DNA from: an uncultured Planctomycetia bacterium
GTDB taxonomy: Bacteria > Omnitrophota > Gorgyraeia > JABMRG01
Reading direction: 5' to 3'
Assembly: GCA_964634945.1 (NCBI GenBank)
Contig: CAZWMG010000009.1
Span: forward strand, 1,954 to 65,953
Length of the DNA: 64,000 nucleotides
Shown: positions 1 to 64,000 of the stretch, in pieces
How positions within the stretch are numbered: position 1 is the first letter of the stretch
How the letters are laid out: each line of letters starts with the position of its first letter
Notes under the pieces: generated by a model
What the model was told of the DNA's origin: nothing
What the model saw: only the letters and a program-made list of their open reading frames with translations
Database searches by the model: none
Translations under genes and position numbers: made by a program

Positions 1-55
1 AGTTATACCTGTATCAAAAATTATAGCACTACCTGGGAAAATTGCAAGAAAAATA

Positions 56-84
56 TTGACATAAATTCAATTTTAAGGAATAAT
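56..84 (+). promoter_or_regulatory. Putative sigma70-type promoter upstream of bioY (TTGACA - 17 nt - AATAAT)
   Basis: TTGACA at 56-61, 17-nt spacer, AATAAT at 79-84, about 50 nt upstream of the bioY RBS AAGGAGAG. Read directly from the sequence; no experimental support. Confidence 0.4.
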
Positions 85-137
85 ACACAATATTGAAACT
101 GTTTCGAGGATTTTCATCGCTTAAAAAAGGAGAGACG

Positions 138-710
138 ATGCGTACCATTGCAATAGCTAAAAAAGAACTGATAGAGCGCAAGGCGATAGTCTGCCTGCTT
201 GGGGTGGCAAGTTTTACATTATTAACATGGCTAGGCGCCTATATATACATTCCTCTCAGAAACACACCCGTACCAATAACTATGCAGACACTATTTGTTC
301 TCCTATCCGGAGCTATTTTAGGCAAGCGCCTTGGCTCTATTTCACAAATACTATATCTTACATTGGGAGCGGCTGGCATACCATTCTTTACTTCCGGAAG
401 TTATGGCATGTTTCACCTTTTAGGCCCCACAGGCGGATATATATTAGGTTTCATCGCCGCAAGTTACATAATAGGCCGTATGCTGGAGAAAAAAGACAGC
501 CTAATATCTATAATAACCGCTTTTATCGCTGGCTCAATAGTAATATTTACTTTTGGCGCGGGTTGGCTGGCATTCGGATTGGGTCTTGGTATCGAAAAGG
601 CATTATACCTAGGGGTTCTACCATTTGTTCCTGGCTGTATAATCAAAATCATAACAGCGACAATAATAGTAAAAAGCTGTCTTAAGAGATCAAAACAGCT
701 TTTTTATTAG
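138..710 (+). CDS. bioY: Biotin transporter BioY (ECF-type S component)
   Basis: Translation from MRTIAIAKKE shows the BioY hallmark VPITMQTLFVLLSGAILG...GPTGGYILGF and about 5-6 TM helices. RBS AAGGAGAG lies 6 nt upstream of the ATG at 138. The ORF-track start at 93 is upstream of the RBS and is probably not used. Confidence 0.8.
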   Translation: MRTIAIAKKELIERKAIVCLLGVASFTLLTWLGAYIYIPLRNTPVPITMQTLFVLLSGAILGKRLGSISQILYLTLGAAGIPFFTSGSYGMFHLLGPTGGYILGFIAASYIIGRMLEKKDSLISIITAFIAGSIVIFTFGAGWLAFGLGLGIEKALYLGVLPFVPGCIIKIITATIIVKSCLKRSKQLFY

Positions 711-720
711 CAATAAAAAA

Positions 721-777
721 GGGACGGTCTTATTTTTAGAACAGAACTACTAAAAAATAAGACCGCCCCTTTTTAAG
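721..777. terminator. Bidirectional rho-independent terminator between bioY and the convergent ferredoxin gene
   Basis: Inverted repeat gggacggtcttatttt / aaaataagaccgcccc (721-769), flanked by T-runs on both strands (ttttt at 770-774; on the minus strand, the complement of the aaaaaa run at 715-720). Confidence 0.65.
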
Positions 778-780
778 TTT

Positions 781-954
781 TTAACCTACCTTTATCGCCT
801 CTACAGGGCAAGACGACGCTACCTCGTTCATGTCACATTCACAATCTTTAACATGAGCAAGATTATCATCACCGATATCAAATCCCTCCGGACACATGCT
901 TACGCATAATCCACAACCTGTACAAAGCGCCTCATCAATGGTTATATTTGCCAT
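781..954 (-). CDS. Small single-cluster 4Fe-4S ferredoxin (57 aa), absent from the ORF track because it is under 60 aa
   Basis: The reverse-complement translation is MANITIDEALCTGCGLCVSMCPEGFDIGDDNLAHVKDCECDMNEVASSCPVEAIKVG*. It has the CxxCxxC...CP ligand pattern of Thermotoga/Pyrococcus-type ferredoxins. RBS GAGGAGGA is 6 nt upstream of the ATG at 954-952, and the stop is TAA at 783-781. Confidence 0.75.
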   Translation of the reverse strand: MANITIDEALCTGCGLCVSMCPEGFDIGDDNLAHVKDCECDMNEVASSCPVEAIKVG

Positions 955-985
955 TTCATCCTCCTCTTTTAGTGTTTTTTCAAGC

Positions 986-1504
986 TTATTGAATTATCTT
1001 GTCTATCATATCCGTAGTTACATTATGCCCACGGTATTTGATTATACCATTTCTGTCTATTAGCATGAGCGTTGGCACGCCTCTTATTCTATACACCGTG
1101 GCAGCTTCTCCGTTAGGATCAAGCAAAATAGTATACGGGAGAGAATATTTCTGCTTAAATGTTCTCACCTTATTTTCCGGCTCATTAATATATATAGCGA
1201 TTACCTCAAGGCCTTTGCTATTATACTTGCTATATATATCCTTTAGATCTGGGATAATAGTTACACAGTGGGGACACCACGTTGTAGTGCATATAAGTAA
1301 TACACTTTTTTTACCATAAAAATCCGCAAGTGAGATGCTACTGCCATTTAGATCTTCAAGCGTAAAATCAGGGGCCTTCTCGCCTTGAGCAGCGCTTGTC
1401 CTTGCTGATTCTGCCACGCTGCTAGAACATGATAACGAAAAAAAACTACAGCATAATATCATAATAAGTAAAAATTTTGTTGTCGCAGAGATTAATCTAT
1501 ACAT
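986..1504 (-). CDS. TlpA/ResA-family periplasmic thiol:disulfide oxidoreductase (thioredoxin fold), probable lipoprotein
   Basis: WCPHC active-site motif in a thioredoxin-like domain, and an N-terminal lipoprotein-like signal (LIMILCCSFFSLSC). It sits adjacent to and downstream of ccdA. Confidence 0.75.
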   Translation of the reverse strand: MYRLISATTKFLLIMILCCSFFSLSCSSSVAESARTSAAQGEKAPDFTLEDLNGSSISLADFYGKKSVLLICTTTWCPHCVTIIPDLKDIYSKYNSKGLEVIAIYINEPENKVRTFKQKYSLPYTILLDPNGEAATVYRIRGVPTLMLIDRNGIIKYRGHNVTTDMIDKIIQ

Positions 1505-1506
1505 TG

Positions 1507-2214
1507 TTAGAACCTTCCCCCTGCCTGTATAATAAAGTATTCAGCGCAGGCTATCAGTATCAGGCCGAATATTTTCTTTATAATATTCAACCATTTGCCT
1601 GATCTTGGTAATGACGCGGCCAAACCTGTAAATGTACCTACTAATAAAAGTATGAACCCCATACCTAGGGCATATGTAAATAAAAGGCTTACCCCCAACA
1701 AAACATTCTGCCTACTACCTACATACGTAAGAACAGCTCCGAGTATAGGGGCTGTACAGGGGCCTATTACAAACCCCGCGGATATGCCTATTAAAAAAGC
1801 TCCCAATATGCCTTTTTTGGCTGAAGCCTTGTTACCAAAACTTAGAAATCCCGGCAGAGAAAAATTAAAAAGATCCATCATTGAAAGTCCGAGAATTAAA
1901 AATATATTTCCTACGATAAGATAAGTCCAAGGATTAGCGGATATCTCTCCGAATACGCTACCACCTAATGCCGCGACAGCTCCCAGAAACGAATAGACAA
2001 AGGCTATGCCTAAGACATAAAATAACGATAAAAGAAAGGCCCTGGCTTTTGTACCGGCTGAATTTGCTCCTATATATCCTATTGTAACAGGGATAAGCGG
2101 ATAAACACACGGGGTAAGGCTGGTAAGTACGCCACCTAGGAAAATAAGCAGATAGCTGAACAATGTTATATCTTTTATAGTGACTTCTGTAAAGGAGATA
2201 AGGGATTCGAGCAT
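1507..2214 (-). CDS. ccdA: Cytochrome c-type biogenesis / disulfide-reductant transporter CcdA (DsbD transmembrane-domain family)
   Basis: Six TM helices carrying the conserved LTSLTPCVYPLIP and GPCTAPILG cysteine motifs. The 3-nt gap to the downstream TlpA-like gene suggests an operon. Confidence 0.8.
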   Translation of the reverse strand: MLESLISFTEVTIKDITLFSYLLIFLGGVLTSLTPCVYPLIPVTIGYIGANSAGTKARAFLLSLFYVLGIAFVYSFLGAVAALGGSVFGEISANPWTYLIVGNIFLILGLSMMDLFNFSLPGFLSFGNKASAKKGILGAFLIGISAGFVIGPCTAPILGAVLTYVGSRQNVLLGVSLLFTYALGMGFILLLVGTFTGLAASLPRSGKWLNIIKKIFGLILIACAEYFIIQAGGRF

Positions 2215-3461
2215 TATAGTGATATTATATCGCCCTTGTTAAAGAGTGAGAGCGCAAGCAGCATGTGCTCCCTCATAAGGCGCGTTATAAGAAAGTTACG
2301 TTTTATATGCATCTTACCATTATGGGCAAGCCTTTTTGCGAAGTCGGGATTATGCAAAAATTGTCTCATCTTTAACGCGGCGCCTTCTATGCTGTGACAT
2401 AAAAGTCCGCTATATTTATTCTTTATCTGCAGCGGTATGCCCCCAACGGCAGAGGCGACAACCGGCTTCTCTTTCCATAAGGCCTCAGTAACCGTAAGCG
2501 CGAATCCCTCTTTAAGGGACTTCTGGATAATAACAGATGACGCTCTCTGCAGGGCGTTTACCTCTATATCATTATGCTCCGGGGGTATAAGCAAGAGATG
2601 GACATCATCAAGGCCTTCTGCCTTTTGCTTTACCTCTTTAAGGACCTTAGCGCCTTCAGGATCATCTGCCGCGCTGTTGCCAATGAGTACAAGTTGGGCA
2701 TCAACGTATTTTTTAACCATCTTAAAAGCCTCTACCACGCCCACGGGATCCTTTAAATAATCATACCTGGAAACCTGAGATACTATAGGCTTATTCTTAC
2801 TTATGCCGTATTTGGCCAGAACCTTATCTATTTTTTGCTGACCTAACGGCTTATTCTTATCGCTCAAAGGGTCTATCGCGGGACATATCAAAAACTGCGG
2901 GGTCTTAAGTGGCCTGGTAAATTTCGGGCTTGAAAATATAGAAGCATTGTACCCCTCAACAAAAGTGGCTAAAAAGTCCCATACTCTTTCGTTGGGAGAG
3001 GATACGTCCACATGACACCTCCATACCCATTTGGTATCTTTCATCTTCCTCTTATTCTGAATAAGGGCTATGGGCTGCGGGTCATGGACAAAGACGATAT
3101 CCCCTGTTATCTCCATCTCTTTGTTGTATTTTTTGGCAGTTTCAAGGTATATATCAAAATCTTTGTCAACGATTACATCCGCACGGCCATGTAACGCATT
3201 ATGGAATTTTTTTGTCACATTGTAAAATTCAGGGCTACCATCTATCACGTCCCAACCTATATCGACTCCAAGCTCACGCATAAGCGGTATAACACAGGTT
3301 AACATCTCAGCTACCCCACCACCTACACGAGTAGAATTTATATGTTGTATCCTTTTACCCTTAAGCCGTGACGCCAGGAGCTTAAGCTCATCTATAGTGT
3401 CTTCTCCTACAATAGGGATATAATCATCTAGTCTCAATGCTTTTGCTCTATTTTTTACCAT
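2214..3461 (-). CDS. treT: Trehalose glycosyltransferring synthase TreT-like GT4 glycosyltransferase
   Basis: It matches archaeal/Thermotoga TreT almost motif for motif: HINSTRVGGGVAEML, WRCHVDVSSPN, QVSRYD, DDPEG, NALQRASSVIIQKSLKEGFALTVTEALWKEKPVVASAVGGI. This is a from-memory alignment to Thermococcus TreT. Confidence 0.7.
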   Translation of the reverse strand: MVKNRAKALRLDDYIPIVGEDTIDELKLLASRLKGKRIQHINSTRVGGGVAEMLTCVIPLMRELGVDIGWDVIDGSPEFYNVTKKFHNALHGRADVIVDKDFDIYLETAKKYNKEMEITGDIVFVHDPQPIALIQNKRKMKDTKWVWRCHVDVSSPNERVWDFLATFVEGYNASIFSSPKFTRPLKTPQFLICPAIDPLSDKNKPLGQQKIDKVLAKYGISKNKPIVSQVSRYDYLKDPVGVVEAFKMVKKYVDAQLVLIGNSAADDPEGAKVLKEVKQKAEGLDDVHLLLIPPEHNDIEVNALQRASSVIIQKSLKEGFALTVTEALWKEKPVVASAVGGIPLQIKNKYSGLLCHSIEGAALKMRQFLHNPDFAKRLAHNGKMHIKRNFLITRLMREHMLLALSLFNKGDIISL

Positions 3462-4131
3462 GCTCTCGCTTCCATTCAGGGCTTTTTCTTATTATATTTA
3501 TTATATTTTGACGTAAACCTTCCAATGTGTACGTATACGGATCAAAGGTCTCAAGTTGTGAAGCAAGTTTCGGATATCCAAGGCTTGTATCAATCCAATT
3601 GGAAAAGTCATTTATGCCTTTCTCGAGCCTCAGTCGCACATTAAAGATGTGAAAATCAATAGAACGTATAGTAACTTTTTTCAGCGCTTGAACCATCTCC
3701 TCCAGATTATATGCTGTATAAGACGTAGGAAGTACAAAACTTCGGGATTTTGTAAAATCAAATTCCTTACCCACAGGGGCATTACGTATCTCTTTTACAT
3801 TAAAAAGGTGGCCTTCAATAACCTCTATCAGTTTTTCCCTTAAAGCCCTTATTGTGCTAAACTGGTATATATCTATGCTACTTAGGCGCTCCGCCAATAC
3901 GTCCTCACCAAGAAAATGCTTAACCCAATAAGCAAAGGCATTCGGTGGTTCAGGTGAAAGAAACTGATGCTGCTGCAAAAAAACGTGCGTATGGTAATAA
4001 ATAACAGATCCTGAAACATCTTTAAGAACATTGACAAGTTCACGCGTGTTACGCGCCTTTAGACCCGTAGATTCGCGCAATTCAATATGCGTACGAAAAT
4101 AAAACGGATTTTTTTTCTTTTTATTAGCCAT
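3448..4131 (-). CDS. Conserved hypothetical protein (227 aa) overlapping treT by 14 nt; function unknown
   Basis: ORF with no motif I recognise. The 14-nt same-strand overlap with treT suggests co-expression. It starts MANKKKKNPFYF. Confidence 0.5.
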   Translation of the reverse strand: MANKKKKNPFYFRTHIELRESTGLKARNTRELVNVLKDVSGSVIYYHTHVFLQQHQFLSPEPPNAFAYWVKHFLGEDVLAERLSSIDIYQFSTIRALREKLIEVIEGHLFNVKEIRNAPVGKEFDFTKSRSFVLPTSYTAYNLEEMVQALKKVTIRSIDFHIFNVRLRLEKGINDFSNWIDTSLGYPKLASQLETFDPYTYTLEGLRQNIINIIRKSPEWKREHGKK

Positions 4132-4153
4132 GGACTATACCTATTCTTATCCC

Positions 4154-4567
4154 TTACTTGCTCAAGATATCTTTCTGTTTAAGGAGCTGTTGCGCATACC
4201 GCGATTTCAGATTACCCATCTTATCCTTTACGCTCTTTAACTTTGCCTCTAGCTCGCTTAAGGTCATCAGGTTTATCTTCTTGCGTTTTTTTCCCTTGCT
4301 TTCTCCTGCTTCAGGCTTAGCAGCTTCTTCTTTAGGCGCTTCGGCTTTTTCTTCTACCTTTTCAGCCGTATGCTCATCAGCCTTCGACTGAGGCTGATCC
4401 GCCTTCGGCGGAACCTCTACCTTTTCTTCAGGTTCTGTTTTTGCTTCTTCCTTAGGCGCCTCTTTCTTTACCTCTACCTTAACCTCTACCTTTTCCTTAG
4501 GAGCTTCTACCTTTTTATTATCTTTCTTCTCTTCTGTATTTTTTGCACTCTTATTCTCTTCACTCAT
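4154..4567 (-). CDS. Low-complexity Lys/Glu/Pro-rich protein with a conserved C-terminal helical segment; function unknown
   Basis: Start is chosen at MSEENK, with an AGGAGA-like RBS (ggagataat...atg); the ORF-track start at 4642 lacks an RBS. About 100 aa of KE/P-rich repeats (EAPKEKVEVKVEVKKEAPKEE...) are followed by KKRKKINLMTLSELEAKLKSVKDKMGNLKSRYAQQLLKQKDILSK. Confidence 0.5.
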   Translation of the reverse strand: MSEENKSAKNTEEKKDNKKVEAPKEKVEVKVEVKKEAPKEEAKTEPEEKVEVPPKADQPQSKADEHTAEKVEEKAEAPKEEAAKPEAGESKGKKRKKINLMTLSELEAKLKSVKDKMGNLKSRYAQQLLKQKDILSK

Positions 4568-4952
4568 GTTAATATTATCTCCTTTCAACCGCGTATGACG
4601 GATATGTAGAGCAAGTATACCATAAACCACCCTACATGTCAAAAAAATAGGCTGCTATTATGCCTGTGCCATCTTAATATACTAAAAGCATAGCTCATGC
4701 AATCACTTATATGTTATCATCCACTTCTCTGTACAGGACAGTTTCGTTGCAACTTGCGCAAGGTTGTTGCGCTCTAATCCACCAACATCTTGGCGACCCT
4801 GCTTTTGGAATCATCTGAATCATTGCTATAGGGCTTCTTTTCAAGGGCTATATTATCTACTGTATTCTTATTCTTGTAGATGAAGTAGCACGCATTCCGT
4901 TCTTCACATTTTATATCCTGCTTTATCGCAGTAAGAATGCCTGCTTCAAGCG

Positions 4953-5339
4953 TTAGTTATTCACACGCTTATTTGAGATATTAAATTCCACCCTTTTCAT
5001 AAGATACGACAGTCTCGGTGGCTTTACAATATAATCATCAACGCCCTTTTGAAAGAGCTCCTCTATCTCATCTATCTCGTCTTTCGCGCTTAATACAAGC
5101 ACTGATACGGCCCTCTTATTGCCCCTGGATTTAAGCCTGGCGCATATCTCCTCACCTTTCATATCAGGTAAGATCAGATCAAGAATTACAAGATCAAACT
5201 TCTCTTTCCTGGCCCTGTCAAGGCCTTCGCGTCCATTATCCGCGCATTCAACAAGATAACCTTCTCCGCCGAGAAAAGAAGATACAGAGTCTCTGTCCTC
5301 TCTATTGCCGTCTATAAGTAAAATTTTTGGATAATCCAT
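4953..5339 (-). CDS. Single-domain response regulator (CheY-like receiver, no output domain)
   Basis: Receiver fold motifs are present: acceptor-Asp region LVILDLILPDMKG, the conserved Ser/Thr region VLVLSAK, and the conserved Lys in YIVKP. Confidence 0.8.
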   Translation of the reverse strand: MDYPKILLIDGNREDRDSVSSFLGGEGYLVECADNGREGLDRARKEKFDLVILDLILPDMKGEEICARLKSRGNKRAVSVLVLSAKDEIDEIEELFQKGVDDYIVKPPRLSYLMKRVEFNISNKRVNN

Positions 5340-5386
5340 AGTTATAGATACATCCTAATCTTGATACAGTTAGAAACAGATAATAC

Positions 5387-5890
5387 TTACAATAGTTGCA
5401 ATTTATAGTCTTTTCCATTGTCATTTAATATAACAGCGTCCTTGCTTATCTTGTTGACAGTGAAAGATCCTATCTTGTCACCCTCACCAACCATCTCACC
5501 ATTTATAACCGCGCGAGGCTCTTTGCCATGATGAAAGAGTATGCCTTCTAACCTAATCTCAGATATCGCTAAATCTCCTCCGGCAAGCGCTGATTTTTCT
5601 GAAAACGGGTCCCTGCCCCAGGGAATAGCGTCCGCTGACTGCATCGCTTCCTGGTATCTATCTACACCAGAACCCGACTTAACATCTTTAGCAGCCATCG
5701 CATCTTTTTTTACTATCTCTTTAAACGCATCCGCGGACATATAAGGGGCGCTCCCATTTACCTTCTTTGATTTAAATATAACCCTGAGACTATTTATCAA
5801 AACAAGAATAAGAGCAAGCGCCATAACAGAAGTAATGGCTATCTCAATCTTTGTCTTGTTATCCATGTTCCTAAAATCAACAGATCCCAT
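5387..5890 (-). CDS. pilP: PilP-like pilus assembly protein (GspC HR-domain fold)
   Basis: N-terminal TM segment plus a C-terminal beta-sandwich segment LEGILFHHGKEPRAVINGEMVGEGDKIGSFTVNKISKDAVILNDNGKDYKLQL typical of PilP. It sits immediately after pilO. Confidence 0.6.
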   Translation of the reverse strand: MGSVDFRNMDNKTKIEIAITSVMALALILVLINSLRVIFKSKKVNGSAPYMSADAFKEIVKKDAMAAKDVKSGSGVDRYQEAMQSADAIPWGRDPFSEKSALAGGDLAISEIRLEGILFHHGKEPRAVINGEMVGEGDKIGSFTVNKISKDAVILNDNGKDYKLQLL

Positions 5891-5895
5891 GAAAA

Positions 5896-6480
5896 TTACC
5901 TCTCGCCTATCACATACACAGTAAGTGTCAGATCTACCATCAGACTAGTTGCTGTATCAATGTTTTTACTAATCTTGATATGATCTATGCTAGCAAGTAT
6001 ATTAAGACTATCCTGTATCTTTCTGGTATATTCCGCTAATGCCTTATATGAAGCACGTAACTGAAGGTCTATCTTTATGCTATCAAGCGGCCTCTTATCC
6101 ATATTGATGGGCTTACCATCATTATCAAGCGCCTGCACAGATTGTGTGGGCCTTATGCTCACCACCTCAAGGCCGGAGGCCTGCGCTAAACTTGAGAGTT
6201 CTGAGACTATAGATGATATCTGTTTCTTTGTGGGCAACCTCTTCTCAAAAAGCTTCATCTCCTGCTGCATCTGACCTAATAGAGGGCCTAACTTCTCTAT
6301 GTCTCCAAGCATCGCGTTTGCAAAACCTATCTGGCTTTCTATATCATTAATCTCTCCTCTGAGCCGCGCTACCTCCTGATGTTGAGGAATATAAACAAGA
6401 ACAGAAAAGAGTATAATAAAAACAAGCATGATAGTCATGCCAACATATTGCTTTTTATCTTTTAATTTTGGTTTGCTCAC
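5896..6480 (-). CDS. pilO: Type IV pilus assembly protein PilO
   Basis: Single N-terminal TM, then a coiled-coil and ferredoxin-like periplasmic domain. It sits between the pilM-pilN fusion and pilP and overlaps the upstream gene by 4 nt (ATGA). Confidence 0.7.
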   Translation of the reverse strand: MSKPKLKDKKQYVGMTIMLVFIILFSVLVYIPQHQEVARLRGEINDIESQIGFANAMLGDIEKLGPLLGQMQQEMKLFEKRLPTKKQISSIVSELSSLAQASGLEVVSIRPTQSVQALDNDGKPINMDKRPLDSIKIDLQLRASYKALAEYTRKIQDSLNILASIDHIKISKNIDTATSLMVDLTLTVYVIGER

Positions 6481-8162
6481 TTTGTCTTTCCTAAGCTGCA
6501 GCTTACCTGAAATTCCAAGGCCTGTTTTTTTGAGACCTCTATGTCTTTTGTCGAATCAAGCATTACGTTATGGAAAAATTCTGAATCCTCCAATACCCTT
6601 ATAAACTTCGCTAACGTAACCTCCGCTGTCTCATTCGTCTCAAAAACAATGCCTTCCATGTACATGCTGGTCGCGTGTTCTTTTATAATAATATCTCGCA
6701 GGCATGTTTCTCTTGGCATAAGATTACTTAATGATTTAAATATATAATATAGAGGCACCTGCCTTTTTAATGTCTGATTCATAATGGTGTTCTTCTGCGC
6801 TATCTGTGAATAAAGCGCCTGCGCCTCCTGTAGTTTGTGCCACTGTGGCTGTTCAGCGTTAAGAACCTTACGCAAGGCTTGTTCGTGACCAAAATCGAAG
6901 AAATAAAAAGCCAGAAGCGTCAACGTAATAAATATAAAGACAAGCCTTATTGATATCTTCTCTATCTTCTTTATGTCCTGTCTTTTATAAAACTCGGGCA
7001 TAAGATTCATCTTCTCTGGATTGGCTAAAGCGGCGCCTATGCAAGGAGCAATAACCGGAAAATCTTCTTTAAAATTATTTACCATTTCATTCTTGAGTTT
7101 CAATCGCAAATTCCCGGGCACATTAAGCGATTCAACCGGCATTGAAAGCATGGCAAATATATGAGATTTTATATTCTTCATCCTTGATGTGCCACCGCTC
7201 AATATTATCTTTACTACATTGCCTTCTCCAAACTGACTGGAATAGTATTCAAAAGAACGCCTTATATCATTAATCAGCCTCTCAAGAACAGGCCTGATCA
7301 TCGAGCTCACCTGTCTGGCTGATAAGCCGTCCTTTAGCGCATCTTCTGACTCCTCCGGTATACCTATCTCCTTCTTAAGCGATTCCGCTCGATCCAGCGA
7401 AAGCTCAATCTCGCCGCTCTCTGACACAAGGGTTCCTGCCATTGATTGGGTAAAATCCTGCCCTGAGATCCCAACCTGTCTTACGAGTCTTATTATATTG
7501 TTCTTTATAATAGCGATAGTTGTAGTGGAATTCCCTATGTCTATAATAGCTATAGGATCATTCATAGGCTCTGGCTTACCGAGCATATAAAGATTGTGTA
7601 GGCAATACGCTACCGGAGCAAGAACCGTGGGAGAAAAATTCTCTTTAAAGACTTTTTCCGCGAAAGATATACGTTCATCTACAAAATGATTATTCGCTAT
7701 GTTCGCGATCACCTCGATGCCATCAGTGTCAGTTGCCCTTTTATGGCTTTCTAAAACCTCGAAGTCCAACACCGATTCGTCGACATTAAATAAAAAATGA
7801 TCTTTTGCCTGCCACCTCAGGGCCTGCGCTATATCACTAACAGGCATAGAGGGTAGAGATATCCTCTTACTGTCAATCTTTGAGCCTGAGGCTACAAATT
7901 TTACCTCAATATTATGGGAGAGCTGGAGAGTCTTTAATAGGTTGGTTACCTTGGATACTAAATCTTGGCTTGCATACCCTTCATCCTTGCTAATAGGCAT
8001 AATAAAGTAATTGAACAATGATGCCGATGAGTCTGATTCTTGCTTTAAGATAATTATTTTTACAGATTTCTGTGATGTTTCGACTCCAAGAATCGGTGGA
8101 GAAGGCATAAATTTTGAACATGCCTTTTTGATAGATTGTTCTATTTTAGTTAGATCAAGCAA
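6477..8162 (-). CDS. pilM-pilN: PilM-PilN fusion protein (actin-like PilM ATPase domain fused to PilN TM + periplasmic domain)
   Basis: Residues 1-360 look like PilM (IIDIGNSTTTIAI, ILSGGTS actin-fold motifs). They are followed by the TM helix ISIRLVFIFITLTLLAFYFF and a PilN-like coiled-coil and periplasmic region. Confidence 0.8.
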   Translation of the reverse strand: MLDLTKIEQSIKKACSKFMPSPPILGVETSQKSVKIIILKQESDSSASLFNYFIMPISKDEGYASQDLVSKVTNLLKTLQLSHNIEVKFVASGSKIDSKRISLPSMPVSDIAQALRWQAKDHFLFNVDESVLDFEVLESHKRATDTDGIEVIANIANNHFVDERISFAEKVFKENFSPTVLAPVAYCLHNLYMLGKPEPMNDPIAIIDIGNSTTTIAIIKNNIIRLVRQVGISGQDFTQSMAGTLVSESGEIELSLDRAESLKKEIGIPEESEDALKDGLSARQVSSMIRPVLERLINDIRRSFEYYSSQFGEGNVVKIILSGGTSRMKNIKSHIFAMLSMPVESLNVPGNLRLKLKNEMVNNFKEDFPVIAPCIGAALANPEKMNLMPEFYKRQDIKKIEKISIRLVFIFITLTLLAFYFFDFGHEQALRKVLNAEQPQWHKLQEAQALYSQIAQKNTIMNQTLKRQVPLYYIFKSLSNLMPRETCLRDIIIKEHATSMYMEGIVFETNETAEVTLAKFIRVLEDSEFFHNVMLDSTKDIEVSKKQALEFQVSCSLGKTK

Positions 8163-8176
8163 TTAATTCATACCTT

Positions 8177-8398
8177 TTAATATGGGGATAACCTTCGTGC
8201 AATAAGCGATAAACCAAAAAAAGCCGCGCTGAAAAGAAGGCAGATACCAAGGCCTATTCGATACCTTATCGCTTTTTCATCGATATCCGTGGCAACGGTA
8301 TTGGCCCAATCGGTCATGCTTACAAGCAACTTAGGAAACAATATAAACATTATTCCAAATAAAAACGCTATGCAGCCCGCGAATATGAAAAATACCAA
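8177..8398 (-). CDS. Small two-TM membrane protein (73 aa), hypothetical
   Basis: It has two hydrophobic helices and sits between pilM-pilN and the YfhO-like gene. There is no homology I can name, so coding status is uncertain. Confidence 0.35.
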   Translation of the reverse strand: MVFFIFAGCIAFLFGIMFILFPKLLVSMTDWANTVATDIDEKAIRYRIGLGICLLFSAAFFGLSLIARRLSPY

Positions 8399-8483
8399 GA
8401 TAACCCCTTTTTATTCTTGTCCTTGAGACTATAGTTATAAAATTATGGGCTTCTTTTAATTATAAATTTATTATACTCAATAT

Positions 8484-17452: not shown

Positions 17453-18688
17453 CTACCTTTCGTCTCCTCGCAGGTCCTTCGGCAAGAGAATATTAAACCT
17501 GCACCCTTTTCCAGGCTTGCCTATTGCCCAGATTCTACCATTATGCATATCGATTATCTCTTTGCATATAACAAGGCCGAGGCCTGTCCCTTTTGCCCCT
17601 TTTGCAGTGGCATCGAGACGCTCAAACTTATTAAATAGCTTCGATATATCCTTCTTTCTTATGCCCACACCGGAGTCCCGTACGCTAATTAGAACATTTT
17701 TATCGCGCTTCTTTACTATTACGCCTATTCTACCGCCTTCGGCTGTAAACTTAAGTGCATTACTTAAAAGATTATTTATAACCTGTGTAATTCTATCGTG
17801 ATCTGCCCATACCTTAGAATATGTTATTAAAAAACTCGTCTTTATTTTTATTGCTTTTTTTTCAGCGACAGGTTTTATAAAATCCACGCAATCTGTTATA
17901 AGCTTTTTGATGTCCAGATAGGTCCTCTCCAGAGGCACCCTTCCTGCCTCAAACTTCGCGAGATCAAGTAGCGAATCAAGCAACGCGTCAAGCCTCTCTA
18001 TGTTCCTGCCGGCCATTTCCATAAGATGTTTTTCTCTGCTATTGGCGTTTCCGTCTATTCCTTCTGAGGCAAGTAATATGGAATCCTTGATTATAGCTAG
18101 GGGAGTTTTTAACTCATGGGATATATTTGATACAAAATCAAGCTTAAGACCCGCAAGCCTTTTTGCCTCCTCATAAATAAGGGCGTTTTGTATGGCAAGG
18201 CCTGTCTGTTCAGAGACAAGGGTCAAAAGCGCTAAATCTTTATCATCAAAATTTAATTTAGCTTTCTTGTTATTTACATTGATAACACCTATAACCTTGC
18301 CTCCAACCTTAAAAGGTACGCTAAGGAGTGAATTTGTCACATATTTCCTGCTCTTGGCCTTGCTACGTTTTTTAAACCTGCTATCTTGTGAAATATCCTT
18401 GACCAAAAGCGATTTGCCCTCCTTAGCTACCCAGCCGGATATACTTTCTCCAATCTTGACCCTTGTCTGTTTTACGATATCCGCGTCCAGGCCGCTTGCC
18501 TTCTTAATAAAAAGTTCCTGCCTCTTCTCATCAACTAACATAACCGAACCCACTTCAGTACCTAAAATATCTGAAATCCTTCCCAATATAGTAGATACAC
18601 ATTTTTCCGTATCCATGGAAGAATGGGCCTCTTTTGTGAGCTCAAATACGGTAATGAGCTTAGGTCCGGATATACCTTTATAATTCAT
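17453..18688 (-). CDS. Cytoplasmic sensor histidine kinase (GAF + HisKA + HATPase_c)
   Basis: No TM segment. GAF-like N-terminal domain, H-box SHELKTPL, N/G1/G2 boxes (NLLSNALKF, DSGVGI, GTGLGL). It overlaps the upstream RR gene by 4 nt. Confidence 0.85.
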   Translation of the reverse strand: MNYKGISGPKLITVFELTKEAHSSMDTEKCVSTILGRISDILGTEVGSVMLVDEKRQELFIKKASGLDADIVKQTRVKIGESISGWVAKEGKSLLVKDISQDSRFKKRSKAKSRKYVTNSLLSVPFKVGGKVIGVINVNNKKAKLNFDDKDLALLTLVSEQTGLAIQNALIYEEAKRLAGLKLDFVSNISHELKTPLAIIKDSILLASEGIDGNANSREKHLMEMAGRNIERLDALLDSLLDLAKFEAGRVPLERTYLDIKKLITDCVDFIKPVAEKKAIKIKTSFLITYSKVWADHDRITQVINNLLSNALKFTAEGGRIGVIVKKRDKNVLISVRDSGVGIRKKDISKLFNKFERLDATAKGAKGTGLGLVICKEIIDMHNGRIWAIGKPGKGCRFNILLPKDLRGDER

Positions 18689-19101
18689 CGTTTTTTCTCT
18701 CGCTCCTTGTCACCGGATTCGCCCTTATACATCCTGGAAACCCTTATAACGTTGGTAATATTAGCAACCTCTTTCTTCAAATCAGAGGTCTTGACGATAA
18801 AACCTGAAACATTATATTGTTTTGCTTTTTTAAAACGGTCTTCATTGGAAAACGCTGTAACGATAAAAACAGGAAGATCCTTGTTGTGTTTTCTGATCTT
18901 TTTCAAGACCTCCAATCCATCCATTCCGGGCATAAAGACATCAAGCAAAACCGCGTCCGGAGCGTAGGCCTCAATATGGGCTAACCCCTCCTTGCCGTTA
19001 ATGGCTGTAATCACATCATATCCATTATCCTGTAGGCGCATCTTTACAAGCTCTGCAAACTCAGGCTCATCATCTACTATTAAAACTTTTAACTTTTCCA
19101 T
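18685..19101 (-). CDS. Single-domain response regulator (receiver only)
   Basis: LIVDDEPEF...VLLDVFMPGMDG...VFIVTA...FIVK receiver motifs. It is translationally coupled to the downstream kinase. Confidence 0.85.
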   Translation of the reverse strand: MEKLKVLIVDDEPEFAELVKMRLQDNGYDVITAINGKEGLAHIEAYAPDAVLLDVFMPGMDGLEVLKKIRKHNKDLPVFIVTAFSNEDRFKKAKQYNVSGFIVKTSDLKKEVANITNVIRVSRMYKGESGDKEREKKR

Positions 19102-19191
19102 ATCCTTCTCCTTGTTAATGTTACAAATGTTAAAAAGATTACAAAGGCTACAGATCTTATAAAAAATTAGACGTTAATAAAATCTTTTAGC

Positions 19192-21924
19192 TTATACAAC
19201 AACTCTCCTATCTGCCCCCTTTAAACCCTTCTTTGGTATAGAAAATTTAAATACAGCCCCTTTATTTGCAGCGCTCTCTACATCTATAGTTCCCCCATGC
19301 ATATGGACGAGTTTTTTCACTATAGATAGGCCTAACCCTGTGCCCTGAGCTCCGGGGCCTACATTCCTGTTTACCTGTTGAAATTTTAAAAATACCTTTG
19401 GAATATCCTGTTCTGAGATCCCAATACCCGTATCAGAAACAGTTATCCAGACAACATCTTTATCATCTTTCAAGTCTAACTTTATACTGCCTTTATCTGG
19501 TGTATATTTTATTGCATTGGACAAAAGATTATTTAAGATCTCTATCATCTTGTCTCTGTCAGCATATATATCTATACTCTTTTTTGGAATTGAGAAGGCC
19601 AGTCTCTGCTTCTTCTTATCAGATTCAAACTTCCAAATACCAGCAATCTCTCTTATGAGGGCTGTAACAGAAAAGGTGGATCTAATAAGCTCCATCTTTC
19701 CTGACTCTATCTTGGCTATATCCAGAAGATCATTGATGATTCGTGACAAACGATCAACATTATCCTTACTCATATTAAGAATATTCCTCTGCTTATCGTT
19801 TATCTTACCTGGTATACCATCTAATATAAGCGATATTCCTTCTTTCGTAATAGATAGCGGCGTCCTGAGCTCATGAGATACCGTAGATATAAAATCATCT
19901 TTTAACTGATCTATCTTCTTTCGTTCGGTTATGTCGCGAAATATATGCACAGAACCGGTCAGTTCACCCTTATCATCAAATATAGGTGATGAAGTAGCTG
20001 AAAAAAGGATTCCTGTAATTGGGTCATCAACCTCTTCTGTGTGCGACTTTTTGTCTTTCTTTGTCTTTTCAAATGGGCACATACGCCATGGCTTATTCAT
20101 ATTATGCAGCACCTCATAGCACTGTTTGCCGATAATCTCTTCCGGACTTTTATTAAGCATATCGAACATGGTTTTGTTCGCTTTAATAATTTTATGCTCC
20201 ACATCCTGTATAAATATCATATCTGTTATCGAGTCGAATGTCCTTTGCCATTGTTCTGCCGCATCTGATATAGCCTGTTCAGCCTTCTTGCGCTTGGTAA
20301 TATCGCGCATAACACACTGAATTGCTTTCACCTTGTCATGCTCGACGAGCGGCATTCCTGTTACTTCCACATAAAAAGGGGCTCTATTTTTTGCTTTATA
20401 AAGAAATTCGATGTTTCTCGGTTTTTTTTCACGCAAGATTATACCTAACACACGTACGGTGCGCAATAATTCCTCTTTATGGACAAAATATTTGGTAATA
20501 AAATTCCCTATCTCTTCTTCCGCGTTATATCCACCGAATTTTTTTATTGCCGGGCTGCAATATTCAAGCACTCCCTTTGAAGATATCCTTATTACCACAT
20601 CACTGAGGTTTTCTGTTAGCAAGCGATATTTTTCTTCACTTTCCCTTAATGCTAATTCAGCCTTTTTGTGCGCTTCGATCTCTTTATTTAATGTATCTAT
20701 CGAAGCGGTACTCTCTTTAAGGTTGCCGGCCATAGCATTAATCGAATCGGCAAGTAAACCAAATTCATCTGATGAGCGCACATCTATCCTATAATCAAGA
20801 TCGCCCTCTCCTATACGCTTGATGCCCGCTACGATCTTATTAATAGGTTTGATTAAAATAGTACCAAATATAAAACCTAAGACTATAAGCACAATCGTCA
20901 GTATTCCGAGGGCAGAAATTTCTTGTGCAGCAAACAATAATAATGGACTAAAGACTTCATCTATATCCTGTCCTATAAATACCATCCACTCTATATCACT
21001 GGTTAAAAGAGTGCTGCTATCTACCTTTGCGTATGAGATAAAGATATTGCCATCATGAACATGGGGGGAATTGACAATAGCTGTACCGGAAACCTTGCCC
21101 CTTATATCTCTCCAATCCTCTATGTTGTTTAAAAAAAATTTTCCGAGGTTTTTAAAATCCTTGTGAAATACCATAAGGCCATCCCGGTTAACCAATACAG
21201 CATGGCCTGTCTCTTTAAATTTAAAATCAGCAACAGGAGCAAGGACTCTTTTAGCATGCAATACGATCTTGTATGCGCCTATTATATTGTCCGATCTATC
21301 AGTTATTTGGGCAGCCAATACAAAACTTAATGTATTAGAAGATTCATCGTGCTTGACTCCGATAACATATACCTCTTCTGCATTGGGCCTGAATAACTGC
21401 TCACACCATTCTTCATCGGCCTGATAAAAATCTGTGGTCTTGGCAGAAGCGGCAACGAGTCCGCCAAATCTATTAGTGACCAATATCTCCGCAATATTTT
21501 TGTCTTTCTCCATAATGCTTTTAAGCTCTTCTGCTATGGCATTTTCTGTATATTTTTTTACAAGGTCACTCTCGTCCGCGGATGCTTGCCACTGTTTATC
21601 CATCTCCGCAAAATAGGCTATTCGCTTGTCTGCTTGTTTATTTTCAAGCATTAAATTTTCAGATACAATAGTATCTATCCACGTAAGGTTTGAAGTGTGA
21701 ATTTTTAAATCGACAATCTCCTCATTTACGATTCTTGCGACAGCAGATGAAAGCTGATTAGCTATCTCCTGGCTCTCTTCACTTATAATCCTGCGCAATA
21801 AATTATAGTCATTCATATAGCTGATCACTGTATCTACGCAGATTATTGTAAACGCGACAAAACATATTACAAAGATTACCTTGAATTTTATGCTTAGGCC
21901 TCTACGCTTCTTCCACTTATTCAT
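19192..21924 (-). CDS. Membrane sensor histidine kinase with periplasmic Cache-like domain, HAMP, two PAS domains, HisKA and HATPase_c
   Basis: Two TM helices bracket a periplasmic domain of about 300 aa. HAMP region, two PAS/PAC regions (one with the Cys motif KQCYEVLHNMNKPWRMCPF), H-box SHELRTPL, and G-boxes. It overlaps trxB by 8 nt. Confidence 0.85.
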   Translation of the reverse strand: MNKWKKRRGLSIKFKVIFVICFVAFTIICVDTVISYMNDYNLLRRIISEESQEIANQLSSAVARIVNEEIVDLKIHTSNLTWIDTIVSENLMLENKQADKRIAYFAEMDKQWQASADESDLVKKYTENAIAEELKSIMEKDKNIAEILVTNRFGGLVAASAKTTDFYQADEEWCEQLFRPNAEEVYVIGVKHDESSNTLSFVLAAQITDRSDNIIGAYKIVLHAKRVLAPVADFKFKETGHAVLVNRDGLMVFHKDFKNLGKFFLNNIEDWRDIRGKVSGTAIVNSPHVHDGNIFISYAKVDSSTLLTSDIEWMVFIGQDIDEVFSPLLLFAAQEISALGILTIVLIVLGFIFGTILIKPINKIVAGIKRIGEGDLDYRIDVRSSDEFGLLADSINAMAGNLKESTASIDTLNKEIEAHKKAELALRESEEKYRLLTENLSDVVIRISSKGVLEYCSPAIKKFGGYNAEEEIGNFITKYFVHKEELLRTVRVLGIILREKKPRNIEFLYKAKNRAPFYVEVTGMPLVEHDKVKAIQCVMRDITKRKKAEQAISDAAEQWQRTFDSITDMIFIQDVEHKIIKANKTMFDMLNKSPEEIIGKQCYEVLHNMNKPWRMCPFEKTKKDKKSHTEEVDDPITGILFSATSSPIFDDKGELTGSVHIFRDITERKKIDQLKDDFISTVSHELRTPLSITKEGISLILDGIPGKINDKQRNILNMSKDNVDRLSRIINDLLDIAKIESGKMELIRSTFSVTALIREIAGIWKFESDKKKQRLAFSIPKKSIDIYADRDKMIEILNNLLSNAIKYTPDKGSIKLDLKDDKDVVWITVSDTGIGISEQDIPKVFLKFQQVNRNVGPGAQGTGLGLSIVKKLVHMHGGTIDVESAANKGAVFKFSIPKKGLKGADRRVVV

Positions 21925-22879
21925 TTTTGCTATATACCTCCCCTTTCAACTGTTCGATATATTGCTGGCAGCTGTAAGCTGCTAAAGCACCGTCACCACA
22001 GGCTGTTACAATCTGCCTGAGACTGGTATCCCTGCAATCGCCACAGGCAAAGATACCAATATTAGATGTATTCAAGGCTCTATCTGTTGCTATATGGCCA
22101 TCACTGTCTAGATCAACTATACCACTTATGAAATCTGTATTTGGAGTGTGCCCTATGGATATGAATACGCCCTCACATCTAATCTCACTGAAAGTGCTTT
22201 TAGATAGATCCTTAAGCTTTATACCTGAGGCCTTATCGTCACCTAATATCTCTTCTGCAACAGAGTTCCAAATAACCTTTATCTTCGCGTTAGACAGCGC
22301 CTTATCCTGTAATATCTTCACGGCCCTTAAAGCGTTTCGTCTGTGCACAATGTAGACCTTGCTAGCAAATCTTGTTAAAAATAAAGCCTCTTCAACAGCT
22401 GAATCTCCGCCCCCTATCACAACTATATCTTTATCCTTAAAAAATAGTCCGTCGCATATAGCGCAATATGACACGCCTCTTCCGGATAGCCTTTCCTCTC
22501 CAGGTATGTCAAGTCTTCTAGCGCTTACTCCTGAAGCGACTATTACTGATAAAGCCTGGTATCTATTATCGTCAAGTACTACACTCCATATATTCTGGTT
22601 TCCCTGATTATCCTGTTCTATACTTTTTACATGGCCGGAAATAATCTGTCCACCAAAAGAGATTACCTGCTCTTTTTCATTTTTCAAAAGGTCTGCGCCG
22701 CTTATACCTTCAGGAAAACCCGGAAAATTATCTATTAAAGCCGCGTAACCTGCCTGACTTAATACCGATGGGTCTTCAACTATAAGAATCCTTAATCGCG
22801 CCCTTAGCGCATACATAGCGGATGTTAGCCCTGCCGGGCCTGCCCCTATTATTATTATGTCATATGTATTCATACGCAT
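21917..22879 (-). CDS. trxB: Thioredoxin reductase TrxB
   Basis: FAD motif IIIGAGPAG, redox-active CAIC-DG, NADPH motif VVIGGGDSAVEEA; 320 aa. Confidence 0.85.
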   Translation of the reverse strand: MRMNTYDIIIIGAGPAGLTSAMYALRARLRILIVEDPSVLSQAGYAALIDNFPGFPEGISGADLLKNEKEQVISFGGQIISGHVKSIEQDNQGNQNIWSVVLDDNRYQALSVIVASGVSARRLDIPGEERLSGRGVSYCAICDGLFFKDKDIVVIGGGDSAVEEALFLTRFASKVYIVHRRNALRAVKILQDKALSNAKIKVIWNSVAEEILGDDKASGIKLKDLSKSTFSEIRCEGVFISIGHTPNTDFISGIVDLDSDGHIATDRALNTSNIGIFACGDCRDTSLRQIVTACGDGALAAYSCQQYIEQLKGEVYSKNE

Positions 22880-22917
22880 TATCCTAGCTTAGTTATAAGT
22901 ATTAAGAATTAAGCAAC

Positions 22918-22996
22918 AAACCTAATCCTTAAATTCTAAATCCTAAGTTCTAAACTCTAAATAATATCAAATTACCAAAATTCAAATGCTCAAAAC
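22918..22996. repeat. 79-bp intergenic repeat element, copy 2 (upstream of trxB)
   Basis: aaacctaatccttaaattctaaatcctaagttctaaactctaaataatatcaaattaccaaaattcaaatgctcaaaac, with 6 mismatches versus 13132-13210. Confidence 0.7.
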
Positions 22997-23040
22997 GTTA
23001 AAAAGTTTTAAAAGTATAAAACATTGTAATCTGTTGTTTT

Positions 23041-23085
23041 TTGCAACCTTTGCAACTTTTGTAACATTTGTAACTTTTGTAACTA
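23041..23085. repeat. Array of 9-bp direct repeats (ttgcaacct/ttgtaacat type), related to the array at 15696-15741
   Basis: ttgcaacctttgcaacttttgtaacatttgtaacttttgtaac gives five tandem 9-mers. The spurious ORF 22986-23231 translates it as TFATFVTFVTFV. Confidence 0.65.
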
Positions 23086-23190
23086 CGCTTTTTTCTTTGC
23101 AGTCCTATCTTTTCCTTAATCCTTGCTTCTCGTCTCTTGCTTTCCTCTACCTTCACCTTCACCTTACATCTTACATCCGGCATCTAACAT

Positions 23191-23964
23191 CTAGAACTTG
23201 CATCTGCGCTTTGATGTGGCACTCTTGCTAATAGGCCTTATCTTTTTTTTCTTTTTTGTATCATATACAGTGGTAAATCGCACACCCCTAAAATAGGGCT
23301 TTATCATCTCAATATCTCTTCTGCTAACAGGCCTGGCACCCGATGGCCTTAATGGTGTATTTATATGGACGTGGTCAGGCTTAATAGATCTCGCAATATC
23401 AGCTATTGCTTTCGCATGCCCTATATTACTTCTTAGAAGCATGATCTGCAAAATAAGCCTACCTTTATATCGGCGCCTAAACGATCTCATGCCTCTAAGC
23501 AGTTTATGGAATTTTAAAGACTTAACGGGCCTGTTTACTTTATCTAGAATAATATCAGATGAAACGTCCAGCTTTACCTCTACCAGATCCACGCCAGAGA
23601 GTTCCTGTTGAACATCTTTTCTTCCCAAAAGCGTAGCGTTAGTAAGGACCGCTATTCGTTCTTTTCTTACACGTTTTATTATCCTTATCAGCGTACCGAG
23701 ATTTTTTGCCAGTGTGGGTTCACCTGTTCCTGAAAAAGTAATATAATCAAGCTTTCTATCAGGCAGTGATTTTATCTCAGTGATGATATCCTTTGTAGGA
23801 ACAAATATCTTTCTTCTTAGCGCTATGGGATTATGTCTGCCAACCTGACAATATACGCAGTCAAAGGTACATATCTTACGCTTGTGCGATAAAAGGTCTA
23901 TGCCCAAGGAGGCCCCTAGCCTCCATGAATTAACCGGTCCATATATGTACTTATATGTTTTCAT
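23191..23964 (-). CDS. Radical SAM domain protein with a highly basic C-terminal tail; specific function unknown
   Basis: CTFDCVYC (CxxxCxxC) 4Fe-4S/SAM motif near the N-terminus, glycine-rich SAM motif FSGTGEP, and C-terminus KKKKKIRPISKSATSKRRCKF. Its start overlaps the stop of the upstream kinase gene by 1 nt. Confidence 0.7.
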   Translation of the reverse strand: MKTYKYIYGPVNSWRLGASLGIDLLSHKRKICTFDCVYCQVGRHNPIALRRKIFVPTKDIITEIKSLPDRKLDYITFSGTGEPTLAKNLGTLIRIIKRVRKERIAVLTNATLLGRKDVQQELSGVDLVEVKLDVSSDIILDKVNRPVKSLKFHKLLRGMRSFRRRYKGRLILQIMLLRSNIGHAKAIADIARSIKPDHVHINTPLRPSGARPVSRRDIEMIKPYFRGVRFTTVYDTKKKKKIRPISKSATSKRRCKF

Positions 23965-25598
23965 TAACTTCCCTTAACTCCGCTTGTCTTTGCCTTTGTC
24001 TTTTTCCTATGCTTAGGTAGAACGAATACGACCCTTGTCCCTTTTTTCGGTGCAGCCTCGGCCCATATACTGCCATCATGGAGCTCAACGATACTTTTGG
24101 CTATTGAAAGCCCTAAGCCTGTTCCTTTTTCCGTATTCGTAGCACTGTTTCCGAGCTGTTTAAACTTATCAAACATCCTTAATAAGCCTTCTTCTGAAAC
24201 ACCTATACCCGTATCACTTACATAGCATTCTATTAAATCGGATTTGCTCTTAACGGATATTGTTACGCAGCCTTCTTGTGTAAATTTAAGCGCGTTTCCA
24301 ACCAGGTTTGTAAAAACCTGCGTTATCTTGTCCGGGTCAGCAAATATGTCCACCCTTTTATCCGGGGTATCCGCCTTGATATCTACGCCTTTTTTAAACG
24401 CGGCAGGTTTGAAAAAGGAGGCAACATCTTTTATAATATGGGCTAAGTCGACAACCTCTTTCTTGAGCTCTTCCTTGCCTGCCTCTATCTTTGATATATC
24501 GAGCAGGTCGTTTATTATCCGGGATAGCCTGTCAATATTATTTTTTGCCATAACAAGAACTTCCTCTTGTTTTTTATTTGTATCACCGGGTATCTTGTCC
24601 AGAACAAGGTTTATGCCCTCCTTGGTTATGGTAAGAGGCGTACGCAATTCATGCGAAACCGCAGAAAGAAACTGTGTCTTTAGCTCATCTAGCTTTTTAA
24701 GTTTTTTGTTCTTTTCCTCCAACTCTTTATAAAGGAGCCTGACGCCTTCGTTTGTCTTCTTAAGCCTCCATGCCTGCTCTGCTAATTGTGCCCTGTTTTC
24801 CTCCAACGCCCTCTCCGCTAATTTTCTATCAGTTACATCACGGACTGTTGTATGCAGGACATATTTACCTTTTAATAACATCTTAACCAATATCACATCC
24901 GCAAAAAAGTCTTTTCCGCCTATTTTTCTGTGTTTCCATTCAAAAAAGTGTAATCCACGCTTCATGGCCCTTGTCATCATCTCATTCGCCTTTGCTGAAG
25001 ACAAGCTACCGTCAGGCTGGTATTCGGGTGACAGGTCTGCCGGTGTCTTGGAGCAAAATTCCTTCTCATTCTTACATCCGAAGAGTTTTATAGCAGCGGG
25101 ATTCCCGCTAATAAACCTCTTTCCCGGTGCTAGTATGATAATGGCGTCTTTGGATGTCTCATAAAGCGCTTTATGCCTAAGCTCGCTTTCATACAAAGCA
25201 TCTGTTATTTTATTATATCTTGAGATATCTTTACATATATGTATACTACCGGCGAGCTTGCCTTCACTATCAAATATAGGTGAGGCTACAGCCGATAAGG
25301 CCCTATCCGTATGTGAGGTAACAATTTTCCCCATATGAGGCTTATTATCCTTTTTTACCTTTTTAAGTAGGCACCCACACCAGGGTTTATCTGAATTTCG
25401 GATTAGCTTAAAACACTTTTTACCGATAATCTCTTTCATGCTTATTTTTACTAATTTCGCAAAGGCCCTATTAACCTTTATAATCGTAAAATCATTATCC
25501 TGAATAAATACAGGGTCTGCCATCGCGTCAAAGGCGCTTATCCATTTACCAACTAACCATGCCTTATCATTTATCACGTTACTTTTTTTTGATTTCAA
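23964..25598 (-). CDS. Cytoplasmic PAS-PAS sensor histidine kinase
   Basis: Two PAS domains, the first with the Cys motif KKCFKLIRNSDKPWCGC paralogous to that in the 19192-21924 kinase. Coiled-coil, H-box SHELRTPL, HATPase_c G-boxes. Confidence 0.85.
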   Translation of the reverse strand: MKSKKSNVINDKAWLVGKWISAFDAMADPVFIQDNDFTIIKVNRAFAKLVKISMKEIIGKKCFKLIRNSDKPWCGCLLKKVKKDNKPHMGKIVTSHTDRALSAVASPIFDSEGKLAGSIHICKDISRYNKITDALYESELRHKALYETSKDAIIILAPGKRFISGNPAAIKLFGCKNEKEFCSKTPADLSPEYQPDGSLSSAKANEMMTRAMKRGLHFFEWKHRKIGGKDFFADVILVKMLLKGKYVLHTTVRDVTDRKLAERALEENRAQLAEQAWRLKKTNEGVRLLYKELEEKNKKLKKLDELKTQFLSAVSHELRTPLTITKEGINLVLDKIPGDTNKKQEEVLVMAKNNIDRLSRIINDLLDISKIEAGKEELKKEVVDLAHIIKDVASFFKPAAFKKGVDIKADTPDKRVDIFADPDKITQVFTNLVGNALKFTQEGCVTISVKSKSDLIECYVSDTGIGVSEEGLLRMFDKFKQLGNSATNTEKGTGLGLSIAKSIVELHDGSIWAEAAPKKGTRVVFVLPKHRKKTKAKTSGVKGS

Positions 25599-25718
25599 GA
25601 TCTTATTCCCCTAAAGTATCTGTTTTGCAACTTCAATCAAAGCGAAAAAATCACTAGTCTTAGCGCAATAATCATCCGCCCTTACCTTTTTTACCTCTAT
25701 CTTTACCTGTGTTCTCTT

Positions 25719-26336
25719 TTACGCACTCCTTAAAAACCACACTCCCAATAATATCAGGAACGCGGAAAAGACTCTTACAAGTTTTTTGTACAAGCTATCG
25801 CTAAGATACTCTTTGCCCTTATACGTGGCATAGGAGATGAACCAATACCAGAGCATATCGGCCATCCAGTGGCCAAGAATAAATACTGTCACACCTAAGA
25901 TTCCTGAAAGTAATGCTTTTGCGATTGTTGAAATGCCTATTGTGGCCCACCAGATTATAAATCCCGGGCTCGCGATACTAAAAAAAATACCGCCTATAAA
26001 CAGTCCTTTGCTAAAACCCTTGCGATGTTTTTCATCATTTATCTTAAGGCTCGATACCCTGATAAAAAGTATGCCGCCCATAGTGATAAGAGCTAATCCG
26101 CCTATGGCTGATATCCACCATAAAACAATCTTTGATGTAAAAACTCTATGCAGCCCAAAAACTAAAATACCTATTATAATAGCTTCTATGGCCATATGGC
26201 CCAATATAACTCGGAATCCAACAGTGTTATCAGACTTTAATGTTTCTGATACAGTAAAAAAAGTCAATGGCCCGGGTATCATGGCCCCTGTTATACCTAT
26301 TATAAACCCTGTAAAAAATAATAGTAGTATATTCAT
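25719..26336 (-). CDS. LysE/RhtB-family small amino-acid exporter-like membrane protein
   Basis: 205 aa with 6 TM helices and an N-terminal GAMIPGPLTFFTV motif characteristic of LysE-type translocators. Assigned from pattern only. Confidence 0.55.
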   Translation of the reverse strand: MNILLLFFTGFIIGITGAMIPGPLTFFTVSETLKSDNTVGFRVILGHMAIEAIIIGILVFGLHRVFTSKIVLWWISAIGGLALITMGGILFIRVSSLKINDEKHRKGFSKGLFIGGIFFSIASPGFIIWWATIGISTIAKALLSGILGVTVFILGHWMADMLWYWFISYATYKGKEYLSDSLYKKLVRVFSAFLILLGVWFLRSA

Positions 26337-26858
26337 ATAATAAATCGAATTTAGTTTCTATGCACAGCGCATATCACTAAATTTCATATCAGTGGGGATA
26401 ATACCATACAACGCAACCAATACCTCTAGCGCCTAACCGCGGTTTGACAGGTATTTTCTTACCAATCCTACTTTTGTAAAATCAGAATCCAGCATTTTTA
26501 CTTACCAGGTATAGAAAAAATGCCTCATCATAAACTGTTATATCACTCACATTAAAGCCATGGTATGATGAGGCACATTAAAATTGCCTTATATTCTATT
26601 TTTTCCGCTATATTATAAATGCTACTTGTATATACTCGCAGTAATCACTATGACGCTCTCTATCTCCTAAAATCTTCTCTTTTTTCGAAACTTTACATCA
26701 GCCTTTTGCTTAACAGATGTACCAATATGCCCGCGCGTACTATGCTAACAACGCCTGTAGCAATATACTATATAACAACTAATAAGGGCGTGGGTTACTC
26801 TCTGCAATTAGTTTGAACACTATATGCGGTAAAAATAAAGCTAAAATTGGACATTAAA

Positions 26859-27227
26859 TTATGGCAATAATCTTTTTATGTTATCAAGCAATACCTTGGG
26901 GTCAAAAGGCTTGGTTATGTACGCATCCGCGCCAACCTCCATCCCTAAATCCTTGTCAGAACTTTGACTCCGTGCCGTAAAAAGTATAATAGGGATCTTC
27001 TTGTAGCGCTCATCAAACTTAAGCATCCTGCAAACCTTGTACCCGTCTATCCTTGGTAACATAAGATCAAGAATAATAAGATCAGGCATCTCTTTCTTCG
27101 CTGTGTCCAGAGCCTGCTGCCCATCAGAAGCAACCAGAACCTCGTAACCTTCTGCCTCTAATCTCATCCTGACCAATGCTACAATATCTTCTTCATCATC
27201 TACTACAAGTATCCTGTGTTTAGCCAT
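26859..27227 (-). CDS. Single-domain response regulator (receiver only)
   Basis: ILVVDDEEDI...LIILDLMLPRIDG...IILFTAR...YITKPF, a complete CheY-like motif set; 122 aa. Confidence 0.85.
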   Translation of the reverse strand: MAKHRILVVDDEEDIVALVRMRLEAEGYEVLVASDGQQALDTAKKEMPDLIILDLMLPRIDGYKVCRMLKFDERYKKIPIILFTARSQSSDKDLGMEVGADAYITKPFDPKVLLDNIKRLLP

Positions 27228-27313
27228 ATAAGTCTCCTGTATATATATTATTATAAATTACAGTATATATAAACACTCAGATTATGTCAAATAGATAAAA
27301 CATAAAAAATGTC

Positions 27314-28834
27314 TTATTTTTTACTGATAGGCAGGGCTACAGATACAGTAGTACCTTGAGATTTTTTACTAATTATATCTATTTTACCTCTGTGTAAGTT
27401 TATAATCTGCTTGCATACTGTCAAGCCTAATCCTATGCCCTTTGCTTTTGTTGTAAAAAATGGCTCAAAGAGTTTGCCAAGATCACTTTTTGAGATTCCG
27501 GGGCCATTATCCTGAAAATCTATCCTGAAGCTGTTGTCTCTCTTATTGTAATAACTCTGTACTTTTATCGCGCCTTTTTTGCCGTAAAAAGATTGGTAAG
27601 CATTATCCAATATGTTAGAAAATAGACTGGTTATATGCACCGGATCCGCTTCTATCCTGTCTCCTTTTTTGCATTCACAACTTATCCCTACCTCTACATC
27701 ATAAGCACTATATTTAGCTCTAAAGTTACGTATACATTCCGCAATTAAATCGCATATTAAAATTGTCTGGTACTGAGGGACCATAACCTTTGAATAACTT
27801 AATAGGTTTTTTATAATAATATCACTCTCAATAATCTTCTTATCTATGTTATTCAGATGACTAGCGATAGATTTATCCTTAGTCTTATGCTTTATATTGT
27901 AAACAGCTGTTCTTATAACACCAAGCGGATTTCTGAGCTCATGCGCGATCGTAGCGGCAAGGGCACCTATATCAGCTAAACGTTTTGATTCCTCAAGATC
28001 TTTATGAACCGAAATAAGCTCCTTAGTCTTTTTTTCAACTTCTATTTCAAGATTGCTTTTTAAATTACGCAGCGCCTCTTCTGCTTTTTTGCGTTTTGTA
28101 ATATCAGTATCAGTACCTCTGTACCCGAGGAGCTTGCCTGATTTACTTAAAATCGGCAAACCGCTTGTTTCCAAATATACTATGTACCCATCTTTATGCA
28201 AATTCTTATTGACAAACCCCCTGAAGGCTTTCTTTCTGCTAAAGACATCTAATGCTTTTTTGCTTAACTTCTCTTTTGTTCCCGGAGCAAAAAGATTATA
28301 AAAATACTTCTTCCCCACAAGCTCGCTTGGTTTATAGCCAAGGATATTTTGAACCATAGGGCTTACATAGGTATATAGTCCGGTTGTGTCGACCTCCCAT
28401 ATCCAACCACCGGCGGTTTCGGCAACCTGCCTAAAACGTTCTTCGCTTATCTGGAGCACTCTTTCCGCTTCTTTATATTCTGTAATATCCCAGAATATAC
28501 CAAAAACACCTACTATATTATCTTCGTTATCCCGCAAAGGGGCTTTTAATGTATGTATAATTTCCTCTATGCCGTCTTTTATATACTTCTCCTCTAGCTC
28601 TCTTGCCTTACCCCTGCGCATTATAGCCTTATCATCTGACCTATACTTCTCTGCTAATTTTTCCGGAAAAAAATCGTAATCCGTCTTTCCTTTTATCTGC
28701 GCTGGCTTAATCTTAAGGTCTTTAGCATAACTCTCATTACACAGCAGGTAGATAGATTTTAAATCCTTGTAAAATATTTTATGGGGTATATTATCAAAAA
28801 GTGTCTTGTATATATAGGTAGTATTTTTTGGCAT
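27314..28834 (-). CDS. Cytoplasmic PAS-PAS sensor histidine kinase
   Basis: Two PAS/PAC domains, H-box AHELRNPL, N-box NILDNAYQS, G-boxes DNGPGI / GIGLGL. There is no TM segment. Confidence 0.85.
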   Translation of the reverse strand: MPKNTTYIYKTLFDNIPHKIFYKDLKSIYLLCNESYAKDLKIKPAQIKGKTDYDFFPEKLAEKYRSDDKAIMRRGKARELEEKYIKDGIEEIIHTLKAPLRDNEDNIVGVFGIFWDITEYKEAERVLQISEERFRQVAETAGGWIWEVDTTGLYTYVSPMVQNILGYKPSELVGKKYFYNLFAPGTKEKLSKKALDVFSRKKAFRGFVNKNLHKDGYIVYLETSGLPILSKSGKLLGYRGTDTDITKRKKAEEALRNLKSNLEIEVEKKTKELISVHKDLEESKRLADIGALAATIAHELRNPLGVIRTAVYNIKHKTKDKSIASHLNNIDKKIIESDIIIKNLLSYSKVMVPQYQTILICDLIAECIRNFRAKYSAYDVEVGISCECKKGDRIEADPVHITSLFSNILDNAYQSFYGKKGAIKVQSYYNKRDNSFRIDFQDNGPGISKSDLGKLFEPFFTTKAKGIGLGLTVCKQIINLHRGKIDIISKKSQGTTVSVALPISKK

Positions 28835-28841
28835 ATCTATC

Positions 28842-29249
28842 TCATTGGATAGATTTCTCTATCAAGTGTATTACATCAAGCGGATTAATGGGTTTGATAA
28901 GGCGGTCCTTGATATTACACATCTTAAGAAGCAGCGAATGCTCCTGATGCGTAAAGACGCCTGTGATAGCGATTATGGGGATCTCTTTAGTCTCTGGCTT
29001 TGACATTAGTTCATTGGCAACCTTGAAGCCGCTCTTCTTGTCCATCTTAAGATCAAGCAATATAATATCAGGACTTGCCTGAATTATCTCCTCAGTCACA
29101 TCGACACTCTCTGAAGCAGCTACCGGATAATAACCTGTTAACCTTAATATCTCAACCATCTCATCAAGAAATTCCTTGTCATCATCTACAACCATTACCT
29201 TCCTCTTCTTCTTCTCCTTCTTCTTCTTAGTCTCCATAAAACCCTCCAA
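28842..29249 (-). CDS. Single-domain response regulator with a poly-Lys N-terminal extension
   Basis: The N-terminal KKKKEKKKRK is encoded by a purine/pyrimidine tract. It is followed by VMVVDDDKEF...IILLDLKMDKKSG...IIAITGV receiver motifs. The start could be M1 or M5. Confidence 0.8.
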   Translation of the reverse strand: MEGFMETKKKKEKKKRKVMVVDDDKEFLDEMVEILRLTGYYPVAASESVDVTEEIIQASPDIILLDLKMDKKSGFKVANELMSKPETKEIPIIAITGVFTHQEHSLLLKMCNIKDRLIKPINPLDVIHLIEKSIQ

Positions 29250-29251
29250 GG

Positions 29252-29812
29252 CTATCTTAATGCACCCTTTACAGTCTTGATAAGCCTCTCAATATCTACC
29301 GGCTTTGGTATATATTCTTTTACCCCGCATGCCTTAATCTTTTTTATCTCCTCTTTTGAGTTTAGGATAGTAACCGCGAAGATCGGTATATTGCTGGTGT
29401 CTTCGTACATATGGAGTATCTTGCATACTTCAAAACCATCAAGCCCGGGCATCTTAAAATCTAAAAGTATTAAGGAAGGCCTCTTTGTGTATATCTTTCT
29501 GCCTGCCTCAAAACCATTTGACGCGAAATCAAGGTTAAAACCATTATTCCCAAGCGCGACTTTAAGCTCCTCTAGAAACTCTATATCATCATCTACTATA
29601 AGTATCGTCTTCTTTCCTGCCAAGAGTTTATCAGGTATCGGTATCTGATACTTTTTCATAAATTTTATAAGATCATCTTCGGCTATGCGCCTGTGACCTC
29701 CCGGGGTAGAGTAGGCTCTAAGTTTGTCCTCGTTTATCCAGTTTATAACTGTTGTATGATGAACACTACATAACCTTGCTGTCTGATGCGTCGTAAGAAT
29801 TTTGTGAGCCAT
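29252..29812 (-). CDS. HTH (MerR/excisionase-type) plus C-terminal receiver-domain protein (inverted response-regulator architecture)
   Basis: N-terminal LTTHQTARLCSVHHTTVINWINEDKLRAYSTPGGHRRI is an excisionase/MerR-like HTH. The C-terminal 120 aa are a receiver domain (ILIVDDDIEF...LILLDFKMPGLDG...IFAVT...YIPKP). Confidence 0.75.
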   Translation of the reverse strand: MAHKILTTHQTARLCSVHHTTVINWINEDKLRAYSTPGGHRRIAEDDLIKFMKKYQIPIPDKLLAGKKTILIVDDDIEFLEELKVALGNNGFNLDFASNGFEAGRKIYTKRPSLILLDFKMPGLDGFEVCKILHMYEDTSNIPIFAVTILNSKEEIKKIKACGVKEYIPKPVDIERLIKTVKGALR

Positions 29813-29904
29813 TATGTAAAGCCTCCGTTTATATCTATTATAGTTATTCTACTATTTCCATTACAAGTATACCATCTCTTATCTGTTGGGTCAATAACTA
29901 AAGA

Positions 29905-29962
29905 AGAAGGAGTATAAAAGAATAAGACAGGTTGCTTATCGCGAACGGCCTGTCTTATTCTT
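29905..29962 (-). terminator. Rho-independent terminator downstream of the MFS transporter gene
   Basis: 11-bp stem aataagacagg / cctgtcttatt (29921-29931 / 29949-29959), followed on the minus strand by the T-rich tract cttttatactccttcttctt. Confidence 0.6.
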
Positions 29963-29967
29963 ATTTT

Positions 29968-31341
29968 TTATGATTTTTTAAAGCATTTGCCGCTTCGCAA
30001 ACTATCTTCTATCTCTTCTAATGTGCGGCCCTTTGTTTCGGGGACAAAAAGATAACAAAATACAAAACCCGCTACCGCGACCAAACCATAAAGCCAAAAT
30101 GCGCTTGAACGCCCAAGCTTATCCGCAATAGTAAGAAATGTAAGCGCAACGATCATATTGAATGTCCAATTTGCTACTGTAGCTATGCTCATAGCCCTTC
30201 CACGTATCCTGAGAGGGTATATCTCCGCGATAATAAGCCAGAATATAGGGCCTAGACTTATGGCGAATGATGCGATATAGCAGGCAAGGCCTGCGACTGT
30301 TATCCATTTAAGCGCTCCTGAAAGACTGGGCACCCTAAAAGCAAATCCAAGCACCCCAAGACTTAGTATCATGCCTATCAGGCCCGCGAAAAGCAATGGC
30401 CTTCTGCCCACTCTATCTAAAAGCCAGATAGCGACTATTGTCATAAGTACGTTTACTATTCCTACACCAGCAGTAGCCAGTATAGACACCTTTGCTGACT
30501 CAAACCCCGCAAACTGAAATATCGTAGGGGCATAATATATAACGGTATTTATGCCCGTTGCCTGCTGAATAAAGGCAAGCCCTATACCTATGATAAGGGC
30601 GGGCCTTATCCATGGCTCTAAGAGCTCTGCCCAACCACCTGCCTTCTGCTTAAGGGTCTTATTAATAACTTCGAGTTCTTTGTCAACATTCTTTCTGTTG
30701 CGAATGCGCTCAAGTATAGCGCGAGCCCTTTTAACAAGGGACTGACTAAGCAGCCAACGTGGACTCTCCGGCAAAAACAGCATACCTATAAGCAGCACTA
30801 TGGCTGGTACAGAACCAAAAGCAAACATCCATCGCCAATTTTCTGAAGCTGAAAACGCGTAATCAACTATATAGGATAAAACTATGCCGCAGGTGATCAT
30901 GAGCTGATTCAGAGATACAAGCCCGCCCCTTACCTCTGTTGGCGCTACCTCTGAGATATAAAGCGGCGCTGCAAAAGAGGCGACACCAATCGCGACACCT
31001 ATTATAACGCGACATGATATAAGCCACGCTACATGCTGCGCAAAGGCAGAGCCAAGCGCGCCGACAGCAAAAAGCATCGCAGTAACTATTATGGTTTGAC
31101 GCCTGCCGAACCTATCCGATACACCGCCGCTTACCGCAGCACCCACTATAGCGCCTAACAATACGGCACTTACTACTATCTCCTGCATCATCGATGAAAG
31201 CTGAAACTCGCTCCTTATAAAGAGGATAGCTCCGGATATTACACCTGTGTCATAACCAAATAAGAGTCCTGCCAAGGCTGCTATCGATGCTACAAAATAC
31301 ACAAAAAGATTCTGTTCACTTGGCCTGTCTGTCTCTGCCAT
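29968..31341 (-). CDS. MFS sugar porter family transporter (sugar:H+ symporter)
   Basis: 12 TM helices. Sugar-porter signatures GLLFGYDTGVISGA, DRFGRR, PESPRWL and PETKGRTLEEIE. Confidence 0.85.
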   Translation of the reverse strand: MAETDRPSEQNLFVYFVASIAALAGLLFGYDTGVISGAILFIRSEFQLSSMMQEIVVSAVLLGAIVGAAVSGGVSDRFGRRQTIIVTAMLFAVGALGSAFAQHVAWLISCRVIIGVAIGVASFAAPLYISEVAPTEVRGGLVSLNQLMITCGIVLSYIVDYAFSASENWRWMFAFGSVPAIVLLIGMLFLPESPRWLLSQSLVKRARAILERIRNRKNVDKELEVINKTLKQKAGGWAELLEPWIRPALIIGIGLAFIQQATGINTVIYYAPTIFQFAGFESAKVSILATAGVGIVNVLMTIVAIWLLDRVGRRPLLFAGLIGMILSLGVLGFAFRVPSLSGALKWITVAGLACYIASFAISLGPIFWLIIAEIYPLRIRGRAMSIATVANWTFNMIVALTFLTIADKLGRSSAFWLYGLVAVAGFVFCYLFVPETKGRTLEEIEDSLRSGKCFKKS

Positions 31342-31440
31342 AATAGTACCTCCTATCTGTTATATTAAAAGCATACAATATTAATATAACAAATTTAGAT
31401 ATCCGTGACAACTTAAAATAGATTTCTTTTGCTTTTTTAT

Positions 31441-31530
31441 TCAAAAGGGGACAGAGTAAAAAGGGAAAGGGGACACTCCTATTTTATTAATAAAATAGGA
31501 GTGTCCCCTTTTCTTGGGAGTGTCCCCTTT
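31441..31530 (-). terminator. Palindromic terminator structure downstream of the tRNA cluster (ggggacactcct ... aggagtgtcccc, with a third copy of the 12-mer)
   Basis: Perfect 12-bp stem ggggacactcct (31469-31480) / aggagtgtcccc (31497-31508) around an AT loop, and an extra gggagtgtcccc at 31516-31527. T-rich flank on the minus strand. Confidence 0.55.
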
Positions 31531-31535
31531 AATAA

Positions 31536-31612
31536 TGGGGCGAGCGACGGGATTTGAACCCGCGACCGCCTGAGCCACATTCAGGTGCTCTGCCAACTGA
31601 GCTACGCCCGCC
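31536..31612 (-). tRNA. tRNA-His (anticodon GTG) with encoded G-1 and CCA
   Basis: Manual fold: G-1, acceptor GCGGGCG/CGCTCGC, D-arm GCTC-AGTTGGCA-GAGC, anticodon stem CCTGA/TCAGG with loop ATGTGGC (GTG), T-arm GCGGG-TTCAAAT-CCCGT, discriminator C pairing G-1, then CCA. Confidence 0.9.
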
Positions 31613-31644
31613 ATTTAATAATCGTGGTACGCTTTTTTCGATAT

Positions 31645-31703
31645 TCGGTTTTAGGTTGTCGGTTTATGGTTATTGCCAAAAACCGTAAACCTAAGACCGT
31701 ACA
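31645..31703. repeat. About 60-bp spacer repeat upstream of tRNA-His (copy 1 of 2)
   Basis: tcggttttaggttgtcggtttatggttattgccaaaaaccgtaaacctaagaccgtaca, about 85% identical to 31931-31996. It contains the imperfect inverted repeat ggtttatgg / ccgtaaacc. Confidence 0.6.
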
Positions 31704-31846
31704 ACTAAAATCGAAGAATAGCTTGCCATGAACCCGAGGTTTGCCCTAAACCACTCACTTCCCAAAACCATTCACTTCGTTCTGGTTCTAAACAGGGTGC
31801 TCGAATATAGGGCATGAACCAAAGATTAGGAAAACCGAGTAGTTCA

Positions 31847-31923
31847 TGGCGTGCCCGGTAGGATTCGAACCTACGGCCCTCTGCTTAGAAGGCAGATGCT
31901 CTATCCAGCTGAGCTACGGGCAC
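31847..31923 (-). tRNA. tRNA-Arg (anticodon TCT)
   Basis: Manual fold: acceptor GTGCCCG/CGGGCAC, D-arm GCTC-AGCTGGATA-GAGC, anticodon stem TCTGC/GCAGA with loop CTTCTAA (TCT), T-arm GTAGG-TTCGAAT-CCTAC, discriminator G, CCA encoded. Confidence 0.9.
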
Positions 31924-31930
31924 ACTTATT

Positions 31931-31996
31931 TCGGTTATAGGTCTTAGGTTGTCGGTTTATGGTTATTGCCGAGAACCGTAAACCTAAGATTGTACA
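31931..31996. repeat. About 60-bp spacer repeat upstream of tRNA-Arg (copy 2 of 2)
   Basis: tcggttataggtcttaggttgtcggtttatggttattgccgagaaccgtaaacctaagattgtaca. Confidence 0.6.
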
Positions 31997-32004
31997 CCGA
32001 ATAA

Positions 32005-32082
32005 TGGTCGGGGCGGCCAGATTCGAACTGGCGACCCCCTGGTCCCAAACCAGGTGCTCTAGCCAAGCTGAGCCACGCCCCG
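32005..32082 (-). tRNA. tRNA-Pro (anticodon TGG)
   Basis: Manual fold: acceptor CGGGGCG/CGCCCCG, D-arm GCTC-AGCTTGGCTA-GAGC, anticodon stem CCTGG/CCAGG with loop TTTGGGA (TGG), T-arm GCCAG-TTCGAAT-CTGGC, discriminator A, CCA encoded. Confidence 0.9.
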
Positions 32083-32088
32083 ACGTAA

Positions 32089-33852
32089 TTAGTTATTATA
32101 CTTGCGCAAGCAAATATAGTCAATCAGAAAAAAAGCCACAACAAGAAAACAGAACATAACAAATATATCACCAAATCTAGTATAGAACGTAAGCAATGTA
32201 TCCGGATAGATCGTGACAAGAGATGTCTTATGTCCTGGCACAAAAATATCTTCTCCTCTAAACTCTACCCTAGCGTATATCATGCCTGTTCTATCGATAA
32301 AACAGGATAGTCCTGTATTCGCGCTACGCACAAAAGGCCTCCTGTTCTCTACTGCCCTGAAGACAGAATTTGAAGCGTGCTGATAAGCCGCACACGTCTT
32401 ACCGAACCAGGCGTCATTTGTTATATTAACCATAAAAAAAGCGCCTCTTTTTACAAACTGCCTGACCAAATCAGGGAAGATATCCTCAAAACATATGAGC
32501 ACGCTAAAATATAGAGGGGGCACTCCTTTTTCTTGATATTCCTTATCGCGCAAAGAATAGGGCTGTCCCCTTAATGGAAGCTGAAATACTGTATACTCAC
32601 TTCCTGGTATAAATTTTCCTGTTAAAGGCAGAATATCGTAAACCCAGGAAAAATATCTACTTAAGGGGATAAACTCTCCAAATAGCACTAGATGCAATTT
32701 ATTGTACTGTTTTACGATCTTGCCTTGTTTTGAAAATAAAAGAGCGCTATTATAATCACTACTATATCCGCTACTCTCCGTTGCGATAAGCGGTGTTCCC
32801 ACAAGTATTGGTATCTTGACCTTTTTGGCAAGGCCTTGGACATACTCCATAAGGCGCCTATCTCTATCCGGATAACCCGGAACGGAAGTCTCCGGCCATA
32901 TGATTATATCCGGCTTATCACCTGCCGCATCGATGGTAAGCCTTTTATATTGAGCCAGAATATAATTTCTGTATGCAGAGTCCCATTTATGCGACTGCTT
33001 AATATTGGCCTGTACAACTGAGACCTTAATGGTTTTTACAGGTATAGAATTCTCAGTAAGCGCGTCTATCCTTCTATATCCATACACGAGCACGAAAATT
33101 AGAACCGGAAAAACAACAAGAACTTGAAACAGGGGGTGCCCATTAATTTCCTTCTTAAAGGGTATCCTTGATTTCGCGAAAAAACTGCTGTTCTCTTTCC
33201 GGCATCTTATTCCCATCTTCACAACAGTAAATACTGTAAAATTTACCAATACCATTAGAAAAGATACCCCGTACGCACCTAATATGTCCGCTATCTGTAT
33301 TACCGGGAGATTCTCATACTGCGAATACGCCAATAGGTTCCAACCTATGCCACCGCCTATGTGCGAACGAAGGTATTCTAAAAGGCACCATGCAGCTGGG
33401 ATAATAACGTATTGCGCATTACCTGGACCGAGCGGAGTCGCGTGGCGTGTTACCTGGACCGAGCGGAGTCGCGTGGCGTGTTGCGTTTGTGTACACGACG
33501 CACGGCCCCGTAAAACTCCCTCAGAGCAACGGGGCAAGCGCATGACACACGACGAAAACAACCCAAAGACTCCGAAATAGAGCCCCTGGTACAGAGATAA
33601 TATTATCCATCCGGTTACGGTTACACTGACAAGCCAATACATGGAAAGAAAAAAGAATAAAAAACCACAGGCGCATGATAAGAGAAAAGCGCTTTTAGCG
33701 TCCTTTTCCTGTAACGCAAAAAAAAGCGGGACAAGCCCGATCCATGCAAAATAAGAAAGATTAAATGAGGAAAAACTAAGGGATAAGATTGCCGCTGAAA
33801 TAATAGCAGGCAAGTAACGATAGAGAATATCTGAAACGCGCGACACAAACAT
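32089..33852 (-). CDS. lnt: Apolipoprotein N-acyltransferase Lnt, carrying an in-frame 46-aa insertion encoded by a repeat element
   Basis: N-terminal TM domain with the conserved IPAAWCLLEYLRS...GWNLLAYSQ segment. C-terminal CN-hydrolase domain with IIWPETS, LICFEDIFP and NITNDAWFG motifs. Start is chosen at the ATG overlapping the secA stop (TAATG); the track's GTG at 33867 is an alternative. Confidence 0.8.
   Translation of the reverse strand: MFVSRVSDILYRYLPAIISAAILSLSFSSFNLSYFAWIGLVPLFFALQEKDAKSAFLLSCACGFLFFFLSMYWLVSVTVTGWIILSLYQGLYFGVFGLFSSCVMRLPRCSEGVLRGRASCTQTQHATRLRSVQVTRHATPLGPGNAQYVIIPAAWCLLEYLRSHIGGGIGWNLLAYSQYENLPVIQIADILGAYGVSFLMVLVNFTVFTVVKMGIRCRKENSSFFAKSRIPFKKEINGHPLFQVLVVFPVLIFVLVYGYRRIDALTENSIPVKTIKVSVVQANIKQSHKWDSAYRNYILAQYKRLTIDAAGDKPDIIIWPETSVPGYPDRDRRLMEYVQGLAKKVKIPILVGTPLIATESSGYSSDYNSALLFSKQGKIVKQYNKLHLVLFGEFIPLSRYFSWVYDILPLTGKFIPGSEYTVFQLPLRGQPYSLRDKEYQEKGVPPLYFSVLICFEDIFPDLVRQFVKRGAFFMVNITNDAWFGKTCAAYQHASNSVFRAVENRRPFVRSANTGLSCFIDRTGMIYARVEFRGEDIFVPGHKTSLVTIYPDTLLTFYTRFGDIFVMFCFLVVAFFLIDYICLRKYNN
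33420..33540. repeat. Repeat element inside the lnt ORF: 2 x 31-nt tandem repeat plus a hairpin core shared with 15532-15560
   Basis: tacctggaccgagcggagtcgcgtggcgtgt occurs twice (33420-33450, 33451-33481). Hairpin ccccgtaaaactccctcagagcaacgggg lies at 33506-33534. It is translated in frame as MRLPRCSEGVLRGRASCTQTQHATRLRSVQVTRHATPLGPGNAQYV. Confidence 0.75.
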
Positions 33853-36737
33853 TACTTTCCACAGCACTTTTTATACTTCTTACCGCTTCCACATGTACAA
33901 GGGTCGTTTCTACCTATCTTATCAGCGTCTCTTATATAGGGCTTAGATGGGCCTATATCAGGCGCCTGAGGAGGATTAGGCATCTGATTGATATCAATAG
34001 GCATGCCTCCGGCAGCGGGGGCTTCTTTGCGCATATCGCGCATTGATCCTGCTTCAGGATGTATGAGCTCCTGTGATACGCCCTTAAAGACCCCTACGGT
34101 ATCTTCTTTTTCCACGGCCTGTATCCTAAATATATACTCAAGAGAGTCCTCTCTTATGGAATCTATCATAGCCATAAACATCTCATAGGCCTCTCTCTGA
34201 TACTCAACAAGCGGGTCTCTCTGTCCATAACCTCTTAGATGAATGCCTTCGCGCAAATGATCAATACCTAAAAGATGTTCCTTCCATTTGCCATCAATAG
34301 TTTGTAGGAGAACAAACTTTGCTATCTGCTGCATCTTTTCCAAGGTGATAGATGCCTCTTTCGCGTTATAAGCGGATTTTATCTTCTCACTGATACAGCC
34401 TCTCAGTTCTTCGCGACTTAAAGACTTGATCTCATCTTCACTGAGACTTATAAGAAATTTTCCTTTGAACCTGTTTAAAAGGTCGTTGTAATCCCATTCC
34501 TCAGGATGCAGGTTCTCAGGCACGTAAATATCAAGCGCGGCGTCACTGGCATCATCTGTCATATTAAATATGTGCTCTTTTAAGCTCTCGCTTTCTAAGA
34601 TCGTCTTTCTCTCCGAGTAGATAACTTCTCTCTGCTTATTCATAACATTATCATATTCAAGGACATGCTTTCTTATCTCAAAGTTATGAGACTCTACTCT
34701 CCTCTGGGCCGTCTCAATAGACCTGGCTACTAATTTATGCTCTGCTATCGGCTGGCCTTCCTCAAGTTGAAAAAAATCTATTAAACGTGCTACCCTATCA
34801 GAGGCAAAAATCCTCATAAGATCATCTTCCAAAGATATATAGAACCTGCTTGAACCAGGGTCGCCTTGCCTGCCCGCGCGGCCCCTCAATTGGTTATCGA
34901 TACGTCTTGCCTCATGACGCTCTGAACCTATAATATGAAGGCCCCCTAAATCAACGACCGCGTTATGCTCTTGCTCGGCCTCCTGCTTAAACCTTGCTAA
35001 CATCTCATCCCGCTCATGCTCTGAGACTGCCTTGCCACCTGCCTCTATCTTCTTTACCATATCATCTGTCTTGGATTCAGGATTTCCACCAAGCAGGATA
35101 TCCGTTCCGCGGCCCGCCATGTTCGTTGCTATTGTAACAGCACCTCTAGCACCTGTCTGCGCGATAATGTGGGCCTCAAATTCGTGATATTTCGCGTTGA
35201 GCACATTATGCGGCACACCTTTAAGCCTAAGCAGTTCTCCTATGTGCTCTGACTTATCTATGGATACGGTACCAACAAGCACGGGCCTGCCTTCTTTATG
35301 CAGTCCTACTATCTCGTCTACTATGGCGTTAAATTTTTCCTTTTCTGTCCTGTAAACAACATCCGGATAATTAGTTCTCGCCAGCGGCTTGTTAGTAGGC
35401 ACCGAGACTACGTCAAGGCTATAGATCTTTAAAAACTCCTCTGACTCAGTTACGGCTGTTCCTGTCATACCTGCCAGCTTCTCATACATGCGAAAATAGT
35501 TTTGGAACGTAATAGTAGCGAGGGTCTGATTCTCCCTCTCTATCTTAACACCTTCTTTCGCCTCTATAGCCTGGTGAAGCCCGTCACTCCAACGCCTTCC
35601 GGGCATAAGCCTTCCTGTAAACTCATCGACTATAATAACCTGGCCATCTTTAATAATGTAATCGACATCAGCCTTAAAATTATTATGCGCGCGCAATGCC
35701 TGGTTAACATGGTGTTTATACTCCATAGACGAAAGCGTGTGCATATCCTTTATCCCCAAAAGTTCCGATGCCTTTGATTCACCTGCTTCAGTCAGATATG
35801 ATGTGCGGCCCTTCTCATCTATTATAAAATCTCCTGTCTCTTCTTTTGTCTGCTCATCGCGCTCACCCTTCTTAAGCCTTGGTATTATCTTATCTATCTG
35901 GTAATATTTATCCGTTGATGCCTCCGCAGGGCCTGATATAATAAGCGGGGTCCTGGCTTCATCAATAAGTATGCTATCAACCTCATCGACTATCGCGAAG
36001 AACGGGTCTCGCTGCACCATATCCTCTTTAGAGACAACCATATTATCCCGTAAATAATCAAAACCAAATTCATTATTAGTACCGTAGGTTATATCAGCGC
36101 CATAGGCGACTTTTCTCTCCTCAGGACGCATATCATGCTGTATAACGCCGACTGAAAGTCCTAGGAATTCATAGATAGGCCCCATCCATTCACAATCGCG
36201 GCGCGAAAGGTAGTCATTTACGGTGATCACGTGCACCCCTTTGCCTAAAAGGGCATTAAGATATACCGGCAGGGTAGCTACGAGAGTCTTTCCCTCGCCC
36301 GTTGTCATTTCCGCTATCCTTCCCTCATGAAGCACGATCCCGCCGATAATCTGGCTATCAAAATGACGCATATTGACTTTGCGTTTCGCTGCCTCTCGTA
36401 CAACCGCAAATGCCTCAGGGAGTATCTCATCAAATAGACTGTTATACAGCTTCTTTAAACGTTGCCTTGCCTTGTCCTTGGTTGTCTGCGTCGTAGACTC
36501 GTCAATCTGTTGCTTAATATCAGCTATATCTTTTGAAAAAGCCTCCTCTTTCTCTCTGATATTTCTACGAAATTCATCTGTCTTCGCACGTAAAGCTTCA
36601 TCAGTGAGTGAAGATATATACTCCTCCTGGCTATTTACCTTTTGCAGGATAGGCTCGAGCTTATTTAGCTCTTTCTCATTCTGTGAGCCGAAGATTATTC
36701 TTTTTATCCAGTTTATCATTTCTAAACCTCTCGCCAA
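33852..36737 (-). CDS. secA: Preprotein translocase ATPase SecA
   Basis: 961 aa with DEAD-like motor motifs ([42 protein letters not shown]) and the C-terminal zinc finger [15 protein letters not shown]. Confidence 0.95.
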
Positions 36738-36765
36738 ACTAGCCGCTGTCCCCTAGTAAGCATTT

Positions 36766-37858
36766 CTATTGTTTCCATTTTAAGAACGCCTGTATAAACT
36801 TCTCTATATCGCCATCCATAACAGCCTGGGTATTCGAGGTCTCTTCTTTTGTCCTATGATCCTTGACCATATTATATGGATGAAATACATAAGATCGTAT
36901 CTGACTACCCCACTCTATCTTCTGTTTAGCGGTATGCTCCTTCTCCATCTTTGCGCGTAGCTCTTCCTGCTGTCTTTGATAAAGACGGGCTCGCAAGACT
37001 CGCATAGCAGTTGCCCTATTCTTAATCTGTGAGCGTTCATTCTGGCACTGCACTACCACACCTGTAGGAATATGCGTAATCCTTACCGCTGAATCTGTTG
37101 TATTTACGCTTTGGCCTCCGGGGCCACTTGAGCGGTATACATCTACCCTTATATCCACATTCTTAATCTCTATATCTACATCATCCGCTACCTCGGGCAT
37201 AATATCTACTGACGCGAATGAGGTATGGCGGCGCTTGTTTGAATCAAATGGTGAAATCCTTACAAGACGGTGAACTCCACGCTCGCCTTTTAAATACCCA
37301 TACGCCCAGTCGCCTTTTATGATAATGGTAACATTCTTTACCCCCGCTTCTTCTCCGGGTAAAAGGTCGACAGGCTCTATAGTGTAATTCATTCTCGCTG
37401 ACCAACGATTGTACATTCTCAAGAGCATGTTTGCCCAATCACATGATTCAGTACCACCCGCGCCCGCGTTAATGCTAAGTATCGCGTTATTTATATCACG
37501 CTTACCATCTAAAAGGCTCTTAAACTCCAGTGCATCTACTTTTTCAATAAGGCCTGCAAGCTCTCGCTCTGTCTCTTTAATCGTATCGTGTTCATCGCTA
37601 TCCAATATAGAAACAAGTTCTTCAAGCTCCTGATACTCCCTGTAACAGACTTGAAACGGCTCACTTGTAGCCTTAAGGGCCTTTAATCGGTAGATTACCT
37701 GATTTGCTTTCTGAGTATCATTCCAGAAATCGGGCGCTGACATAGTTGTCTCTATGTGAGATATCTCATCGAGCTTCTTCTCGACGTCAAAGATACCCCC
37801 TTAGGTGACTAAGTTTACCCTTTATAGCATTCAGCTTGGATTTTATATCTTCTAACAT
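36766..37858 (-). CDS. prfB: Peptide chain release factor 2 (prfB) with a programmed +1 ribosomal frameshift
   Basis: ORF0 is MLEDIKSKLNAIKGKLSHLRGYL, ending at an in-frame TGA at 37789-37787 within the motif AGGGGG TAT CTT TGA C. The +1 frame continues DVEKKLDEISHIETTMSAPDFWND... into the track ORF 36766-37743. SPF and GGQ motifs are present. Confidence 0.9.
37786..37801 (-). promoter_or_regulatory. RF2 programmed +1 frameshift site (SD-like AGGGGG, slippery CUU, in-frame UGA, C)
   Basis: The minus strand reads aggggg tat ctt tga c, identical in logic to the E. coli prfB autoregulatory recoding site. Confidence 0.85.
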
Positions 37859-37905
37859 AGTATTATAGAGGATACCACAAATCACACTATATTTACAAGT
37901 GAAAT

Positions 37906-37962
37906 GATATAGGGGACACTCCTGAACGCGGAGTAAAATCTAATCTCAGGGGTGTCCCCTAT
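37906..37962 (-). terminator. Palindromic terminator immediately after the MGMT-family gene, sharing the ggggacac core with the tRNA terminator
   Basis: atataggggacactcctga ... tcaggggtgtcccctatat: a 19-bp stem with one G-U pair and a 19-nt loop. It overlaps the stop codon of the 37959-38225 gene. Confidence 0.5.
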
Positions 37963-38225
37963 ATATTTACACCCTCTTTCTTCAGTAAGTGCGTCTTTAC
38001 CTGTACGCCTTTTTGAAACCCGCCTATTGCACCGTTGGATCTGATCACACGATGGCAGGGCACTTTTCCTATATATGGATTCTTATTCAACGCGCTTCCT
38101 ACTGCCCGATATGCATTTGGAGAACCTATCTGTTCCGCTATTTGCTTATAGCTTCGCACCTCGCCCCGAGGGATCCTGCTCACCGCTTCATAGACCTTCT
38201 GTTGAAATAAGGTCAGATCAGTCAT
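37959..38225 (-). CDS. Stand-alone MGMT-family DNA-binding domain protein (O6-alkylguanine-DNA alkyltransferase C-terminal domain, active-site PCHRV present)
   Basis: 88 aa: ...YKQIAEQIGSPNAYRAVGSALNKNPYIGKVPCHRVIRSNGAIGGF. It has the conserved Cys acceptor motif but no N-terminal domain. Confidence 0.75.
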   Translation of the reverse strand: MTDLTLFQQKVYEAVSRIPRGEVRSYKQIAEQIGSPNAYRAVGSALNKNPYIGKVPCHRVIRSNGAIGGFQKGVQVKTHLLKKEGVNI

Positions 38226-38287
38226 AATTTATGCCCCTAACTTTACAAAATAGTGCAATACTCAAAATGTAACATTGCGCTTGTATA

Positions 38288-39826
38288 TCAAGAGCGAAAG
38301 TGGTCATAGACCGCTTTTGCCTCTTTTTCATCAACAAAATTGACTTTCTTAAGCTCCGCGATACCTGCTGTCTGTATCTTATCAAGAGAGCCAAAATATT
38401 TTATAAGCTCTGCTTTTCTTATCGGGCCTATACCCTTGATCTCATCAAGCGCGGATGCGCTTAAACCCTTTTTCCTAAGGAGCCTGTGATAGCTTATCGC
38501 AAACCTATGCGCTTCGTCACGTACCCTTTCACAAAAAAATAGTGCCTGCGTAAACTTGCCAAGCAATATGGGGTCTTTTCTCTCATGGGTATATATCTTA
38601 TCAGGATTCTTAGCTATCCCGATTACAGGGATATTTATAATCCTTAAAGCGCGCAATTCAGCCTTAGAAGCGGCAAGATGTCCTTTGCCGCCGTCTATTA
38701 TAATCAGATCAGGAAGAGTGCCTTTCTCCGATAAAAGTTTCTTGTATCTCCTTGATACGATTTCGCGCATCATGCTGTAGTCATCGATAACATGGACCGT
38801 CTTTATCTTAAAATGCATATACCTGTTCTTGCGTGGTTTACCGTCAGTAAAACAGACCATAGAACCTACAGCCTCTTTGCCGCTTATATTGGAAACATCG
38901 AATGCCTCTATTGTACGTAAAGGATTCACAAGCTTTAATAACGACCTCAGTTCTTCTACCTGCAATGGAATAGTTGCCGGCATCCTGGAGATAGAATGCG
39001 GAGAAGTCTTGCCAAATTGCGCGCGTTGCAAATCCACGGAATTATCCGCGCATGTCAGCATAGAGAGCGCTTGCATCCTATTTCTTATCCTAGTGGCTGA
39101 TTCGTAATTTTTATCTTCCGCGGCCTTCTTCATCTGAGGTCTTAAAAGCTCAATGAGCTCATTCTGCCTTCCATCCAAAAAAAGTCTTAGCTCCGCTACA
39201 ATAGCACGATACTCTTTTTTCCTATTATTATGAACGCATGGGCCGATACACTGACCTATATGATAATCAAGGCACGCGCGACGATTAGCCTGTGTGGGTA
39301 TCTTCTGACATGTTCTTAAAGGAAAGACTCTTCTCATGAACTTAAACGCCTCCCGCAGAAGTTTAGCGTTTGTAAATGGGCCAAAGTATAGGGCCTTATC
39401 AGGCTTTATCTTTCTTGTAATAAGCAGTCGCGGATAATTTTCATTTATAGTGAGCTTGAGCCGCGGATATGACTTATCATCCTTGAGGAGAACATTGTAT
39501 CGCGGATTGTATCTTTTTATAAGCGCCGCCTCAAGCAAAAGAGCTGTGGATTCATCAGCGGTAAGTATATAATCAATATCCACTACATTACTAAGCAATA
39601 TTCCATGTCTTGATGAGCCACCTTTCGCGAAACCGTTATTGGAGGTCTTCACGCCGGTGAGGTTTCTTGCGGGCTGATATGCTTTCTTGTGCCGCAAGAA
39701 ATGAGTCTTCAGCCTTTTTCGGAGGGAGGCCGCCTTGCCTATATATATGATATTCTGCTCTTTATCCTTAAGCAGATAAACGCCCGAGGCCTCTGGGAGC
39801 TTTGCTATCTTCTCTTTAACGCCCAT
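38288..39826 (-). CDS. uvrC: Excinuclease ABC subunit C (UvrC)
   Basis: Start at MGVKEKIAKLPEASGVYLLKD, with RBS AAGGAG 9 nt upstream. GIY-YIG domain (GVYLL...IYIGKA), UvrBC-interaction region, RNase H-like endonuclease domain, and C-terminal HhH2 (GIGPIRKAELIKYFGS). Confidence 0.9.
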   Translation of the reverse strand: MGVKEKIAKLPEASGVYLLKDKEQNIIYIGKAASLRKRLKTHFLRHKKAYQPARNLTGVKTSNNGFAKGGSSRHGILLSNVVDIDYILTADESTALLLEAALIKRYNPRYNVLLKDDKSYPRLKLTINENYPRLLITRKIKPDKALYFGPFTNAKLLREAFKFMRRVFPLRTCQKIPTQANRRACLDYHIGQCIGPCVHNNRKKEYRAIVAELRLFLDGRQNELIELLRPQMKKAAEDKNYESATRIRNRMQALSMLTCADNSVDLQRAQFGKTSPHSISRMPATIPLQVEELRSLLKLVNPLRTIEAFDVSNISGKEAVGSMVCFTDGKPRKNRYMHFKIKTVHVIDDYSMMREIVSRRYKKLLSEKGTLPDLIIIDGGKGHLAASKAELRALRIINIPVIGIAKNPDKIYTHERKDPILLGKFTQALFFCERVRDEAHRFAISYHRLLRKKGLSASALDEIKGIGPIRKAELIKYFGSLDKIQTAGIAELKKVNFVDEKEAKAVYDHFRS

Positions 39827-41361
39827 CTGACAAACTCCTTGAGCTCCTTGATACGCAAAGCGTAGCAAGCAACCAGATAAAATATAATAGCTCCACATAT
39901 TGAAAAAAGGAGGCTGAGCACAGAATGCACTATTGTGCCGGAGGAAAATAGAAAACGCAGGTAATTATTAAGCCAAAAGACAAAACCGCCCATCATAATA
40001 GAGGCTATCGATATCTTGGCCAGAGAGATCAAAAGCCCCTTCTCGTACAATGAGCCCACCTTTTTTCTTAGCACCATAAAAAGCAAGGTCGCGTTAAATA
40101 TGCCTGATATTGAATTGGCTAGGGCAAGACCCCCGACTTTTAGCCTGAACATAAGCAATACACTCAATGAGATATTAATAACAAGCGAAATGGCGGCTAT
40201 CTTAACGGGCGTCTTTGTATCCTGCATAGCGTAAAAACTGTTTACCAGTATCTTGATAGCCCCATAAGCCAAGAGGCCGAACGCGTAAAAGAATAGCGCG
40301 TTTGAAGTTATCATTGTAGAATAACTACCAAAGGCGCCTCTCTCAAGAAGCGTCTTTGTAATGGGTACTGACAATACTATAAGCCCGGCACTTGCGGGCA
40401 GGAGAACAAAGAATACACTCCTTAATAAAAAGTTTATAGTGCGGCGAAATTCCTCTTCTTCTTTTCTGGCGACGTGTCCTGATAGCGTAGGCAGGGCTGC
40501 CTGAGCAAGCGCTATAGCGAATATAGCAAGCGGAAACTGAAGTATCCTGTTTGAAAAATAAAGAGCAGCTACTGCGCCTTCCCCGACAATCCTAGCTATT
40601 GATGCCAACATAGTGCTTACAAACACGTTTATCTGATAAACGCCGCTTCCGAATATCCGCGGAATAAGAAGGGTCATGATCCTTTTTATCTTTGGATGCA
40701 TAAAACTTTTCTGGTTAAATGTAATACCGCTTTTTATAAGGACCGGAACCTGCACAGCGATCTGTAAAAAACCACCGAATAATACCCCTACACCTAAGCC
40801 TACAACATCCTGCCTCCACATGAACATGCATAATATAAGAGATACATTTAACAGGCCCATGCTAAACGCCGGGGCAGTAAAATGTTTAATGGAATTCAAG
40901 ACACCCATGCTATAAGCGGAAAGGCCTATAAAAATAAGGTAGGGAAATATGGTTCTTGTAAGGGCAATAGTAATGTTAAGCTTCTGCGGATCCTGTAAAA
41001 AACCGGGTGCTATAGCTATAACAATAGCTTTCGAGAAAATAACACCTGCAAGGGTCAAGAGAGTCAGAATGATTAGTAAGATATTGAGCAGGATATTAGC
41101 AAGTTTCCAAAATTCGTCCTTGCCCTTATGCGTAAGCTCCTCAACGAGAACAGGCACAACAGCGGCATTTGTAGCCCCCTCACCTATAAGATCACGAAGA
41201 AGATTAGGTATCCTAAATGCCACTACAAAGGCCTGCGCAAATATGCCGGTACCAAAAAAAGCCGCGAATATTATATCCCTGATAAAACCAAGAACACGGC
41301 TCAGTAATGTGGCTATACCGATTATGCCGGCTGATCTCGCTATAGATTTATTAGTTGACAT
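39805..41361 (-). CDS. murJ: Lipid II flippase MurJ (MviN)
   Basis: 518 aa with 14 TM helices and the N-terminus ...IIGIATLLSRVLGFIRDIIFAAFFGTG, a MurJ hallmark. Confidence 0.85.
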   Translation of the reverse strand: MSTNKSIARSAGIIGIATLLSRVLGFIRDIIFAAFFGTGIFAQAFVVAFRIPNLLRDLIGEGATNAAVVPVLVEELTHKGKDEFWKLANILLNILLIILTLLTLAGVIFSKAIVIAIAPGFLQDPQKLNITIALTRTIFPYLIFIGLSAYSMGVLNSIKHFTAPAFSMGLLNVSLILCMFMWRQDVVGLGVGVLFGGFLQIAVQVPVLIKSGITFNQKSFMHPKIKRIMTLLIPRIFGSGVYQINVFVSTMLASIARIVGEGAVAALYFSNRILQFPLAIFAIALAQAALPTLSGHVARKEEEEFRRTINFLLRSVFFVLLPASAGLIVLSVPITKTLLERGAFGSYSTMITSNALFFYAFGLLAYGAIKILVNSFYAMQDTKTPVKIAAISLVINISLSVLLMFRLKVGGLALANSISGIFNATLLFMVLRKKVGSLYEKGLLISLAKISIASIMMGGFVFWLNNYLRFLFSSGTIVHSVLSLLFSICGAIIFYLVACYALRIKELKEFVRWALKRR

Positions 41362-41420
41362 ACTTAACCCTGATATGCTATACTTACTTTTCTAAATTAA
41401 AGAAATATGTGGAGGAAATT

Positions 41421-41687
41421 ATGGCAAATTTGAAATCTGCGAAAAAATCCATTAAACAGGATAAAAAAAAGCGACTGCATAATGCCGCAATTGCTTCGGA
41501 ACTAAAAACCTTTGTTAAAAAACTAAATGCCCTTATAAGCTCTGATAAGGCTGATGAAGCTGTTAAGATGCTATCCATGCTTACGTCAAAACTGGATAAA
41601 GCCGCGAAAAAGGGCCTGATAAAGCGTCATAACGCGGACCGCAGAAAATCCCGCCTCGCGACAAAAGTCGCTAAGCTTAAAAAATAA
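41421..41687 (+). CDS. rpsT: 30S ribosomal protein S20
   Basis: MANLKSAKKSIKQDKKKRLHNAA... with RBS GGAGGA 7 nt upstream. It is one of only two plus-strand genes in the window. Confidence 0.9.
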   Translation: MANLKSAKKSIKQDKKKRLHNAAIASELKTFVKKLNALISSDKADEAVKMLSMLTSKLDKAAKKGLIKRHNADRRKSRLATKVAKLKK

Positions 41688-41695
41688 ATGAGCAC

Positions 41696-41726
41696 ATAAG
41701 TTACGGAGTAAAACGACGTAACTTAT
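41696..41726. terminator. Hairpin between convergent rpsT and holA, a likely bidirectional terminator (T-rich on the minus-strand side)
   Basis: Stem ataagttacg / cgtaacttat (10 bp) with an 11-nt loop. The minus strand continues atgtgctcatttatttttt. Confidence 0.5.
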
Positions 41727-41773
41727 AAATGCGAATTTATCCTGAGGATACAAAGTATCCGAAGGATCCAAGA

Positions 41774-42769
41774 TCAGCTTGAAAGTTTTACAACAAGCAT
41801 CTCAAGTAAATAATTCCCTTTAACACTGCTTCTCTTTATCAAAAGATCCGTTTCAAGTAATACCTGAAGGTCATTCTTCAATCTATCCAATGTTAATCCG
41901 CTTGCCTGAGATATCAATCTAGTCAACACATAGGTACCTGTTTTAAGGGAAAGCGCCATATTTGCCCTGGATACCTTTTTCAATAATAACCTCTTTACCG
42001 CTATAATCCTTGTTATGTGCCATGTAAGAAGCCCGAGGATCTGTACGGGACTGGAACCTGACTGAAAAAGACTCTTTAGTGTAATCAGGGCTTTCCTTAA
42101 GTCTTTTTCATTTATAGAATCAAGCAGTCCAAAGGTTGAACCTTCTAAGGGGATATCCGCAAATTGTAATATATCATTATCCGTTACCTTCTCTCTATCG
42201 CCTATAAACAGCAGGAGCTGTTGGATCATGGAGCTGATCCTGCCAAAATCCTGTTCTGCGCTATCTAATATCAGCTCCGCGGATCTTCTGCTTATCTGTT
42301 TATTCTGCCGCTTGAACCTGTTTATTATCCACAACACTACCTTGTCTGCCTGAAGCCTTGAAAAGACGAGCTTCTCCACCCTGGATAATACCTTATTTAA
42401 AAATTTCTCTGTCTTTGCGCTAGATTTTGAACTTACCAAAACAAGGGTAGCTTTACCTGAAGGCACTTTATTTATATATTGGGCAAGTAGGGCCTTATCT
42501 TCTTCTCGCATAACCTCAAGGTCTTTTACAACGACCAACTTCCTATCGCCTGTTAATGAGAATGTCTCAAGCGAGCGGATAATCTCCTCTGCCGCTGTAT
42601 CCTTGGCATAATAGAGATTGTAATTAAAGGCATCAATATTCTCGCCTATAATATCGGATTTAAGTTGATTTAGGTAAGCTGTTTTTCTGAATTCATCTTC
42701 TCCGGTCAACAAGTATACATTACTACCGGATTTAAGAGGGGACTTTATTGCCTGGGGCATATCTACCAA
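41774..42769 (-). CDS. holA: DNA polymerase III delta subunit (HolA)
   Basis: 331 aa with the N-terminal VYLLTGEDEF AAA+-like fold motif and a length and organisation typical of HolA. The lptE-holA adjacency is as in many Proteobacteria. Confidence 0.7.
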   Translation of the reverse strand: MVDMPQAIKSPLKSGSNVYLLTGEDEFRKTAYLNQLKSDIIGENIDAFNYNLYYAKDTAAEEIIRSLETFSLTGDRKLVVVKDLEVMREEDKALLAQYINKVPSGKATLVLVSSKSSAKTEKFLNKVLSRVEKLVFSRLQADKVVLWIINRFKRQNKQISRRSAELILDSAEQDFGRISSMIQQLLLFIGDREKVTDNDILQFADIPLEGSTFGLLDSINEKDLRKALITLKSLFQSGSSPVQILGLLTWHITRIIAVKRLLLKKVSRANMALSLKTGTYVLTRLISQASGLTLDRLKNDLQVLLETDLLIKRSSVKGNYLLEMLVVKLSS

Positions 42770-43332
42770 ACCTCTATGGTTCTTTCGACCACCCTTCTTG
42801 CCAGGTCACTCAACGCCGCTGTTATAGCTGAATCTTCGCTCTTCTGCTGCGCGCCCGTAGTAAAGTAATAGTCACTTCCGGCAAAATTTTTCTCTGCCCA
42901 CATAACCTTGTTAGTTTCTGTGTCCGTAGCATCCATATCCACAAAAATTGCCAATCTATATTGGTCTATATTATCATCATAACCGTATTTTGTCGGTTCT
43001 CTCTTGAAATCAACGAGTGCTCCGGTTATAACTATATCAGCGTCTTTCTTGTTTGAGACCCTAAGATGTCCATCAAATATAAACCTGTCTATTATCGCCT
43101 GAGTCACGTCTACTTCTAGTAGCGGGCGGTATGTCTTGTATCTGTGCATATCGGATATCTCGTCTGTAATGGGTATCTTATTGGCAAAGTTTTCAATGTA
43201 GATATTTTTGTAATTAGCGGGAAGAAGCGAGCCTGTTGTATAACCGCAACCAACAAATATAGTAAGGCAGGCAAACAGCAGAAAACAGGTTATGGCAGGT
43301 AAAAAATAATCGGGCGTTTTGATTTTTTGCAT
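42763..43332 (-). CDS. lptE: LptE-like LPS-assembly lipoprotein
   Basis: Lipoprotein signal with lipobox LFVGC|G, size 189 aa, immediately upstream of holA and overlapping it by 7 nt, the conserved lptE-holA arrangement. The sequence itself is weakly diagnostic. Confidence 0.55.
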   Translation of the reverse strand: MQKIKTPDYFLPAITCFLLFACLTIFVGCGYTTGSLLPANYKNIYIENFANKIPITDEISDMHRYKTYRPLLEVDVTQAIIDRFIFDGHLRVSNKKDADIVITGALVDFKREPTKYGYDDNIDQYRLAIFVDMDATDTETNKVMWAEKNFAGSDYYFTTGAQQKSEDSAITAALSDLARRVVERTIEVW

Positions 43333-43346
43333 TTGGCTGGCTCCGC

Positions 43347-44336
43347 TTATTCTGCCAAGGCAACAGTTTTTCTTCTTGGCCTTATACGTTTATCAACTGC
43401 CTCAAGCCGCTTGGTAGCAACTCCTACTGTAGAGGCACTCGGAAACTCATCCAGGATCTTATTATAATATATCGATGCTGCTTTATATTTTCCTATGCGC
43501 TCATAAAACCTGGCGGTCTTCAAATAATAATCTGCCCTCTTCTCAATTATCTCTTTCTTTTCTTTTTGCGCCTTCTTGACCAGTTCGCTATCTGGGTTCT
43601 GTCTCGCGAATTCTTCAAACTCATCCATGGCCTGCTCTGCAAGGGACTGGTCGTAATCACTACCACCTGATGCTATAGAAGCGCACATCGCAACCTGGAA
43701 CTTAGCGTCAGTAGCCACATCACTGTCAGGATAATCATCAAGTATCTTCTGAAAAGCGTCTCGCGCCTCCTGATAAAAAGCTATTTTTTTATAGAGTTCT
43801 CCTATACGAAACTGCGCTACCGGGGCGTATTCACTATAAGGGGCATTTGAAACAACCTTCTTATATATCTCTATAATCTGCTCGGGCATTGCCTTGAAAC
43901 TTATACCGATAAATTTGGTATTTTCGCCTTCATAGAGCCTGCCCGCGATATCAAACTGCCTCTTTATGATCTCGTCTGTTCTCTCGGTAAACGGGTAATC
44001 ATCTATAACCTTTTGATAGCTCTGATAGGCCTGATAAGGGTTATTAAGTTCTTCGTAGCAACGTCCAACAAAGTACTGCGCCTCAGACGCCGCTTCAGAT
44101 CGCTTATAAAACTTGATGATCTTGTTAAATTCCGTAAGCGCCTTCTTATATTCTTTCGCTGAGAAAAAATCCATAGAATAAAGAAGCTGCTCTTTCGGGG
44201 TATCTTTCGGGGCATATTTCGGATTTACCCACTTTTTTGTCTGTGGGGTCCATATCCAATAACAATAACCAACGGTTGTATTATATAGTATTAGTAATGC
44301 TACAATAATAATTATAGGTTTTGATTTATTTTTCAT
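43347..44336 (-). CDS. bamD: TPR-repeat lipoprotein, BamD(YfiO)-like outer-membrane assembly factor
   Basis: Signal/lipobox region followed by about five TPR-like repeats (AQYFVGRCYEEL..., AQFRIGELYKKI..., ARFYERIGKYKAA). Size and architecture fit BamD; the call is not sequence-proven. Confidence 0.5.
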   Translation of the reverse strand: MKNKSKPIIIIVALLILYNTTVGYCYWIWTPQTKKWVNPKYAPKDTPKEQLLYSMDFFSAKEYKKALTEFNKIIKFYKRSEAASEAQYFVGRCYEELNNPYQAYQSYQKVIDDYPFTERTDEIIKRQFDIAGRLYEGENTKFIGISFKAMPEQIIEIYKKVVSNAPYSEYAPVAQFRIGELYKKIAFYQEARDAFQKILDDYPDSDVATDAKFQVAMCASIASGGSDYDQSLAEQAMDEFEEFARQNPDSELVKKAQKEKKEIIEKRADYYLKTARFYERIGKYKAASIYYNKILDEFPSASTVGVATKRLEAVDKRIRPRRKTVALAE

Positions 44337-44543
44337 GATTTTACCCTTGAATAAGTAAGGTTAATATAGCATTACAGGCCATATTTGTCAATTAAAATAG
44401 GAGTTTTATGACACGAATCGCAGGATTAGGCCTTAAGGTATCGGTTCTCTGAATATTATGCTTTAGGAGACAAAAAAATAGAGCCTCATCTATCCCCGCT
44501 TCAAATAAAGATCCTTGGGAAATAAAATAAGCTCACTATTTAC

Positions 44544-44912
44544 TTATGATGTAACTGCCTTTGGAGCCGGCGATTTTGATATAAAAGAAGAAAGGTGCTT
44601 GTTGTCTTCCTCTGTCATATCCATAAACTGCAGACCGACACTATACTGATTACTGCGAGGAACTTTCCGTATCCACGCTACCTTTGATATCGCTTTTATA
44701 GGACGTGAAAAAGACGGTACAGACACCTCTAAAAGTAATCTTGTAAATATTGAAAGAAAGTCGTTGGAGACAAAACGTACCCCACTCTCACTGATATCTT
44801 TTGTAAGAGAACCCGCGTATGTTTCTATCGGGCGCTGTATATCCTTGAACTGGAGCGGTAAGCGCGCATCAATTCTTGCACACTTTCTCCTTTCCTTAAC
44901 ATAAGGCTGCAT
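44544..44912 (-). CDS. PilZ-domain protein (c-di-GMP receptor)
   Basis: RxxxR motif (RRKCARIDAR) and D-x-S-x-x-G motif (KDISESGVRF) at the spacing expected of a PilZ domain. Confidence 0.75.
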   Translation of the reverse strand: MQPYVKERRKCARIDARLPLQFKDIQRPIETYAGSLTKDISESGVRFVSNDFLSIFTRLLLEVSVPSFSRPIKAISKVAWIRKVPRSNQYSVGLQFMDMTEEDNKHLSSFISKSPAPKAVTS

Positions 44913-45035
44913 ACTTAGATTCCCCCCATTTTGATAGATTTTCTAAGTTGATTTATTATAGCACCGTTTTAGCAACAGTGTCAAGTGAAATATAAAAGAT
45001 TTTAAAAAGTAATTTTAAATACTTATAGCCTAAAA

Positions 45036-46610
45036 CTACATCATATTGCGGTCTAAAAGCAGTTTAACCACCATATAAACCAAAGCATAATAAAACGCTA
45101 TCAGATACCACTGCATATCAAAAACATAGAAATACGCGAAAGGCGCACCCGATAAGAAGGTGAGTACCGCTACAACGACTTCTAGCAAATTATGCAAGAG
45201 ATATGCGATAAGAAGAGATATCGGCTGTAAAAAGATCGGCACGCAGACAAGTGCTATACTTAGGAAAAGAATCACTCCCAATAATGGAATTACAAAGATG
45301 TTAGCTATTATGCTAATAGGTGAGATCATCCCGAAGTAAACAGCGGTAATCGGCCAGACACCTATAAAGACAGCTAGTGACGCAAACAAAATCCTTCTCG
45401 CGTATTGTGAAACTATCGATAGATATTTATTGTTGTTAAAACTCACATCTTTTTTTGGCCCGCGTGTAAATAATATCTCAAACTTCGGAGTGAAATAAAC
45501 AAGTGAAAATACGCAAGCAAAAGACAAGATAAACCCCGCAGAAAATATCTGCATGGGGTTTATAATAAGTATTATTATCCCCGCTAAAGACAGGGCTGTA
45601 TATATGTCGAAATCTCTATCAAGTATATACGAAAAAAGATATGTCGTTATCATGATAGATGCCCTTAAGATAGGTATTCTCTCTTGCGCGACAATAGCAT
45701 AGCCAGCAAGAAAAATAATAATAACTACGCTTGAGATCTTTCGCGGCAAACGACACAACGTAAGGATAAAAAATAATATAGCTGATATTATCGCGACATG
45801 CAGGCCGCTTACTGAAAGAACATGCACCGAACCTGTCTTAATAAAAATCTCTCTTAAATGTTTCGGTATCCAATGGCGACTCGCGACAAGCATAGCGCTG
45901 ATTAACGTATTATCGGGATACGGCAGATAGCGCTTAAGCCGCTTCTCTATGACGCGCCTGATATCGTATATGGGCCTTCTGATTGAAAATCCGGCGCTAT
46001 TTTTAAGCGGCGCAACATCACTATCATCTCTTATATCAATAATAGTATGTATGCCTTTCGTTCTAAGATATCTCGCGTAATTAAAACTACTCTTACCTGA
46101 AAAATTAACAGGACTCTTTAACGTAGCAAAAACAACAAGATCATCTCCATAATTATAATCTAGCTCATTATCATCTATCTCTGCTTCTGAAAGGCCTCTC
46201 AATCTTAACCATGCATTGCCCTGCTTATAAGCCATGGCTTGAAAAGTAAAGCTACACTTTCTCTTGGACCATCTCTGCCATTTATATATAGGCTCTGACT
46301 TTATTCTTCCTCTAATGTAATATTGTGAATCTGGGGGTTTTAGAAGGCAGGATACATGGTCTTTACCCAGAGTATTAAAATTTATATATGTTGCCGCGCC
46401 GAGAACAAGAATAAGCAGTCCTGACGCAAAAAGAAATAGGTTCCTGCTTTTTGCGATAGCCAGACAGATAATAATAAATAAGGCAAAGATCAGAACCAAA
46501 ATTATATTAAATGGGATATTTAATTTTTGAGCAGCTACTATGCCAAGCCCGAATAGCAAAAATGCTAATAGCAATGGGCGTTTTTTAAAGGAAGTTTTAT
46601 TTTGAAACAT
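45036..46610 (-). CDS. comEC: Competence protein ComEC/Rec2 (DNA-uptake channel; lacks the C-terminal metallo-beta-lactamase domain)
   Basis: N-terminal TM/OB-fold region and a Competence domain with conserved SVSGLHVAI and histidine-containing helices, ending at 524 aa. Confidence 0.8.
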   Translation of the reverse strand: MFQNKTSFKKRPLLLAFLLFGLGIVAAQKLNIPFNIILVLIFALFIIICLAIAKSRNLFLFASGLLILVLGAATYINFNTLGKDHVSCLLKPPDSQYYIRGRIKSEPIYKWQRWSKRKCSFTFQAMAYKQGNAWLRLRGLSEAEIDDNELDYNYGDDLVVFATLKSPVNFSGKSSFNYARYLRTKGIHTIIDIRDDSDVAPLKNSAGFSIRRPIYDIRRVIEKRLKRYLPYPDNTLISAMLVASRHWIPKHLREIFIKTGSVHVLSVSGLHVAIISAILFFILTLCRLPRKISSVVIIIFLAGYAIVAQERIPILRASIMITTYLFSYILDRDFDIYTALSLAGIIILIINPMQIFSAGFILSFACVFSLVYFTPKFEILFTRGPKKDVSFNNNKYLSIVSQYARRILFASLAVFIGVWPITAVYFGMISPISIIANIFVIPLLGVILFLSIALVCVPIFLQPISLLIAYLLHNLLEVVVAVLTFLSGAPFAYFYVFDMQWYLIAFYYALVYMVVKLLLDRNMM

Positions 46611-46959
46611 CTACCTCTACCCTATGCTTTATGGCTTCATATTTTTTCACGCCTATGCCCTTGATCTTAAGAAGCTGCTTTTTTGAGGTAAAACCATGAT
46701 TAGCGTTGCGATAATCTATGATCCTCTCTGCTGTTTTAGGGCCTATACCAGGGAGCTTTGCGAGAGCATATCTGCTAGCGCTATTAATGTCTACTCGTTT
46801 TCCCGCCACAATAGCCTGTTGTGCGTGCGCAGATATTAGTGATTCTTCTTGGGTAAGGCATATTCTGCTCTGGTGCAGCTTCTTGTAAAAGGATAACGCG
46901 ATAAATATAGATAGGGCTGATATAAGCAGAAGAACGACTATTCTTTCGGTTTTTTGCAT
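46597..46959 (-). CDS. comEA: ComEA-like DNA receptor (tandem helix-hairpin-helix)
   Basis: N-terminal anchor helix, then VDINSASRYALAKLPGIGPKTAERIIDYR and LLKIKGIGVKKYEAIK HhH motifs. It overlaps comEC by 14 nt. Confidence 0.85.
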   Translation of the reverse strand: MQKTERIVVLLLISALSIFIALSFYKKLHQSRICLTQEESLISAHAQQAIVAGKRVDINSASRYALAKLPGIGPKTAERIIDYRNANHGFTSKKQLLKIKGIGVKKYEAIKHRVEVDVSK

Positions 46960-47588
46960 AGCTTGTCCATTGTTACCACATCAAAGCCTTTCTGTTCAAG
47001 CATGGGCATTACATCTTTAAGCGCGCTCACTGTATTATGCCTGGGCGCACCTATCCTTGTGTTTCGTCCATCATGTAGAAGAATTATTGAACCGTCACTT
47101 ACCTTTTCGATTATTATATCCACTATCGACTGGGCGGGCGGGTTCTTCCAATCCATAGAAGAACAGGCCATGTCCCATAGAACAAGCTGATACCCCTTTT
47201 CTCTTATTATCGCCTCCACTGTCTTGTTGTATTCTCCATACGGCGGACGAAAATATTTAGGCTTGATGCCTAATACAGATTGAAATATATCTTCAGAGAT
47301 TTCGATCTGAGATAATATCTGCTCCTTGGTGAGTGTATTTAGATGAGGATGGTCATAGGTATGATTGCCTATTAAATGGCCTTGGGCCTGTACGCTAAGC
47401 GCTATATCCGGCTGGCGCTCTATGTTCATTGCCGGAAAGAAAAATAGAGCCTTTTTCTTATGCTTTTCAAGGATATCGAGAATCTGGAGAGTATATTCTC
47501 CATTAGGGCCATCGTCAAAGGTAAGAGCAACTTTCTTGACAAGGGAGTTCATAAATAATATTGTAAGGCATCCTAATTCTTTAGTCAA
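46938..47588 (-). CDS. Polysaccharide deacetylase (NodB homology domain)
   Basis: TFDDGP (motif 1), H..DHP (motif 2: GNHTYDHPHL), RPPYG (motif 3), LLHD (motif 5). Confidence 0.85.
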   Translation of the reverse strand: MTKELGCLTILFMNSLVKKVALTFDDGPNGEYTLQILDILEKHKKKALFFFPAMNIERQPDIALSVQAQGHLIGNHTYDHPHLNTLTKEQILSQIEISEDIFQSVLGIKPKYFRPPYGEYNKTVEAIIREKGYQLVLWDMACSSMDWKNPPAQSIVDIIIEKVSDGSIILLHDGRNTRIGAPRHNTVSALKDVMPMLEQKGFDVVTMDKLCKKPKE

Positions 47589-47600
47589 TAAAAAAACAAT

Positions 47601-47650
47601 TCAAGACCGGTTCTCAAGCACAACCGATCGTGCTTGAGAACCGGTCTTGA
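47601..47650. repeat. 50-bp perfect palindrome (21-bp stem, 8-nt loop), copy 1; a probable terminator of the 47801-50356 gene
   Basis: tcaagaccggttctcaagcac aaccgatc gtgcttgagaaccggtcttga, followed on the minus strand by attgtttttttattg. A near-identical copy lies at 52079-52126. Confidence 0.7.
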
Positions 47651-47800
47651 AGCTATATTTGTAATTGCTTATACCTCTACCTTTCCAGCGCAGGCCTTTT
47701 TGTTGCTGCTAAGGCTTTTTTAAGGAACGTAAAAAATGAGGGACGGACCCAATTAAGGACCCGTCCCCCTGGCAACTGTTCAACTCTATGCTTATTAAGC

Positions 47801-50356
47801 TTATGCCGCTATCAATGCCGCTAAAGCCTGTCTATGTAGCTGCTCATAATATGCCTCGTCTATGGCAACCGGCATAGGTAAGTCAAGAATGAAAACCGAA
47901 TTCTTCAAAAATGCCTCCAGTAATTTCGGAGACAAAGGAGACTTTGTTATAAATCTATACATCTGCGATATTATTCCGTTTAACACAGGTTTAGTGTCCT
48001 GGCTGTAACCTAATAACCCCTTCGCTAGAACAATGACCTGTTCTAATGGCAGGTATCCGTCCTGTGTAACCGATTGTATATCTATACGCCGCGATATATC
48101 TTCAACGGATTTGCTCGATATGACTATGGTATGGCCTTTACCACCTATTTTAGCATTGTATTGGCTCAAAAGCCTGACCTGGCAACCAAGTTTTGTCTGA
48201 AGCGCTTCCAGGTATGGGTTTGACTTATCAAGCATAGTAAGGAGTATTTTCTGATTAGCTGGTATATCTTTATCATTTATAACTATTGTACCTGTTGTCT
48301 CTGGAAGCAACGCGTCTTCGGCAACAATACTCTGTACCGCGGTCATTGTGTCAAGTGATGCCTGGACCTGACTAGCCTGCTCTGCCACAGCTATAGCAGC
48401 ATCCGGAGACAGACTCTTTATCTCTTCAAGTTTATTAATGGTCTCCTTGCATGCCCCTATCTGCCTTAACAGCATATCTGCATTAAGCTCAGGCATTGTG
48501 TTGGCACCTGTAAAAGCATATGTTGAACCAGAAAGATATGCCATGGCCTTTGCTATATCTTTTTCATAACCTGCTGAAGATTGCTTGATTGTTTGTTGTG
48601 CATCAAGACTTATTATCGTATTTTCAAGGCGAATTTTTTCTAATTCTACTCGAATTATTTCTTTTTCCAGCTCGACAACTTTAGCATCTGTTATGCTGCT
48701 GCCCTTTACATCGGTGTTGCGTGTTGGTTGGCCATTCACTGTTTCCTTTGCTCCACGGTCATTCGTTTTCGCCGCTAAAAGGTCTTTCTGCAAGTCTGTA
48801 AGCTTACCCTCTGCATTGGCAAGCCTACTTTGAGCAACTAAGAGTTTCGCATTATTGATTTTACTCAGGTCTACATTCATATCAGATAAGCTGTCAAATA
48901 GTCCGCTTGCTGCGTTATAACTATCTCGATCAAGACTACTAACTGCTGATGTAGCATCACTTATATCTCTAGGTTGTATCTGAGCGCCGATGTTAATAGC
49001 GTTATCAATAATTGTTTTCATACGATCAGCATCATTTGTACTAATAGTGCCTTCTGCTGCCATATTATCAAACATGCCCCTAGCCTCAGACCTTATCTCT
49101 ATTAATCTTTCAACAGCTGCTTCACGTACAGCAAGTTCCGGAGATTGCCACTGCGAAATAAGAATTAATACGGCTTCTTCATCAACCTTGAGGCCGCTAG
49201 AGGATGTCTTGACTAATGATTCTGACTTTGCAAGCATCTCTATGGCCTGCTCAAAACTAGCTATATATGATTGCGCTTGACCTATAGCCTGTCCAAGTTC
49301 TGCAATAACATTTGGATCCTTGTTTTCTTCTCGAAGCGCCGCTTCCAAGGCTTCCAACTCAGAAACTGTATCTTGGATCTGCAACGCAAATACGGTTTCA
49401 GGGTCTTTGCCATTAGCCTTGAGGTTATCTGTTATAGAATGAAAGATACCTGTAATAAACATACGTCTTACTTGATCAGTTGCTTCACTAATGCTCTTAA
49501 CGAGCAATGGTATAGCGTTAATGCCTTTTCCTTCTATATTTCTAGCAGTCTTTACAAGAAGCCACATAGATGTTTTTGGATCCAGGAATCGCTCAATCAT
49601 GCGGTCAAGATCTGCATCCGCATACAAATAACCGCTTGATGAAGTCTTTTCTAATATATCGCTGGGTAATATCTTTTGCATAGTTATCTCTATAGATGCC
49701 TGTAATATCGGATCAATCTCATTATCGCGAAGTATCTCAAGGTCAGGCAGCATCATCTCTGCAGCAGGGCCCATTTCTGATAATCTCCTCAGGGCATCTT
49801 GCAGGATATATGGATTGCCGCTTTCCTTATACTCTTCTAACTGAGGAGATATAGCTACTAACGCTTCGGTTATACCGGCAGATGAGGTCCTTGAAACCTG
49901 AAGAAGATTTTCAATAGATTCTCTCGGAGGCAATCCTACAAATACGCCAAGTTGGGTGGAGAGTGGCTCATTTTTGCTTATAACATCTGATATCGCGCCG
50001 GATTTATCGCTGGCTGACATAACCACCAAAAACTCTGATTTATCCGAATTATCAGTAAATGAGACTAGATATACAGGCATATTCGCTGAAGGGATATCAA
50101 GTTTTTGCGCGTTCTCAGGAATATCGCCGTCTTTTAGTGCCTTAGCTGCTCTAGCCATGCTATCCATACTACTAAGGCGAGCCTGATAAGCGTCATGCTC
50201 CGGCAGAGCAGGCTCATACCCAGGTTGCCTTACAGCAAGGTTTGCGATAGCGCAAGGCGCTATCTGTTCAGGCTGGTATACAGCGCTCGCGCTGAATACA
50301 AATATGCCTATCAGGAAACATACCTGCAACATAATGACAAATTTAGCGTTCTTCAT
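47801..50356 (-). CDS. Large secreted/periplasmic protein (851 aa), signal peptide then predominantly alpha-helical/coiled-coil; function unknown
   Basis: N-terminus MKNAKFVIMLQVCFLIGIFVFSASA is a Sec signal. It has long heptad-like stretches (e.g. LEKEIIRVELEKIRLENTIISL) and no motifs I recognise. Confidence 0.6.
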   Translation of the reverse strand: MKNAKFVIMLQVCFLIGIFVFSASAVYQPEQIAPCAIANLAVRQPGYEPALPEHDAYQARLSSMDSMARAAKALKDGDIPENAQKLDIPSANMPVYLVSFTDNSDKSEFLVVMSASDKSGAISDVISKNEPLSTQLGVFVGLPPRESIENLLQVSRTSSAGITEALVAISPQLEEYKESGNPYILQDALRRLSEMGPAAEMMLPDLEILRDNEIDPILQASIEITMQKILPSDILEKTSSSGYLYADADLDRMIERFLDPKTSMWLLVKTARNIEGKGINAIPLLVKSISEATDQVRRMFITGIFHSITDNLKANGKDPETVFALQIQDTVSELEALEAALREENKDPNVIAELGQAIGQAQSYIASFEQAIEMLAKSESLVKTSSSGLKVDEEAVLILISQWQSPELAVREAAVERLIEIRSEARGMFDNMAAEGTISTNDADRMKTIIDNAINIGAQIQPRDISDATSAVSSLDRDSYNAASGLFDSLSDMNVDLSKINNAKLLVAQSRLANAEGKLTDLQKDLLAAKTNDRGAKETVNGQPTRNTDVKGSSITDAKVVELEKEIIRVELEKIRLENTIISLDAQQTIKQSSAGYEKDIAKAMAYLSGSTYAFTGANTMPELNADMLLRQIGACKETINKLEEIKSLSPDAAIAVAEQASQVQASLDTMTAVQSIVAEDALLPETTGTIVINDKDIPANQKILLTMLDKSNPYLEALQTKLGCQVRLLSQYNAKIGGKGHTIVISSKSVEDISRRIDIQSVTQDGYLPLEQVIVLAKGLLGYSQDTKPVLNGIISQMYRFITKSPLSPKLLEAFLKNSVFILDLPMPVAIDEAYYEQLHRQALAALIAA

Positions 50357-50368
50357 TTTAATCTCCTT

Positions 50369-51916
50369 TTATATATTCTGTTTATAGCTTTTTGTATTTT
50401 CTTTTGCTTTTTTAATAAACTTTTCAAATTCAGTCTCTTCATCAAGAAGAACCGATTTATAAGGATTATCCAAATAAAGTTTCTCAACCTTTGGAGTAAC
50501 TACTATATATGATACTTGTCTTTCTTTTAAAAGTTTTGTTATCCCGTCTGTATGAAAACCACCTGATACCAAAACAGCGATATCAGTCTTATTTTTCTTC
50601 ATCTGATCAAGTGTGTTATGAACCAGGATACTATCGCGTTCCTGCGCGATCTTGTAGAACTTTTCTAGATCAGGGATTTTCGACGCTATCTTCCTAAAAG
50701 CCGGGTCGAGCTTATACTGGACCTTGTATTTATTCGCCGCGTCTGATATGAAATTAATAATATAAGACGGGGTAAACTCTCTTTTGTTCTCTCTGTAGTA
50801 TTGCAACGTCTCTTTTGTAAGCTTAAGGGCGAAGAGGTCCTTTAAGACATCGAGCGTGTATGAGAACCTGTCTATATCCCGCTGCGTGCTGTCTGTAAAA
50901 ATCTTATCCTTAAGGCTCGCCTCTATCTGATCTATTTCATTAAAGAGCGCTATATTATTTATCTCAGAATATTGCTTTATGTAGTCAACATATCTATGTA
51001 AGTCCGCGTAATCCGCCTCCATTGCCAAATCCGGCCCCCTTAAAGATATATCTTCAAGAAAACCATAGAATTCAAGGGCGCTTATCTTTTCTGCCTTGAA
51101 AAATAGGCTCTTATCTAATAATTCTGATAAGCTTTTTTTATCAAGTTTATCACCTAAATAATCCAGATACTCTGAGCGCTGGGTATCAACCTCTAAAAAA
51201 TCTATATCTGATTCCTTTTCAAGCACTTCTGTAAGCTTAACAAAGTTCGGGTAATCCCGTTGTTTTAGACTGTATTCTAAAATAAGTTTATTTAAATAGG
51301 CTATGTATGATGTAAAATCCATATCCTCAGCCTTGTAATCCTGGATATTTTTATCGAGTTCAAGCAGCTCCTTTGAATAGGCCTTGAATTTCAGTCTCTC
51401 TAGGATCTCCTTTATATTATTATAATATCTTTCATTATCTGCCTGGCCTTTTAGCGATTCCATATAGGCGTCTACATTCTCCTGGTGCAATTTGGCATCA
51501 TCCGCGCCAAAAAATGAAAAACCGCTATGTTTCATCATATGAGCAAAACCAGCGCCATCAAGCTCTCCGGTCTTTACAAAATATCGGGCAACACTCTCTT
51601 TTATATCGTCATTAGGGCGCTTTGAATAAGGCGCTGTTTCAAGCTGGCCAACAGAGCCTTCTATCGATACTAAATCGAGATTATATTTATCAATAAGTTC
51701 ATTAATTATATTATAGACAGATATCTGCGCGTCATAATTGCAATGCAGATCCTGTATATGAACTACTATTCCGCTGTCGCTACCTACAAAATGGCTATCT
51801 CTGATAGTGCCGTTAGCCTCTGATACCATCTCTCTTATATTATTAATAGACTGTGCATTTGCTGTAGAGGCACATACCATAGATAATAATGTTATAATAC
51901 CTAATATTCTCTTCAT
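50369..51916 (-). CDS. Secreted protein (about 515 aa), function unknown
   Basis: Start is chosen at MKRILGIITLLSMVCASTANA, a signal peptide; the track start is 15 codons upstream. It is preceded by a consensus sigma70 promoter. No family is recognised with confidence. Confidence 0.55.
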   Translation of the reverse strand: MKRILGIITLLSMVCASTANAQSINNIREMVSEANGTIRDSHFVGSDSGIVVHIQDLHCNYDAQISVYNIINELIDKYNLDLVSIEGSVGQLETAPYSKRPNDDIKESVARYFVKTGELDGAGFAHMMKHSGFSFFGADDAKLHQENVDAYMESLKGQADNERYYNNIKEILERLKFKAYSKELLELDKNIQDYKAEDMDFTSYIAYLNKLILEYSLKQRDYPNFVKLTEVLEKESDIDFLEVDTQRSEYLDYLGDKLDKKSLSELLDKSLFFKAEKISALEFYGFLEDISLRGPDLAMEADYADLHRYVDYIKQYSEINNIALFNEIDQIEASLKDKIFTDSTQRDIDRFSYTLDVLKDLFALKLTKETLQYYRENKREFTPSYIINFISDAANKYKVQYKLDPAFRKIASKIPDLEKFYKIAQERDSILVHNTLDQMKKNKTDIAVLVSGGFHTDGITKLLKERQVSYIVVTPKVEKLYLDNPYKSVLLDEETEFEKFIKKAKENTKSYKQNI

Positions 51917-52000
51917 AATATAAGGTGCCTTTTCTGCTGTTCCCATCCTTGTTATATACATTTTCTTACCTTAATATAACATTTTAAAAGTCTTTGATTA

Positions 52001-52029
52001 AGTATACGTTATTTTTCGCTGTATGTCAA
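52001..52029 (-). promoter_or_regulatory. Consensus sigma70 promoter (TTGACA - 17 nt - TATACT) with upstream A-tract repeats, driving the 50369-51916 gene
   Basis: The minus strand reads cTTGACAtacagcgaaaaataacgTATACTtaatc, with -35 at 52029-52024 and -10 at 52006-52001. Upstream is atcacaaaaaa x2, UP-element-like. Confidence 0.55.
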
Positions 52030-52078
52030 GTTTTTTGTGATTTTTTTGTGATTTTTTGTTACATAGGCCTACTACATG

Positions 52079-52126
52079 CAAGACCGGTTCTCAAACACAA
52101 TCGATTGTGCTTGAGAACCGGTCTTG
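52079..52126. repeat. About 48-bp palindrome, copy 2 of the 47601-47650 element, 10 nt downstream of the 1341-aa gene stop
   Basis: caagaccggttctcaaacac aatcgatt gtgcttgagaaccggtcttg. It shares flanking gaagcta with copy 1 and has a self-complementary loop aatcgatt. Confidence 0.7.
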
Positions 52127-52136
52127 AAGCTACAAT

Positions 52137-55100
52137 TTAGAATCTATACTGGCCGCCTAATGTAAGCCCGAAGGTCTCGAGCTTATTCTCAGGGGTCTCT
52201 ATGTTTACACTTCCATTATCAATACGATCCGCTCTTTCAAGATGCTGCAGATCCCAAAAACCGCCAAGATTAATATCAAATTTCTCAGAAAGATTGTAGT
52301 CACATCCACCTTCAGCATGCCATATAGTGCCCTGATCAGAGGTAGTCCTGCCAAGCTCGCTATTGTTTATAGGCACATATACAAGCGGCGCCCAATATCC
52401 GCTGCCATAGAAATTCATATTATTAACCGGCCCTGCCTCGATCCTCGCGCCTAAACCAGCATATGAAACATTGAAATTCTCATCAGCCTCGCCAAGCTGA
52501 GGCACTGTCGTAGATGTTGTAGTGATATTGCCTCTTGAAAATTCTACTCTCCTGTATCCTATATTAACCAGAGGGGCTACTGATAAGTATTTAGACTCAC
52601 TGGTTATTGCCCATCCTATATTAGCGTTAACATCAGCGCCTCTAAAACTCATATCATCTGTCTGGTAAGTACCTCTACCCTCATAATCCCATTTCTCTTC
52701 ATCTGTTAATGTGGTAAATAAGCCTAACCGTAGGCTACCTTCCCAATACTCTCTATCGTAAGCATCAAGGCCTAGATCGCATCTTAAGAGATAGTTATCC
52801 CAATCTGATTCTATTGGGGCTATATCCGCCTCTTCCTTATATTTTGCCCATCCTGTTGATAGCTTTGCTATGAATGTAGCTCCCGGAATAGCCGGGTTTA
52901 ATGGGCCCAGAGGGGTAGGGGTGGCGTTTTCTACATACTCAGAATCACCCTGTCTGTCTGATGGGCCAAAGGTACCTGTATACGCTACCCTTACAATATG
53001 CCTTGTATCAAGCGCGTTGATATCATCGTGCTGTTCAGGGGTATCATAATCATAGCCTACGTAGCTGCCATACATTATCCTTAAATGCTGATCCTGATTG
53101 AGCTGATAATCAAATGAGGCGAATATATTATGGTGGCCGTCAAAATGAGTGCCCTGATCAACAACAAATTCCTTATACAGGTCTCTCTGCCTAGTATATT
53201 GGTACAGGAAGCCAAGTGTAGTATTAGGACATGGTTGATATTCAAACTCAATAGCCTGCGCAGTAGGATTATCATCTATCGCCATGGCGTATTTGTTCTC
53301 ATTATATGTATATTTTAAAGTAATCTTAAGCGGGTCAAACGGAAAATAGGTAAATCGCGCTTTATATATATTATAATACGGATATTCCGGAAGGCCAAAG
53401 GCGGATTGATCATACAAAAAAGGAACCACCCTATCCCATACTATGCCATCCTTATAATAATCACCTACCCATACATTGTTTAAAAGTCCGCGCGGATAAT
53501 CCTTAGGGTCATTAGTAGTCTCAAAGATAGCTAAACCTGAAAAATAATCCGTAAAATCGTACTCCAGGCCTCCTGAAAAAGCGCCTATTGAAGGGTCCTT
53601 GCCTTCTTCTATGGCCACATTCTCAAGCCATATATCATCATAGGCAAAGTAATCCGTAAAGGCGCTATAAGAGCTTTTCGCGTTTATAAGCGGGTCTATA
53701 CCCTGTTTAGTCTTTGGAAGATGCTTGTAAAAAGCCAGTCCTTTAAGGGTCATCTTTTCTGTGGGCTGATAAGTTCCTTCTAATCTGTATACATCTTCTA
53801 TATGCTCATTGCCATCACTATAGACTGTCCTAAAATCAAACCTTGTATCTACATTCTGATCCGGAAACTCCGCTTTCGCGTTAACATTAAAGGCGTTTCT
53901 ACCTATGTCCATTCCGTTTCCAAACATTATCTCTTCGTTTCGAGGATCTATATCCTCGAAATATATATGTTTCGCGTACTCAAACTCTTTTCTTGTAAAT
54001 CTATAGTTACTCAAACCCGGGAAGAATTGATCGCCCATGCTGGCAAAGGATGCCTTAAGCTCATACCTATCTGCTGTCCCACTGGTTAGCGCGATAGGGC
54101 CCTGATTCTTTAAGCCAAAACTTCCAGCGTAACCTGTATAATCGTTATGATATCCACTGGCCTCTTCTGTATTCATATTACTTACGGCAAACTCCCCTAA
54201 TAGCTCTGTATTGTCAAAAAGCCGATAAGACCCGTCTAATGCGCCGAGATTATTCATCGCCTCTAATGACTGGTGGCGCATACCACCTTTAAAGGTATAC
54301 AGGCCTCCGAGTGTAAATCTATCAGATATTGGGGTCTTTACTCTTACCGCGGCCGGTATATTTGTTGCTTGGGTATATTCATCCCATAGGCTTCGCGGTG
54401 TCGCTACTACCATATCAACAGACGCGCCATTGGTAAAATCAGCCTTAAATGACGCTCCGCGAAGAAATGTAAGAAAATCATCATCACTATCCCTTGAGAC
54501 AAATGAGAGATTGCGTACCCATTGCCCCTTCTTTAAAGGCTGTCTTGAACCGTTAAACCCCTCAGGGGCAGAGGTGCCTGTTCTGTTAAATTCTTTACTT
54601 TGCTCATAGCGGTCGAGCCACGCGCCTTCTTCCCACCATACCTTGTTATTGGAAAGGCTCATAGGATCATCTGATGTAAGCGCCTCTTCCTGGCCCGCCA
54701 TCGCGAATACCTTTGCCTTGTAGGGTTCCGAATTATACTCAACCCATAATTTACGTATAGGCACATACATCCTGTCTATCTCTTCTTCCGGCACATTAAA
54801 TGTATTGGTACCCCAATCCGTAAGCCCTGAGTAACGCCCTACGGAGGTCTTATCTTCTTTAACCTTGTTCTCCTCTATACTTACAACATCTCCTCTGTCT
54901 GTCCTGTATGTCTCATTTATTGTACTTCTAACATTTGACCAATACTTATAGTCTATCTCAACATTATCTCCATTTGAGCCTGAGACAGATACCCTCTTTT
55001 TTCCAACAAATGTCCAAGGGTCTATTGTCATCTGACTAAAACCGCTTAATGTATCGGTTATGTGTACATCCATATCCATCTTAAGCCTGGAATATATCGC

Positions 55101-56162
55101 CTTGTCATAACTATTCTGCCTGTCTTTTCCAAAAATATATCTCCAGCTCGTATCTCCGGGCATATTATGATAATCCGCGTTAGCGTCTTTCCATAGAAAG
55201 TCATCTTCAGTCACACCGAATGCCATGCGATACTCACCTCTTATAACAGAAGGCGCGATATGACTGTTTATATTCTCTGTGCCTTCCTGTATTTTACTAT
55301 TTATACCATCTGAGAATTTCTCAAAAAAAGGAAGCTCACATCTAAAGGGCTCTTTCACATAAGGCGCTGGTGAAAGTTTTCTTTCTACGGCAACGGTTGA
55401 GGGATATTTAAGAGTAGCTGAAGGCGCTGGTTCCGGCTTTTTTGTTAATGAAGAAGGGAGTTTTTCACTCGGCTCTGGCCTTGCTGACACATAAGGCTTT
55501 TTGCTTGGTTCTGGTTGGGTTGATGTGTATGGCTTCTTGCTTGGTTCTGGTTGAGTATAGGGCCTCTTGCTTGGTTCTTTTTGAGTTGACGTGTAGGGCC
55601 TTTTGCTTGGTTCAGGTTGAGTATAGGGCCTTTTGCTTGGTTCAGGTTGAGTATAGGGCCTTTTGCTTGGTTCAGGATCTGAATTATTATAATAGGAATC
55701 CCTGCTTGACTGCTGAGCTACAACACGACGTGTTGGCTTATTTATAACAACATCCTGACTTTTCTGAGGCCCTAATGCGGATACAGGCCTCTTTAATGCA
55801 TACTCCTTATAGCTAACCGCGCGATTCATCGCGTCTTTTCTGGCCTGTTGTTTACTCTTGTTAACATGGCCCTTATTTGTCAGCATAGCCCTTGACATCG
55901 CTATTTTTAAACGCGCTTCTTCTGAATTTGGCTGAATTATAAGCGCTCTTTCATATGATTCTATCGCGGATTCATATTGCTTGTCATCAAGATAACCTTT
56001 AGCGCGATCCATATAATATTTGTAAGCGCTCTTATATTGGCACGGCGTAAAAAGTGTCTTCTTGTTTGTTTCAGAGGCACCCGCAAAATCCGATAAGAAC
56101 AAAATAAGCGCTATAAGTATAATTATATATATATTTTTTTTCATTATGTTTTTCCGCCACAC
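52137..56162 (-). CDS. Giant outer-membrane-type protein (1341 aa): signal peptide, TPR region, proline-rich PEPSKRPYTQ repeats, and a ~900-aa beta-barrel-like C-terminal domain ending ...GGQYRF
   Basis: Signal peptide IIILIALILFLSDFAGASE. TPR-like helices (YKYYMDRAKGYLDDKQYESAIESYERALIIQPN). Seven or more copies of PEPSK(R/K)PYT. Then about 900 aa of alternating-hydrophobicity strands rich in Y/G/D/N/T, with a C-terminal aromatic residue (F) typical of OMP barrels. Confidence 0.6.
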   Translation of the reverse strand: MWRKNIMKKNIYIIILIALILFLSDFAGASETNKKTLFTPCQYKSAYKYYMDRAKGYLDDKQYESAIESYERALIIQPNSEEARLKIAMSRAMLTNKGHVNKSKQQARKDAMNRAVSYKEYALKRPVSALGPQKSQDVVINKPTRRVVAQQSSRDSYYNNSDPEPSKRPYTQPEPSKRPYTQPEPSKRPYTSTQKEPSKRPYTQPEPSKKPYTSTQPEPSKKPYVSARPEPSEKLPSSLTKKPEPAPSATLKYPSTVAVERKLSPAPYVKEPFRCELPFFEKFSDGINSKIQEGTENINSHIAPSVIRGEYRMAFGVTEDDFLWKDANADYHNMPGDTSWRYIFGKDRQNSYDKAIYSRLKMDMDVHITDTLSGFSQMTIDPWTFVGKKRVSVSGSNGDNVEIDYKYWSNVRSTINETYRTDRGDVVSIEENKVKEDKTSVGRYSGLTDWGTNTFNVPEEEIDRMYVPIRKLWVEYNSEPYKAKVFAMAGQEEALTSDDPMSLSNNKVWWEEGAWLDRYEQSKEFNRTGTSAPEGFNGSRQPLKKGQWVRNLSFVSRDSDDDFLTFLRGASFKADFTNGASVDMVVATPRSLWDEYTQATNIPAAVRVKTPISDRFTLGGLYTFKGGMRHQSLEAMNNLGALDGSYRLFDNTELLGEFAVSNMNTEEASGYHNDYTGYAGSFGLKNQGPIALTSGTADRYELKASFASMGDQFFPGLSNYRFTRKEFEYAKHIYFEDIDPRNEEIMFGNGMDIGRNAFNVNAKAEFPDQNVDTRFDFRTVYSDGNEHIEDVYRLEGTYQPTEKMTLKGLAFYKHLPKTKQGIDPLINAKSSYSAFTDYFAYDDIWLENVAIEEGKDPSIGAFSGGLEYDFTDYFSGLAIFETTNDPKDYPRGLLNNVWVGDYYKDGIVWDRVVPFLYDQSAFGLPEYPYYNIYKARFTYFPFDPLKITLKYTYNENKYAMAIDDNPTAQAIEFEYQPCPNTTLGFLYQYTRQRDLYKEFVVDQGTHFDGHHNIFASFDYQLNQDQHLRIMYGSYVGYDYDTPEQHDDINALDTRHIVRVAYTGTFGPSDRQGDSEYVENATPTPLGPLNPAIPGATFIAKLSTGWAKYKEEADIAPIESDWDNYLLRCDLGLDAYDREYWEGSLRLGLFTTLTDEEKWDYEGRGTYQTDDMSFRGADVNANIGWAITSESKYLSVAPLVNIGYRRVEFSRGNITTTSTTVPQLGEADENFNVSYAGLGARIEAGPVNNMNFYGSGYWAPLVYVPINNSELGRTTSDQGTIWHAEGGCDYNLSEKFDINLGGFWDLQHLERADRIDNGSVNIETPENKLETFGLTLGGQYRF
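55468..55680. repeat. Tandem 30-33-nt coding repeats (encoding PEPSKRPYTQ units) within the 1341-aa gene
   Basis: gtatagggccttttgcttggttcaggttga occurs three times perfectly (55591-55680), preceded by about four diverged copies. The plus-strand spurious ORF 55442-55747 reflects the same periodicity. Confidence 0.8.
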
Positions 56163-56294
56163 AAAACAAAAAAGGAGTATACACTCAAGCTCCTTTACAA
56201 GTTTGCGTTTTCTCCACCGAGTATATTGTCATATTTAGGATAGCATAAAGAGATACAGGATATCAATAATAATTTTACTATATGTTAATTTTTA

Positions 56295-56990
56295 TTATTG
56301 TACTCTGTATGTGAGAATAAGAGGCTGTGAATTTCTTAATATCTTTACTTCCAACTGATCCTTGCCTTTTAGCTTCCTATACGTGTTAAAGATCTGGTAT
56401 GGGCTATTCAGTGTAAGCCCGTTGACAGTCTCTATAATATCGCCCTGTTTAATCCCTATCTCTTTTAAGATACCATTTTCATTTAACTTTGTTATCGCTA
56501 TTCCGAGTTTTTTGCCATTGGCTGAATAGGGCCCTATCTTTACATCCCTCATAATATCACGAACCCTGGATATTGCGCCTGAGATAGTCTCTCTATCTGT
56601 GGTAATAGTATTGCCTTGCCTTACCACATTATACCATTTCTCATCATTAATCATGCCTGTAGCAGGTTGAGATACCCCGCCACCGGGCAACGTGAGCGTA
56701 AATTCCCCATCTGAAGAATTGAGTATGATCTCCCCTCTTTTTATCCGTACTATTTTAAACCCATCAACATCATCACCTAACTCATACATAACAATCTGTC
56801 CGCTCCTAGCATCCTCTATTATCGCCAAAGGGTTCAGGCTCTGGGTAAAGAGCGTGCCTTTGAGCGTAAGGCCTTGCGAAGAAGTACTACTTAAAGAACC
56901 TGCGACGTTACCCTGTCCTGCTTCAAGCGTAGCAAGTTGCGTTGTGACGCTTATCGCGATTATAAATATAACTTTCGATAGTCTGTTCAT
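56295..56990 (-). CDS. GspC/PilP-like protein with C-terminal PDZ domain
   Basis: N-terminal anchor and signal, an HR-like beta-sandwich (LKGTLFTQSLNPLAIIEDARSGQIVMYELGDDVDGFKIVRIKRGEIIL), then a PDZ domain (GIAITKLNENGILKEIGIKQGDIIETVNGLTLNSP). Confidence 0.6.
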   Translation of the reverse strand: MNRLSKVIFIIAISVTTQLATLEAGQGNVAGSLSSTSSQGLTLKGTLFTQSLNPLAIIEDARSGQIVMYELGDDVDGFKIVRIKRGEIILNSSDGEFTLTLPGGGVSQPATGMINDEKWYNVVRQGNTITTDRETISGAISRVRDIMRDVKIGPYSANGKKLGIAITKLNENGILKEIGIKQGDIIETVNGLTLNSPYQIFNTYRKLKGKDQLEVKILRNSQPLILTYRVQ

Positions 56991-56992
56991 CT

Positions 56993-59900
56993 CTATACTC
57001 GTTTCTTGGCGAGGGCTACAAGTGGTTTTAATAAAAACCGCGTTATCCTCTTTAGCGCAGGCCTGTTGCTAATAAAATTAGCTATAGGCGGACTATACCT
57101 GTAATAGCTCCATACAAACTCTCTTCCTAATGAGTTTCTCATCAGGTATTTGTCTCTGAATTGTCTTAAAGCGATAACATCGCCAGCCATAGGCGTACCA
57201 TAAGCCGCTGTAGCTATAAAACAGTAGCTTGCTGTAGAAGAGCCGTCACTTGAGGCGTTTCCCGCTCCTCCGGCTGCAGCGGCAGCGGCAGCGGCGCCCC
57301 ATCCAAATATTGTAAGGTGATTGACTGTAGCGGATACGTAATTTTCATTTGGATGAACTACAGAGTCATAAAGCACTTCCCACAGCCCTGTGCTATCATT
57401 GAACCATCTAAGCTTTAAGTCATTCTCATTTATATTTGTGCCATCTACTATCCCATTATTATCCGCATCAGGATATGATATAGATAGGGTAATATCTTTT
57501 AGAAATGTGTTAACACCTGTTATATTAATATCGATAGTGCCACCTGCTCCGGAGACCATAACCTCCTCTATTGTAACATCCGGCATAGTACCATCGTCAG
57601 GTAGGGCCCCCTGTGGTATCTCTATTCTCGTACCATCCGGGAGAACTATTGTATTAGACTGCGCCGGATCAATAATCTGCTTCTTTACATAACTACCATT
57701 ACTATTTTCATAGATATCCGGATTTAAAGCGTTATTATCAACAATCAGAGAGATAACCTTAAATGATGTCAGATCTAATCCATTTACAGCTGCCCTGACT
57801 TGATAAGCCTGCCCATTAATAAGGGTTGTAGTGTCCCATGTTGTGGTATATGACATAACAGGGGTACCTTTACCAATATCTGTCCATAGAAGGTCTCCCA
57901 GCTTCCTATACTGGAACATAACCTCGGTCACGCCCGGATTATCCGGGTAGACCTCAGATACGAGTGAGATTGAATTTCCGGCTACAGTATCCCCTTCTTT
58001 AGGTATCTTTATATAACTTGAGTAAAACCCGATTGGATATTTTGAGAATACAGGTATATAAAAAGTATCCACAAGTCCGTTTGTGTTTGTTATTCTTAGC
58101 ATAGCGACACAAAACCCGGGGAACTGATAATTATATATCGGCGTATCCGATGATTTTGTTGTAGTATAATCTATATTCTTATCACCATCAAAATCCCATT
58201 CGTATTTCGCTATCGTGCCTGTGCTCAGAGAATGGTTAAAGACGGCCTGCACTGGAGATGTCGCGTCTATCGAAATAGCGTTAACTGTCGTATCGTAAGA
58301 TACAGTTGCCTGTGCCCTAAGAGTAGGTTCACTACCTGAAATTATGATCAATGCGCTATTGGATGAAGAAAGATTTGCTTCTGTATGCGCTTTTAGAGTA
58401 GCCCTGTAAACACCCGGCGCTCCATATACATGCGTCACATCCGCAAAACCCGTCCAACTAGGATTCTCTATTGAACTCGACCAGTCATTTATTCCATCTC
58501 CTTCAAAATCCCATTCCAGTTTTTTAGCGTATCCATAGCTATTGCCGCCTGCCGGCATGCCATATCCACCCAAAGAGACAGGAGCGCCTGTTGCACCTTG
58601 GATTATATAGCTATTCAAAAATACTTCCGGCCTGTAAACAGATCCATCCCATTTAGTAGCGTTAGCCATTACACTCATCTCTGCCACATCTGATAAACCC
58701 TGTGAATCTGTTACCCTGATCCCGCCGGTAAATATCCTTGATATTGTCTCATTGTATGTCCTTGTTATATCCGCGGATTTAGATGATGATATATCATACT
58801 CTCCATCGCCTGTTGTATCCCATTGGTATCTGACAATCTCAGCAGAGCCTGAAGCAGTAGCCTTAAGCTCCTTAAGAGATGGTATTATAATTTCATTTGC
58901 GATAGGATACGGAAGTAGGCCTCCTGCAAGCTGTGCTATAGGCGACAATGCGCTACCTAAGACATTAACTGTTACCGTAGAAATATCTATATTCCCCAAG
59001 CTATTCGTAGCGCGCATCCTGACATTATAGGCCCCTGCCGCTGTATATTTGTAGCTTACGACGCTTCCCTCTGAGGCATAGTGCCATCTGTCATAAGTAC
59101 CGTTTCCATCAAAATCCCATTCATACTTTACAACATCAGTGCTTACCACAGTAGATGAGAAAGTAACATCAAGAGGCAACTGCCCGCTTGATGGCAAGGC
59201 TGATAGCGCGATACCAATAGTATTATCAAATATATTTACACCGCTTACAGTTAACTTATAATCCTCGAGGCTTGTAAGGCCATTAGTGCCCACCTCATAG
59301 GCATTATACGGGTCATAAGGATCCGCGTCATAATTATCAGGTATGCCGTCATAATCACTATCTCCACTCGGTGGCGTTATGGGCCCTACATTAGGAATGC
59401 CCTTTCCTCCGTCATCAAGATACGGAATATAGCCTGTTTTCGCAAATACAAAATAGACTGAGGCAAGAGCAGCTTCACAATTATATGTATCAAATCCCGT
59501 TCCGGTTGGTACATTACCTGCCACACTCTTATCAAGATATGAGGCATATGGCGCGATATATGATGCTGGGTCATCACTCGGAACTTTAAAGAAGTTTTCA
59601 AGACTGGCAACTAGGGTATTGTACCTATCCAGATAATACGCGGCCTTAGTGTCATTGCCTGAGTCATGATATAACTGCGCAGCCCTTAAATAAGCAAGTG
59701 CCATCTGTGAAGATATCTCAACAGACCCATAATTTCCAGTCTGTGAAATAGAGAACCTGAAAAATATTGGCTTACCAGCAATGTTAAAAAACGCGGTTTT
59801 TGACTCTATCACAGAAAACATCTGATCAAGCTCTTGCTCTCTTAAGGCTTGTGTACCGCCAAAAAACGCGTCATCAAAGATCATATCCAATGGCGCCAGA

Positions 59901-60898
59901 GCCATTACATCGGTTGCGATATAATTAAAGTCTGTCTTTACCCATGCGCCGCCAACATAACTTGCCGCTGAATGGAAAAGATGGACACTAGGATCATACA
60001 TGCTCTTAAGCCATGTTTTTATACTATCAGCTGCCTGCTGGTATACTATATCACCTGTCATCTTATACAATGCTTCAAAGGCATAAAGGGCACGCTCATT
60101 CTGTTCTGTTGATTTAAGATGCCAGAAGAAATAATCACCTGTAGGGTGTGGCATGCCTATGGGGCCATAACGCAAGCCCCCGTCTGTGTCCTGCAATTTA
60201 AACATATACTCGCCTAAGAGGATAGAGAAATCCTTATACGCTTGATTCTGGGTCTTGCTATAGGCCTCAGCCGCGTACATAATAAGCACAGATGCGGCAC
60301 CAGTATCAACAGACCAATCCCAGATCTTCCACCAATCTATTACATCCCTGTTTAATATCCTTACTATCCTGTAAGGGCCGTATAATATCTGATTCCCGCT
60401 TGCGTCTGTATAACCATCGCTACATTTTAAAAGCGGATTATTCACATCTAAGCGCTGATAATAATAATTTATATAGGTATCTAGTATCGTTGTCACGCCA
60501 TTAAATAATGATATCCTTCCAAGAAGCGCCTGATCATAAGCTGAAGCTCCGGAGGTCATTAAATCCACATCACCAGCGGTTCCTCCGCCTAAATACTTCT
60601 GAAAACTTCTTGTAAGGCCATTGAAGGCATAATCTGTCTGCAGGGTATTATCCAATGCCCTGTCTAAGAAATATTTTACATATGGCACAGCTGAGTTATA
60701 AAAAATCGGCTTAGGGGGATATGGCAAGCTACTTCCACCACCTATGGTAACTGATGCTGAAAAGTTCTTCTTCGCCAAAGAGTCAAACGCGGCAAATGAT
60801 AAAGGAACATCAAGAAGGCAGACCGCGACAACAAGTAAAACGCTTACGCATTTTAGTTTTAGTCCGCTCAATATATTTCTCTTTATCATAAGATCCAT
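56993..60898 (-). CDS. Giant secreted multidomain protein (1301 aa): N-terminal alpha/alpha-toroid-like region, at least four PKD domains, a beta-sandwich region, an Ala/Gly linker and a conserved Cys-containing C-terminal tail
   Basis: Signal peptide. PKD signatures YEWDFDGNGTYD, YQWDTTGDGEYD, LEWDFEGDGIND, YEWDFDGDKNID. It ends ...GWGAAAAAAAAGGAGNASSDGSSTASYCFIATAAYGTPMAGDVIALRQFRDKYLMRN...KPLVALAKKRV. Confidence 0.65.
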   Translation of the reverse strand: MDLMIKRNILSGLKLKCVSVLLVVAVCLLDVPLSFAAFDSLAKKNFSASVTIGGGSSLPYPPKPIFYNSAVPYVKYFLDRALDNTLQTDYAFNGLTRSFQKYLGGGTAGDVDLMTSGASAYDQALLGRISLFNGVTTILDTYINYYYQRLDVNNPLLKCSDGYTDASGNQILYGPYRIVRILNRDVIDWWKIWDWSVDTGAASVLIMYAAEAYSKTQNQAYKDFSILLGEYMFKLQDTDGGLRYGPIGMPHPTGDYFFWHLKSTEQNERALYAFEALYKMTGDIVYQQAADSIKTWLKSMYDPSVHLFHSAASYVGGAWVKTDFNYIATDVMALAPLDMIFDDAFFGGTQALREQELDQMFSVIESKTAFFNIAGKPIFFRFSISQTGNYGSVEISSQMALAYLRAAQLYHDSGNDTKAAYYLDRYNTLVASLENFFKVPSDDPASYIAPYASYLDKSVAGNVPTGTGFDTYNCEAALASVYFVFAKTGYIPYLDDGGKGIPNVGPITPPSGDSDYDGIPDNYDADPYDPYNAYEVGTNGLTSLEDYKLTVSGVNIFDNTIGIALSALPSSGQLPLDVTFSSTVVSTDVVKYEWDFDGNGTYDRWHYASEGSVVSYKYTAAGAYNVRMRATNSLGNIDISTVTVNVLGSALSPIAQLAGGLLPYPIANEIIIPSLKELKATASGSAEIVRYQWDTTGDGEYDISSSKSADITRTYNETISRIFTGGIRVTDSQGLSDVAEMSVMANATKWDGSVYRPEVFLNSYIIQGATGAPVSLGGYGMPAGGNSYGYAKKLEWDFEGDGINDWSSSIENPSWTGFADVTHVYGAPGVYRATLKAHTEANLSSSNSALIIISGSEPTLRAQATVSYDTTVNAISIDATSPVQAVFNHSLSTGTIAKYEWDFDGDKNIDYTTTKSSDTPIYNYQFPGFCVAMLRITNTNGLVDTFYIPVFSKYPIGFYSSYIKIPKEGDTVAGNSISLVSEVYPDNPGVTEVMFQYRKLGDLLWTDIGKGTPVMSYTTTWDTTTLINGQAYQVRAAVNGLDLTSFKVISLIVDNNALNPDIYENSNGSYVKKQIIDPAQSNTIVLPDGTRIEIPQGALPDDGTMPDVTIEEVMVSGAGGTIDINITGVNTFLKDITLSISYPDADNNGIVDGTNINENDLKLRWFNDSTGLWEVLYDSVVHPNENYVSATVNHLTIFGWGAAAAAAAAGGAGNASSDGSSTASYCFIATAAYGTPMAGDVIALRQFRDKYLMRNSLGREFVWSYYRYSPPIANFISNRPALKRITRFLLKPLVALAKKRV

Positions 60899-60899
60899 A

Positions 60900-61694
60900 T
60901 TAGTTACCTACCTTTGCAGATCGCACCATCTCTATAGTATTGCCTGAGACACTGAAAAGGGCTTGCTTACTTATTTTTCCTATCTTATCTTCATAATCTA
61001 ACACTACTGTCGCGGTATACGTGCCGTCTCTTAAAAACGGATTGCGCCACCCAAGCCTATAAGTATGTTTCTTGCCGCGCAACACTATATTTGGCCTAAC
61101 AAGAGACATCTCTTTTAATATCTTACCTTCGCTATTCTTTATAGAGGCCTTTACATCAGGGACTATATGCACATTACCTATATTTTCTATATCTACTATA
61201 ATATTAAGATCATATACATTATTATCATTCTTAGTATAAGTACATTCTATATTATCTATGACAAGGCCATAATCTTCTGTTCCTTTAACTATCATATATA
61301 ATGGTACACCGTTTCTAATATTGAGCTGTGATTCACTGGTATCCTTATAACATAAAAAGAGCATTGCTACCATCTCACCAACAGCATCCTCAGGCGCGGA
61401 GACTTCAACAACTATTGGGCTGGACTCTCCTGCTCTTACATAGACATTATCATTTTCTAGATCCAGCCAGGTATATGGGTCTTTAGAGCCTGACCACGCC
61501 TCAGGGGCTATTGTAATACTTACGTCTTTACTACCGGTATTATGGACCTGATATTTAACTGCTCTATCTTCCCCCGGTAAAAGAGATACAATATGCCTAT
61601 CCGGCTCAACACTGATGCCAGCGCTTACCTCAGATATAGGCATCTGAATTATAGCGAAAATCACAATTATCATTAAATATTTAATTATCTTCAT
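60900..61694 (-). CDS. Secreted protein (264 aa), function unknown
   Basis: Signal peptide MKIIKYLMIIVIFAIIQMPISEVSA followed by a beta-rich sequence. It sits 1 nt downstream of the next gene's stop, so it is operon-like. Confidence 0.55.
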   Translation of the reverse strand: MKIIKYLMIIVIFAIIQMPISEVSAGISVEPDRHIVSLLPGEDRAVKYQVHNTGSKDVSITIAPEAWSGSKDPYTWLDLENDNVYVRAGESSPIVVEVSAPEDAVGEMVAMLFLCYKDTSESQLNIRNGVPLYMIVKGTEDYGLVIDNIECTYTKNDNNVYDLNIIVDIENIGNVHIVPDVKASIKNSEGKILKEMSLVRPNIVLRGKKHTYRLGWRNPFLRDGTYTATVVLDYEDKIGKISKQALFSVSGNTIEMVRSAKVGN

Positions 61695-61705
61695 ATTTTT
61701 CCAGA

Positions 61706-63001
61706 TTAATATCTATCAAACCTTATATCATCCAAATAAATATTGCATCCATCAGGAGCAGGATCATGGTCCTCTGCAAATACTATTGTAACTCCACCTG
61801 TTACATCAGACATATTCCTTCCCAAGACCGGTATCACATATTCCTGCCAGGTAGTGGTTAAAGCAGGCGTACGCCACAAAGGCGGGGTCTGCCCGCAGGA
61901 ATCCCAGTTATTACCAAAATATGTCTTTATCTGCATACCTGAATTGCTTGAATCTGTTCTTGCCCAAAAACTTAGGTAATTAGCCCCTCTTAGATCATAG
62001 CCATTATGTGTAGAGCTGTTTCCGTTTACGTCCCAAATATTAGAGGGCTCAAGCCACATTATGCCGCCCCATTTCCATCCATCGCTTCCACCATTACCAT
62101 TCCATGCGATTTTAAAAGAATGTGTTCCTGAATGGGGTGCTACATCTTTGCATTTTGGATCCACACTGATTTGTCCGGCATAATTTATCCATCCTGAAGG
62201 AGCAAAGTGATTCTCTAGAGTAGCCCCGGGCTCGGTAGGATACTCTGTCTTTGGCGCGTCTTTGTAAAGATACATTGGAAATGGCGACAACCCCTTAAAC
62301 GCCTCTATAGTTAGAGTAGATGTGTCGTACTCCGCGCCAACGGAAGACATAGTAAAATTGGCAGCTAGATATATATAAGCCCTTTTAGGATTACCGCTTC
62401 TTCCCCCTTCGTTCCAGGCTATACCTGCCTGGCTCCATAAGGTTACATACTCCTCACCATTAACAAAGGCCTCATCCCCCGGAGCGGCGGGATCATCAGG
62501 GGTGTTTTTATCTTTAATAAAGTGCCACAGATAATCATCAAAACCTAATCCATCAGAGCGCGGCACAGGATTAGATGGGTTACTAATTACAGCATCTGTA
62601 ATCCGCCAGGCAACAGGAAGTGCCATTATTGTATTATTAACACTTATCAATCCCGCGGGATCGGCTGTACCTGTATATCTAGGAATAGCAGAAGCGGATT
62701 TATTATTTGTATAGAATTGCATACCCCAAGTCTCCGGGAGATTGCTATGAGAAATCTCTATATATTGGTTAGCTACCTTCCAACTTGTTACGCCCGCTGA
62801 GACGCTACTCCAGGTGATAATACCACCCGGTGCAAGCTGGTTATCACTGACATTTCTTACAACTACATTAACCGTGCCGCTTCCCGCGTTTATTACAGAA
62901 AGAGCCGCAGTATCAGCCATACAATTTTGAGCAGCTGATAGAAATATCGCTATAGCTAACAAATATATAATCTTCTTAAGATTTCCACAAATCAGATACA
63001 T
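61706..63001 (-). CDS. Secreted protein (431 aa), paralogous in its N-terminal about 200 aa to the 63130-63897 product
   Basis: Signal LAIAIFLSAAQNCMA. Shared motifs with the neighbour are W...A.QYI(E/A), WG(M/I)Q(F/I)YTNN, PAGLI and LP..WR. It has an extra C-terminal domain. Confidence 0.6.
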   Translation of the reverse strand: MYLICGNLKKIIYLLAIAIFLSAAQNCMADTAALSVINAGSGTVNVVVRNVSDNQLAPGGIITWSSVSAGVTSWKVANQYIEISHSNLPETWGMQFYTNNKSASAIPRYTGTADPAGLISVNNTIMALPVAWRITDAVISNPSNPVPRSDGLGFDDYLWHFIKDKNTPDDPAAPGDEAFVNGEEYVTLWSQAGIAWNEGGRSGNPKRAYIYLAANFTMSSVGAEYDTSTLTIEAFKGLSPFPMYLYKDAPKTEYPTEPGATLENHFAPSGWINYAGQISVDPKCKDVAPHSGTHSFKIAWNGNGGSDGWKWGGIMWLEPSNIWDVNGNSSTHNGYDLRGANYLSFWARTDSSNSGMQIKTYFGNNWDSCGQTPPLWRTPALTTTWQEYVIPVLGRNMSDVTGGVTIVFAEDHDPAPDGCNIYLDDIRFDRY

Positions 63002-63129
63002 AATATTTTCTCTTTTTAGTTTTCTTCTTTATTCTATATTTAATATTTCATAATATATAAGAATCCTGGCCCTGCCATGGTCCTGGCTGACATAAGAATA
63101 TCAGACAGGACCAGGAAAAATCTTATATA

Positions 63130-63897
63130 TTATAAACGGTACATCTCCACTGTTAAGCTATTGACATCTGTAGCATAAGTTACGCCGGGCATTGCCAATG
63201 TAAAGCTTGCGCCAAGATAGACATAGTAAGTCGTATCAGTAGCAAATGGTGTCGCGTAATTCACAGCACCGGGTGCATGATGATATCCAGCTGAACCTAT
63301 AAAGGTTGCTTCTGCCTGATAGTCACCAAACGGCTGTGTACCTGCTGTTGAAGTATCAACATCACCGTTCTTATCCAACATGAAAAACCATGGATAATAA
63401 TCAATTGCCGGTGTTGTACCATCAGCAAGAACCCAGTATCCACTTACCATTTTTTGGATTATACCAAGTTCAACGCTACCTGCAGCAAGCTTAGCTGTCT
63501 TTGTTCTCCAGCACATAGGAAGGCTGTAAAGCGGATTTGACTGATTGATCAATCCGGCAGGACTGCCTGTACCTGTATAACTGGTGTTATTGGTATATAT
63601 CTGTATACCCCAGTCAGTATAGGTCGCGAAACCCTCAACTGCGATATACTGATCCGCCGCTAACCAGCTTGTAGTGCCTGATGAAACCCCTGTCCATGTC
63701 GCGGAAGTAGCTGCTGTATCATTCGAGATATTCTTCATAGCAGCACTAAACGGGACTGTTACAGACGGAACTCCACCTACAACACCGCTGTTTGCTGTAT
63801 ACCGCTCGTTACCAATAGACTGAAAAGCCGCGAACGACAAACTGCTTGTGGAGATTACCATCGTAATCGCTATAACGATAGATAATGCTCTTTTCAT
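63130..63897 (-). CDS. Secreted protein (about 255 aa), paralog of the 61706-63001 N-terminal domain
   Basis: Start is chosen at MKRALSIVIAITMVISTSSLSFA, with RBS AGGAAAGGAGG about 7 nt upstream; the track start at 63957 lacks an RBS. It shares the N-terminal-domain motifs listed for the neighbour. Confidence 0.6.
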   Translation of the reverse strand: MKRALSIVIAITMVISTSSLSFAAFQSIGNERYTANSGVVGGVPSVTVPFSAAMKNISNDTAATSATWTGVSSGTTSWLAADQYIAVEGFATYTDWGIQIYTNNTSYTGTGSPAGLINQSNPLYSLPMCWRTKTAKLAAGSVELGIIQKMVSGYWVLADGTTPAIDYYPWFFMLDKNGDVDTSTAGTQPFGDYQAEATFIGSAGYHHAPGAVNYATPFATDTTYYVYLGASFTLAMPGVTYATDVNSLTVEMYRL

Positions 63898-64000
63898 TTT
63901 TCTTGCCTCCTTTCCTCTAGATTTTTCTAATAAACTTTTTAATACTTTACACATCATATTTCCTCCCTTTACTTTTTTGTTTTATCTATATAAAATTATA

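Follow-up and report, generated by a model that had tools for sequence, protein, structure and literature searches.

Mosaic two-component gene island upstream of a pilus assembly ATPase gene in an uncultured Omnitrophota bacterium

The 12.4 kb stretch of two-component genes located upstream of a pilus assembly ATPase gene in the genome analysed here is a mosaic and not one system. Two small receivers and a sensor kinase appear to travel with the ATPase gene across the phylum, and the rest of the stretch seems to consist of swappable parts or passengers. We interpret the travelling genes as a pilus-associated two-component module, in which kinases with exchangeable sensors would act through receivers without output domains on the pilus motor, with an HTH-containing branch and the passenger genes standing apart, and put the probability of this reading at about one half.

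The window, i.e. the whole 64 kb stretch of DNA that was analysed, belongs to an uncultured Omnitrophota nanobacterium close to Ca. Orphnella occulta. The island (17453–29812) contains genes for four HisKA kinases, three receiver-only proteins and one HTH-receiver protein, together with trxB, a radical-SAM gene and a LysE gene, all on the minus strand. Eight of the nine two-component genes of the window are thus packed into 19% of its length, and no further kinase or receiver genes were found elsewhere in the 64 kb. Pfam and NCBIfam searches bear out the four PAS/GAF histidine kinases, the HTH-receiver, trxB and the radical-SAM gene listed in a preliminary description of this DNA, which omitted the LysE gene and counted one receiver-only protein too many: the fourth, REC128, lies outside the island. 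The gene overlaps of 4–8 nt described there are also present, between trxB and HK910 (8 nt, 21917–21924) and between REC138 and GAF-HK411 (4 nt, 18685–18688). The co-direction of the island genes, correctly described as well, is uninformative because BioY (93–710) is the only real gene of the window on the plus strand. As had been proposed, the conserved-core receivers lack any DNA-binding or enzymatic output domain, both in the window and in long receiver-seeded contigs of relatives (L144–L147), and an HTH is the one exception in the island; the phospho-acceptor Asp, Thr and Lys residues are intact in all receivers. Residue classes of the receiver alpha1 helix and of the kinase DHp domain, and gene overlaps, suggest that the island splits into sub-modules, namely HTH-REC/REC135/HK506 (A), REC122/HK544/HK910 (B) and REC138/GAF-HK411 (C).

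The ATPase gene (15747–17432, minus strand) begins 20 nt after GAF-HK411, so that the island does lie directly upstream of "pilB". Its product, of the PilB/GspE family, contains MshEN and T2SSE domains (Pfam, 4.7e-22 and 4.5e-146, respectively). It scores 663.5 on the PilB equivalog TIGR02538, below the cut-off of 675.65, and 659.4 on the GspE equivalog TIGR02533, above the cut-off of 630.25; among solved structures, its N-terminal domain is nearest to T4aP PilF/PilB (E 1e-33 to 1e-25), compared to 3e-7 for XpsE of a T2SS. The label "pilB" is fair but not clear-cut. Downstream, T4aP-like machinery is encoded on the same strand (4953–15459; Pfam, NCBIfam), comprising a 255 aa protein without assignment, an N_methyl protein of 261 aa, a 191 aa protein without assignment, PilC/GspF (11830–13041), two pilin-like genes (10943–11786), YfhO (8484–10859), a PilM-PilN fusion (6477–8162), PilO (5896–6480), a PilP/GspC-like protein (5387–5890) and, at the far end, the 128 aa receiver-only REC128 (4953–5339), with DG in place of DD in its acidic pocket. 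A terminal receiver of this kind recurs in two other loci (L005 and L007), and an equivalent pil gene set follows the ATPase gene in Omnitrophota relatives. T4aP have been described across Omnitrophota (Seymour et al. 2023).

REC122 (26859–27227, minus strand; 122 aa; Pfam 2.2e-30) is a stand-alone receiver with key residues D10, D11, D54, T84, Y103 and K106. Its family comprises more than 120 clusters at 69% identity or above, of which the named ones are all from Omnitrophota. With 62–75% identity between orthologues it surpasses every other gene of the locus in conservation, among them the ATPase (54–62%), PilC (36–50%) and the kinases (not above about 57%). Directly 5′ of REC122 (27290–27262) lies the sequence of the region that best fits the sigma-70-like pattern (11/12 positions), a consensus match only. 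The second core receiver, REC138 (18685–19101, minus strand; 138 aa; Pfam 1.7e-28), has a basic C-terminal tail and KT in place of KP. Its 4 nt overlap with the GAF kinase gene recurs in the gene calls of the Orphnella locus (L138) and of L150, where REC138 is 72–84% identical, and REC138-like genes (34–55% identity) stand beside a REC122-type gene, upstream of the ATPase gene, in many loci. Among solved structures, the receivers come closest to PleD-REC1, PhoP, RpaA, YycF and DivK.

Synteny was compared in more than 30 related loci, drawn from MAGs and metagenome contigs of which many are incomplete. A REC122-type receiver was found at most 900 bp upstream of the ATPase gene in 8 of 12 ATPase-seeded Omnitrophota loci and in none of 59 loci of other lineages (counts without phylogenetic control); no adjacent receiver was found in the remaining 4 of the 12. 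Some ten more loci, retrieved independently via a receiver or a Cache kinase, also link a REC122-type gene to the ATPase gene, often across a gap of about 40 bp, and adjacency at this distance spans loci with ATPases merely 54–62% identical. All four long receiver-seeded contigs feature a REC122-type gene 0–2 genes before the ATPase gene, along with kinases and further receivers, and loci seeded with a Cache kinase (L083, L093, L105, L128) show the order kinase, REC138-like, REC122-like, ATPase, PilC. Every REC122-type copy of at least 62% identity with enough downstream sequence is ATPase-linked. In the window, 9.4 kb separate REC122 from the ATPase gene, and the immediate upstream neighbour of pilB is a kinase gene, not a receiver gene. 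The link to the pilus previously proposed for the island therefore holds for a part of it and not for the 12 kb as a unit. Islands unlinked to pil genes in relatives had been named as the observation that would speak against that link; most are linked, and L150 has one clearly orthologous module followed by unrelated genes, with no pil genes. REC122-like genes of 57–61% identity are also found with their own kinases, followed by housekeeping genes (L096, L098).

The set of kinases changes even where REC122 is 93% identical: the Orphnella locus, 93%-related, shares the island anchors of the window, has four receiver-only genes in its island and differs in its kinases. HK544 (23964–25598, minus strand; 544 aa, PAS-PAS; Pfam) matches an Orphnella 830 aa dCache kinase over its C-terminal part (approx. 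residues 120–533) with 72–73% protein identity and 82% DNA identity over the aligned core, and this Orphnella gene stands across LysE from the position of HK544. Its N-terminal PAS domain is 41% identical to the second PAS domain (PAS2) of HK910, and the two kinases share 70% identity in the DHp domain, compared to merely 37% in the CA domain. HK544 is a chimera of a foreign sensor with the DHp and CA domains of the Orphnella dCache kinase. HK910 (19192–21924, minus strand; 910 aa; Pfam), a membrane dCache-HAMP-PAS-PAS kinase whose PAS2 belongs to a subtype with conserved Cys/His residues, has an orthologue of 57% identity at the same position in L081, and its place is taken by a receiver and a CheR gene in Orphnella. 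The cytoplasmic GAF-HK411 (17453–18688, minus strand; 411 aa; Pfam) has counterparts of 91% identity in L001 and L138 and of 65% identity in L150, and a GAF kinase of 42% identity occupies the equivalent position before the ATPase gene in L144. Elsewhere in the phylum, pil-linked kinases carry sCache, CHASE or PAS domains, or C-terminal GGDEF or PilZ domains. The 522 bp gap between REC122 and LysE (26337–26858, minus strand) holds no ORF; blastn against L138 aligns up to position 26678 of the window and picks up again at LysE, and Orphnella has a segment of about 3 kb here (L138, 10552–13541) encoding the 830 aa kinase. This gap is a rearrangement scar. Conservation of DHp over CA domains, observed for 20/20 pil-linked kinases, is non-discriminating because it is also seen in 42/45 unlinked ones, with equal medians.

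Sub-module A consists of HTH-REC (29252–29812; 186 aa; Pfam HTH_17, of MerR/excisionase-like type, 1.2e-10, and Response_reg 1e-22), REC135 (28842–29249; 135 aa from a TTG start; Response_reg 2.2e-15) and HK506 (27314–28834; 506 aa; Pfam), a cytoplasmic PAS-PAS-HisKA-HATPase kinase, all on the minus strand. REC135 shares the "DDD...EF" type alpha1 helix of HTH-REC and has Arg in place of the aromatic switch residue; its Orphnella orthologue (123 aa, 84–89% identity) begins at an internal ATG, which suggests that the actual start is the ATG four codons downstream. The H-box of HK506 is of the NtrB/AtoS/PilS type (IAHELRNPL), and its best NCBIfam match is AtoS (208.5 bits, under the cut-off of 646). 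All three genes occur in the closest relatives only, and HTH-REC adjoins an MFS gene in each of those possessing it (L138–L141). Sub-module A would stand apart as an NtrB/NtrC-flavoured branch that has a DNA-binding output of its own and is limited to the closest relatives.

Three genes appear unrelated to signalling. TrxB (21917–22879, minus strand) is a thioredoxin-disulfide reductase (TIGR01292, 360.6 against a cut-off of 343.45) with a CAIC active site and a HRRxxxR motif. The 257 aa radical-SAM protein (23191–23964, minus strand; Pfam Radical_SAM 3.8e-16, CxxxCxxC motif) has no NCBIfam equivalog match; its family, labelled "wyosine synthetase-like" by JGI, is common across Omnitrophota at 53–60% identity and extends to Atribacteria and Patescibacteria. 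In a complete Omnitrophota genome (L151), trxB and the radical-SAM gene are two genes apart in a housekeeping context with no signalling genes near, and neither was found in the pil-linked modules compared elsewhere in the phylum. Both are probably housekeeping passengers and lend no support to a redox input by way of their products; small-molecule or redox/metal sensing is plausible through the dCache, GAF and Cys/His-PAS domains of the kinases themselves. The LysE-family exporter in mid-island (25719–26336, minus strand; Pfam 1.8e-22), present in Orphnella and absent from L081, L150 and every other pil-linked module compared, also appears to be a passenger, in a rearrangement-prone region.

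Most likely, several kinases feed output-less receivers that act directly on the pilus motor. The core would consist of REC122, REC138 and the HisKA kinases HK910, HK544 and GAF-HK411 with freely exchanged sensor parts. Sensing extracellular ligands (dCache) and an intracellular ligand or the redox or metal state (GAF, Cys/His-PAS), these kinases would phosphorylate the two receivers. One receiver, in its phosphorylated form, would bind PilB or PilM/PilC and tune pilus extension; REC122 is the most likely candidate, its gene being as a rule adjacent to pilB. The other receiver would serve as antagonist or phosphate sink. This scheme would resemble PixG/PixH, PilG/PilH or DrdR with classical kinases replacing CheA, and direct action on the motor is proposed because of precedents in which phosphorylated PixG binds PilB1 and DrdR binds both PilB and PilT.

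The receivers could also act on a different target. Two-component and housekeeping genes may gather at a recombination-prone hotspot between the MFS/tRNA genes and pilB without functional tie to the pilus, the receivers serving e.g. as phosphate sinks or as DivK-like allosteric partners of their own kinases. The turnover of kinases beside a 93%-identical REC122, the embedded trxB, radical-SAM and LysE genes, the L150, L096 and L098 modules in non-pil contexts and the general co-direction of the window would all fit such a hotspot, which we nevertheless consider unlikely given the REC122-ATPase adjacency at about 40 bp despite divergent ATPases, its absence from all 59 loci of other lineages, and the ATPase linkage of all REC122-type copies of at least 62% identity with enough downstream sequence. 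It is more doubtful still that HTH-REC, the only DNA-binding protein of the island, represents the real output, with its phosphorylation controlled by the kinases, and regulates the pil operon, with the receiver-only proteins as sinks or connectors. Its tight packing with REC135 and HK506 (gaps of 2–14 nt) would be in keeping with this, and possible binding sites are at hand in three 9 nt tandem arrays (TRF), all intergenic within the island-to-pilus gene string: a GGTTACAAA-like array of about 5 copies on the minus strand (15697–15741), one in the trxB/radical-SAM spacer (23039–23084) and an inverted one in the gap upstream of REC138 (19120–19152), with 8 pattern matches observed against 0.02 expected. 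Yet HTH-REC was not found in the pil-linked modules compared across the rest of the phylum, the DHp domain of HK506 is just 25–30% identical to those of the other three kinases, and exact arrays were found in none of 147 related loci searched; the trxB/radical-SAM spacer does not align to Orphnella, although the alignment does extend across the gap upstream of REC138.

A route via c-di-GMP is very unlikely. The kinases and receivers would set its level, to be sensed by PilZ proteins or by the ATPase through its MshEN domain, for which Vibrio MshE and Thermus PilF are the models. Genes for HK-GGDEF, HK-GGDEF-PilZ, HK-PilZ and REC-EAL proteins do stand beside the ATPase gene in L142 and L145–L147, and the window has a stand-alone PilZ gene (44544–44912), but GGDEF, EAL and HD-GYP genes were not found in the window. 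The canonical c-di-GMP motif residues are missing from the ATPase (motif model 29.7, cut-off 38), and the RLG...Q residues kept by Geobacter PilB are replaced here and in most Omnitrophota orthologues, even in L146 and L147 whose modules have GGDEF and EAL genes. The least probable reading is a single multi-kinase phosphorelay in the manner of PilG/PilH or Chp, as in the preliminary description, taken to control twitching and to use TrxB and the radical-SAM protein for sensing redox. The presence of multiple kinases and of output-less receivers ahead of pilB, the trxB/HK910 overlap, the fact that the two receivers also flank trxB and the radical-SAM gene in L081, L138 and L150, and the CheR gene of the Orphnella island might be cited for it. 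It is not a phosphorelay, since no Hpt, Spo0B-like protein or hybrid kinase was found in the window, and not Chp-like, since CheA, CheW and MCP were not found there either and all four kinases are of HisKA type; the reading is thus contradicted on the features that define the family, and neither PilG nor PilH is among the best 60 solved matches listed for the receivers. The trxB/kinase junction is moreover not conserved in Orphnella, where a receiver follows 81 nt downstream of trxB, and the purely housekeeping context in L151 and the unlike evolutionary ranges of the sub-modules argue against a single system.

The module we propose thus finds partial counterparts in known systems. In Caulobacter, the classical kinases DivJ and PleC converge on the stand-alone DivK, which works through contact with other proteins and influences pilus biogenesis. 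The best solved matches of REC122 include PleD-REC1 and DivK, but its score on the DivK-like NCBIfam model (80.4) is under the cut-off of 160, no cell-cycle context is visible here, and the Caulobacter pilus is of the Tad/Cpa type. Two-component genes within a T4aP cluster are familiar from the pilB-pilT-pilC-pilS-pilR-pilA arrangement of Geobacter, Myxococcus and Pseudomonas, in which PilR is a REC-sigma54-AAA+-HTH activator of the pilin gene. HK506 shares the NtrB/PilS-type H-box, and in more distant relatives, the WOR-3/Stahlbacteria loci (L018–L024), an HK506-like kinase core follows pilB-pilB-pilT-pilC. The locus described here has neither an AAA+ nor a Fis-type HTH regulator, and the conserved Omnitrophota module is located 5′ of pilB and has no DNA-binding output. 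In the Pil-Chp system of Pseudomonas, the antagonistic single-domain receivers PilG and PilH control T4P without DNA binding (PMC10519157). A pair of single-domain receivers near T4P function is common to both, but Pil-Chp needs ChpA (CheA-like, multi-Hpt), PilI (CheW), PilJ (MCP), PilK and ChpB, none of which occurs in the window, and the island receivers instead resemble PleD-REC1, PhoP and DivK-type domains most. PixL of Synechocystis Tax1 phosphorylates PixG and PixH, of which phosphorylated PixG binds PilB1 (and PilC) and PixH is an antagonist or sink (PMC11181946). Two regulators and post-translational control of the T4aP motor, the latter as proposed here, are the shared traits; PixL is of CheA type with an MCP-like photoreceptor and PixG has a PATAN output domain, in contrast to the several classical HisKA sensors and the receivers without extra domain of the island. 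The direct precedent for the proposed action of an output-less receiver on the motor is DrdR of Xanthomonas, which attaches physically to PilB and PilT and stimulates the ATPase activity of both (PMC13507683). DrdR differs in being an orphan of tandem REC-REC architecture that includes a pseudo-receiver, and it is encoded away from pilB; the receivers of the island are single and share the neighbourhood of pilB with their kinases.

Read in the direction of transcription, the signalling island upstream of the PilB/GspE-family ATPase gene opens with the gene of a 186-aa protein combining HTH_17 and receiver domains (HTH-REC, 29252-29812, on the minus strand like all the island genes that follow), the stand-alone receiver gene REC135 (28842-29249), that of the PAS-PAS kinase HK506 (27314-28834; kinases are numbered by length in amino acids) and a second stand-alone receiver gene, REC122 (26859-27227). 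A non-coding gap of 522 bp (26337-26858) precedes a LysE exporter gene (25719-26336), followed by the genes for the PAS-PAS kinase HK544 (23964-25598) and a radical-SAM protein (23191-23964). Beyond another non-coding gap of 311 bp (22880-23190) lie trxB (21917-22879), the gene for the dCache-HAMP-PAS-PAS kinase HK910 (19192-21924, overlapping trxB by 8 nt), the receiver gene REC138 (18685-19101) and, overlapping it by 4 nt, the GAF kinase gene HK411 (17453-18688). The ATPase gene itself (MshEN and T2SSE domains, 15747-17432, also minus strand) follows 20 nt past HK411. The preliminary description had this inventory otherwise right, but counted four receiver-only genes where the range holds three, and overlooked LysE; a fourth such gene, REC128 (4953-5339), ends the pilus cluster outside the island. 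The catalytic Asp, Thr and Lys are intact in every receiver, the distal REC128 having DG for DD. Co-directionality, which had been advanced as an argument for common function, carries no weight: apart from BioY (93-710), every real gene of the 64 kb is on the minus strand, so shared orientation cannot serve as operon evidence in this window. With GC skew negative along the whole stretch, the strand layout is consistent with a single replichore with strong strand bias. Scans for promoters (57 candidate sites where 43.9±6.4 were expected, the best one upstream of REC122) and terminators (10 candidate sites where 10.4 were expected) were uninformative, and the sole Rfam matches were three tRNAs (His, Arg, Pro) immediately upstream of the island, which itself yielded neither riboswitch nor leader.

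The ATPase misses the cut-off of the PilB equivalog model TIGR02538 (663.5 against 675.65 bits) and passes that of the GspE equivalog TIGR02533 (659.4 against 630.25), so that these HMMs place it in the PilB/GspE family without a sub-type call. Its N-terminus is nearest to PilF/PilB structures (1.9e-33 to 8e-25), the T2SS ATPase XpsE being far weaker (2.7e-7). With this PilB-like N-terminal domain and PilC, PilM, PilN, PilO and pilin neighbours, the name pilB is acceptable. On its 3' side follow two unknown genes, N-methyl (pilin-like) genes, PilC/GspF, two pilin-like genes and YfhO, and the pilus cluster continues with a PilM-PilN fusion, PilO and a PilP/GspC-like gene; neither PilT nor a secretin was recognised within the window. 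Short-period tandem repeats (7, 14 and 21 nt) occupy spacers of the pilus cluster (11778-11834 and 13317-13371) and the region upstream of trxB (22921-22962), an example being the units ahead of pilC, of GGATGC type when read on the gene strand.

The type IVa pilus (T4aP) ATPase gene of Omnitrophota is associated phylum-wide with a stand-alone receiver, a second receiver and exchangeable kinases. The closest relatives of the ATPase come from Candidatus Omnitrophota MAGs, and REC122 has a 93%-identical counterpart in Ca. Orphnella occulta. Using the window's proteins, 151 related loci (L001-L151) were mapped from three independent seeds, namely the ATPase, the Cache kinase, and REC122 together with radical-SAM homologues. 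Linkage was counted, in loci with enough upstream sequence, as the presence of a REC122-type gene (identity of 55% or more) no farther than 900 bp upstream of the ATPase gene. The preliminary description would have fallen if orthologous islands in relatives were not linked to pil genes; among ATPase-seeded loci such a receiver gene was found in 8 of 12 from Omnitrophota and in 0 of 59 from other lineages, the adjacent receiver being absent from the other 4 Omnitrophota loci. The receiver-seeded search placed the receiver 0-2 genes before the ATPase in all four long contigs (L144-L147), which also carry kinases and one to four additional receivers. Four Cache-kinase-seeded loci (L083, L093, L105 and L128) share the order kinase, REC138-like, REC122-like, ATPase, PilC, and in two others (L094 and L106) a receiver array abuts the ATPase gene. 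The spacing from receiver to ATPase is repeatedly about 40 bp, and REC122-type genes are the most conserved genes of these loci (their identity is 62-75%, whereas the ATPase reaches 54-62%, PilC 36-50% and the kinases 30-57%). Exceptions exist: in L150 an orthologous module (REC 59%, radical SAM 60%, TrxB 63%, REC138 72%, GAF kinase 65%) is followed by unrelated genes rather than pil genes, and on this locus the expected linkage fails; in L096 and L098 REC122-like genes (57-61%) stand with their own kinases, then housekeeping genes.

We define the Omnitrophota pilB-linked REC122 family as stand-alone receivers that share about 62% identity or more with REC122 and whose genes precede an MshEN-T2SSE ATPase gene in the same orientation. 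REC122 belongs to it, with an identity given by construction since the family was built from the window's own REC122; it is co-oriented with the ATPase gene, though 9.4 kb upstream rather than adjacent, a displacement also found in Ca. Orphnella occulta. In the family profile, conservation reaches 95% or more at 42% of positions, a figure not used as evidence because the set was chosen by similarity. T4aP clusters occur in nearly all Omnitrophota, an uncultured and mostly ultra-small group, and have been interpreted as attachment or symbiosis devices, with T4aP thought to serve host-cell attachment or predation (Seymour et al. 2023). Two-component genes beside T4aP are mentioned neither there nor in a 2026 preprint with 176 complete genomes, and full-text literature searches found no description of two-component regulators of Omnitrophota pili.

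What kind of signalling these genes support was considered against the earlier proposal of a multi-kinase, Chp-like phosphorelay in the manner of PilG/PilH. All four kinases of the island are of HisKA plus HATPase_c architecture and lack the Hpt and CheW-like P5 domains of a CheA; by Pfam, no ORF of the window contains an Hpt or CheW domain, and no MCP (PilJ) or CheW (PilI) gene is present in it, CheR occurring only in the Orphnella relative. Neither an HK-REC fusion nor a Spo0B-like protein was found, and the intergenic gaps are without ORFs. A phosphorelay was thus rejected, the window having no Hpt, hybrid kinase or free protein made of the kinase H-box helix domain (DHp), and since the core is also without CheA, CheW and MCP it is not Chp-like either. 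Nor does any receiver protein carry the Sigma54_activat or AAA+ domain of a PilR-type regulator. The nearest solved structures of the receivers are PleD-REC1, PhoP, RpaA, YycF and DivK, with CheY proteins ranking lower and neither PilG nor PilH among the best 60 structure matches listed; the DivK-like model NF045717 (cut-off 160) is not reached (REC122 80.4, REC135 65.4, HTH-REC 53.6). No receiver of the conserved core has a DNA-binding or enzymatic output. The preliminary description is partly confirmed as an observation and partly supported as an interpretation, and the useful result is narrower and different. In two related loci, free-standing HisKA-only ORFs of 75-78 aa (L142, 9752-9979; L144, 6313-6549) lie just upstream of receivers, with no free-standing counterpart in the window; they could be phosphotransfer or phosphatase proteins.

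At positions of receiver helix alpha1 which we take to be kinase-specificity determinants, two groups emerge, REC122 and REC138 sharing L-M-R, and REC135 and HTH-REC sharing E-F-E behind a DDD pocket. The H-box of HK506 is of the NtrB/PilS/AtoS type and its DHp is only 25-30% identical to those of the other kinases, the identity between HK910 and HK544 is 70% in DHp and 37% in the catalytic domain (CA), and the overlap of REC138 with the GAF kinase gene recurs in gene calls of L138 and L150. Taken together, these residue classes, DHp identities and overlaps suggest three units: HTH-REC, REC135 and HK506; REC122, HK910 and HK544; and REC138 and HK411. Stronger conservation of DHp than of CA was also considered as a sign of kinases sharing one receiver, but was dropped after a control in which DHp was conserved above CA in 20 of 20 pil-linked and 42 of 45 unlinked kinases. 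The pattern is thus a family property and no evidence of convergence.

The sensor domains point to diverse inputs, the dCache domain of HK910 to an extracellular small-molecule ligand and the GAF and PAS domains to intracellular cues. One PAS subtype adjacent to DHp bears the motif GKKC-x4-H-x8-CP-x11-H, where each of the two cysteines occurs in 21 and the first histidine in 20 of the 22 sequences. It is found in HK910 (residues 553-672, 19909-20268), in the first PAS of HK544 and in kinases of L003, L004, L081, L105, L128, L145, L147 and others, and is common to kinases of the compared loci, several of them pilB-linked. A PDB search returned one weak match, in which the motif is absent. The motif suggests a Cys2His2 metal or thiol site, and of the redox or small-molecule cues put forward earlier it is this domain alone that gives the redox part some footing.

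The trxB and radical-SAM genes, which had been taken as a redox input, give it no such support. TrxB is above the TIGR01292 cut-off (360.6 against 343.45) and contains the CAIC (CxxC) redox site and the HRRNALR motif. The radical-SAM protein is a member of a widespread family of 257-aa proteins, labelled wyosine-synthetase-like by JGI, with 53-60% identity across Omnitrophota and members in Atribacteria and Patescibacteria. In a complete 1.14-Mb Omnitrophota genome (L151) its gene and trxB are two genes apart, in a neighbourhood of lgt, yggS, an inositol-phosphatase gene and pfk that is free of signalling genes; the pair is missing from the pil-linked modules elsewhere in the phylum among the loci compared, and the trxB/kinase overlap is not kept in Ca. 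Orphnella occulta. A redox-sensing unit, though conceivable, was set aside in view of these contexts, and the two genes are best read as housekeeping passengers. On the far side of the pilus cluster (986-4131) are encoded DUF5752, a TreT-like glycosyltransferase, a membrane protein of the DsbD type and an AhpC/TSA-redoxin, which places a second thiol-redox gene set 18 kb from trxB.

Comparison with the three Ca. Orphnella occulta loci (L138-L140), which share flanks and anchors with the window, reveals a mosaic island. Their order is PrfB, SecA, Lnt, MFS, HTH-REC, REC, HK506, REC122, LysE, radical SAM, TrxB, REC138, GAF kinase, ATPase. An 830-aa dCache kinase directly follows REC122 there, where the window has its 522-bp scar; HK544 is absent, and REC plus CheR occupy the position of HK910. 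In L138 (16593-17683) the receiver-only gene overlaps the CheR methyltransferase gene with no MCP nearby, and its product is 41% identical to REC128. HK544 is a chimera: its C-terminal part (about residues 120-533) is 72-73% identical to that of the Orphnella dCache kinase (82% in DNA across the aligned core), its gene lies on the opposite side of LysE, and its first PAS resembles the second PAS of HK910 (41%). A further locus, L081, has the order REC122, radical SAM, TrxB, Cache kinase, REC138, without LysE or HK544, and HTH-REC, REC135 and HK506 occur in the closest relatives only, always alongside the MFS gene. The window lineage has gained extra kinases, a separate HTH-REC branch and housekeeping passengers around the core. 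The lnt gene (32089-33867) contains a perfect tandem duplication of a GC-rich 31-nt unit (2.1 copies, 33419-33482). It falls within about 100 nt that Orphnella does not have, in the region for the N-terminal domain of apolipoprotein N-acyltransferase; the ORF stays open.

Three intergenic sites of the region carry 9-nt tandem arrays of about five units each, past the ATPase stop (15697-15741), in the HK910/REC138 gap (19120-19152, inverted) and in the radical-SAM/trxB gap (23039-23084), with units GGTTACAAA / GTTACAAAA on the gene strand. A pattern search gave 8 matches against 0.02 expected. Conserved operators were rejected, exact arrays occurring in 0 of 147 related loci searched; the arrays could be bound by a protein or RNA. 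Farther away, 47801-63957 encodes a run of large proteins (851, 530, 1341, 1301, 264, 431 and 275 aa), mostly without Pfam family, including a 1341-aa protein with TPR and 30-nt internal repeats (55501-55676), a 1301-aa protein with PKD domains and, at 56295-56990, a PDZ plus T2SSC (GspC-like) protein. This may be a secretion or adhesion locus.

Control of the motor by c-di-GMP through MshEN was also weighed. The binding residues, which we take to be the RLG...Q pattern, are visible in the Geobacter PilB alignment. In the window ATPase Arg-Leu-Gly and Gln are replaced in both half-motifs, as in most Omnitrophota orthologues, and the c-di-GMP motif model NF053729 scores 29.7, under its cut-off of 38. 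No GGDEF or EAL gene lies in the window, whereas HK-GGDEF, HK-PilZ and REC-EAL genes are present in related modules; the explanation was dropped, the motif residues being gone and their loss not tracking GGDEF/EAL presence in relatives. Kinases fused to GGDEF and/or PilZ, and a REC-EAL protein whose gene immediately precedes that of the ATPase, are encoded in L142 (10383-11924), L145 (606-2546), L146 (3033-6556) and L147 (7383-8504), and the ATPases of these pilB-linked modules are without canonical MshEN c-di-GMP residues. At a distance of 27 kb on the upstream side of the pilus cluster, a stand-alone PilZ gene (44544-44912) adjoins ComEC (45036-46610) and ComEA (46597-46959), a neighbourhood that may indicate a link to DNA uptake through the pilus.

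In our main reading, phosphorylated receivers would act on the pilus motor by protein contact, one receiver probably antagonising the other. A bolder and more tentative reading, to which we give a probability of about one in five, is a CheA-independent, phylum-specific steering of T4aP in Omnitrophota, in which a highly conserved phosphorylated receiver of the REC122 family would dock on PilB and be fed by a changing set of kinases. The docking site of REC122 might be the MshEN-like N-terminal domain of PilB, now without its c-di-GMP-binding residues. Sensor domains swapped between close relatives could then provide lineage-specific tuning of attachment or predation to host or environmental cues, with the Cys/His PAS beside the DHp helix adding a potential metal or redox input. 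The conserved association of receiver and kinase genes with pilB makes REC122 (residue D54), REC138 and the dCache and Cys/His-PAS sensors candidates for the decision on pilus extension, testable as purified proteins without culture. The island also offers an example of sensor-domain exchange on a constant kinase core among near relatives, and surveys limited to PilG, PilH and PilR can report the pili of such lineages as unregulated.

Precedents for contact between receivers and pilus motors are known: PixG~P binds PilB1 while PixH serves as a sink (PMC11181946), PilG and PilH provide another case (PMC10519157), and DrdR, an output-less receiver protein, binds both PilB and PilT and raises the ATPase activity of both (PMC13507683). 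Response-regulator control of type IV pili is an already known theme, of which the arrangement proposed here for Omnitrophota would be a variant.

Follow-up and report, generated by a model that had tools for sequence, protein, structure and literature searches.

Rickettsia palindromic elements (RPEs) occupy intergenic DNA and are also inserted in frame in a wide range of unrelated housekeeping genes, where they are translated into additional loops with which the protein can still function (PMC10969869; PMC3733652). REPs, which include GTAG- and CGTC-tagged superfamilies, also comprise intragenic copies (Di Nocera et al. 2013, PMC3733652). A palindromic repeat inside a gene and in frame with it is a kind of event already known from Rickettsia and REP elements. 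Intergenic heptamer direct repeats, such as TAACTGA, are described from Beggiatoaceae, Cyanobacteria, and Bacteroidetes (PMC4679880), and Borg genomes have perfect, recently formed tandem repeats in ORFs that create disordered protein regions (PMC9879509).

The 64-kb stretch of DNA analyzed here (64,000 nucleotides, the window) carries a palindrome of this general kind in lnt, the gene for apolipoprotein N-acyltransferase. Its basic unit is 33 nt long and consists of a CYTG tag and a 29-nt bulged hairpin with a GNA triloop, set in short heptamer arrays. Like RPEs, the hairpin is found both between genes and recurrently in frame in unrelated protein-coding genes. RPEs, however, are about 100–150 bp long, are restricted to Rickettsia, and have a conserved peptide in each family, whereas the hairpin has a 33-nt unit with heptamer arrays, occurs on contigs of several phyla, and has the same DNA read in different frames. 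With REPs it shares a GC-rich stem-loop of 20–40 nt (the 29-nt core is such a small GC-rich stem-loop) with a short unpaired tag at one end, a mostly intergenic location with some copies in genes, an arrangement as single, paired, or clustered copies, and occurrence in distant phyla. It departs from REPs in the tag, which is CYTG and not GTAG or CGTC (neither consensus adjoins either end of the hairpin), in the heptamer arrays that flank it, in a two-tiered stem with a conserved T/TTT internal loop and a GNA triloop, and in that no RAYT was found in about 0.8 Mb.

Bacterial MITEs (such as Coxiella QMITE, ERIC, and Correia) are likewise small non-autonomous repeats that can form in-frame fusions with host ORFs, and 7-nt direct repeats at about half of the hairpin copies resemble a target-site duplication. 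The 33-nt unit is nevertheless far below MITE size (about 50–500 bp), and its "inverted repeats" are just an outer stem of 6–7 bp. As with TAACTGA-type repeats, the heptamers form short arrays that are mostly intergenic, occasionally lie in ORFs, and have a patchy cross-phylum distribution without a known mechanism, but here the heptamers are many (CGCAATA, CGTCGTG, TACGTTC, and GTCTGTG) and are tied to a conserved hairpin. The lnt ORF also has a perfect, apparently recent 2 x 31-nt tandem repeat that adds a disordered segment, much as Borg repeats do. Intragenic Borg units are reportedly multiples of three, whereas the 31-nt unit is not divisible by three and has one viable copy number. We regard the hairpin as defining a new family of palindromic repeats, REP/RPE-like in character and apparently tolerated in coding loops, and the lnt segment as most probably a composite of REP-like palindromic repeat modules, translated as a tolerated loop in a gene that still looks functional. 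This takes in-frame palindromic repeats beyond Rickettsia, where they are best known, into free-living uncultivated phyla and into a lipoprotein-pathway membrane enzyme.

The lnt gene and its product

The lnt ORF (32089..33867, minus strand) was assigned from the ORF list, Pfam, matches to Lnt in the PDB, and synteny. The true start is likely at 33852, giving a product of 587 aa and overlapping the secA stop as in orthologs; protein P0001, also 587 aa long, is 100% identical to this product, and the secA-lnt arrangement was found in loci L001 to L006. Pfam identified the domains LNT_N (1.5e-34) and CN_hydrolase (1.3e-25), and solved Lnt structures in the PDB match down to 1e-28 with the WPE, NKxHLVxFGEF, and C-F/Y-E motifs aligned. 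The catalytic Glu-Lys-Cys of Lnt (E326, K390, and C459) is invariant in the ortholog alignment, and all 130 invariant columns of that alignment are kept. The ORF is uninterrupted across 587 codons, and both flanks of the repeat segment are collinear with lnt sequence. The dN/dS of lnt is 0.15–0.20, the same as for P0002 versus P0003, which indicates purifying selection. Because the catalytic motifs and the 130 columns are kept at this dN/dS, lnt still looks functional with the segment in frame, in agreement with the preliminary description of this DNA.

A second, different inverted-repeat insert (AGGGGACAGCCCT...AGGAGTGCCCCCT; 32515..32571, minus strand) lies in frame in the nitrilase domain, where it adds ~14 aa. 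It has 8 arm matches versus 0.56 expected, and the corresponding residues 433–449 have low pLDDT in an AF2 model that is poor overall (mean pLDDT 59) and from which we took nothing beyond the helix boundaries and the position of the low-confidence loop.

A composite repeat segment

The whole repeat-derived segment encodes SCVMRLPRCSEGVLRGRASCTQTQHATRLRSVQVTRHATPLGPGNAQY and spans 146 nt of the minus strand (33409..33554). Its GC content is 62%, compared with 40.5% in the remainder of lnt, and just one of its three sense frames is open. The preliminary description had reported an in-frame insertion of 138 nt; the frame and the quoted 46-aa string are as given there, but the size is not. The net gain relative to orthologs is 102 nt (34 codons), since the 146-nt segment stands in place of an ortholog loop of ~45 nt.

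Read along the minus strand, the segment begins with a heptamer-type left flank, CGTCGTG TGTCATG CG (33539..33554), whose CGTCGTG heptamer is also arrayed at 15608-15624 and flanks hairpins in two other loci (L014/L035). A CTTG tag (33535..33538) sits directly 5' of the hairpin; among 76 distinct copies, this position has CTTG in 34, CCTG in 33 (67 together), and other tetranucleotides in 9. The 29-nt two-tier hairpin core, CCCCGTTGCTCTGAGGGAGTTTTACGGGG (33506..33534), scores 54.4 bits against the family covariance model R1 (E 9e-17) and folds as DNA at -8.6 kcal/mol (z -3.7). It is followed by a right flank, CCGTGCG TCGTGTA CACAAAC GCAA (33481..33505), the first 7 nt of which match 5/7 of the nucleotides preceding the CTTG tag. 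The perfect tandem duplication (CACGCCACGCGACTCCGCTCGGTCCAGGTAA; 33419..33480) comes next, and the segment ends with TGCGCAATAC (33409..33418), a CGCAATA-heptamer-type end that supplies the codon for Tyr153, a residue invariant in the Lnt alignment. A motif of this type also ends the loops or inserts of P0009, P0021, L015, L023, and L040. Folding of the whole 166-nt region is no better than shuffles on either strand (z -0.26 and +0.25), and the 31-nt units produce no fold signal; within this region, structure is limited to the 29-nt core.

Tandem repeat analysis with TRF returned a 31-nt unit occurring 2.1 times with 100% matches (33419-33482) which, with the hairpin at 33506-33535, bears out the earlier account of a perfect tandem repeat plus a hairpin core. 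The unit matches only its two places in the window (0 expected in shuffles). It has no further copy in the window or in the fetched loci, and the metagenome collection contains no match to a 24-mer taken from it. This unit makes up 42% of the segment and is not part of the hairpin repeat family, and the earlier reading of the segment as a miniature repeat holds for the hairpin and not for the tandem unit. Because 31 is not a multiple of three, the two copies are translated in different frames (HATRLRSVQV and TRHATPLGPGN), and the third frame ends in TAA. Among copy numbers from 0 to 5, only 2 copies keep the lnt ORF open. The duplication itself seems recent, as had been suggested, whereas the accompanying suggestion of ongoing slippage is not sustained, since any other copy number within that range would destroy the ORF. 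With only one copy number viable, reads across this locus offer a simple test of whether Omnitrophota can dispense with lnt. A link of CGGTCCAGG in the 31-nt unit to the tRNA-Arg at L060 was suspected, and no support for it was found. The hairpin at L060 adjoins a duplicated 3' half of tRNA-Arg.

Insertion site and loop topology

Alignment of orthologs supports the insertion. The two closest Lnt orthologs (73% and 70% identity) have ~45 nt at the site, and P0002 to P0008 (61–73% identity) have a 14-aa loop there without the hairpin. Other Omnitrophota Lnt proteins have heptamer arrays translated in the same loop, (CGCAATA)x5 in P0021 and (ATATACT)x4 in P0038. Since repeats occupy it in these proteins, the H4-H5 loop is best read as a tolerant hot spot and not as a pristine loop. 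Part of the segment could be old, lost from P0002 to P0008 and not newly gained here, because P0009 (57% identity) has the segment's edges in common with the window Lnt. A search with R1 of 39 kb of the closest Lnt relatives' contigs found no copy, a negative that is uninformative.

Lnt of E. coli has eight transmembrane helices; its N and C termini are both cytoplasmic, and Arg123 lies where H5 meets the cytoplasm (PMC5500888). In the AF2 model of the window Lnt, residues 113–149 form a coil with pLDDT of about 30 between helices 84–110 and 148–170, and four helices are predicted N-terminal to the insert. In the alignment with solved Lnt structures, residue 154 corresponds to E. coli residue 126. 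From these four helices, the E. coli topology, and the aligned residue, the segment is predicted to sit in the cytoplasmic H4-H5 loop, where it would add a floppy, Arg-rich, disordered stretch. This supplies the topology prediction that had been proposed as a check.

A family of hairpin repeats

The 30-nt hairpin pattern occurs in the window at 33506-33535 (minus strand) and 15531-15560 (plus strand), with 0 matches expected by chance, and similarity between the two copies extends to 43 nt. The second site is the recurrence reported earlier at 15532-15560. This intergenic copy (15520..15570, plus strand; R1 67.2 bits) has the canonical core and TACGTTC heptamer flanks and is located between two minus-strand type II/IV secretion-pilus genes. 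The plus-strand ORF over it (15496..15759) does read LPRCSEGALRG, as had been pointed out. Hairpin inserts inflate and distort the proteins predicted from MAGs, producing odd loops, extended N-termini, and spurious ORFs such as this one, and a hairpin covariance model could be used to flag them. Nearby, a second palindrome, CCTGCCTGCCGGCAGGCAGG (15656..15675), has a weak R1 match (15646-15683) and the same flank architecture as the hairpin element, with CGCAATA heptamer flanks and a CGCAATA array at 15676-15691. A similar GC-rich, palindrome-like stretch (GRQAAGR) adjoins the hairpin in the insert of a MiaB-like enzyme (L075), and back-translation suggests that the RTCLPAGR N-termini of P0005 and P0008 are encoded by that second palindrome.

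At 54 bits against R1, the lnt hairpin can be placed as a member of the repeat family, three transitions away from its consensus. Searches of genome contigs returned 22 matches, near-identical to the window copies, in 20 loci labeled WOR-3, Stahlbacteria, Planctomycetia, and, in one case, Saccharibacteria, the labels being those of the MAG records. WOR-3 accounts for 13 matches in 12 loci, 10 of these loci being from UBA3073 (11 matches on 8 contigs). A further 74 loci with hairpin copies came from metagenomes. In the organism itself, two copies were seen in the 64-kb window. Rfam 15 at the gathering threshold matched only tRNAs, and a permissive threshold on both window copies gave nothing better than E=3. 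Viral contigs had two pattern matches, one clearly due to chance and one doubtful, with no sign of phage carriage. Two candidate loci were rejected as family copies, L034 as the native RluD motif HPxxGDxxYG and L105 as a chance match. A role as terminator was also rejected, as most copies have no T-run after the hairpin and their orientation is mixed.

The 29-nt core forms 12 pairs, with folding energies of -8.6 to -9.2 kcal/mol (z scores of about -3.2 to -3.7). In the family alignment, 95% of cells are paired and 4/5 inner pairs change on both sides, which 0/500 shuffles match; this covariation is informative for the inner stem only, because the search patterns had a fixed outer stem and bulges. 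The loop is GAA in 25/44 distinct cores, and G.T pairs number 24 on one strand versus 6 on the other.

Direct repeats of 7 nt matching at 5/7 positions or more flank 36/76 copies, and the mean identity of the 7-nt flank pairs is 3.41 versus 2.56 +/- 0.13 for shuffled pairings. These repeats may simply reflect residence in heptamer arrays, and the minimal in-gene inserts, in RsmI (33 nt) and RF2 (39 nt) on our reading, have no clear duplication. A phmmer search with E. coli RayT against ORFs of at least 70 aa in the window and 105 loci (about 0.8 Mb) gave no hit at E<=10, although a gene present once in some other part of these genomes would escape such a search. The neighborhoods of the copies, taken to 1.5 kb, have no recurrent protein family.

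Copies in other protein genes

Besides lnt, at least eight housekeeping genes contain the hairpin in frame, in either orientation. By gene family, it lies within Pfam domains of at least seven besides Lnt, and its hosts are a NAD-binding oxidoreductase, a metallophosphoesterase, an epimerase, RF2, an RsmI-type methylase, a MiaB-like enzyme, and a phosphoglucomutase-like protein, and three different reading frames are used across the in-gene copies. In one orthologous pair (L090/L023), the element is identical at 49/49 positions while the flanks agree at 657/890 (about 74%), and a +7/-7 heptamer shift causes the hairpin to be read in two different frames. Conservation in this pair is at the DNA level and overrides the reading frame, of which it is a clean example in orthologs.

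Origin of the lnt segment

The translated and tolerated composite of repeat modules probably formed as follows. A 33-nt hairpin unit would have come to lie in the coding sequence of the H4-H5 loop and would simply be translated as a disordered, Arg-rich loop that tolerates added length; lnt would stay open because the unit is 11 codons long and stop-free in 5/6 frames and the loop is length-tolerant. Slippage-prone flanks would then change length by indels, of 7 nt in either direction for the heptamers and here by the 31-nt duplication, which slippage may have produced at a short AA microhomology. Of the resulting combinations, selection on Lnt would retain those free of stops whose lengths add up to a multiple of three, and no others. 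The element is probably selfish or neutral and formed as a single-stranded DNA hairpin, and it could spread via a trans-acting enzyme or by recombination between heptamer arrays.

More tentatively, the CYTG-CCCCGTTG...TTTACGGGG hairpin and its heptamer flanks may be an undescribed cross-phylum element that is maintained as a single-stranded DNA hairpin, dwells in essential genes, uses heptamer indels as frame adjusters, and is copied and kept uniform by a dedicated enzyme across Omnitrophota, WOR-3, Stahlbacteria, and Planctomycetota. Maintenance as single-stranded DNA is suggested by the C-GAA-G mini-hairpin loop, the strand-asymmetric G.T pairs, and the 49/49 identity against flanks of 74%, and residence inside essential genes by the 11-codon, almost stop-free unit.

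The preliminary description went further and viewed the segment as a miniature repeat element exapted into coding sequence. The repeat family stands, but there is no sign of a peptide function. We consider it unlikely that the Arg-rich peptide, or the hairpin in lnt mRNA or DNA, has gained a role kept by selection, such as in translational pausing during membrane insertion, in mRNA stability, or as a protein-binding site. Such a role would agree with a hairpin that folds well, with element DNA far better conserved than the coding flanks in another host gene, and with a loop placed where H5 opens to the cytoplasm, close to the residue sealing the E. coli enzyme. However, the peptide is not conserved, since frames differ between orthologs; the host genes are unrelated; the bottom strand is transcribed in 31 copies and the top strand in 19; the lnt copy is three transitions off consensus; and the closest Lnt orthologs apparently work without the insert.

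Still less probable is a native, lineage-specific loop grown in place by slippage alone and convergent with the copy at 15531. The 31-nt duplication is a local event, and the heptamer-encoded loops of P0021 and P0038 would suit such growth, but the 30-nt core matches an exact family consensus present in other phyla with 0 chance matches expected, scores 54 bits against the family model, and is missing from P0002 to P0008. An assembler-made or mis-counted tandem repeat, or an lnt pseudogene in the population, is the least credible reading: the evidence is a single contig, and a mis-count would hide a frameshift at any other copy number from 0 to 5, yet typical reads and k-mers are longer than the 62-nt tandem repeat, lnt sequence continues collinearly on either side, the 587-codon ORF is intact with the dN/dS of P0002 versus P0003, and all invariant residues are kept. 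If the lnt segment is translated as a repeat-derived loop, the expected tryptic peptides are ASCTQTQHATR, SVQVTR, and HATPLGPGNAQYVIIPAAW...

Integrity of lnt and location of the insert

The minus-strand ORF at 32089..33867 was identified as lnt from Pfam matches (LNT_N, 1.5e-34; CN_hydrolase, 1.3e-25) and from solved apolipoprotein N-acyltransferases, which match its product at ~1e-28 with the WPE, NKxHLVxFGEF, and C-F/Y-E motifs aligned. Its product is identical to a 587-aa protein in the public protein set (P0001), and homologues with names belong to 'Candidatus Omnitrophota/Omnitrophica'. secA lies directly upstream, an arrangement common to relatives. All invariant alignment columns (130/130) are kept, including E326, K390, and C459, and dN/dS is 0.15 and 0.20 against the homologues P0002 and P0003, compared to 0.18 between those two; retained columns and dN/dS values like that between relatives indicate that lnt is not decaying. 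Three tRNA genes (31539–32082) are found just downstream of lnt, beside an 83-nt spacer repeat (31626–31708 and 31919–32001, 83% identical).

The 46-aa string quoted in the preliminary description is found in the lnt translation. Repeat-type DNA spans 146 nt (33409–33554, minus strand) and has a GC content of 62%, compared to 40.5% in the remainder of the gene. Alignment of orthologues, which the preliminary description had proposed, found the insert absent from the seven closer ones (P0002 to P0008, 61%–73% identity), which have a 14-aa loop instead (FNRRFMLHAPRFAGY in P0002). DNA flanks align base for base with P0002 and P0003, where ~45 nt replace the 146 nt, for a net gain of 102 nt (34 codons). 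The segment described as an in-frame 138-nt insertion is therefore extra relative to P0002 to P0008.

Escherichia coli Lnt spans the membrane with eight helices; its N and C termini are cytoplasmic, and Arg123 lies at the end of H5 that faces the cytoplasm (PMC5500888). Window residue 154 aligns with E. coli residue 126, and four helices precede the insert in an AlphaFold model that is poor overall (mean pLDDT 59); together these place the insert in the cytoplasmic H4–H5 loop. In the same model residues 113–149 are coil (pLDDT ~30) flanked by helices 84–110 and 148–170. The eight arginines of the insert would suit a cytoplasmic loop by the positive-inside rule.

A second, unrelated in-frame insert of ~14 aa (RGQPYSLRDKEYQEKGVPP) occurs in the nitrilase domain (32515–32571). 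Its building block is an inverted repeat, AGGGGACAGCCCT...AGGAGTGCCCCCT, whose arms also form palindromes at 31466–31511 and 37899–37972 (eight arm matches versus 0.56 expected).

A repeat-encoded loop and its 31-nt duplication

On the sense strand, the segment begins with CGTCGTG TGTCATG CG and a CTTG tag directly before a 29-nt hairpin core (CCCCGTTGCTCTGAGGGAGTTTTACGGGG), followed by CCGTGCG TCGTGTA CACAAAC GCAA, two tandem 31-nt units (CACGCCACGCGACTCCGCTCGGTCCAGGTAA), and TGCGCAATAC at its end. The core folds as a two-tier hairpin (z ~−3.7) with an outer stem of 6–7 bp, a T/TTT internal loop, a 5-bp inner stem, and a triloop; neither the whole region nor the 31-nt units had a better fold than shuffled sequence. 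One sense frame is open across the segment, the frame in use.

This loop is a hot spot for repeats: in other Omnitrophota, lnt uses heptamer arrays to encode it. P0021 carries (CGCAATA)x5 (translation TQYAIRNTQY), and P0038 combines (ATATACT)x4 with a GC-rich palindrome. The GC-rich insert of P0009 differs from the segment in the window but has the same edges (TTTTCGTC(A/G)TG... and ...CGCAATAC). The codon of the invariant Tyr153 comes from the last heptamer. From these arrays, the segment is best seen as the present state of a fast-turnover, repeat-encoded loop and perhaps not as one clean insertion of 138 nt. The repeats may have been lost in P0002 to P0008 or gained independently in the window and P0009. 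Elsewhere in the Lnt alignment, P0016, P0021, P0029, and P0038 have N-terminal extensions and a C-terminal insert that translate further GC-rich repeats (e.g., CEPQAKQSKAH and VIASRRRSNP); mis-called starts may account for some of them.

Tandem Repeats Finder reported the 31-nt unit at 33419–33482 (2.1 copies, 100% matches), and the copies are identical at 62/62 positions, consistent with the very recent perfect duplication noted previously. Relatives of the unit were absent from the window, the fetched loci, and metagenome contigs. The unit length is not divisible by 3, which puts its two copies in different reading frames; a TAA stop closes the third frame. When lnt was rebuilt with 0 to 5 units, only two units gave the full ORF; 0, 1, 3, 4, or 5 units led to a stop at codons 152–163. 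The duplication is therefore both recent and needed for the present frame. A single-unit ancestor would have had to carry another indel, for which one 7-nt heptamer would suffice (71 + 7 = 78), the kind of compensation seen between the oxidoreductase loci L090 and L023. An ordinary in-frame 30-nt tandem repeat, (PEPSKRPYTQ)n, contrasts with this unit and occurs at 55501–55676 in a 1341-aa protein (52137..56162, minus strand).

Distribution and structure of the hairpin family

The hairpin pattern matched the window at 33506–33535 (minus) and 15531–15560 (plus), with none expected in shuffles, which agrees with the recurrence reported near 15532–15560; translation bore out LPRCSEGALRG in the plus-strand ORF 15496..15759. 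A degenerate pattern gave 22 matches at 20 loci in species-representative genomes, nearly all with the same 29 nt, under record titles of WOR-3, Stahlbacteria, 'Planctomycetia' MAGs, and one Saccharibacteria contig. WOR-3 accounts for 13 matches at 12 loci, and UBA3073 for 11 matches at 10 loci on 8 contigs. Bulge positions were free in this first pattern, and T and (C/T)TTT nonetheless occupied them in nearly all matches. A second pattern, with outer stem and bulges fixed and the inner stem free, identified 74 metagenome loci.

Inner stems vary yet still pair among the 44 distinct cores (GCTCC/GGAGC, GTCGC/GCGAC, GTTGC/GCAAC, GCCGC/GCGGC, GGGGC/GCCCC, and GTTAT/ATAAC). In an alignment of 42 sequences, 95% of cells pair (38%–51% in slid controls) and two-sided changes occur in four of five inner pairs (50 cells); none of 500 shuffles reached the observed values. 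Scored with a covariance model built from this alignment, the two copies in the window reached 67 and 54 bits, with no further significant copy in the 64 kb. The hairpin had no match in Rfam and was not found in the literature searched.

GNA triloops of the d(GCGAAGC) type are unusually stable DNA mini-hairpins. Here the loop is GAA, closed by C:G, in 25 of 44 distinct cores, and inner-stem G.T pairs are more numerous on the 'TTG...TTT' strand (CCCCGTTG...TTTACGGGG), with 24 versus 6 on its complement. With respect to neighboring genes, copies lie in both orientations (31 versus 19), the commoner transcribed strand being complementary to CCCCGTTG...TTTACGGGG. These counts, which are of distinct sequences rather than independent events, are a lead toward a structure on one DNA strand rather than in mRNA.

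A tetranucleotide tag, CTTG or CCTG, immediately precedes the stem in 67 of 76 copies. Beyond this tag are genome-specific heptamer arrays: GTCTGTG-type in WOR-3, CGTATTG/CGCAATA and GTGCGYC in 'Planctomycetia' contigs, and TACGTTC and CGTCGTG in the window. Tandem hairpin copies have a period of 40 nt (33 + 7). In 36/76 copies, the heptanucleotides preceding the tag and following the hairpin agree at 5 or more of 7 positions (mean identity over all copies 3.41, versus 2.56 ± 0.13 and a maximum of 3.04 for shuffled pairings), which would fit either a 7-bp target duplication or mere residence in heptamer arrays.

In-frame copies in other genes

We screened ~80 distinct copies for those flanked on each side by 60 or more codons without a stop. 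Hosts code for a PyrK/GltD-like oxidoreductase (L015/L090, L023), a metallophosphoesterase (L033), an NAD-dependent epimerase (L040), RF2 (L041), an RsmI-type methylase (L073), a MiaB-like radical-SAM enzyme (L075), and a phosphoglucomutase-like protein with two tandem copies (L029/L056). Pfam domains of the host proteins span the inserts, the smallest of which are, by our reading of the sequences, 33 nt (RsmI) and 39 nt (RF2). The hairpin is translated in both orientations and three frames (LPRCSEGxLRG, PRKxxxxQRGR, and PVKLLRSNGA), and five of six frames of the consensus 33-mer are open. Residence in frame within genes is thus a property of the family.

Flanking coding DNA of the oxidoreductase orthologues L090 and L023 is 73%–76% identical (657/890 positions), and their hairpin, tag, and CGCAATA repeats are identical at 49/49; by our arithmetic, 49 straight matches at 74% identity have a probability of ~4e-7. 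This identity points to selection on DNA, homogenization from other copies, or repeated insertion into the same heptamer array. One heptamer lies upstream of the hairpin in one orthologue and downstream in the other, with equal total length, so one orthologue translates the hairpin as PVKLLRSNGA, the other as PRKAPSEQRGR. The pattern argues against a role for the peptide and places conservation at the DNA level.

Relation to known repeat systems

Intragenic palindromic repeats as such are already established: Rickettsia palindromic elements (RPEs) interrupt dozens of genes in frame (PMC10969869), and GTAG- and CGTC-tagged REPs are intragenic in several phyla (PMC3733652). The hairpin family behaves like both, but lacks their defining tags and sizes; its heptamer flanks are of the kind described for TAACTGA repeats (PMC4679880). 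We class it as a new family within a known type of element. Neither a RayT-like protein (in the ~0.8 Mb of sequence examined) nor a recurrent protein family near hairpin copies was found, and the element is essentially absent from viral contigs. Spread may depend on a trans-acting enzyme encoded elsewhere, or on heptamer arrays that recombine or slip. The lnt case is the ordinary result when a family of this kind meets a tolerant cytoplasmic loop; a proper census of the family is warranted.

Neighboring repeats

A second hairpin often precedes the family hairpin (L007, L012, L017, L038, L063, L069, and L099), with the same outer stem and another interior (e.g., CCCCGTAGAAGCGCAGCTATTCAACGGGG or CCCTGTGGAGTAGCAAAACTTACTCCACGGGG), forming mosaic clusters like BIMEs. 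At L060 (140–365), a copy is flanked by tRNA-Arg(GCG) on one side and by a duplicate of its 3' half on the other, a layout resembling the att sites of an integrated element. The palindrome CCTGCCTGCCGGCAGGCAGG (15656–15675) sits between CGCAATA heptamers, with flanks designed as for the hairpin; a similar stretch, GRQAAGR, occurs in the MiaB-like insert, and, at the protein level only, RTCLPAGR N-terminal extensions of the Lnt orthologues P0005 and P0008 look like its translation.

A 62-nt near-perfect palindrome (TTCAAGACCGGTTCTCAAGCAC...GTGCTTGAGAACCGGTCTTGAA) at 47599–47660 and 52076–52137 (90% identical) brackets a two-gene block (47801–51961). Short 7-nt and 9-nt tandem arrays are numerous in the window (11778–11834, 13216–13371, 15501–15527, 15608–15624, 15676–15691, 15697–15741, 19117–19163, 22921–22962, 23039–23084, and 23163–23192) and apparently intergenic, the comparison with ORFs covering the arrays at 15.5 kb. 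Their units mostly differ (e.g., ATCTAGT x8, GCATCCA, TACGTTC, CGTCGTG, CGCAATA, and TTTGTAACC x5), and TTTGTAAC-type nonamers occur in three arrays.

Follow-up and report, generated by a model that had tools for sequence, protein, structure and literature searches.

What do the consecutive secreted proteins encoded in the distal part of an Omnitrophota contig do at the cell envelope, and do they do it together? The window, i.e. the whole 64,000-nt stretch analysed (contig CAZWMG010000009.1), carries at positions 47801-63957 eight consecutive, co-directional ORFs (g1 to g8, all on the minus strand) of 275, 431, 264, 1301, 231, 1341, 530 and 851 aa. All eight translations, inspected by eye, begin with a signal-like succession of basic, hydrophobic and small residues, in agreement with the preliminary description, whose domain calls (TPR, PKD, PDZ, GspC-type HR, a sorting-like tail and a pair of paralogs) were also all recovered. 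That description proposed a single export machine; its barrel (g6), its GspC-like protein (g5) and the surface-like character of the others were retained, while the dedicated channel, the single unit and the tie to the pilus were not. Judging from genomic context and predicted folds, we tentatively read the block as a PUL-like or Csc-like locus for glycan capture and import, and hold this to be a plausible reading that falls somewhat short of an even chance.

The block does not end at position 63957, as first proposed. On the identical contig L001, a third paralog of 273 aa (g0) lies just outside the window end, and is preceded further upstream by a GH94 phosphorylase nearest to cellobiose phosphorylase (E 2.7e-145) and chitobiose phosphorylase (E 4.6e-131). 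Intergenic gaps from g1 to g8 are 128, 11, 1, 2, 132, 175 and 12 nt, so the tight spacing described earlier (1-130 nt) applies to most of them, but not to g5-g6 (132 nt) and g6-g7 (175 nt). Genes g2-g3-g4-g5 (gaps of 11, 1 and 2 nt) are probably translationally coupled. A promoter-like site is located in the gap between g5 and g6, and g7 is preceded by a strong sigma-70-like promoter (52001..52029, minus strand; TTGACA, 17 nt, TATACT; 11/12 matches). An intrinsic-terminator-like hairpin with a T-run (47738..47769, minus strand) is positioned just 3' of the g8 stop. Because of this promoter before g7 and the terminators after g8, the block is not one operon, and its sequence signals predict at least three transcription units. 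One copy of a 50-bp palindrome (52079..52128) directly follows the g6 stop and has no T-run behind it; the other (47600..47649), just ahead of the deacetylase gene described below, has a T-run behind it on the minus strand. No further copies were found within the window, and the two do not bracket the whole block, as had been suggested, but only g7 and g8.

The whole gene order recurs, with 37-59% protein identity, in at least nine other species-level genomes or contigs (intact in L010, L015, L016, L019-L021, L103, L106 and L107), which places the association of these genes beyond chance. In the literature searched we found no description of the gene set, as was claimed for it before. The block is a real, conserved set of unannotated envelope-protein genes, and its families are new. 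In all loci seen, the g0-g5 module is located between GH94 and g6 and nowhere else, and its presence differs between close relatives. GH94 directly precedes g6 and g0-g5 are missing both in L013, whose g6 ortholog is 76% identical, and in the complete genome CP070655.1 (L007).

On its other side the block adjoins comEA, comEC and a CE4 (NodB-type) polysaccharide deacetylase gene; this adjacency was correctly noted earlier, but by transcription the block is upstream of these genes, not downstream. The deacetylase (46938..47588, minus strand; Pfam Polysacc_deac_1, E 3e-38) has the complete NodB motif set (TFDDGP, HTYDHP, RPPYG). No signal peptide was found in it, consistent with a cytoplasmic protein, and its place downstream of g8 is kept in L007, L010, L016 and L018-L020. 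A PilZ gene is also found near the block. The link to pilus or competence functions proposed earlier had adjacency as its sole basis, and this adjacency is kept within one clade and absent elsewhere. A T2SS/T4P-like cluster (~ 5.4-17.4 kb) lies 39 kb from g5 and encodes its own PilP-like HR protein; no secretin gene was detected in it within the window, as described previously.

Proteins g0, g1 and g2 are related through a segment that we call the g1 domain. Its small form is represented by g1 (63130..63957, minus strand), a secreted single-domain protein of 275 aa with 89 homologs, almost all of them in Omnitrophota and a few in Elusimicrobia. Searches with g1 gave no Pfam match and no PDB sequence relative, and the g1 domain could not be linked by sequence to known carbohydrate-binding or WxL families, which counts against a role in glycan handling. 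The N-terminal half of the secreted g2 (61706..63001, minus strand; 431 aa) is 33% identical to g1 (E 6e-26), bearing out the paralogy noticed earlier, and is joined to a C-terminal CBM-like beta-sandwich. The AF2 model of g2 (pLDDT 90.7, pTM 0.83) consists of two CBM-like sandwiches, and its Foldseek matches in PDB are tandem CBM22, the Bacteroides thetaiotaomicron surface glycan-binding protein B (SGBP-B) and CBM30/16/4/11. The C-terminal domain is also 33% identical to ~ 240-aa proteins encoded beside short g6 genes.

The secreted protein g3 (60900..61694, minus strand; 264 aa) comprises two Ig domains and is matched by 476 representative clusters. By profile comparison it resembles a WxL-interacting protein (E. 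faecium WxLIP1, 9i25/9i1y; E 7e-6), while matches to CsuC and PapD_N are weak; no C-terminal TM helix was found in it. Homologs of g3 adjoin g1-domain proteins in Omnitrophota, in Elusimicrobia (L011) and on the untyped contigs L092 and L093, and the order of a small g1-domain protein, a large one and g3 is repeated in the last three. In L093, a protein of > 2420 aa closes with a g1 domain, and next to it come a g3 homolog and ROK, in that order.

The secreted protein g4 (56993..60898, minus strand; 1301 aa) is composed of a six-hairpin (alpha/alpha)6 GH76-like domain (aa 37-530, ~ nt 59309-60790, minus strand), PKD repeats and a CFI-box-CTERM domain (aa 1226-1294, ~ nt 57017-57223, minus strand). 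The tail scores 97.9 bits against the NCBIfam CFI-box-CTERM model (cut-off 40), and the motif CFIATAAYG occurs in g4 homologs only. The statement that the block holds no recognisable enzymes is valid for single-sequence Pfam searches, but not at the profile level, where the N-terminal 500 aa resemble (alpha/alpha)6 glycosidases: the family profile (A5) matches GH76 alpha-1,6-mannanases with E 3e-7 to 1e-5 and cellobiose 2-epimerase with E 2e-4. The domain is thus related to GH76 and AGE-type (alpha/alpha)6 barrels, the GH76 link spanning part of its length, and g4 may be described as a putative PKD-spaced (alpha/alpha)6 glycosidase-like protein. This domain recurs in other genomes as part of the large g2, and in PilZ-TM proteins encoded next to GH94.

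In g5 (56295..56990, minus strand; 231 aa), an N-terminal anchor, an HR domain and a PDZ domain follow one another as in GspC, which upholds its earlier assignment as a GspC/PilP-type protein. It matches NCBIfam GspC_delta with E 1.2e-28 and 100.8 bits, below the cut-off of 150, scores 51.4 against a cut-off of 101.6 in a second curated profile, and has Pfam matches to T2SSC and PDZ_2. Its gene starts 2 nt past the g4 stop and, in 10/10 loci, is situated between the CFI-box (g4) and barrel (g6) genes, directly after g4, with a start 1-2 nt behind g4 or overlapping it.

The largest protein, g6 (52137..56162, minus strand; 1341 aa), starts with a signal peptide and a single TPR unit (aa 48-88), continues with proline-rich repeats of PEPSKRPYTQ (nt 55455-55676) and an all-beta core of large size (aa ~ 306-1065, C-terminal TGTF), and closes with an additional barrel of 10 strands (aa ~ 1095-1341, C-terminal YRF). 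Its AF2 model is all-beta (pLDDT 83.6), with ~ 24 long strands in the core and an OpcA/OmpT-like extra barrel, and its C-terminal F is beta-signal-like; as suggested before, the prediction for g6 is an outer-membrane beta-barrel, with good confidence. The top Foldseek match of the whole model is Deinococcus SlpA (E 4.5e-11, TM-scores 0.23-0.25). Profile searches disclosed in g6 no SLH or OmpA-like peptidoglycan-binding domain, nor any signature of a TonB-dependent receptor or plug. Family members were recovered from 201 species genomes, and all homologs belong to Omnitrophota.

Carbohydrate-related genes are neighbours of g6 in 72/83 loci, and in 40 of the 41 that have at least 4 kb on both flanks. 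They encode an SBP with two ABC permeases, GH clan-A-like proteins, CBM-like proteins of ~ 240 aa, ROK and GH94. The constancy of sugar-import and glycoside-hydrolase genes beside g6 points to glycan acquisition. A neighbourhood of giant gene, pilZ, SBP/ABC transporter and glycoside hydrolases was reported by West-Roberts et al. (bioRxiv 10.1101/2023.11.21.568195), and short g6 genes close it; the outer-membrane barrel, g0-g5 and the K-x-S-S-x-G motif described below are unmentioned there. Within the window, no SBP/ABC importer adjoins the block, an MFS sugar transporter (29968-31341) being 17 kb off, and this counts against glycan import.

The architecture of g5 is of a secretion type, and in this respect export of g0-g4 is a better fit than import. 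Binding to the N0 domains of secretins is an established property of GspC HR domains. One dedicated machine for export or assembly could accordingly be envisaged, in which g6 would be an outer-membrane channel in an usher- or secretin-like role, g5 a periplasmic HR+PDZ adaptor docking on it, g0-g4 the surface cargo and g3 a chaperone. The invariable place of g5 between g4 and g6, the very large barrel of g6, the two Ig domains of g3 with their faint similarity to PapD_N and CsuC, and the pilus cluster devoid of a secretin would all suit such a machine. More than 70 g6-family loci, however, lack g5 and g0-g4, including the two named above, and g6 is therefore not a dedicated channel for that cargo. 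Moreover, the extra C-terminal barrel does not track g5 (L020 and L021 have g5 without the barrel, L013 the barrel without g5), and the gap with its promoter-like site parts g5 from g6. A gspD in a T2SS-like locus has been reported for Omnitrophota, and g5 may serve that secretin, encoded elsewhere. Taken together, we consider a dedicated export machine unlikely.

Downstream of g6, the secreted protein g7 (50369..51961, minus strand; 530 aa) is a stand-alone version of a domain with which giant proteins elsewhere begin. It has invariant QDLHC, EG and GGFHTxG residues (alignment A4) and no Pfam or PDB relatives. Of its 450 relatives in metagenomes, many form the beginning of ORFs of 1000 to > 3275 aa, and in Elusimicrobia the domain is fused into an 11,756-aa protein. 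The adjacent g8 (47801..50356, minus strand; 851 aa) opens with a signal or anchor segment, has a variable body and closes with a conserved domain that ends in ALIAA. Four [KR]xSS[AS]G motifs are distributed in the body (aa 156, 237, 383 and 591). This motif occurs 18 times in 7/947 ORFs, and all seven are encoded directly downstream of a g7 homolog. The pair may have no functional tie to the rest of the block, which speaks against a role common to all genes.

The genes could also lack any common function, g6 being a general major porin or envelope tether in the manner of SlpA or OmpM, g0-g5 an inserted island for adhesion or display, and g7-g8 a small member of the giant adhesins for attachment to host or prey. 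The tethering porin SlpA (30 strands) indeed heads the Foldseek list of g6, which also has an N-terminal periplasmic module with a proline-rich linker and is widespread in the phylum; its neighbours could then be due to the conserved location of a housekeeping gene. Presence or absence of g0-g5 among close relatives looks like insertion or deletion, promoters and terminators are separate, and giant proteins with the g7 domain have been proposed as adhesins. On the other hand, sugar-import and GH genes accompany g6 across several locus types, which is unusual for a housekeeping porin; g6 is without a peptidoglycan-binding domain of the SLH or OmpA-like kind, and its TM-scores to SlpA are low. 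The island itself is carbohydrate-themed (CBM-like, GH76-like) and keeps its place between GH94 and g6. We regard such an unconnected assemblage as improbable. Export of an exopolysaccharide through a BcsC/PgaA/PelB-type porin, with the polymer modified by CE4 and c-di-GMP control through PilZ, would fit the TPR ahead of the barrel, the CE4 and PilZ genes close by and the PilZ-domain proteins adjoining GH94 in other loci, but is very improbable given that no glycosyltransferase or synthase is found in the block or related loci, that CE4 has no signal peptide, unlike periplasmic PgaB-type enzymes, that g6 has a single TPR unit in place of the long arrays of BcsC, PgaA and PelB, and that its neighbours are catabolic (SBP/ABC importer, ROK, phosphorylase).

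In the glycan capture and import reading, the block would be a mosaic of three linked units for capture, trimming and import of a beta-linked glycan at the cell surface. The first would consist of g0/g1, followed by g2-g3-g4-g5: two small proteins with one g1-domain beta-sandwich each, the same domain joined to a carbohydrate-binding module in g2, g3 as a two-Ig-domain partner, and the glycosidase-like g4 held by its CFI-box C-terminal domain. Protein g5 probably passes g4, and perhaps the others, on to a channel in the outer membrane, which could be a T2SS secretin encoded elsewhere or g6. The second unit would be g6 itself, a phylum-wide barrel tethered towards the periplasm by its TPR unit and proline-rich linker, which most likely admits oligosaccharides to the periplasm. 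The cytoplasmic GH94 phosphorylase of the cellobiose/chitobiose type and the CE4 deacetylase, which frame the block, would complete the breakdown. The third unit, g7-g8, with its own promoter and terminators, could represent a split, miniature version of giant surface proteins, g7 being possibly a metal- or thiol-dependent processing enzyme and g8 a variable surface protein with g7-linked K-x-S-S-x-G motifs. In this reading, folds and domains, synteny, neighbour statistics and transcription signals are what the analysis shows, whereas transport direction, exposure at the surface, the partner of g5, the g7 activity and the substrate are inferred from context and predicted folds.

Such a locus would be a functional analogue of Bacteroidota polysaccharide-utilisation loci (PULs), with SusC/SusD, glycan binders and glycosidases at the surface, and of Firmicute Csc/WxL complexes, built from unrelated families. 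In common with PULs, the gene for a large barrel of the outer membrane keeps company with genes for CBM-like binders of glycans (secreted or lipoproteins), for glycosidase-like proteins, for a sugar importer and for a regulator or kinase; the match of g2 to SGBP-B and CBM families and the neighbour statistics of g6 fit this likeness. Several traits set the block apart from PULs: g6 lacks both a signature of a TonB-dependent receptor or plug and a SusD-like partner; its barrel is combined with a TPR unit, a proline-rich N-terminus and, in this clade, another barrel of 10 strands; passage across the inner membrane falls to an ABC or MFS system; and all parts come from different families.

With Firmicute WxL/Csc clusters, for which a role in carbohydrate utilisation was proposed (PMC1534035; PMC10599100), the block shares a small protein consisting of the anchoring domain alone (g0/g1; the small WxL protein in Firmicutes), a large protein with that domain joined to binding or enzymatic ones (g2, or the L093 protein; the large WxL protein in Firmicutes) and a two-Ig partner (g3, similar to WxLIP1; WxLIP is DUF916+DUF3324). 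The g0/g1-g2-g3 layout matches the published layout of WxL clusters (PMC10599100). It differs from them in that the g1 domain has no WxL signature, g3 has no C-terminal TM helix, and a CFI-box protein (g4) and a GspC-like protein (g5) are added. An exposed peptidoglycan wall is excluded as the attachment target in this diderm host, in contrast to Firmicutes.

With T2SS GspC, g5 has in common the order of anchor, HR domain and PDZ and the association with glycan-active surface proteins, but it scores under the curated cut-offs, and the block has no other gsp gene, the T2SS/T4P-like cluster being distant. The Klebsiella Pul system exports a surface-anchored glycosidase, pullulanase. SlpA is the best structural match of g6, which differs from it in having neither an SLH domain nor a coiled coil. 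To our knowledge, two barrels in one polypeptide are a feature of neither SlpA nor OpcA/OmpT-type barrels. Finally, a comparison may be drawn with the giant Omnitrophota surface proteins (West-Roberts et al.), as very large ORFs have a g7 homolog for their N-terminal domain; here that domain is instead a separate protein of 530 aa followed by g8 of only 851 aa, and the g7-g8 pair is located downstream of g6.

The block comprises eight minus-strand genes, running from 63957 down to 47801: g1 (63130-63957, 275 aa), g2 (61706-63001, 431 aa), g3 (60900-61694, 264 aa), g4 (56993-60898, 1301 aa), g5 (56295-56990, 231 aa), g6 (52137-56162, 1341 aa), g7 (50369-51961, 530 aa) and g8 (47801-50356, 851 aa). 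Inspection by eye of the translations shows a short basic run, a hydrophobic core and a cleavage-like site of small residues at all eight N-termini, in agreement with the preliminary description of eight co-directional genes of the signal-peptide type. The upper boundary proposed there is an artefact of the window edge, because contig L001, identical to the window, extends upstream beyond base 64000 with g0 (273 aa, a third paralog of g1) and then a GH94 phosphorylase (L001 1-2995). The start of the block is therefore located outside the window.

Genes g2-g5 are tightly spaced (gaps of 11, 1 and 2 nt), as expected of a single unit, and 12 nt separate g7 from g8, but longer gaps follow g1 (128 nt), g5 (132 nt) and g6 (175 nt), a promoter precedes g7 and terminators follow g8; the block is not one operon. 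The likely transcription units are g0/g1, g2-g3-g4-g5, g6, and g7-g8. The promoter in the g6-g7 gap is near-consensus (TTGACA, 17 nt, TATACT) and is situated beside one copy of a 50-bp palindrome, which directly follows the g6 stop codon (52079-52128) and has no T-run. A classical terminator was observed 3' of g8, and then the second palindrome copy, just before the start of the deacetylase gene (47600-47649), with a T-run after it. Exactly two copies exist in the window, with a 94% match to each other and a perfect 22-bp stem. They flank g7-g8 only, and do not bracket the block as had been stated; borders of a mobile block can also be dismissed, since there are just two copies, around g7-g8, and one is terminator-like. 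The pair may represent insulators, terminators or a small repeat element. An Rfam search with the block and its upstream part in L001 gave no match to a riboswitch or other RNA-control element. The sole Rfam matches in the window are three tRNA genes in a row on the minus strand (31539-32082), between genes for an MFS sugar transporter and an apolipoprotein N-acyltransferase.

In the direction of transcription the block comes first, and deacetylase, comEA and comEC follow, which reverses the placement originally given. A stand-alone 122-aa PilZ protein is encoded after comEC (44544-44912); it is 71-85% identical across the clade, far above its neighbours. The other end of the window (2214-4131) carries a TreT-type trehalose synthase and a DUF5752 protein. 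A T2SS/T4P-like cluster (5387-17432) includes T2SSE, pseudopilins, T2SSF, T2SSG, a PilM-PilN fusion, PilO and a PilP-like HR protein (167 aa, PilP/GspB/GspC-like), with a 791-aa YfhO-like membrane protein in its middle. As already noted, this cluster has no secretin within the 64-kb window; according to a preprint, Omnitrophota genomes carry gspD at another site, in a T2SS-like locus. Comparative data give no support to the suggested link of the block with pilus or competence genes.

The full order of GH94, g1-type paralogs, large g2, g3, g4, g5, g6, g7, g8-position gene, CE4 deacetylase, comEA, comEC and PilZ is kept in one clade, in nine further loci (L010, L015, L016, L019-L021 and metagenome contigs L103, L106 and L107) with protein identities of 37-59%. 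The gene set thus displays the conserved co-occurrence on which the preliminary description had made its proposal depend.

Distribution of g6 is much wider than that of the other block genes. In the protein collection it has 103 homologs, all from metagenome-assembled genomes (MAGs) of Omnitrophota, and a scan of one genome per species disclosed 201 relatives, from which 80 loci were kept, all of the Omnitrophota type. Many GTDB species-representative MAGs titled “uncultured Planctomycetia/Planctomycetales bacterium” (L012, L014, L017, L020 and others) carry the Omnitrophota-specific locus with up to 88% identity, and these titles appear to be outdated or wrong taxonomic labels.

ORFs were called in the g6 loci and clustered. 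In L013, in which the g6 ortholog is 76% identical, and in L007 (complete genome CP070655.1), GH94 continues directly into g6-g7-g8, without g0-g5. In most other loci g6 is shorter, at about 900 aa, and its end coincides exactly with residue 1065 of g6 in the window. The short g6 closes a string comprised of a small PilZ, a solute-binding protein, two ABC permeases, a GH clan-A-like protein, a ~240-aa CBM-like protein and a GH-like protein, and is followed by ROK. In a further type of locus, g6 stands back-to-back with a 1077-aa GH94. A carbohydrate-related neighbour of g6 was found in 72 of 83 loci, and in 40 of the 41 that have at least 4 kb on both sides. In two loci (L008 and L009) the string starts right after giant genes, coding for 16,951 and 17,444 aa. 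A neighbourhood of a giant gene, pilZ, binding-protein transporters and glycoside hydrolases was described by West-Roberts et al. (bioRxiv 10.1101/2023.11.21.568195), whose account of it does not mention an outer-membrane protein; g6 is a candidate for this component of the sugar-import neighbourhood. Of the genes that frame the block, GH94 most resembles the phosphorylases of cellobiose (E 2.7e-145) and chitobiose (E 4.6e-131), while the CE4 deacetylase has complete NodB motifs and no signal peptide. Because every conserved partner shares a theme of glycan binding, cleavage or import, we tentatively favour reading the block as a locus for surface glycan capture and import.

The two paralogous surface proteins described previously are g1 and g2, related through the first half of the latter (33% identity, E 6e-26). 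No sequence relative of the g1 domain exists in Pfam, and a search of its profile against PDB was also empty; a database look-up with the exact g1 sequence gave no match because the gene caller had set a different start. The AF2 model of g2 (pLDDT 90.7) consists of two beta-sandwiches, with tandem CBM22, the surface glycan-binding protein B of B. thetaiotaomicron and CBM30/16/4/11 as best Foldseek matches. Its beta-jelly-roll is the fold of type B CBMs (CBM22, 30, 16, 4 and 11 at E 8e-7 to 1e-4, target TM-score 0.5-0.63). At the fold level g2 can be considered CBM-like, a putative glycan binder. The ~240-aa proteins encoded next to short g6 genes are of one family with the C-terminal domain of g2.

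Proteins of the g3 family are about 260 aa long and form 476 representative clusters. Both Ig-like domains of EfmWxLIP1, a WxL-interacting protein of E. faecium, are covered by a match of the family profile (E 7e-6), and WxLIP_PGBD matches 11 of 68 members. Similarity of the profile to PapD and CsuC is faint only, and a chaperone-usher system, i.e. a PapD-like chaperone with an usher (PF00577) carrying plug and N/C-terminal domains, was not recognised. Outside Omnitrophota, g3 homologs also adjoin g1-domain proteins. Locus L011, from Elusimicrobia, encodes three paralogs of ~252 aa together with g3 and a paralog of 423 aa; in L092 a g3 homolog is followed by a g1-like protein; and in L093 a protein of >2420 aa with a C-terminal g1 domain is directly followed by a g3 homolog and then ROK. 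This layout resembles the small WxL, large WxL and WxLIP of Gram-positive WxL/Csc clusters (PMC10599100), first proposed to act in carbohydrate utilisation (PMC1534035). However, the g1 domain does not bear the WxL signature (no Pfam WxL match in 75 members of the g1/g2 family, and no PDB relative), and g3 lacks the C-terminal TM helix of the WxLIP architecture (DUF916, DUF3324 and TM helix). The block does not contain the at least two WxL-domain proteins that characterize a WxL cluster. We treat the g1/g2/g3 set as organised like such a cluster, by analogy, and not as a member.

Single-sequence HMM scans reproduced the domains listed in the preliminary description, namely PKD repeats in g4, PDZ and T2SS-C/HR in g5, and TPR, as one unit, in g6. 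The sorting-signal-like tail of the PKD giant g4 corresponds to the curated CFI-box-CTERM domain NF041770 (aa 1226-1294; 97.9 bits vs. a cut-off of 40), a C-terminal domain of about 69 aa that starts with CFIATAAYG. This motif is kept in all 10 g4 homologs and found only in them; the literature searched contained nothing on the CFI-box. Searching PDB with the single sequences of g3, g4 and g7 was uninformative, and the earlier statement that the block has no recognisable enzymes holds for searches of this kind. It does not hold at the profile level, because the family profile of the g4 N-terminus (A5) matches six-hairpin (alpha/alpha)6 proteins in PDB, with E 3e-7 to 1e-5 for GH76 alpha-1,6-mannanases and 2e-4 for cellobiose 2-epimerase, over about 110-150 of 360 profile positions. 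Residues D86, E229, D294 and E358 are invariant in the underlying alignment. The first 500 residues of g4 also align with the middle domain of ~850-aa g2 proteins in sister genomes and with the C-terminal domain of PilZ-TM proteins beside GH94. The domain is thus shuffled between proteins within the locus; on PilZ-TM proteins, a link to c-di-GMP is possible. Its sites include g4 aa 37-530 (59309-60790), L010 2720-5290 and L007 5430-7367.

The architecture of g5 is that of GspC (N-terminal anchor, HR and PDZ), with all scores below the respective cut-offs (in brackets): NF041515 100.8 bits (150), TIGR01713 51.4 (101.6) and Pfam T2SSC 22.9 (27). In 10 of 10 loci g5 starts 1-2 nt after g4 or overlaps it, and among the loci compared it never accompanies g6 where g4 is absent. 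Neither here nor in nine related loci is g5 flanked by gsp genes; GspC belongs to a gsp operon that also encodes the secretin GspD, and its HR domain contacts the N0 domain of an outer-membrane channel. Binding of the g5 PDZ to the extreme C-terminus of g4 was rejected, since g4 homologs differ in their final residues. In the proposed glycan-capture locus, unit A (g0-g5) would display CBM-type binders and a glycosidase-like protein on the surface, with g3 as the probable partner of the g1 domain. The g5 protein would be a GspC-like adaptor tied to the CFI-box protein, passing cargo to an outer-membrane channel, either a secretin elsewhere or g6.

Residues 290-1341 of g6, modelled confidently by AF2 from 65 homologs (pLDDT 83.6, pTM 0.73), are all beta. 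A beta-rich N-terminal part leads into about 24 long strands, which reach residue ~1065, and a separate set of 10-12 strands comes after them; closure of the barrel, a pore and a plug are putative. Both the core and the full-length protein end in an aromatic residue, a trait of outer-membrane proteins. Foldseek ranked Deinococcus SlpA first, with a TM-score of just 0.23-0.25, and HMM scans gave no match to SLH, the N-terminal domain that SlpA/OmpM porins combine with a coiled coil and a barrel. LptD (OstA N-terminal jellyroll and OstA_C barrel), BamA, secretins, TonB-dependent transporters and BcsC/PgaA received neither HMM support nor a specific fold match. The defining features of LptD, secretins and ushers are missing from g6, and those of SusC/TonB-dependent transporters (22 strands, plug and TonB box; Pfam TonB_dep_Rec and Plug) were not found. 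Tandem 30/36-nt repeats inside g6 (55455-55676) encode the decapeptide PEPSKRPYTQ about seven times. Among orthologs (1248-1395 aa in full) the repeat linker differs in length, which suggests a tunable spacer spanning the periplasm. Unit B, i.e. g6, would provide the passage of oligosaccharides through the outer membrane, on a route ending at the cytoplasmic GH94 and CE4.

Searches in Pfam, NCBIfam and PDB, with profiles included, revealed no relatives of g7. Invariant in this protein are QDLHC, EG and GGFHTxG. A metagenome scan disclosed 450 relatives of its domain (loci on metagenome contigs include L108-L171). More than half of 79 fetched loci have the domain at the start of an ORF of 1000 to >3275 aa, often running off the contig, and in the others a free protein of about 500-600 aa precedes a large gene. 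In Elusimicrobia (L011, from 15552) it heads a protein of 11,756 aa. The domain may correspond to the N-terminal part, so far unannotated, of “giant” proteins noted in the literature. For a hydrolase of the Tiki/TraB/GumN/ChaN type, guessed from H...E...GGFH, neither the PDB profile search nor Pfam scans of eight members gave support, and hydrolase identity is a conjecture. Proteins in the g8 position range from 432 to 1444 aa and can be aligned at their ends only. Among 947 ORFs from the fetched loci (424,404 residues), [KR][ASTQP]S[SA][AS]G was counted 18 times as a shared motif, in seven ORFs that all lie directly downstream of a g7 homolog; in g8 of the window it is located at aa 156, 237, 383 and 591. 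Homologs of g8 are in L010, L013, L016, L018-L020 and L094-L105. The motifs may be sites of processing or modification. Unit C (g7-g8) would represent a split, small relative of giant surface proteins, in which g7 may process g8 at these motifs. In this reading of the block, folds, synteny, neighbour statistics and transcription signals are results of the analysis; transport direction, localisation, substrate, the g5 partner and g7 chemistry are predicted.

The initial observation is real and conserved, with several facts corrected, and its interpretation as an export module is partly supported. The outer-membrane barrel, the GspC-like adaptor and the surface proteins are present, but comparative data do not support the core claim of one dedicated module, and a single export machine is unlikely; if true, it would amount to a novel path of secretion or assembly, centred on a GspC-like adaptor and lacking a secretin. 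We likewise give little credence to a mosaic without shared function, with g6 as a general porin or tether. It is distinctly improbable that the block hides a truly new display or export route, a previously unrecognised pathway of surface display in diderms. The g1 domain would then be a new module for outer-surface anchoring, paired with the WxLIP-like g3, and the WxL system of Gram-positives would be its deep relative or the model of a convergent copy. The CFI-box C-terminal domain would be recognised by g5 as a dedicated GspC-like adaptor, docking on g6, which would be a new class of giant two-barrel outer-membrane protein, an export/anchoring platform and glycan gate. In turn, g7 would be the unannotated N-terminal processing domain of bacterial giant proteins, cutting or modifying its substrate at K-x-S-S-x-G sites. 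The extra C-terminal barrel of g6 was rejected as a docking site of g5, because presence or absence of the two is uncorrelated. Export of an exopolysaccharide is very improbable, as g6 has one TPR unit, not the long array of BcsC/PgaA/PelB porins, its beta region is much larger than their 16-18 strands, and no exopolysaccharide synthase is present in any of the g6 loci examined.

Omnitrophota are abundant, uncultured and ultra-small bacteria thought to be predators or parasites, and the block bears on their contact with other cells and their feeding on them. Within it, g7 gives access, at the level of a protein family, to the so far unannotated N-terminal domain of giant proteins, with a motif that may mark processing sites, and the g1/g3 set points to a possible diderm counterpart of the WxL/WxLIP logic of surface display in Gram-positives. 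The literature searched contains no description of the g6 family or the g1 domain, of g4 and g5 as a pair, of the g7 domain heading giant proteins, or of the g8 motif. The known systems nearest to the block are the PULs of Bacteroidota, the WxL/Csc clusters of Firmicutes, GspC of T2SS where the cargo is a glycosidase retained at the surface, barrels of the SlpA-/OpcA/OmpT type, and, in Omnitrophota, the neighbourhood of giant genes. It does not belong to any of the first four, whose defining features are either missing or matched at the fold level only, and we tentatively rate it as a surface locus for glycan utilisation made from new families.
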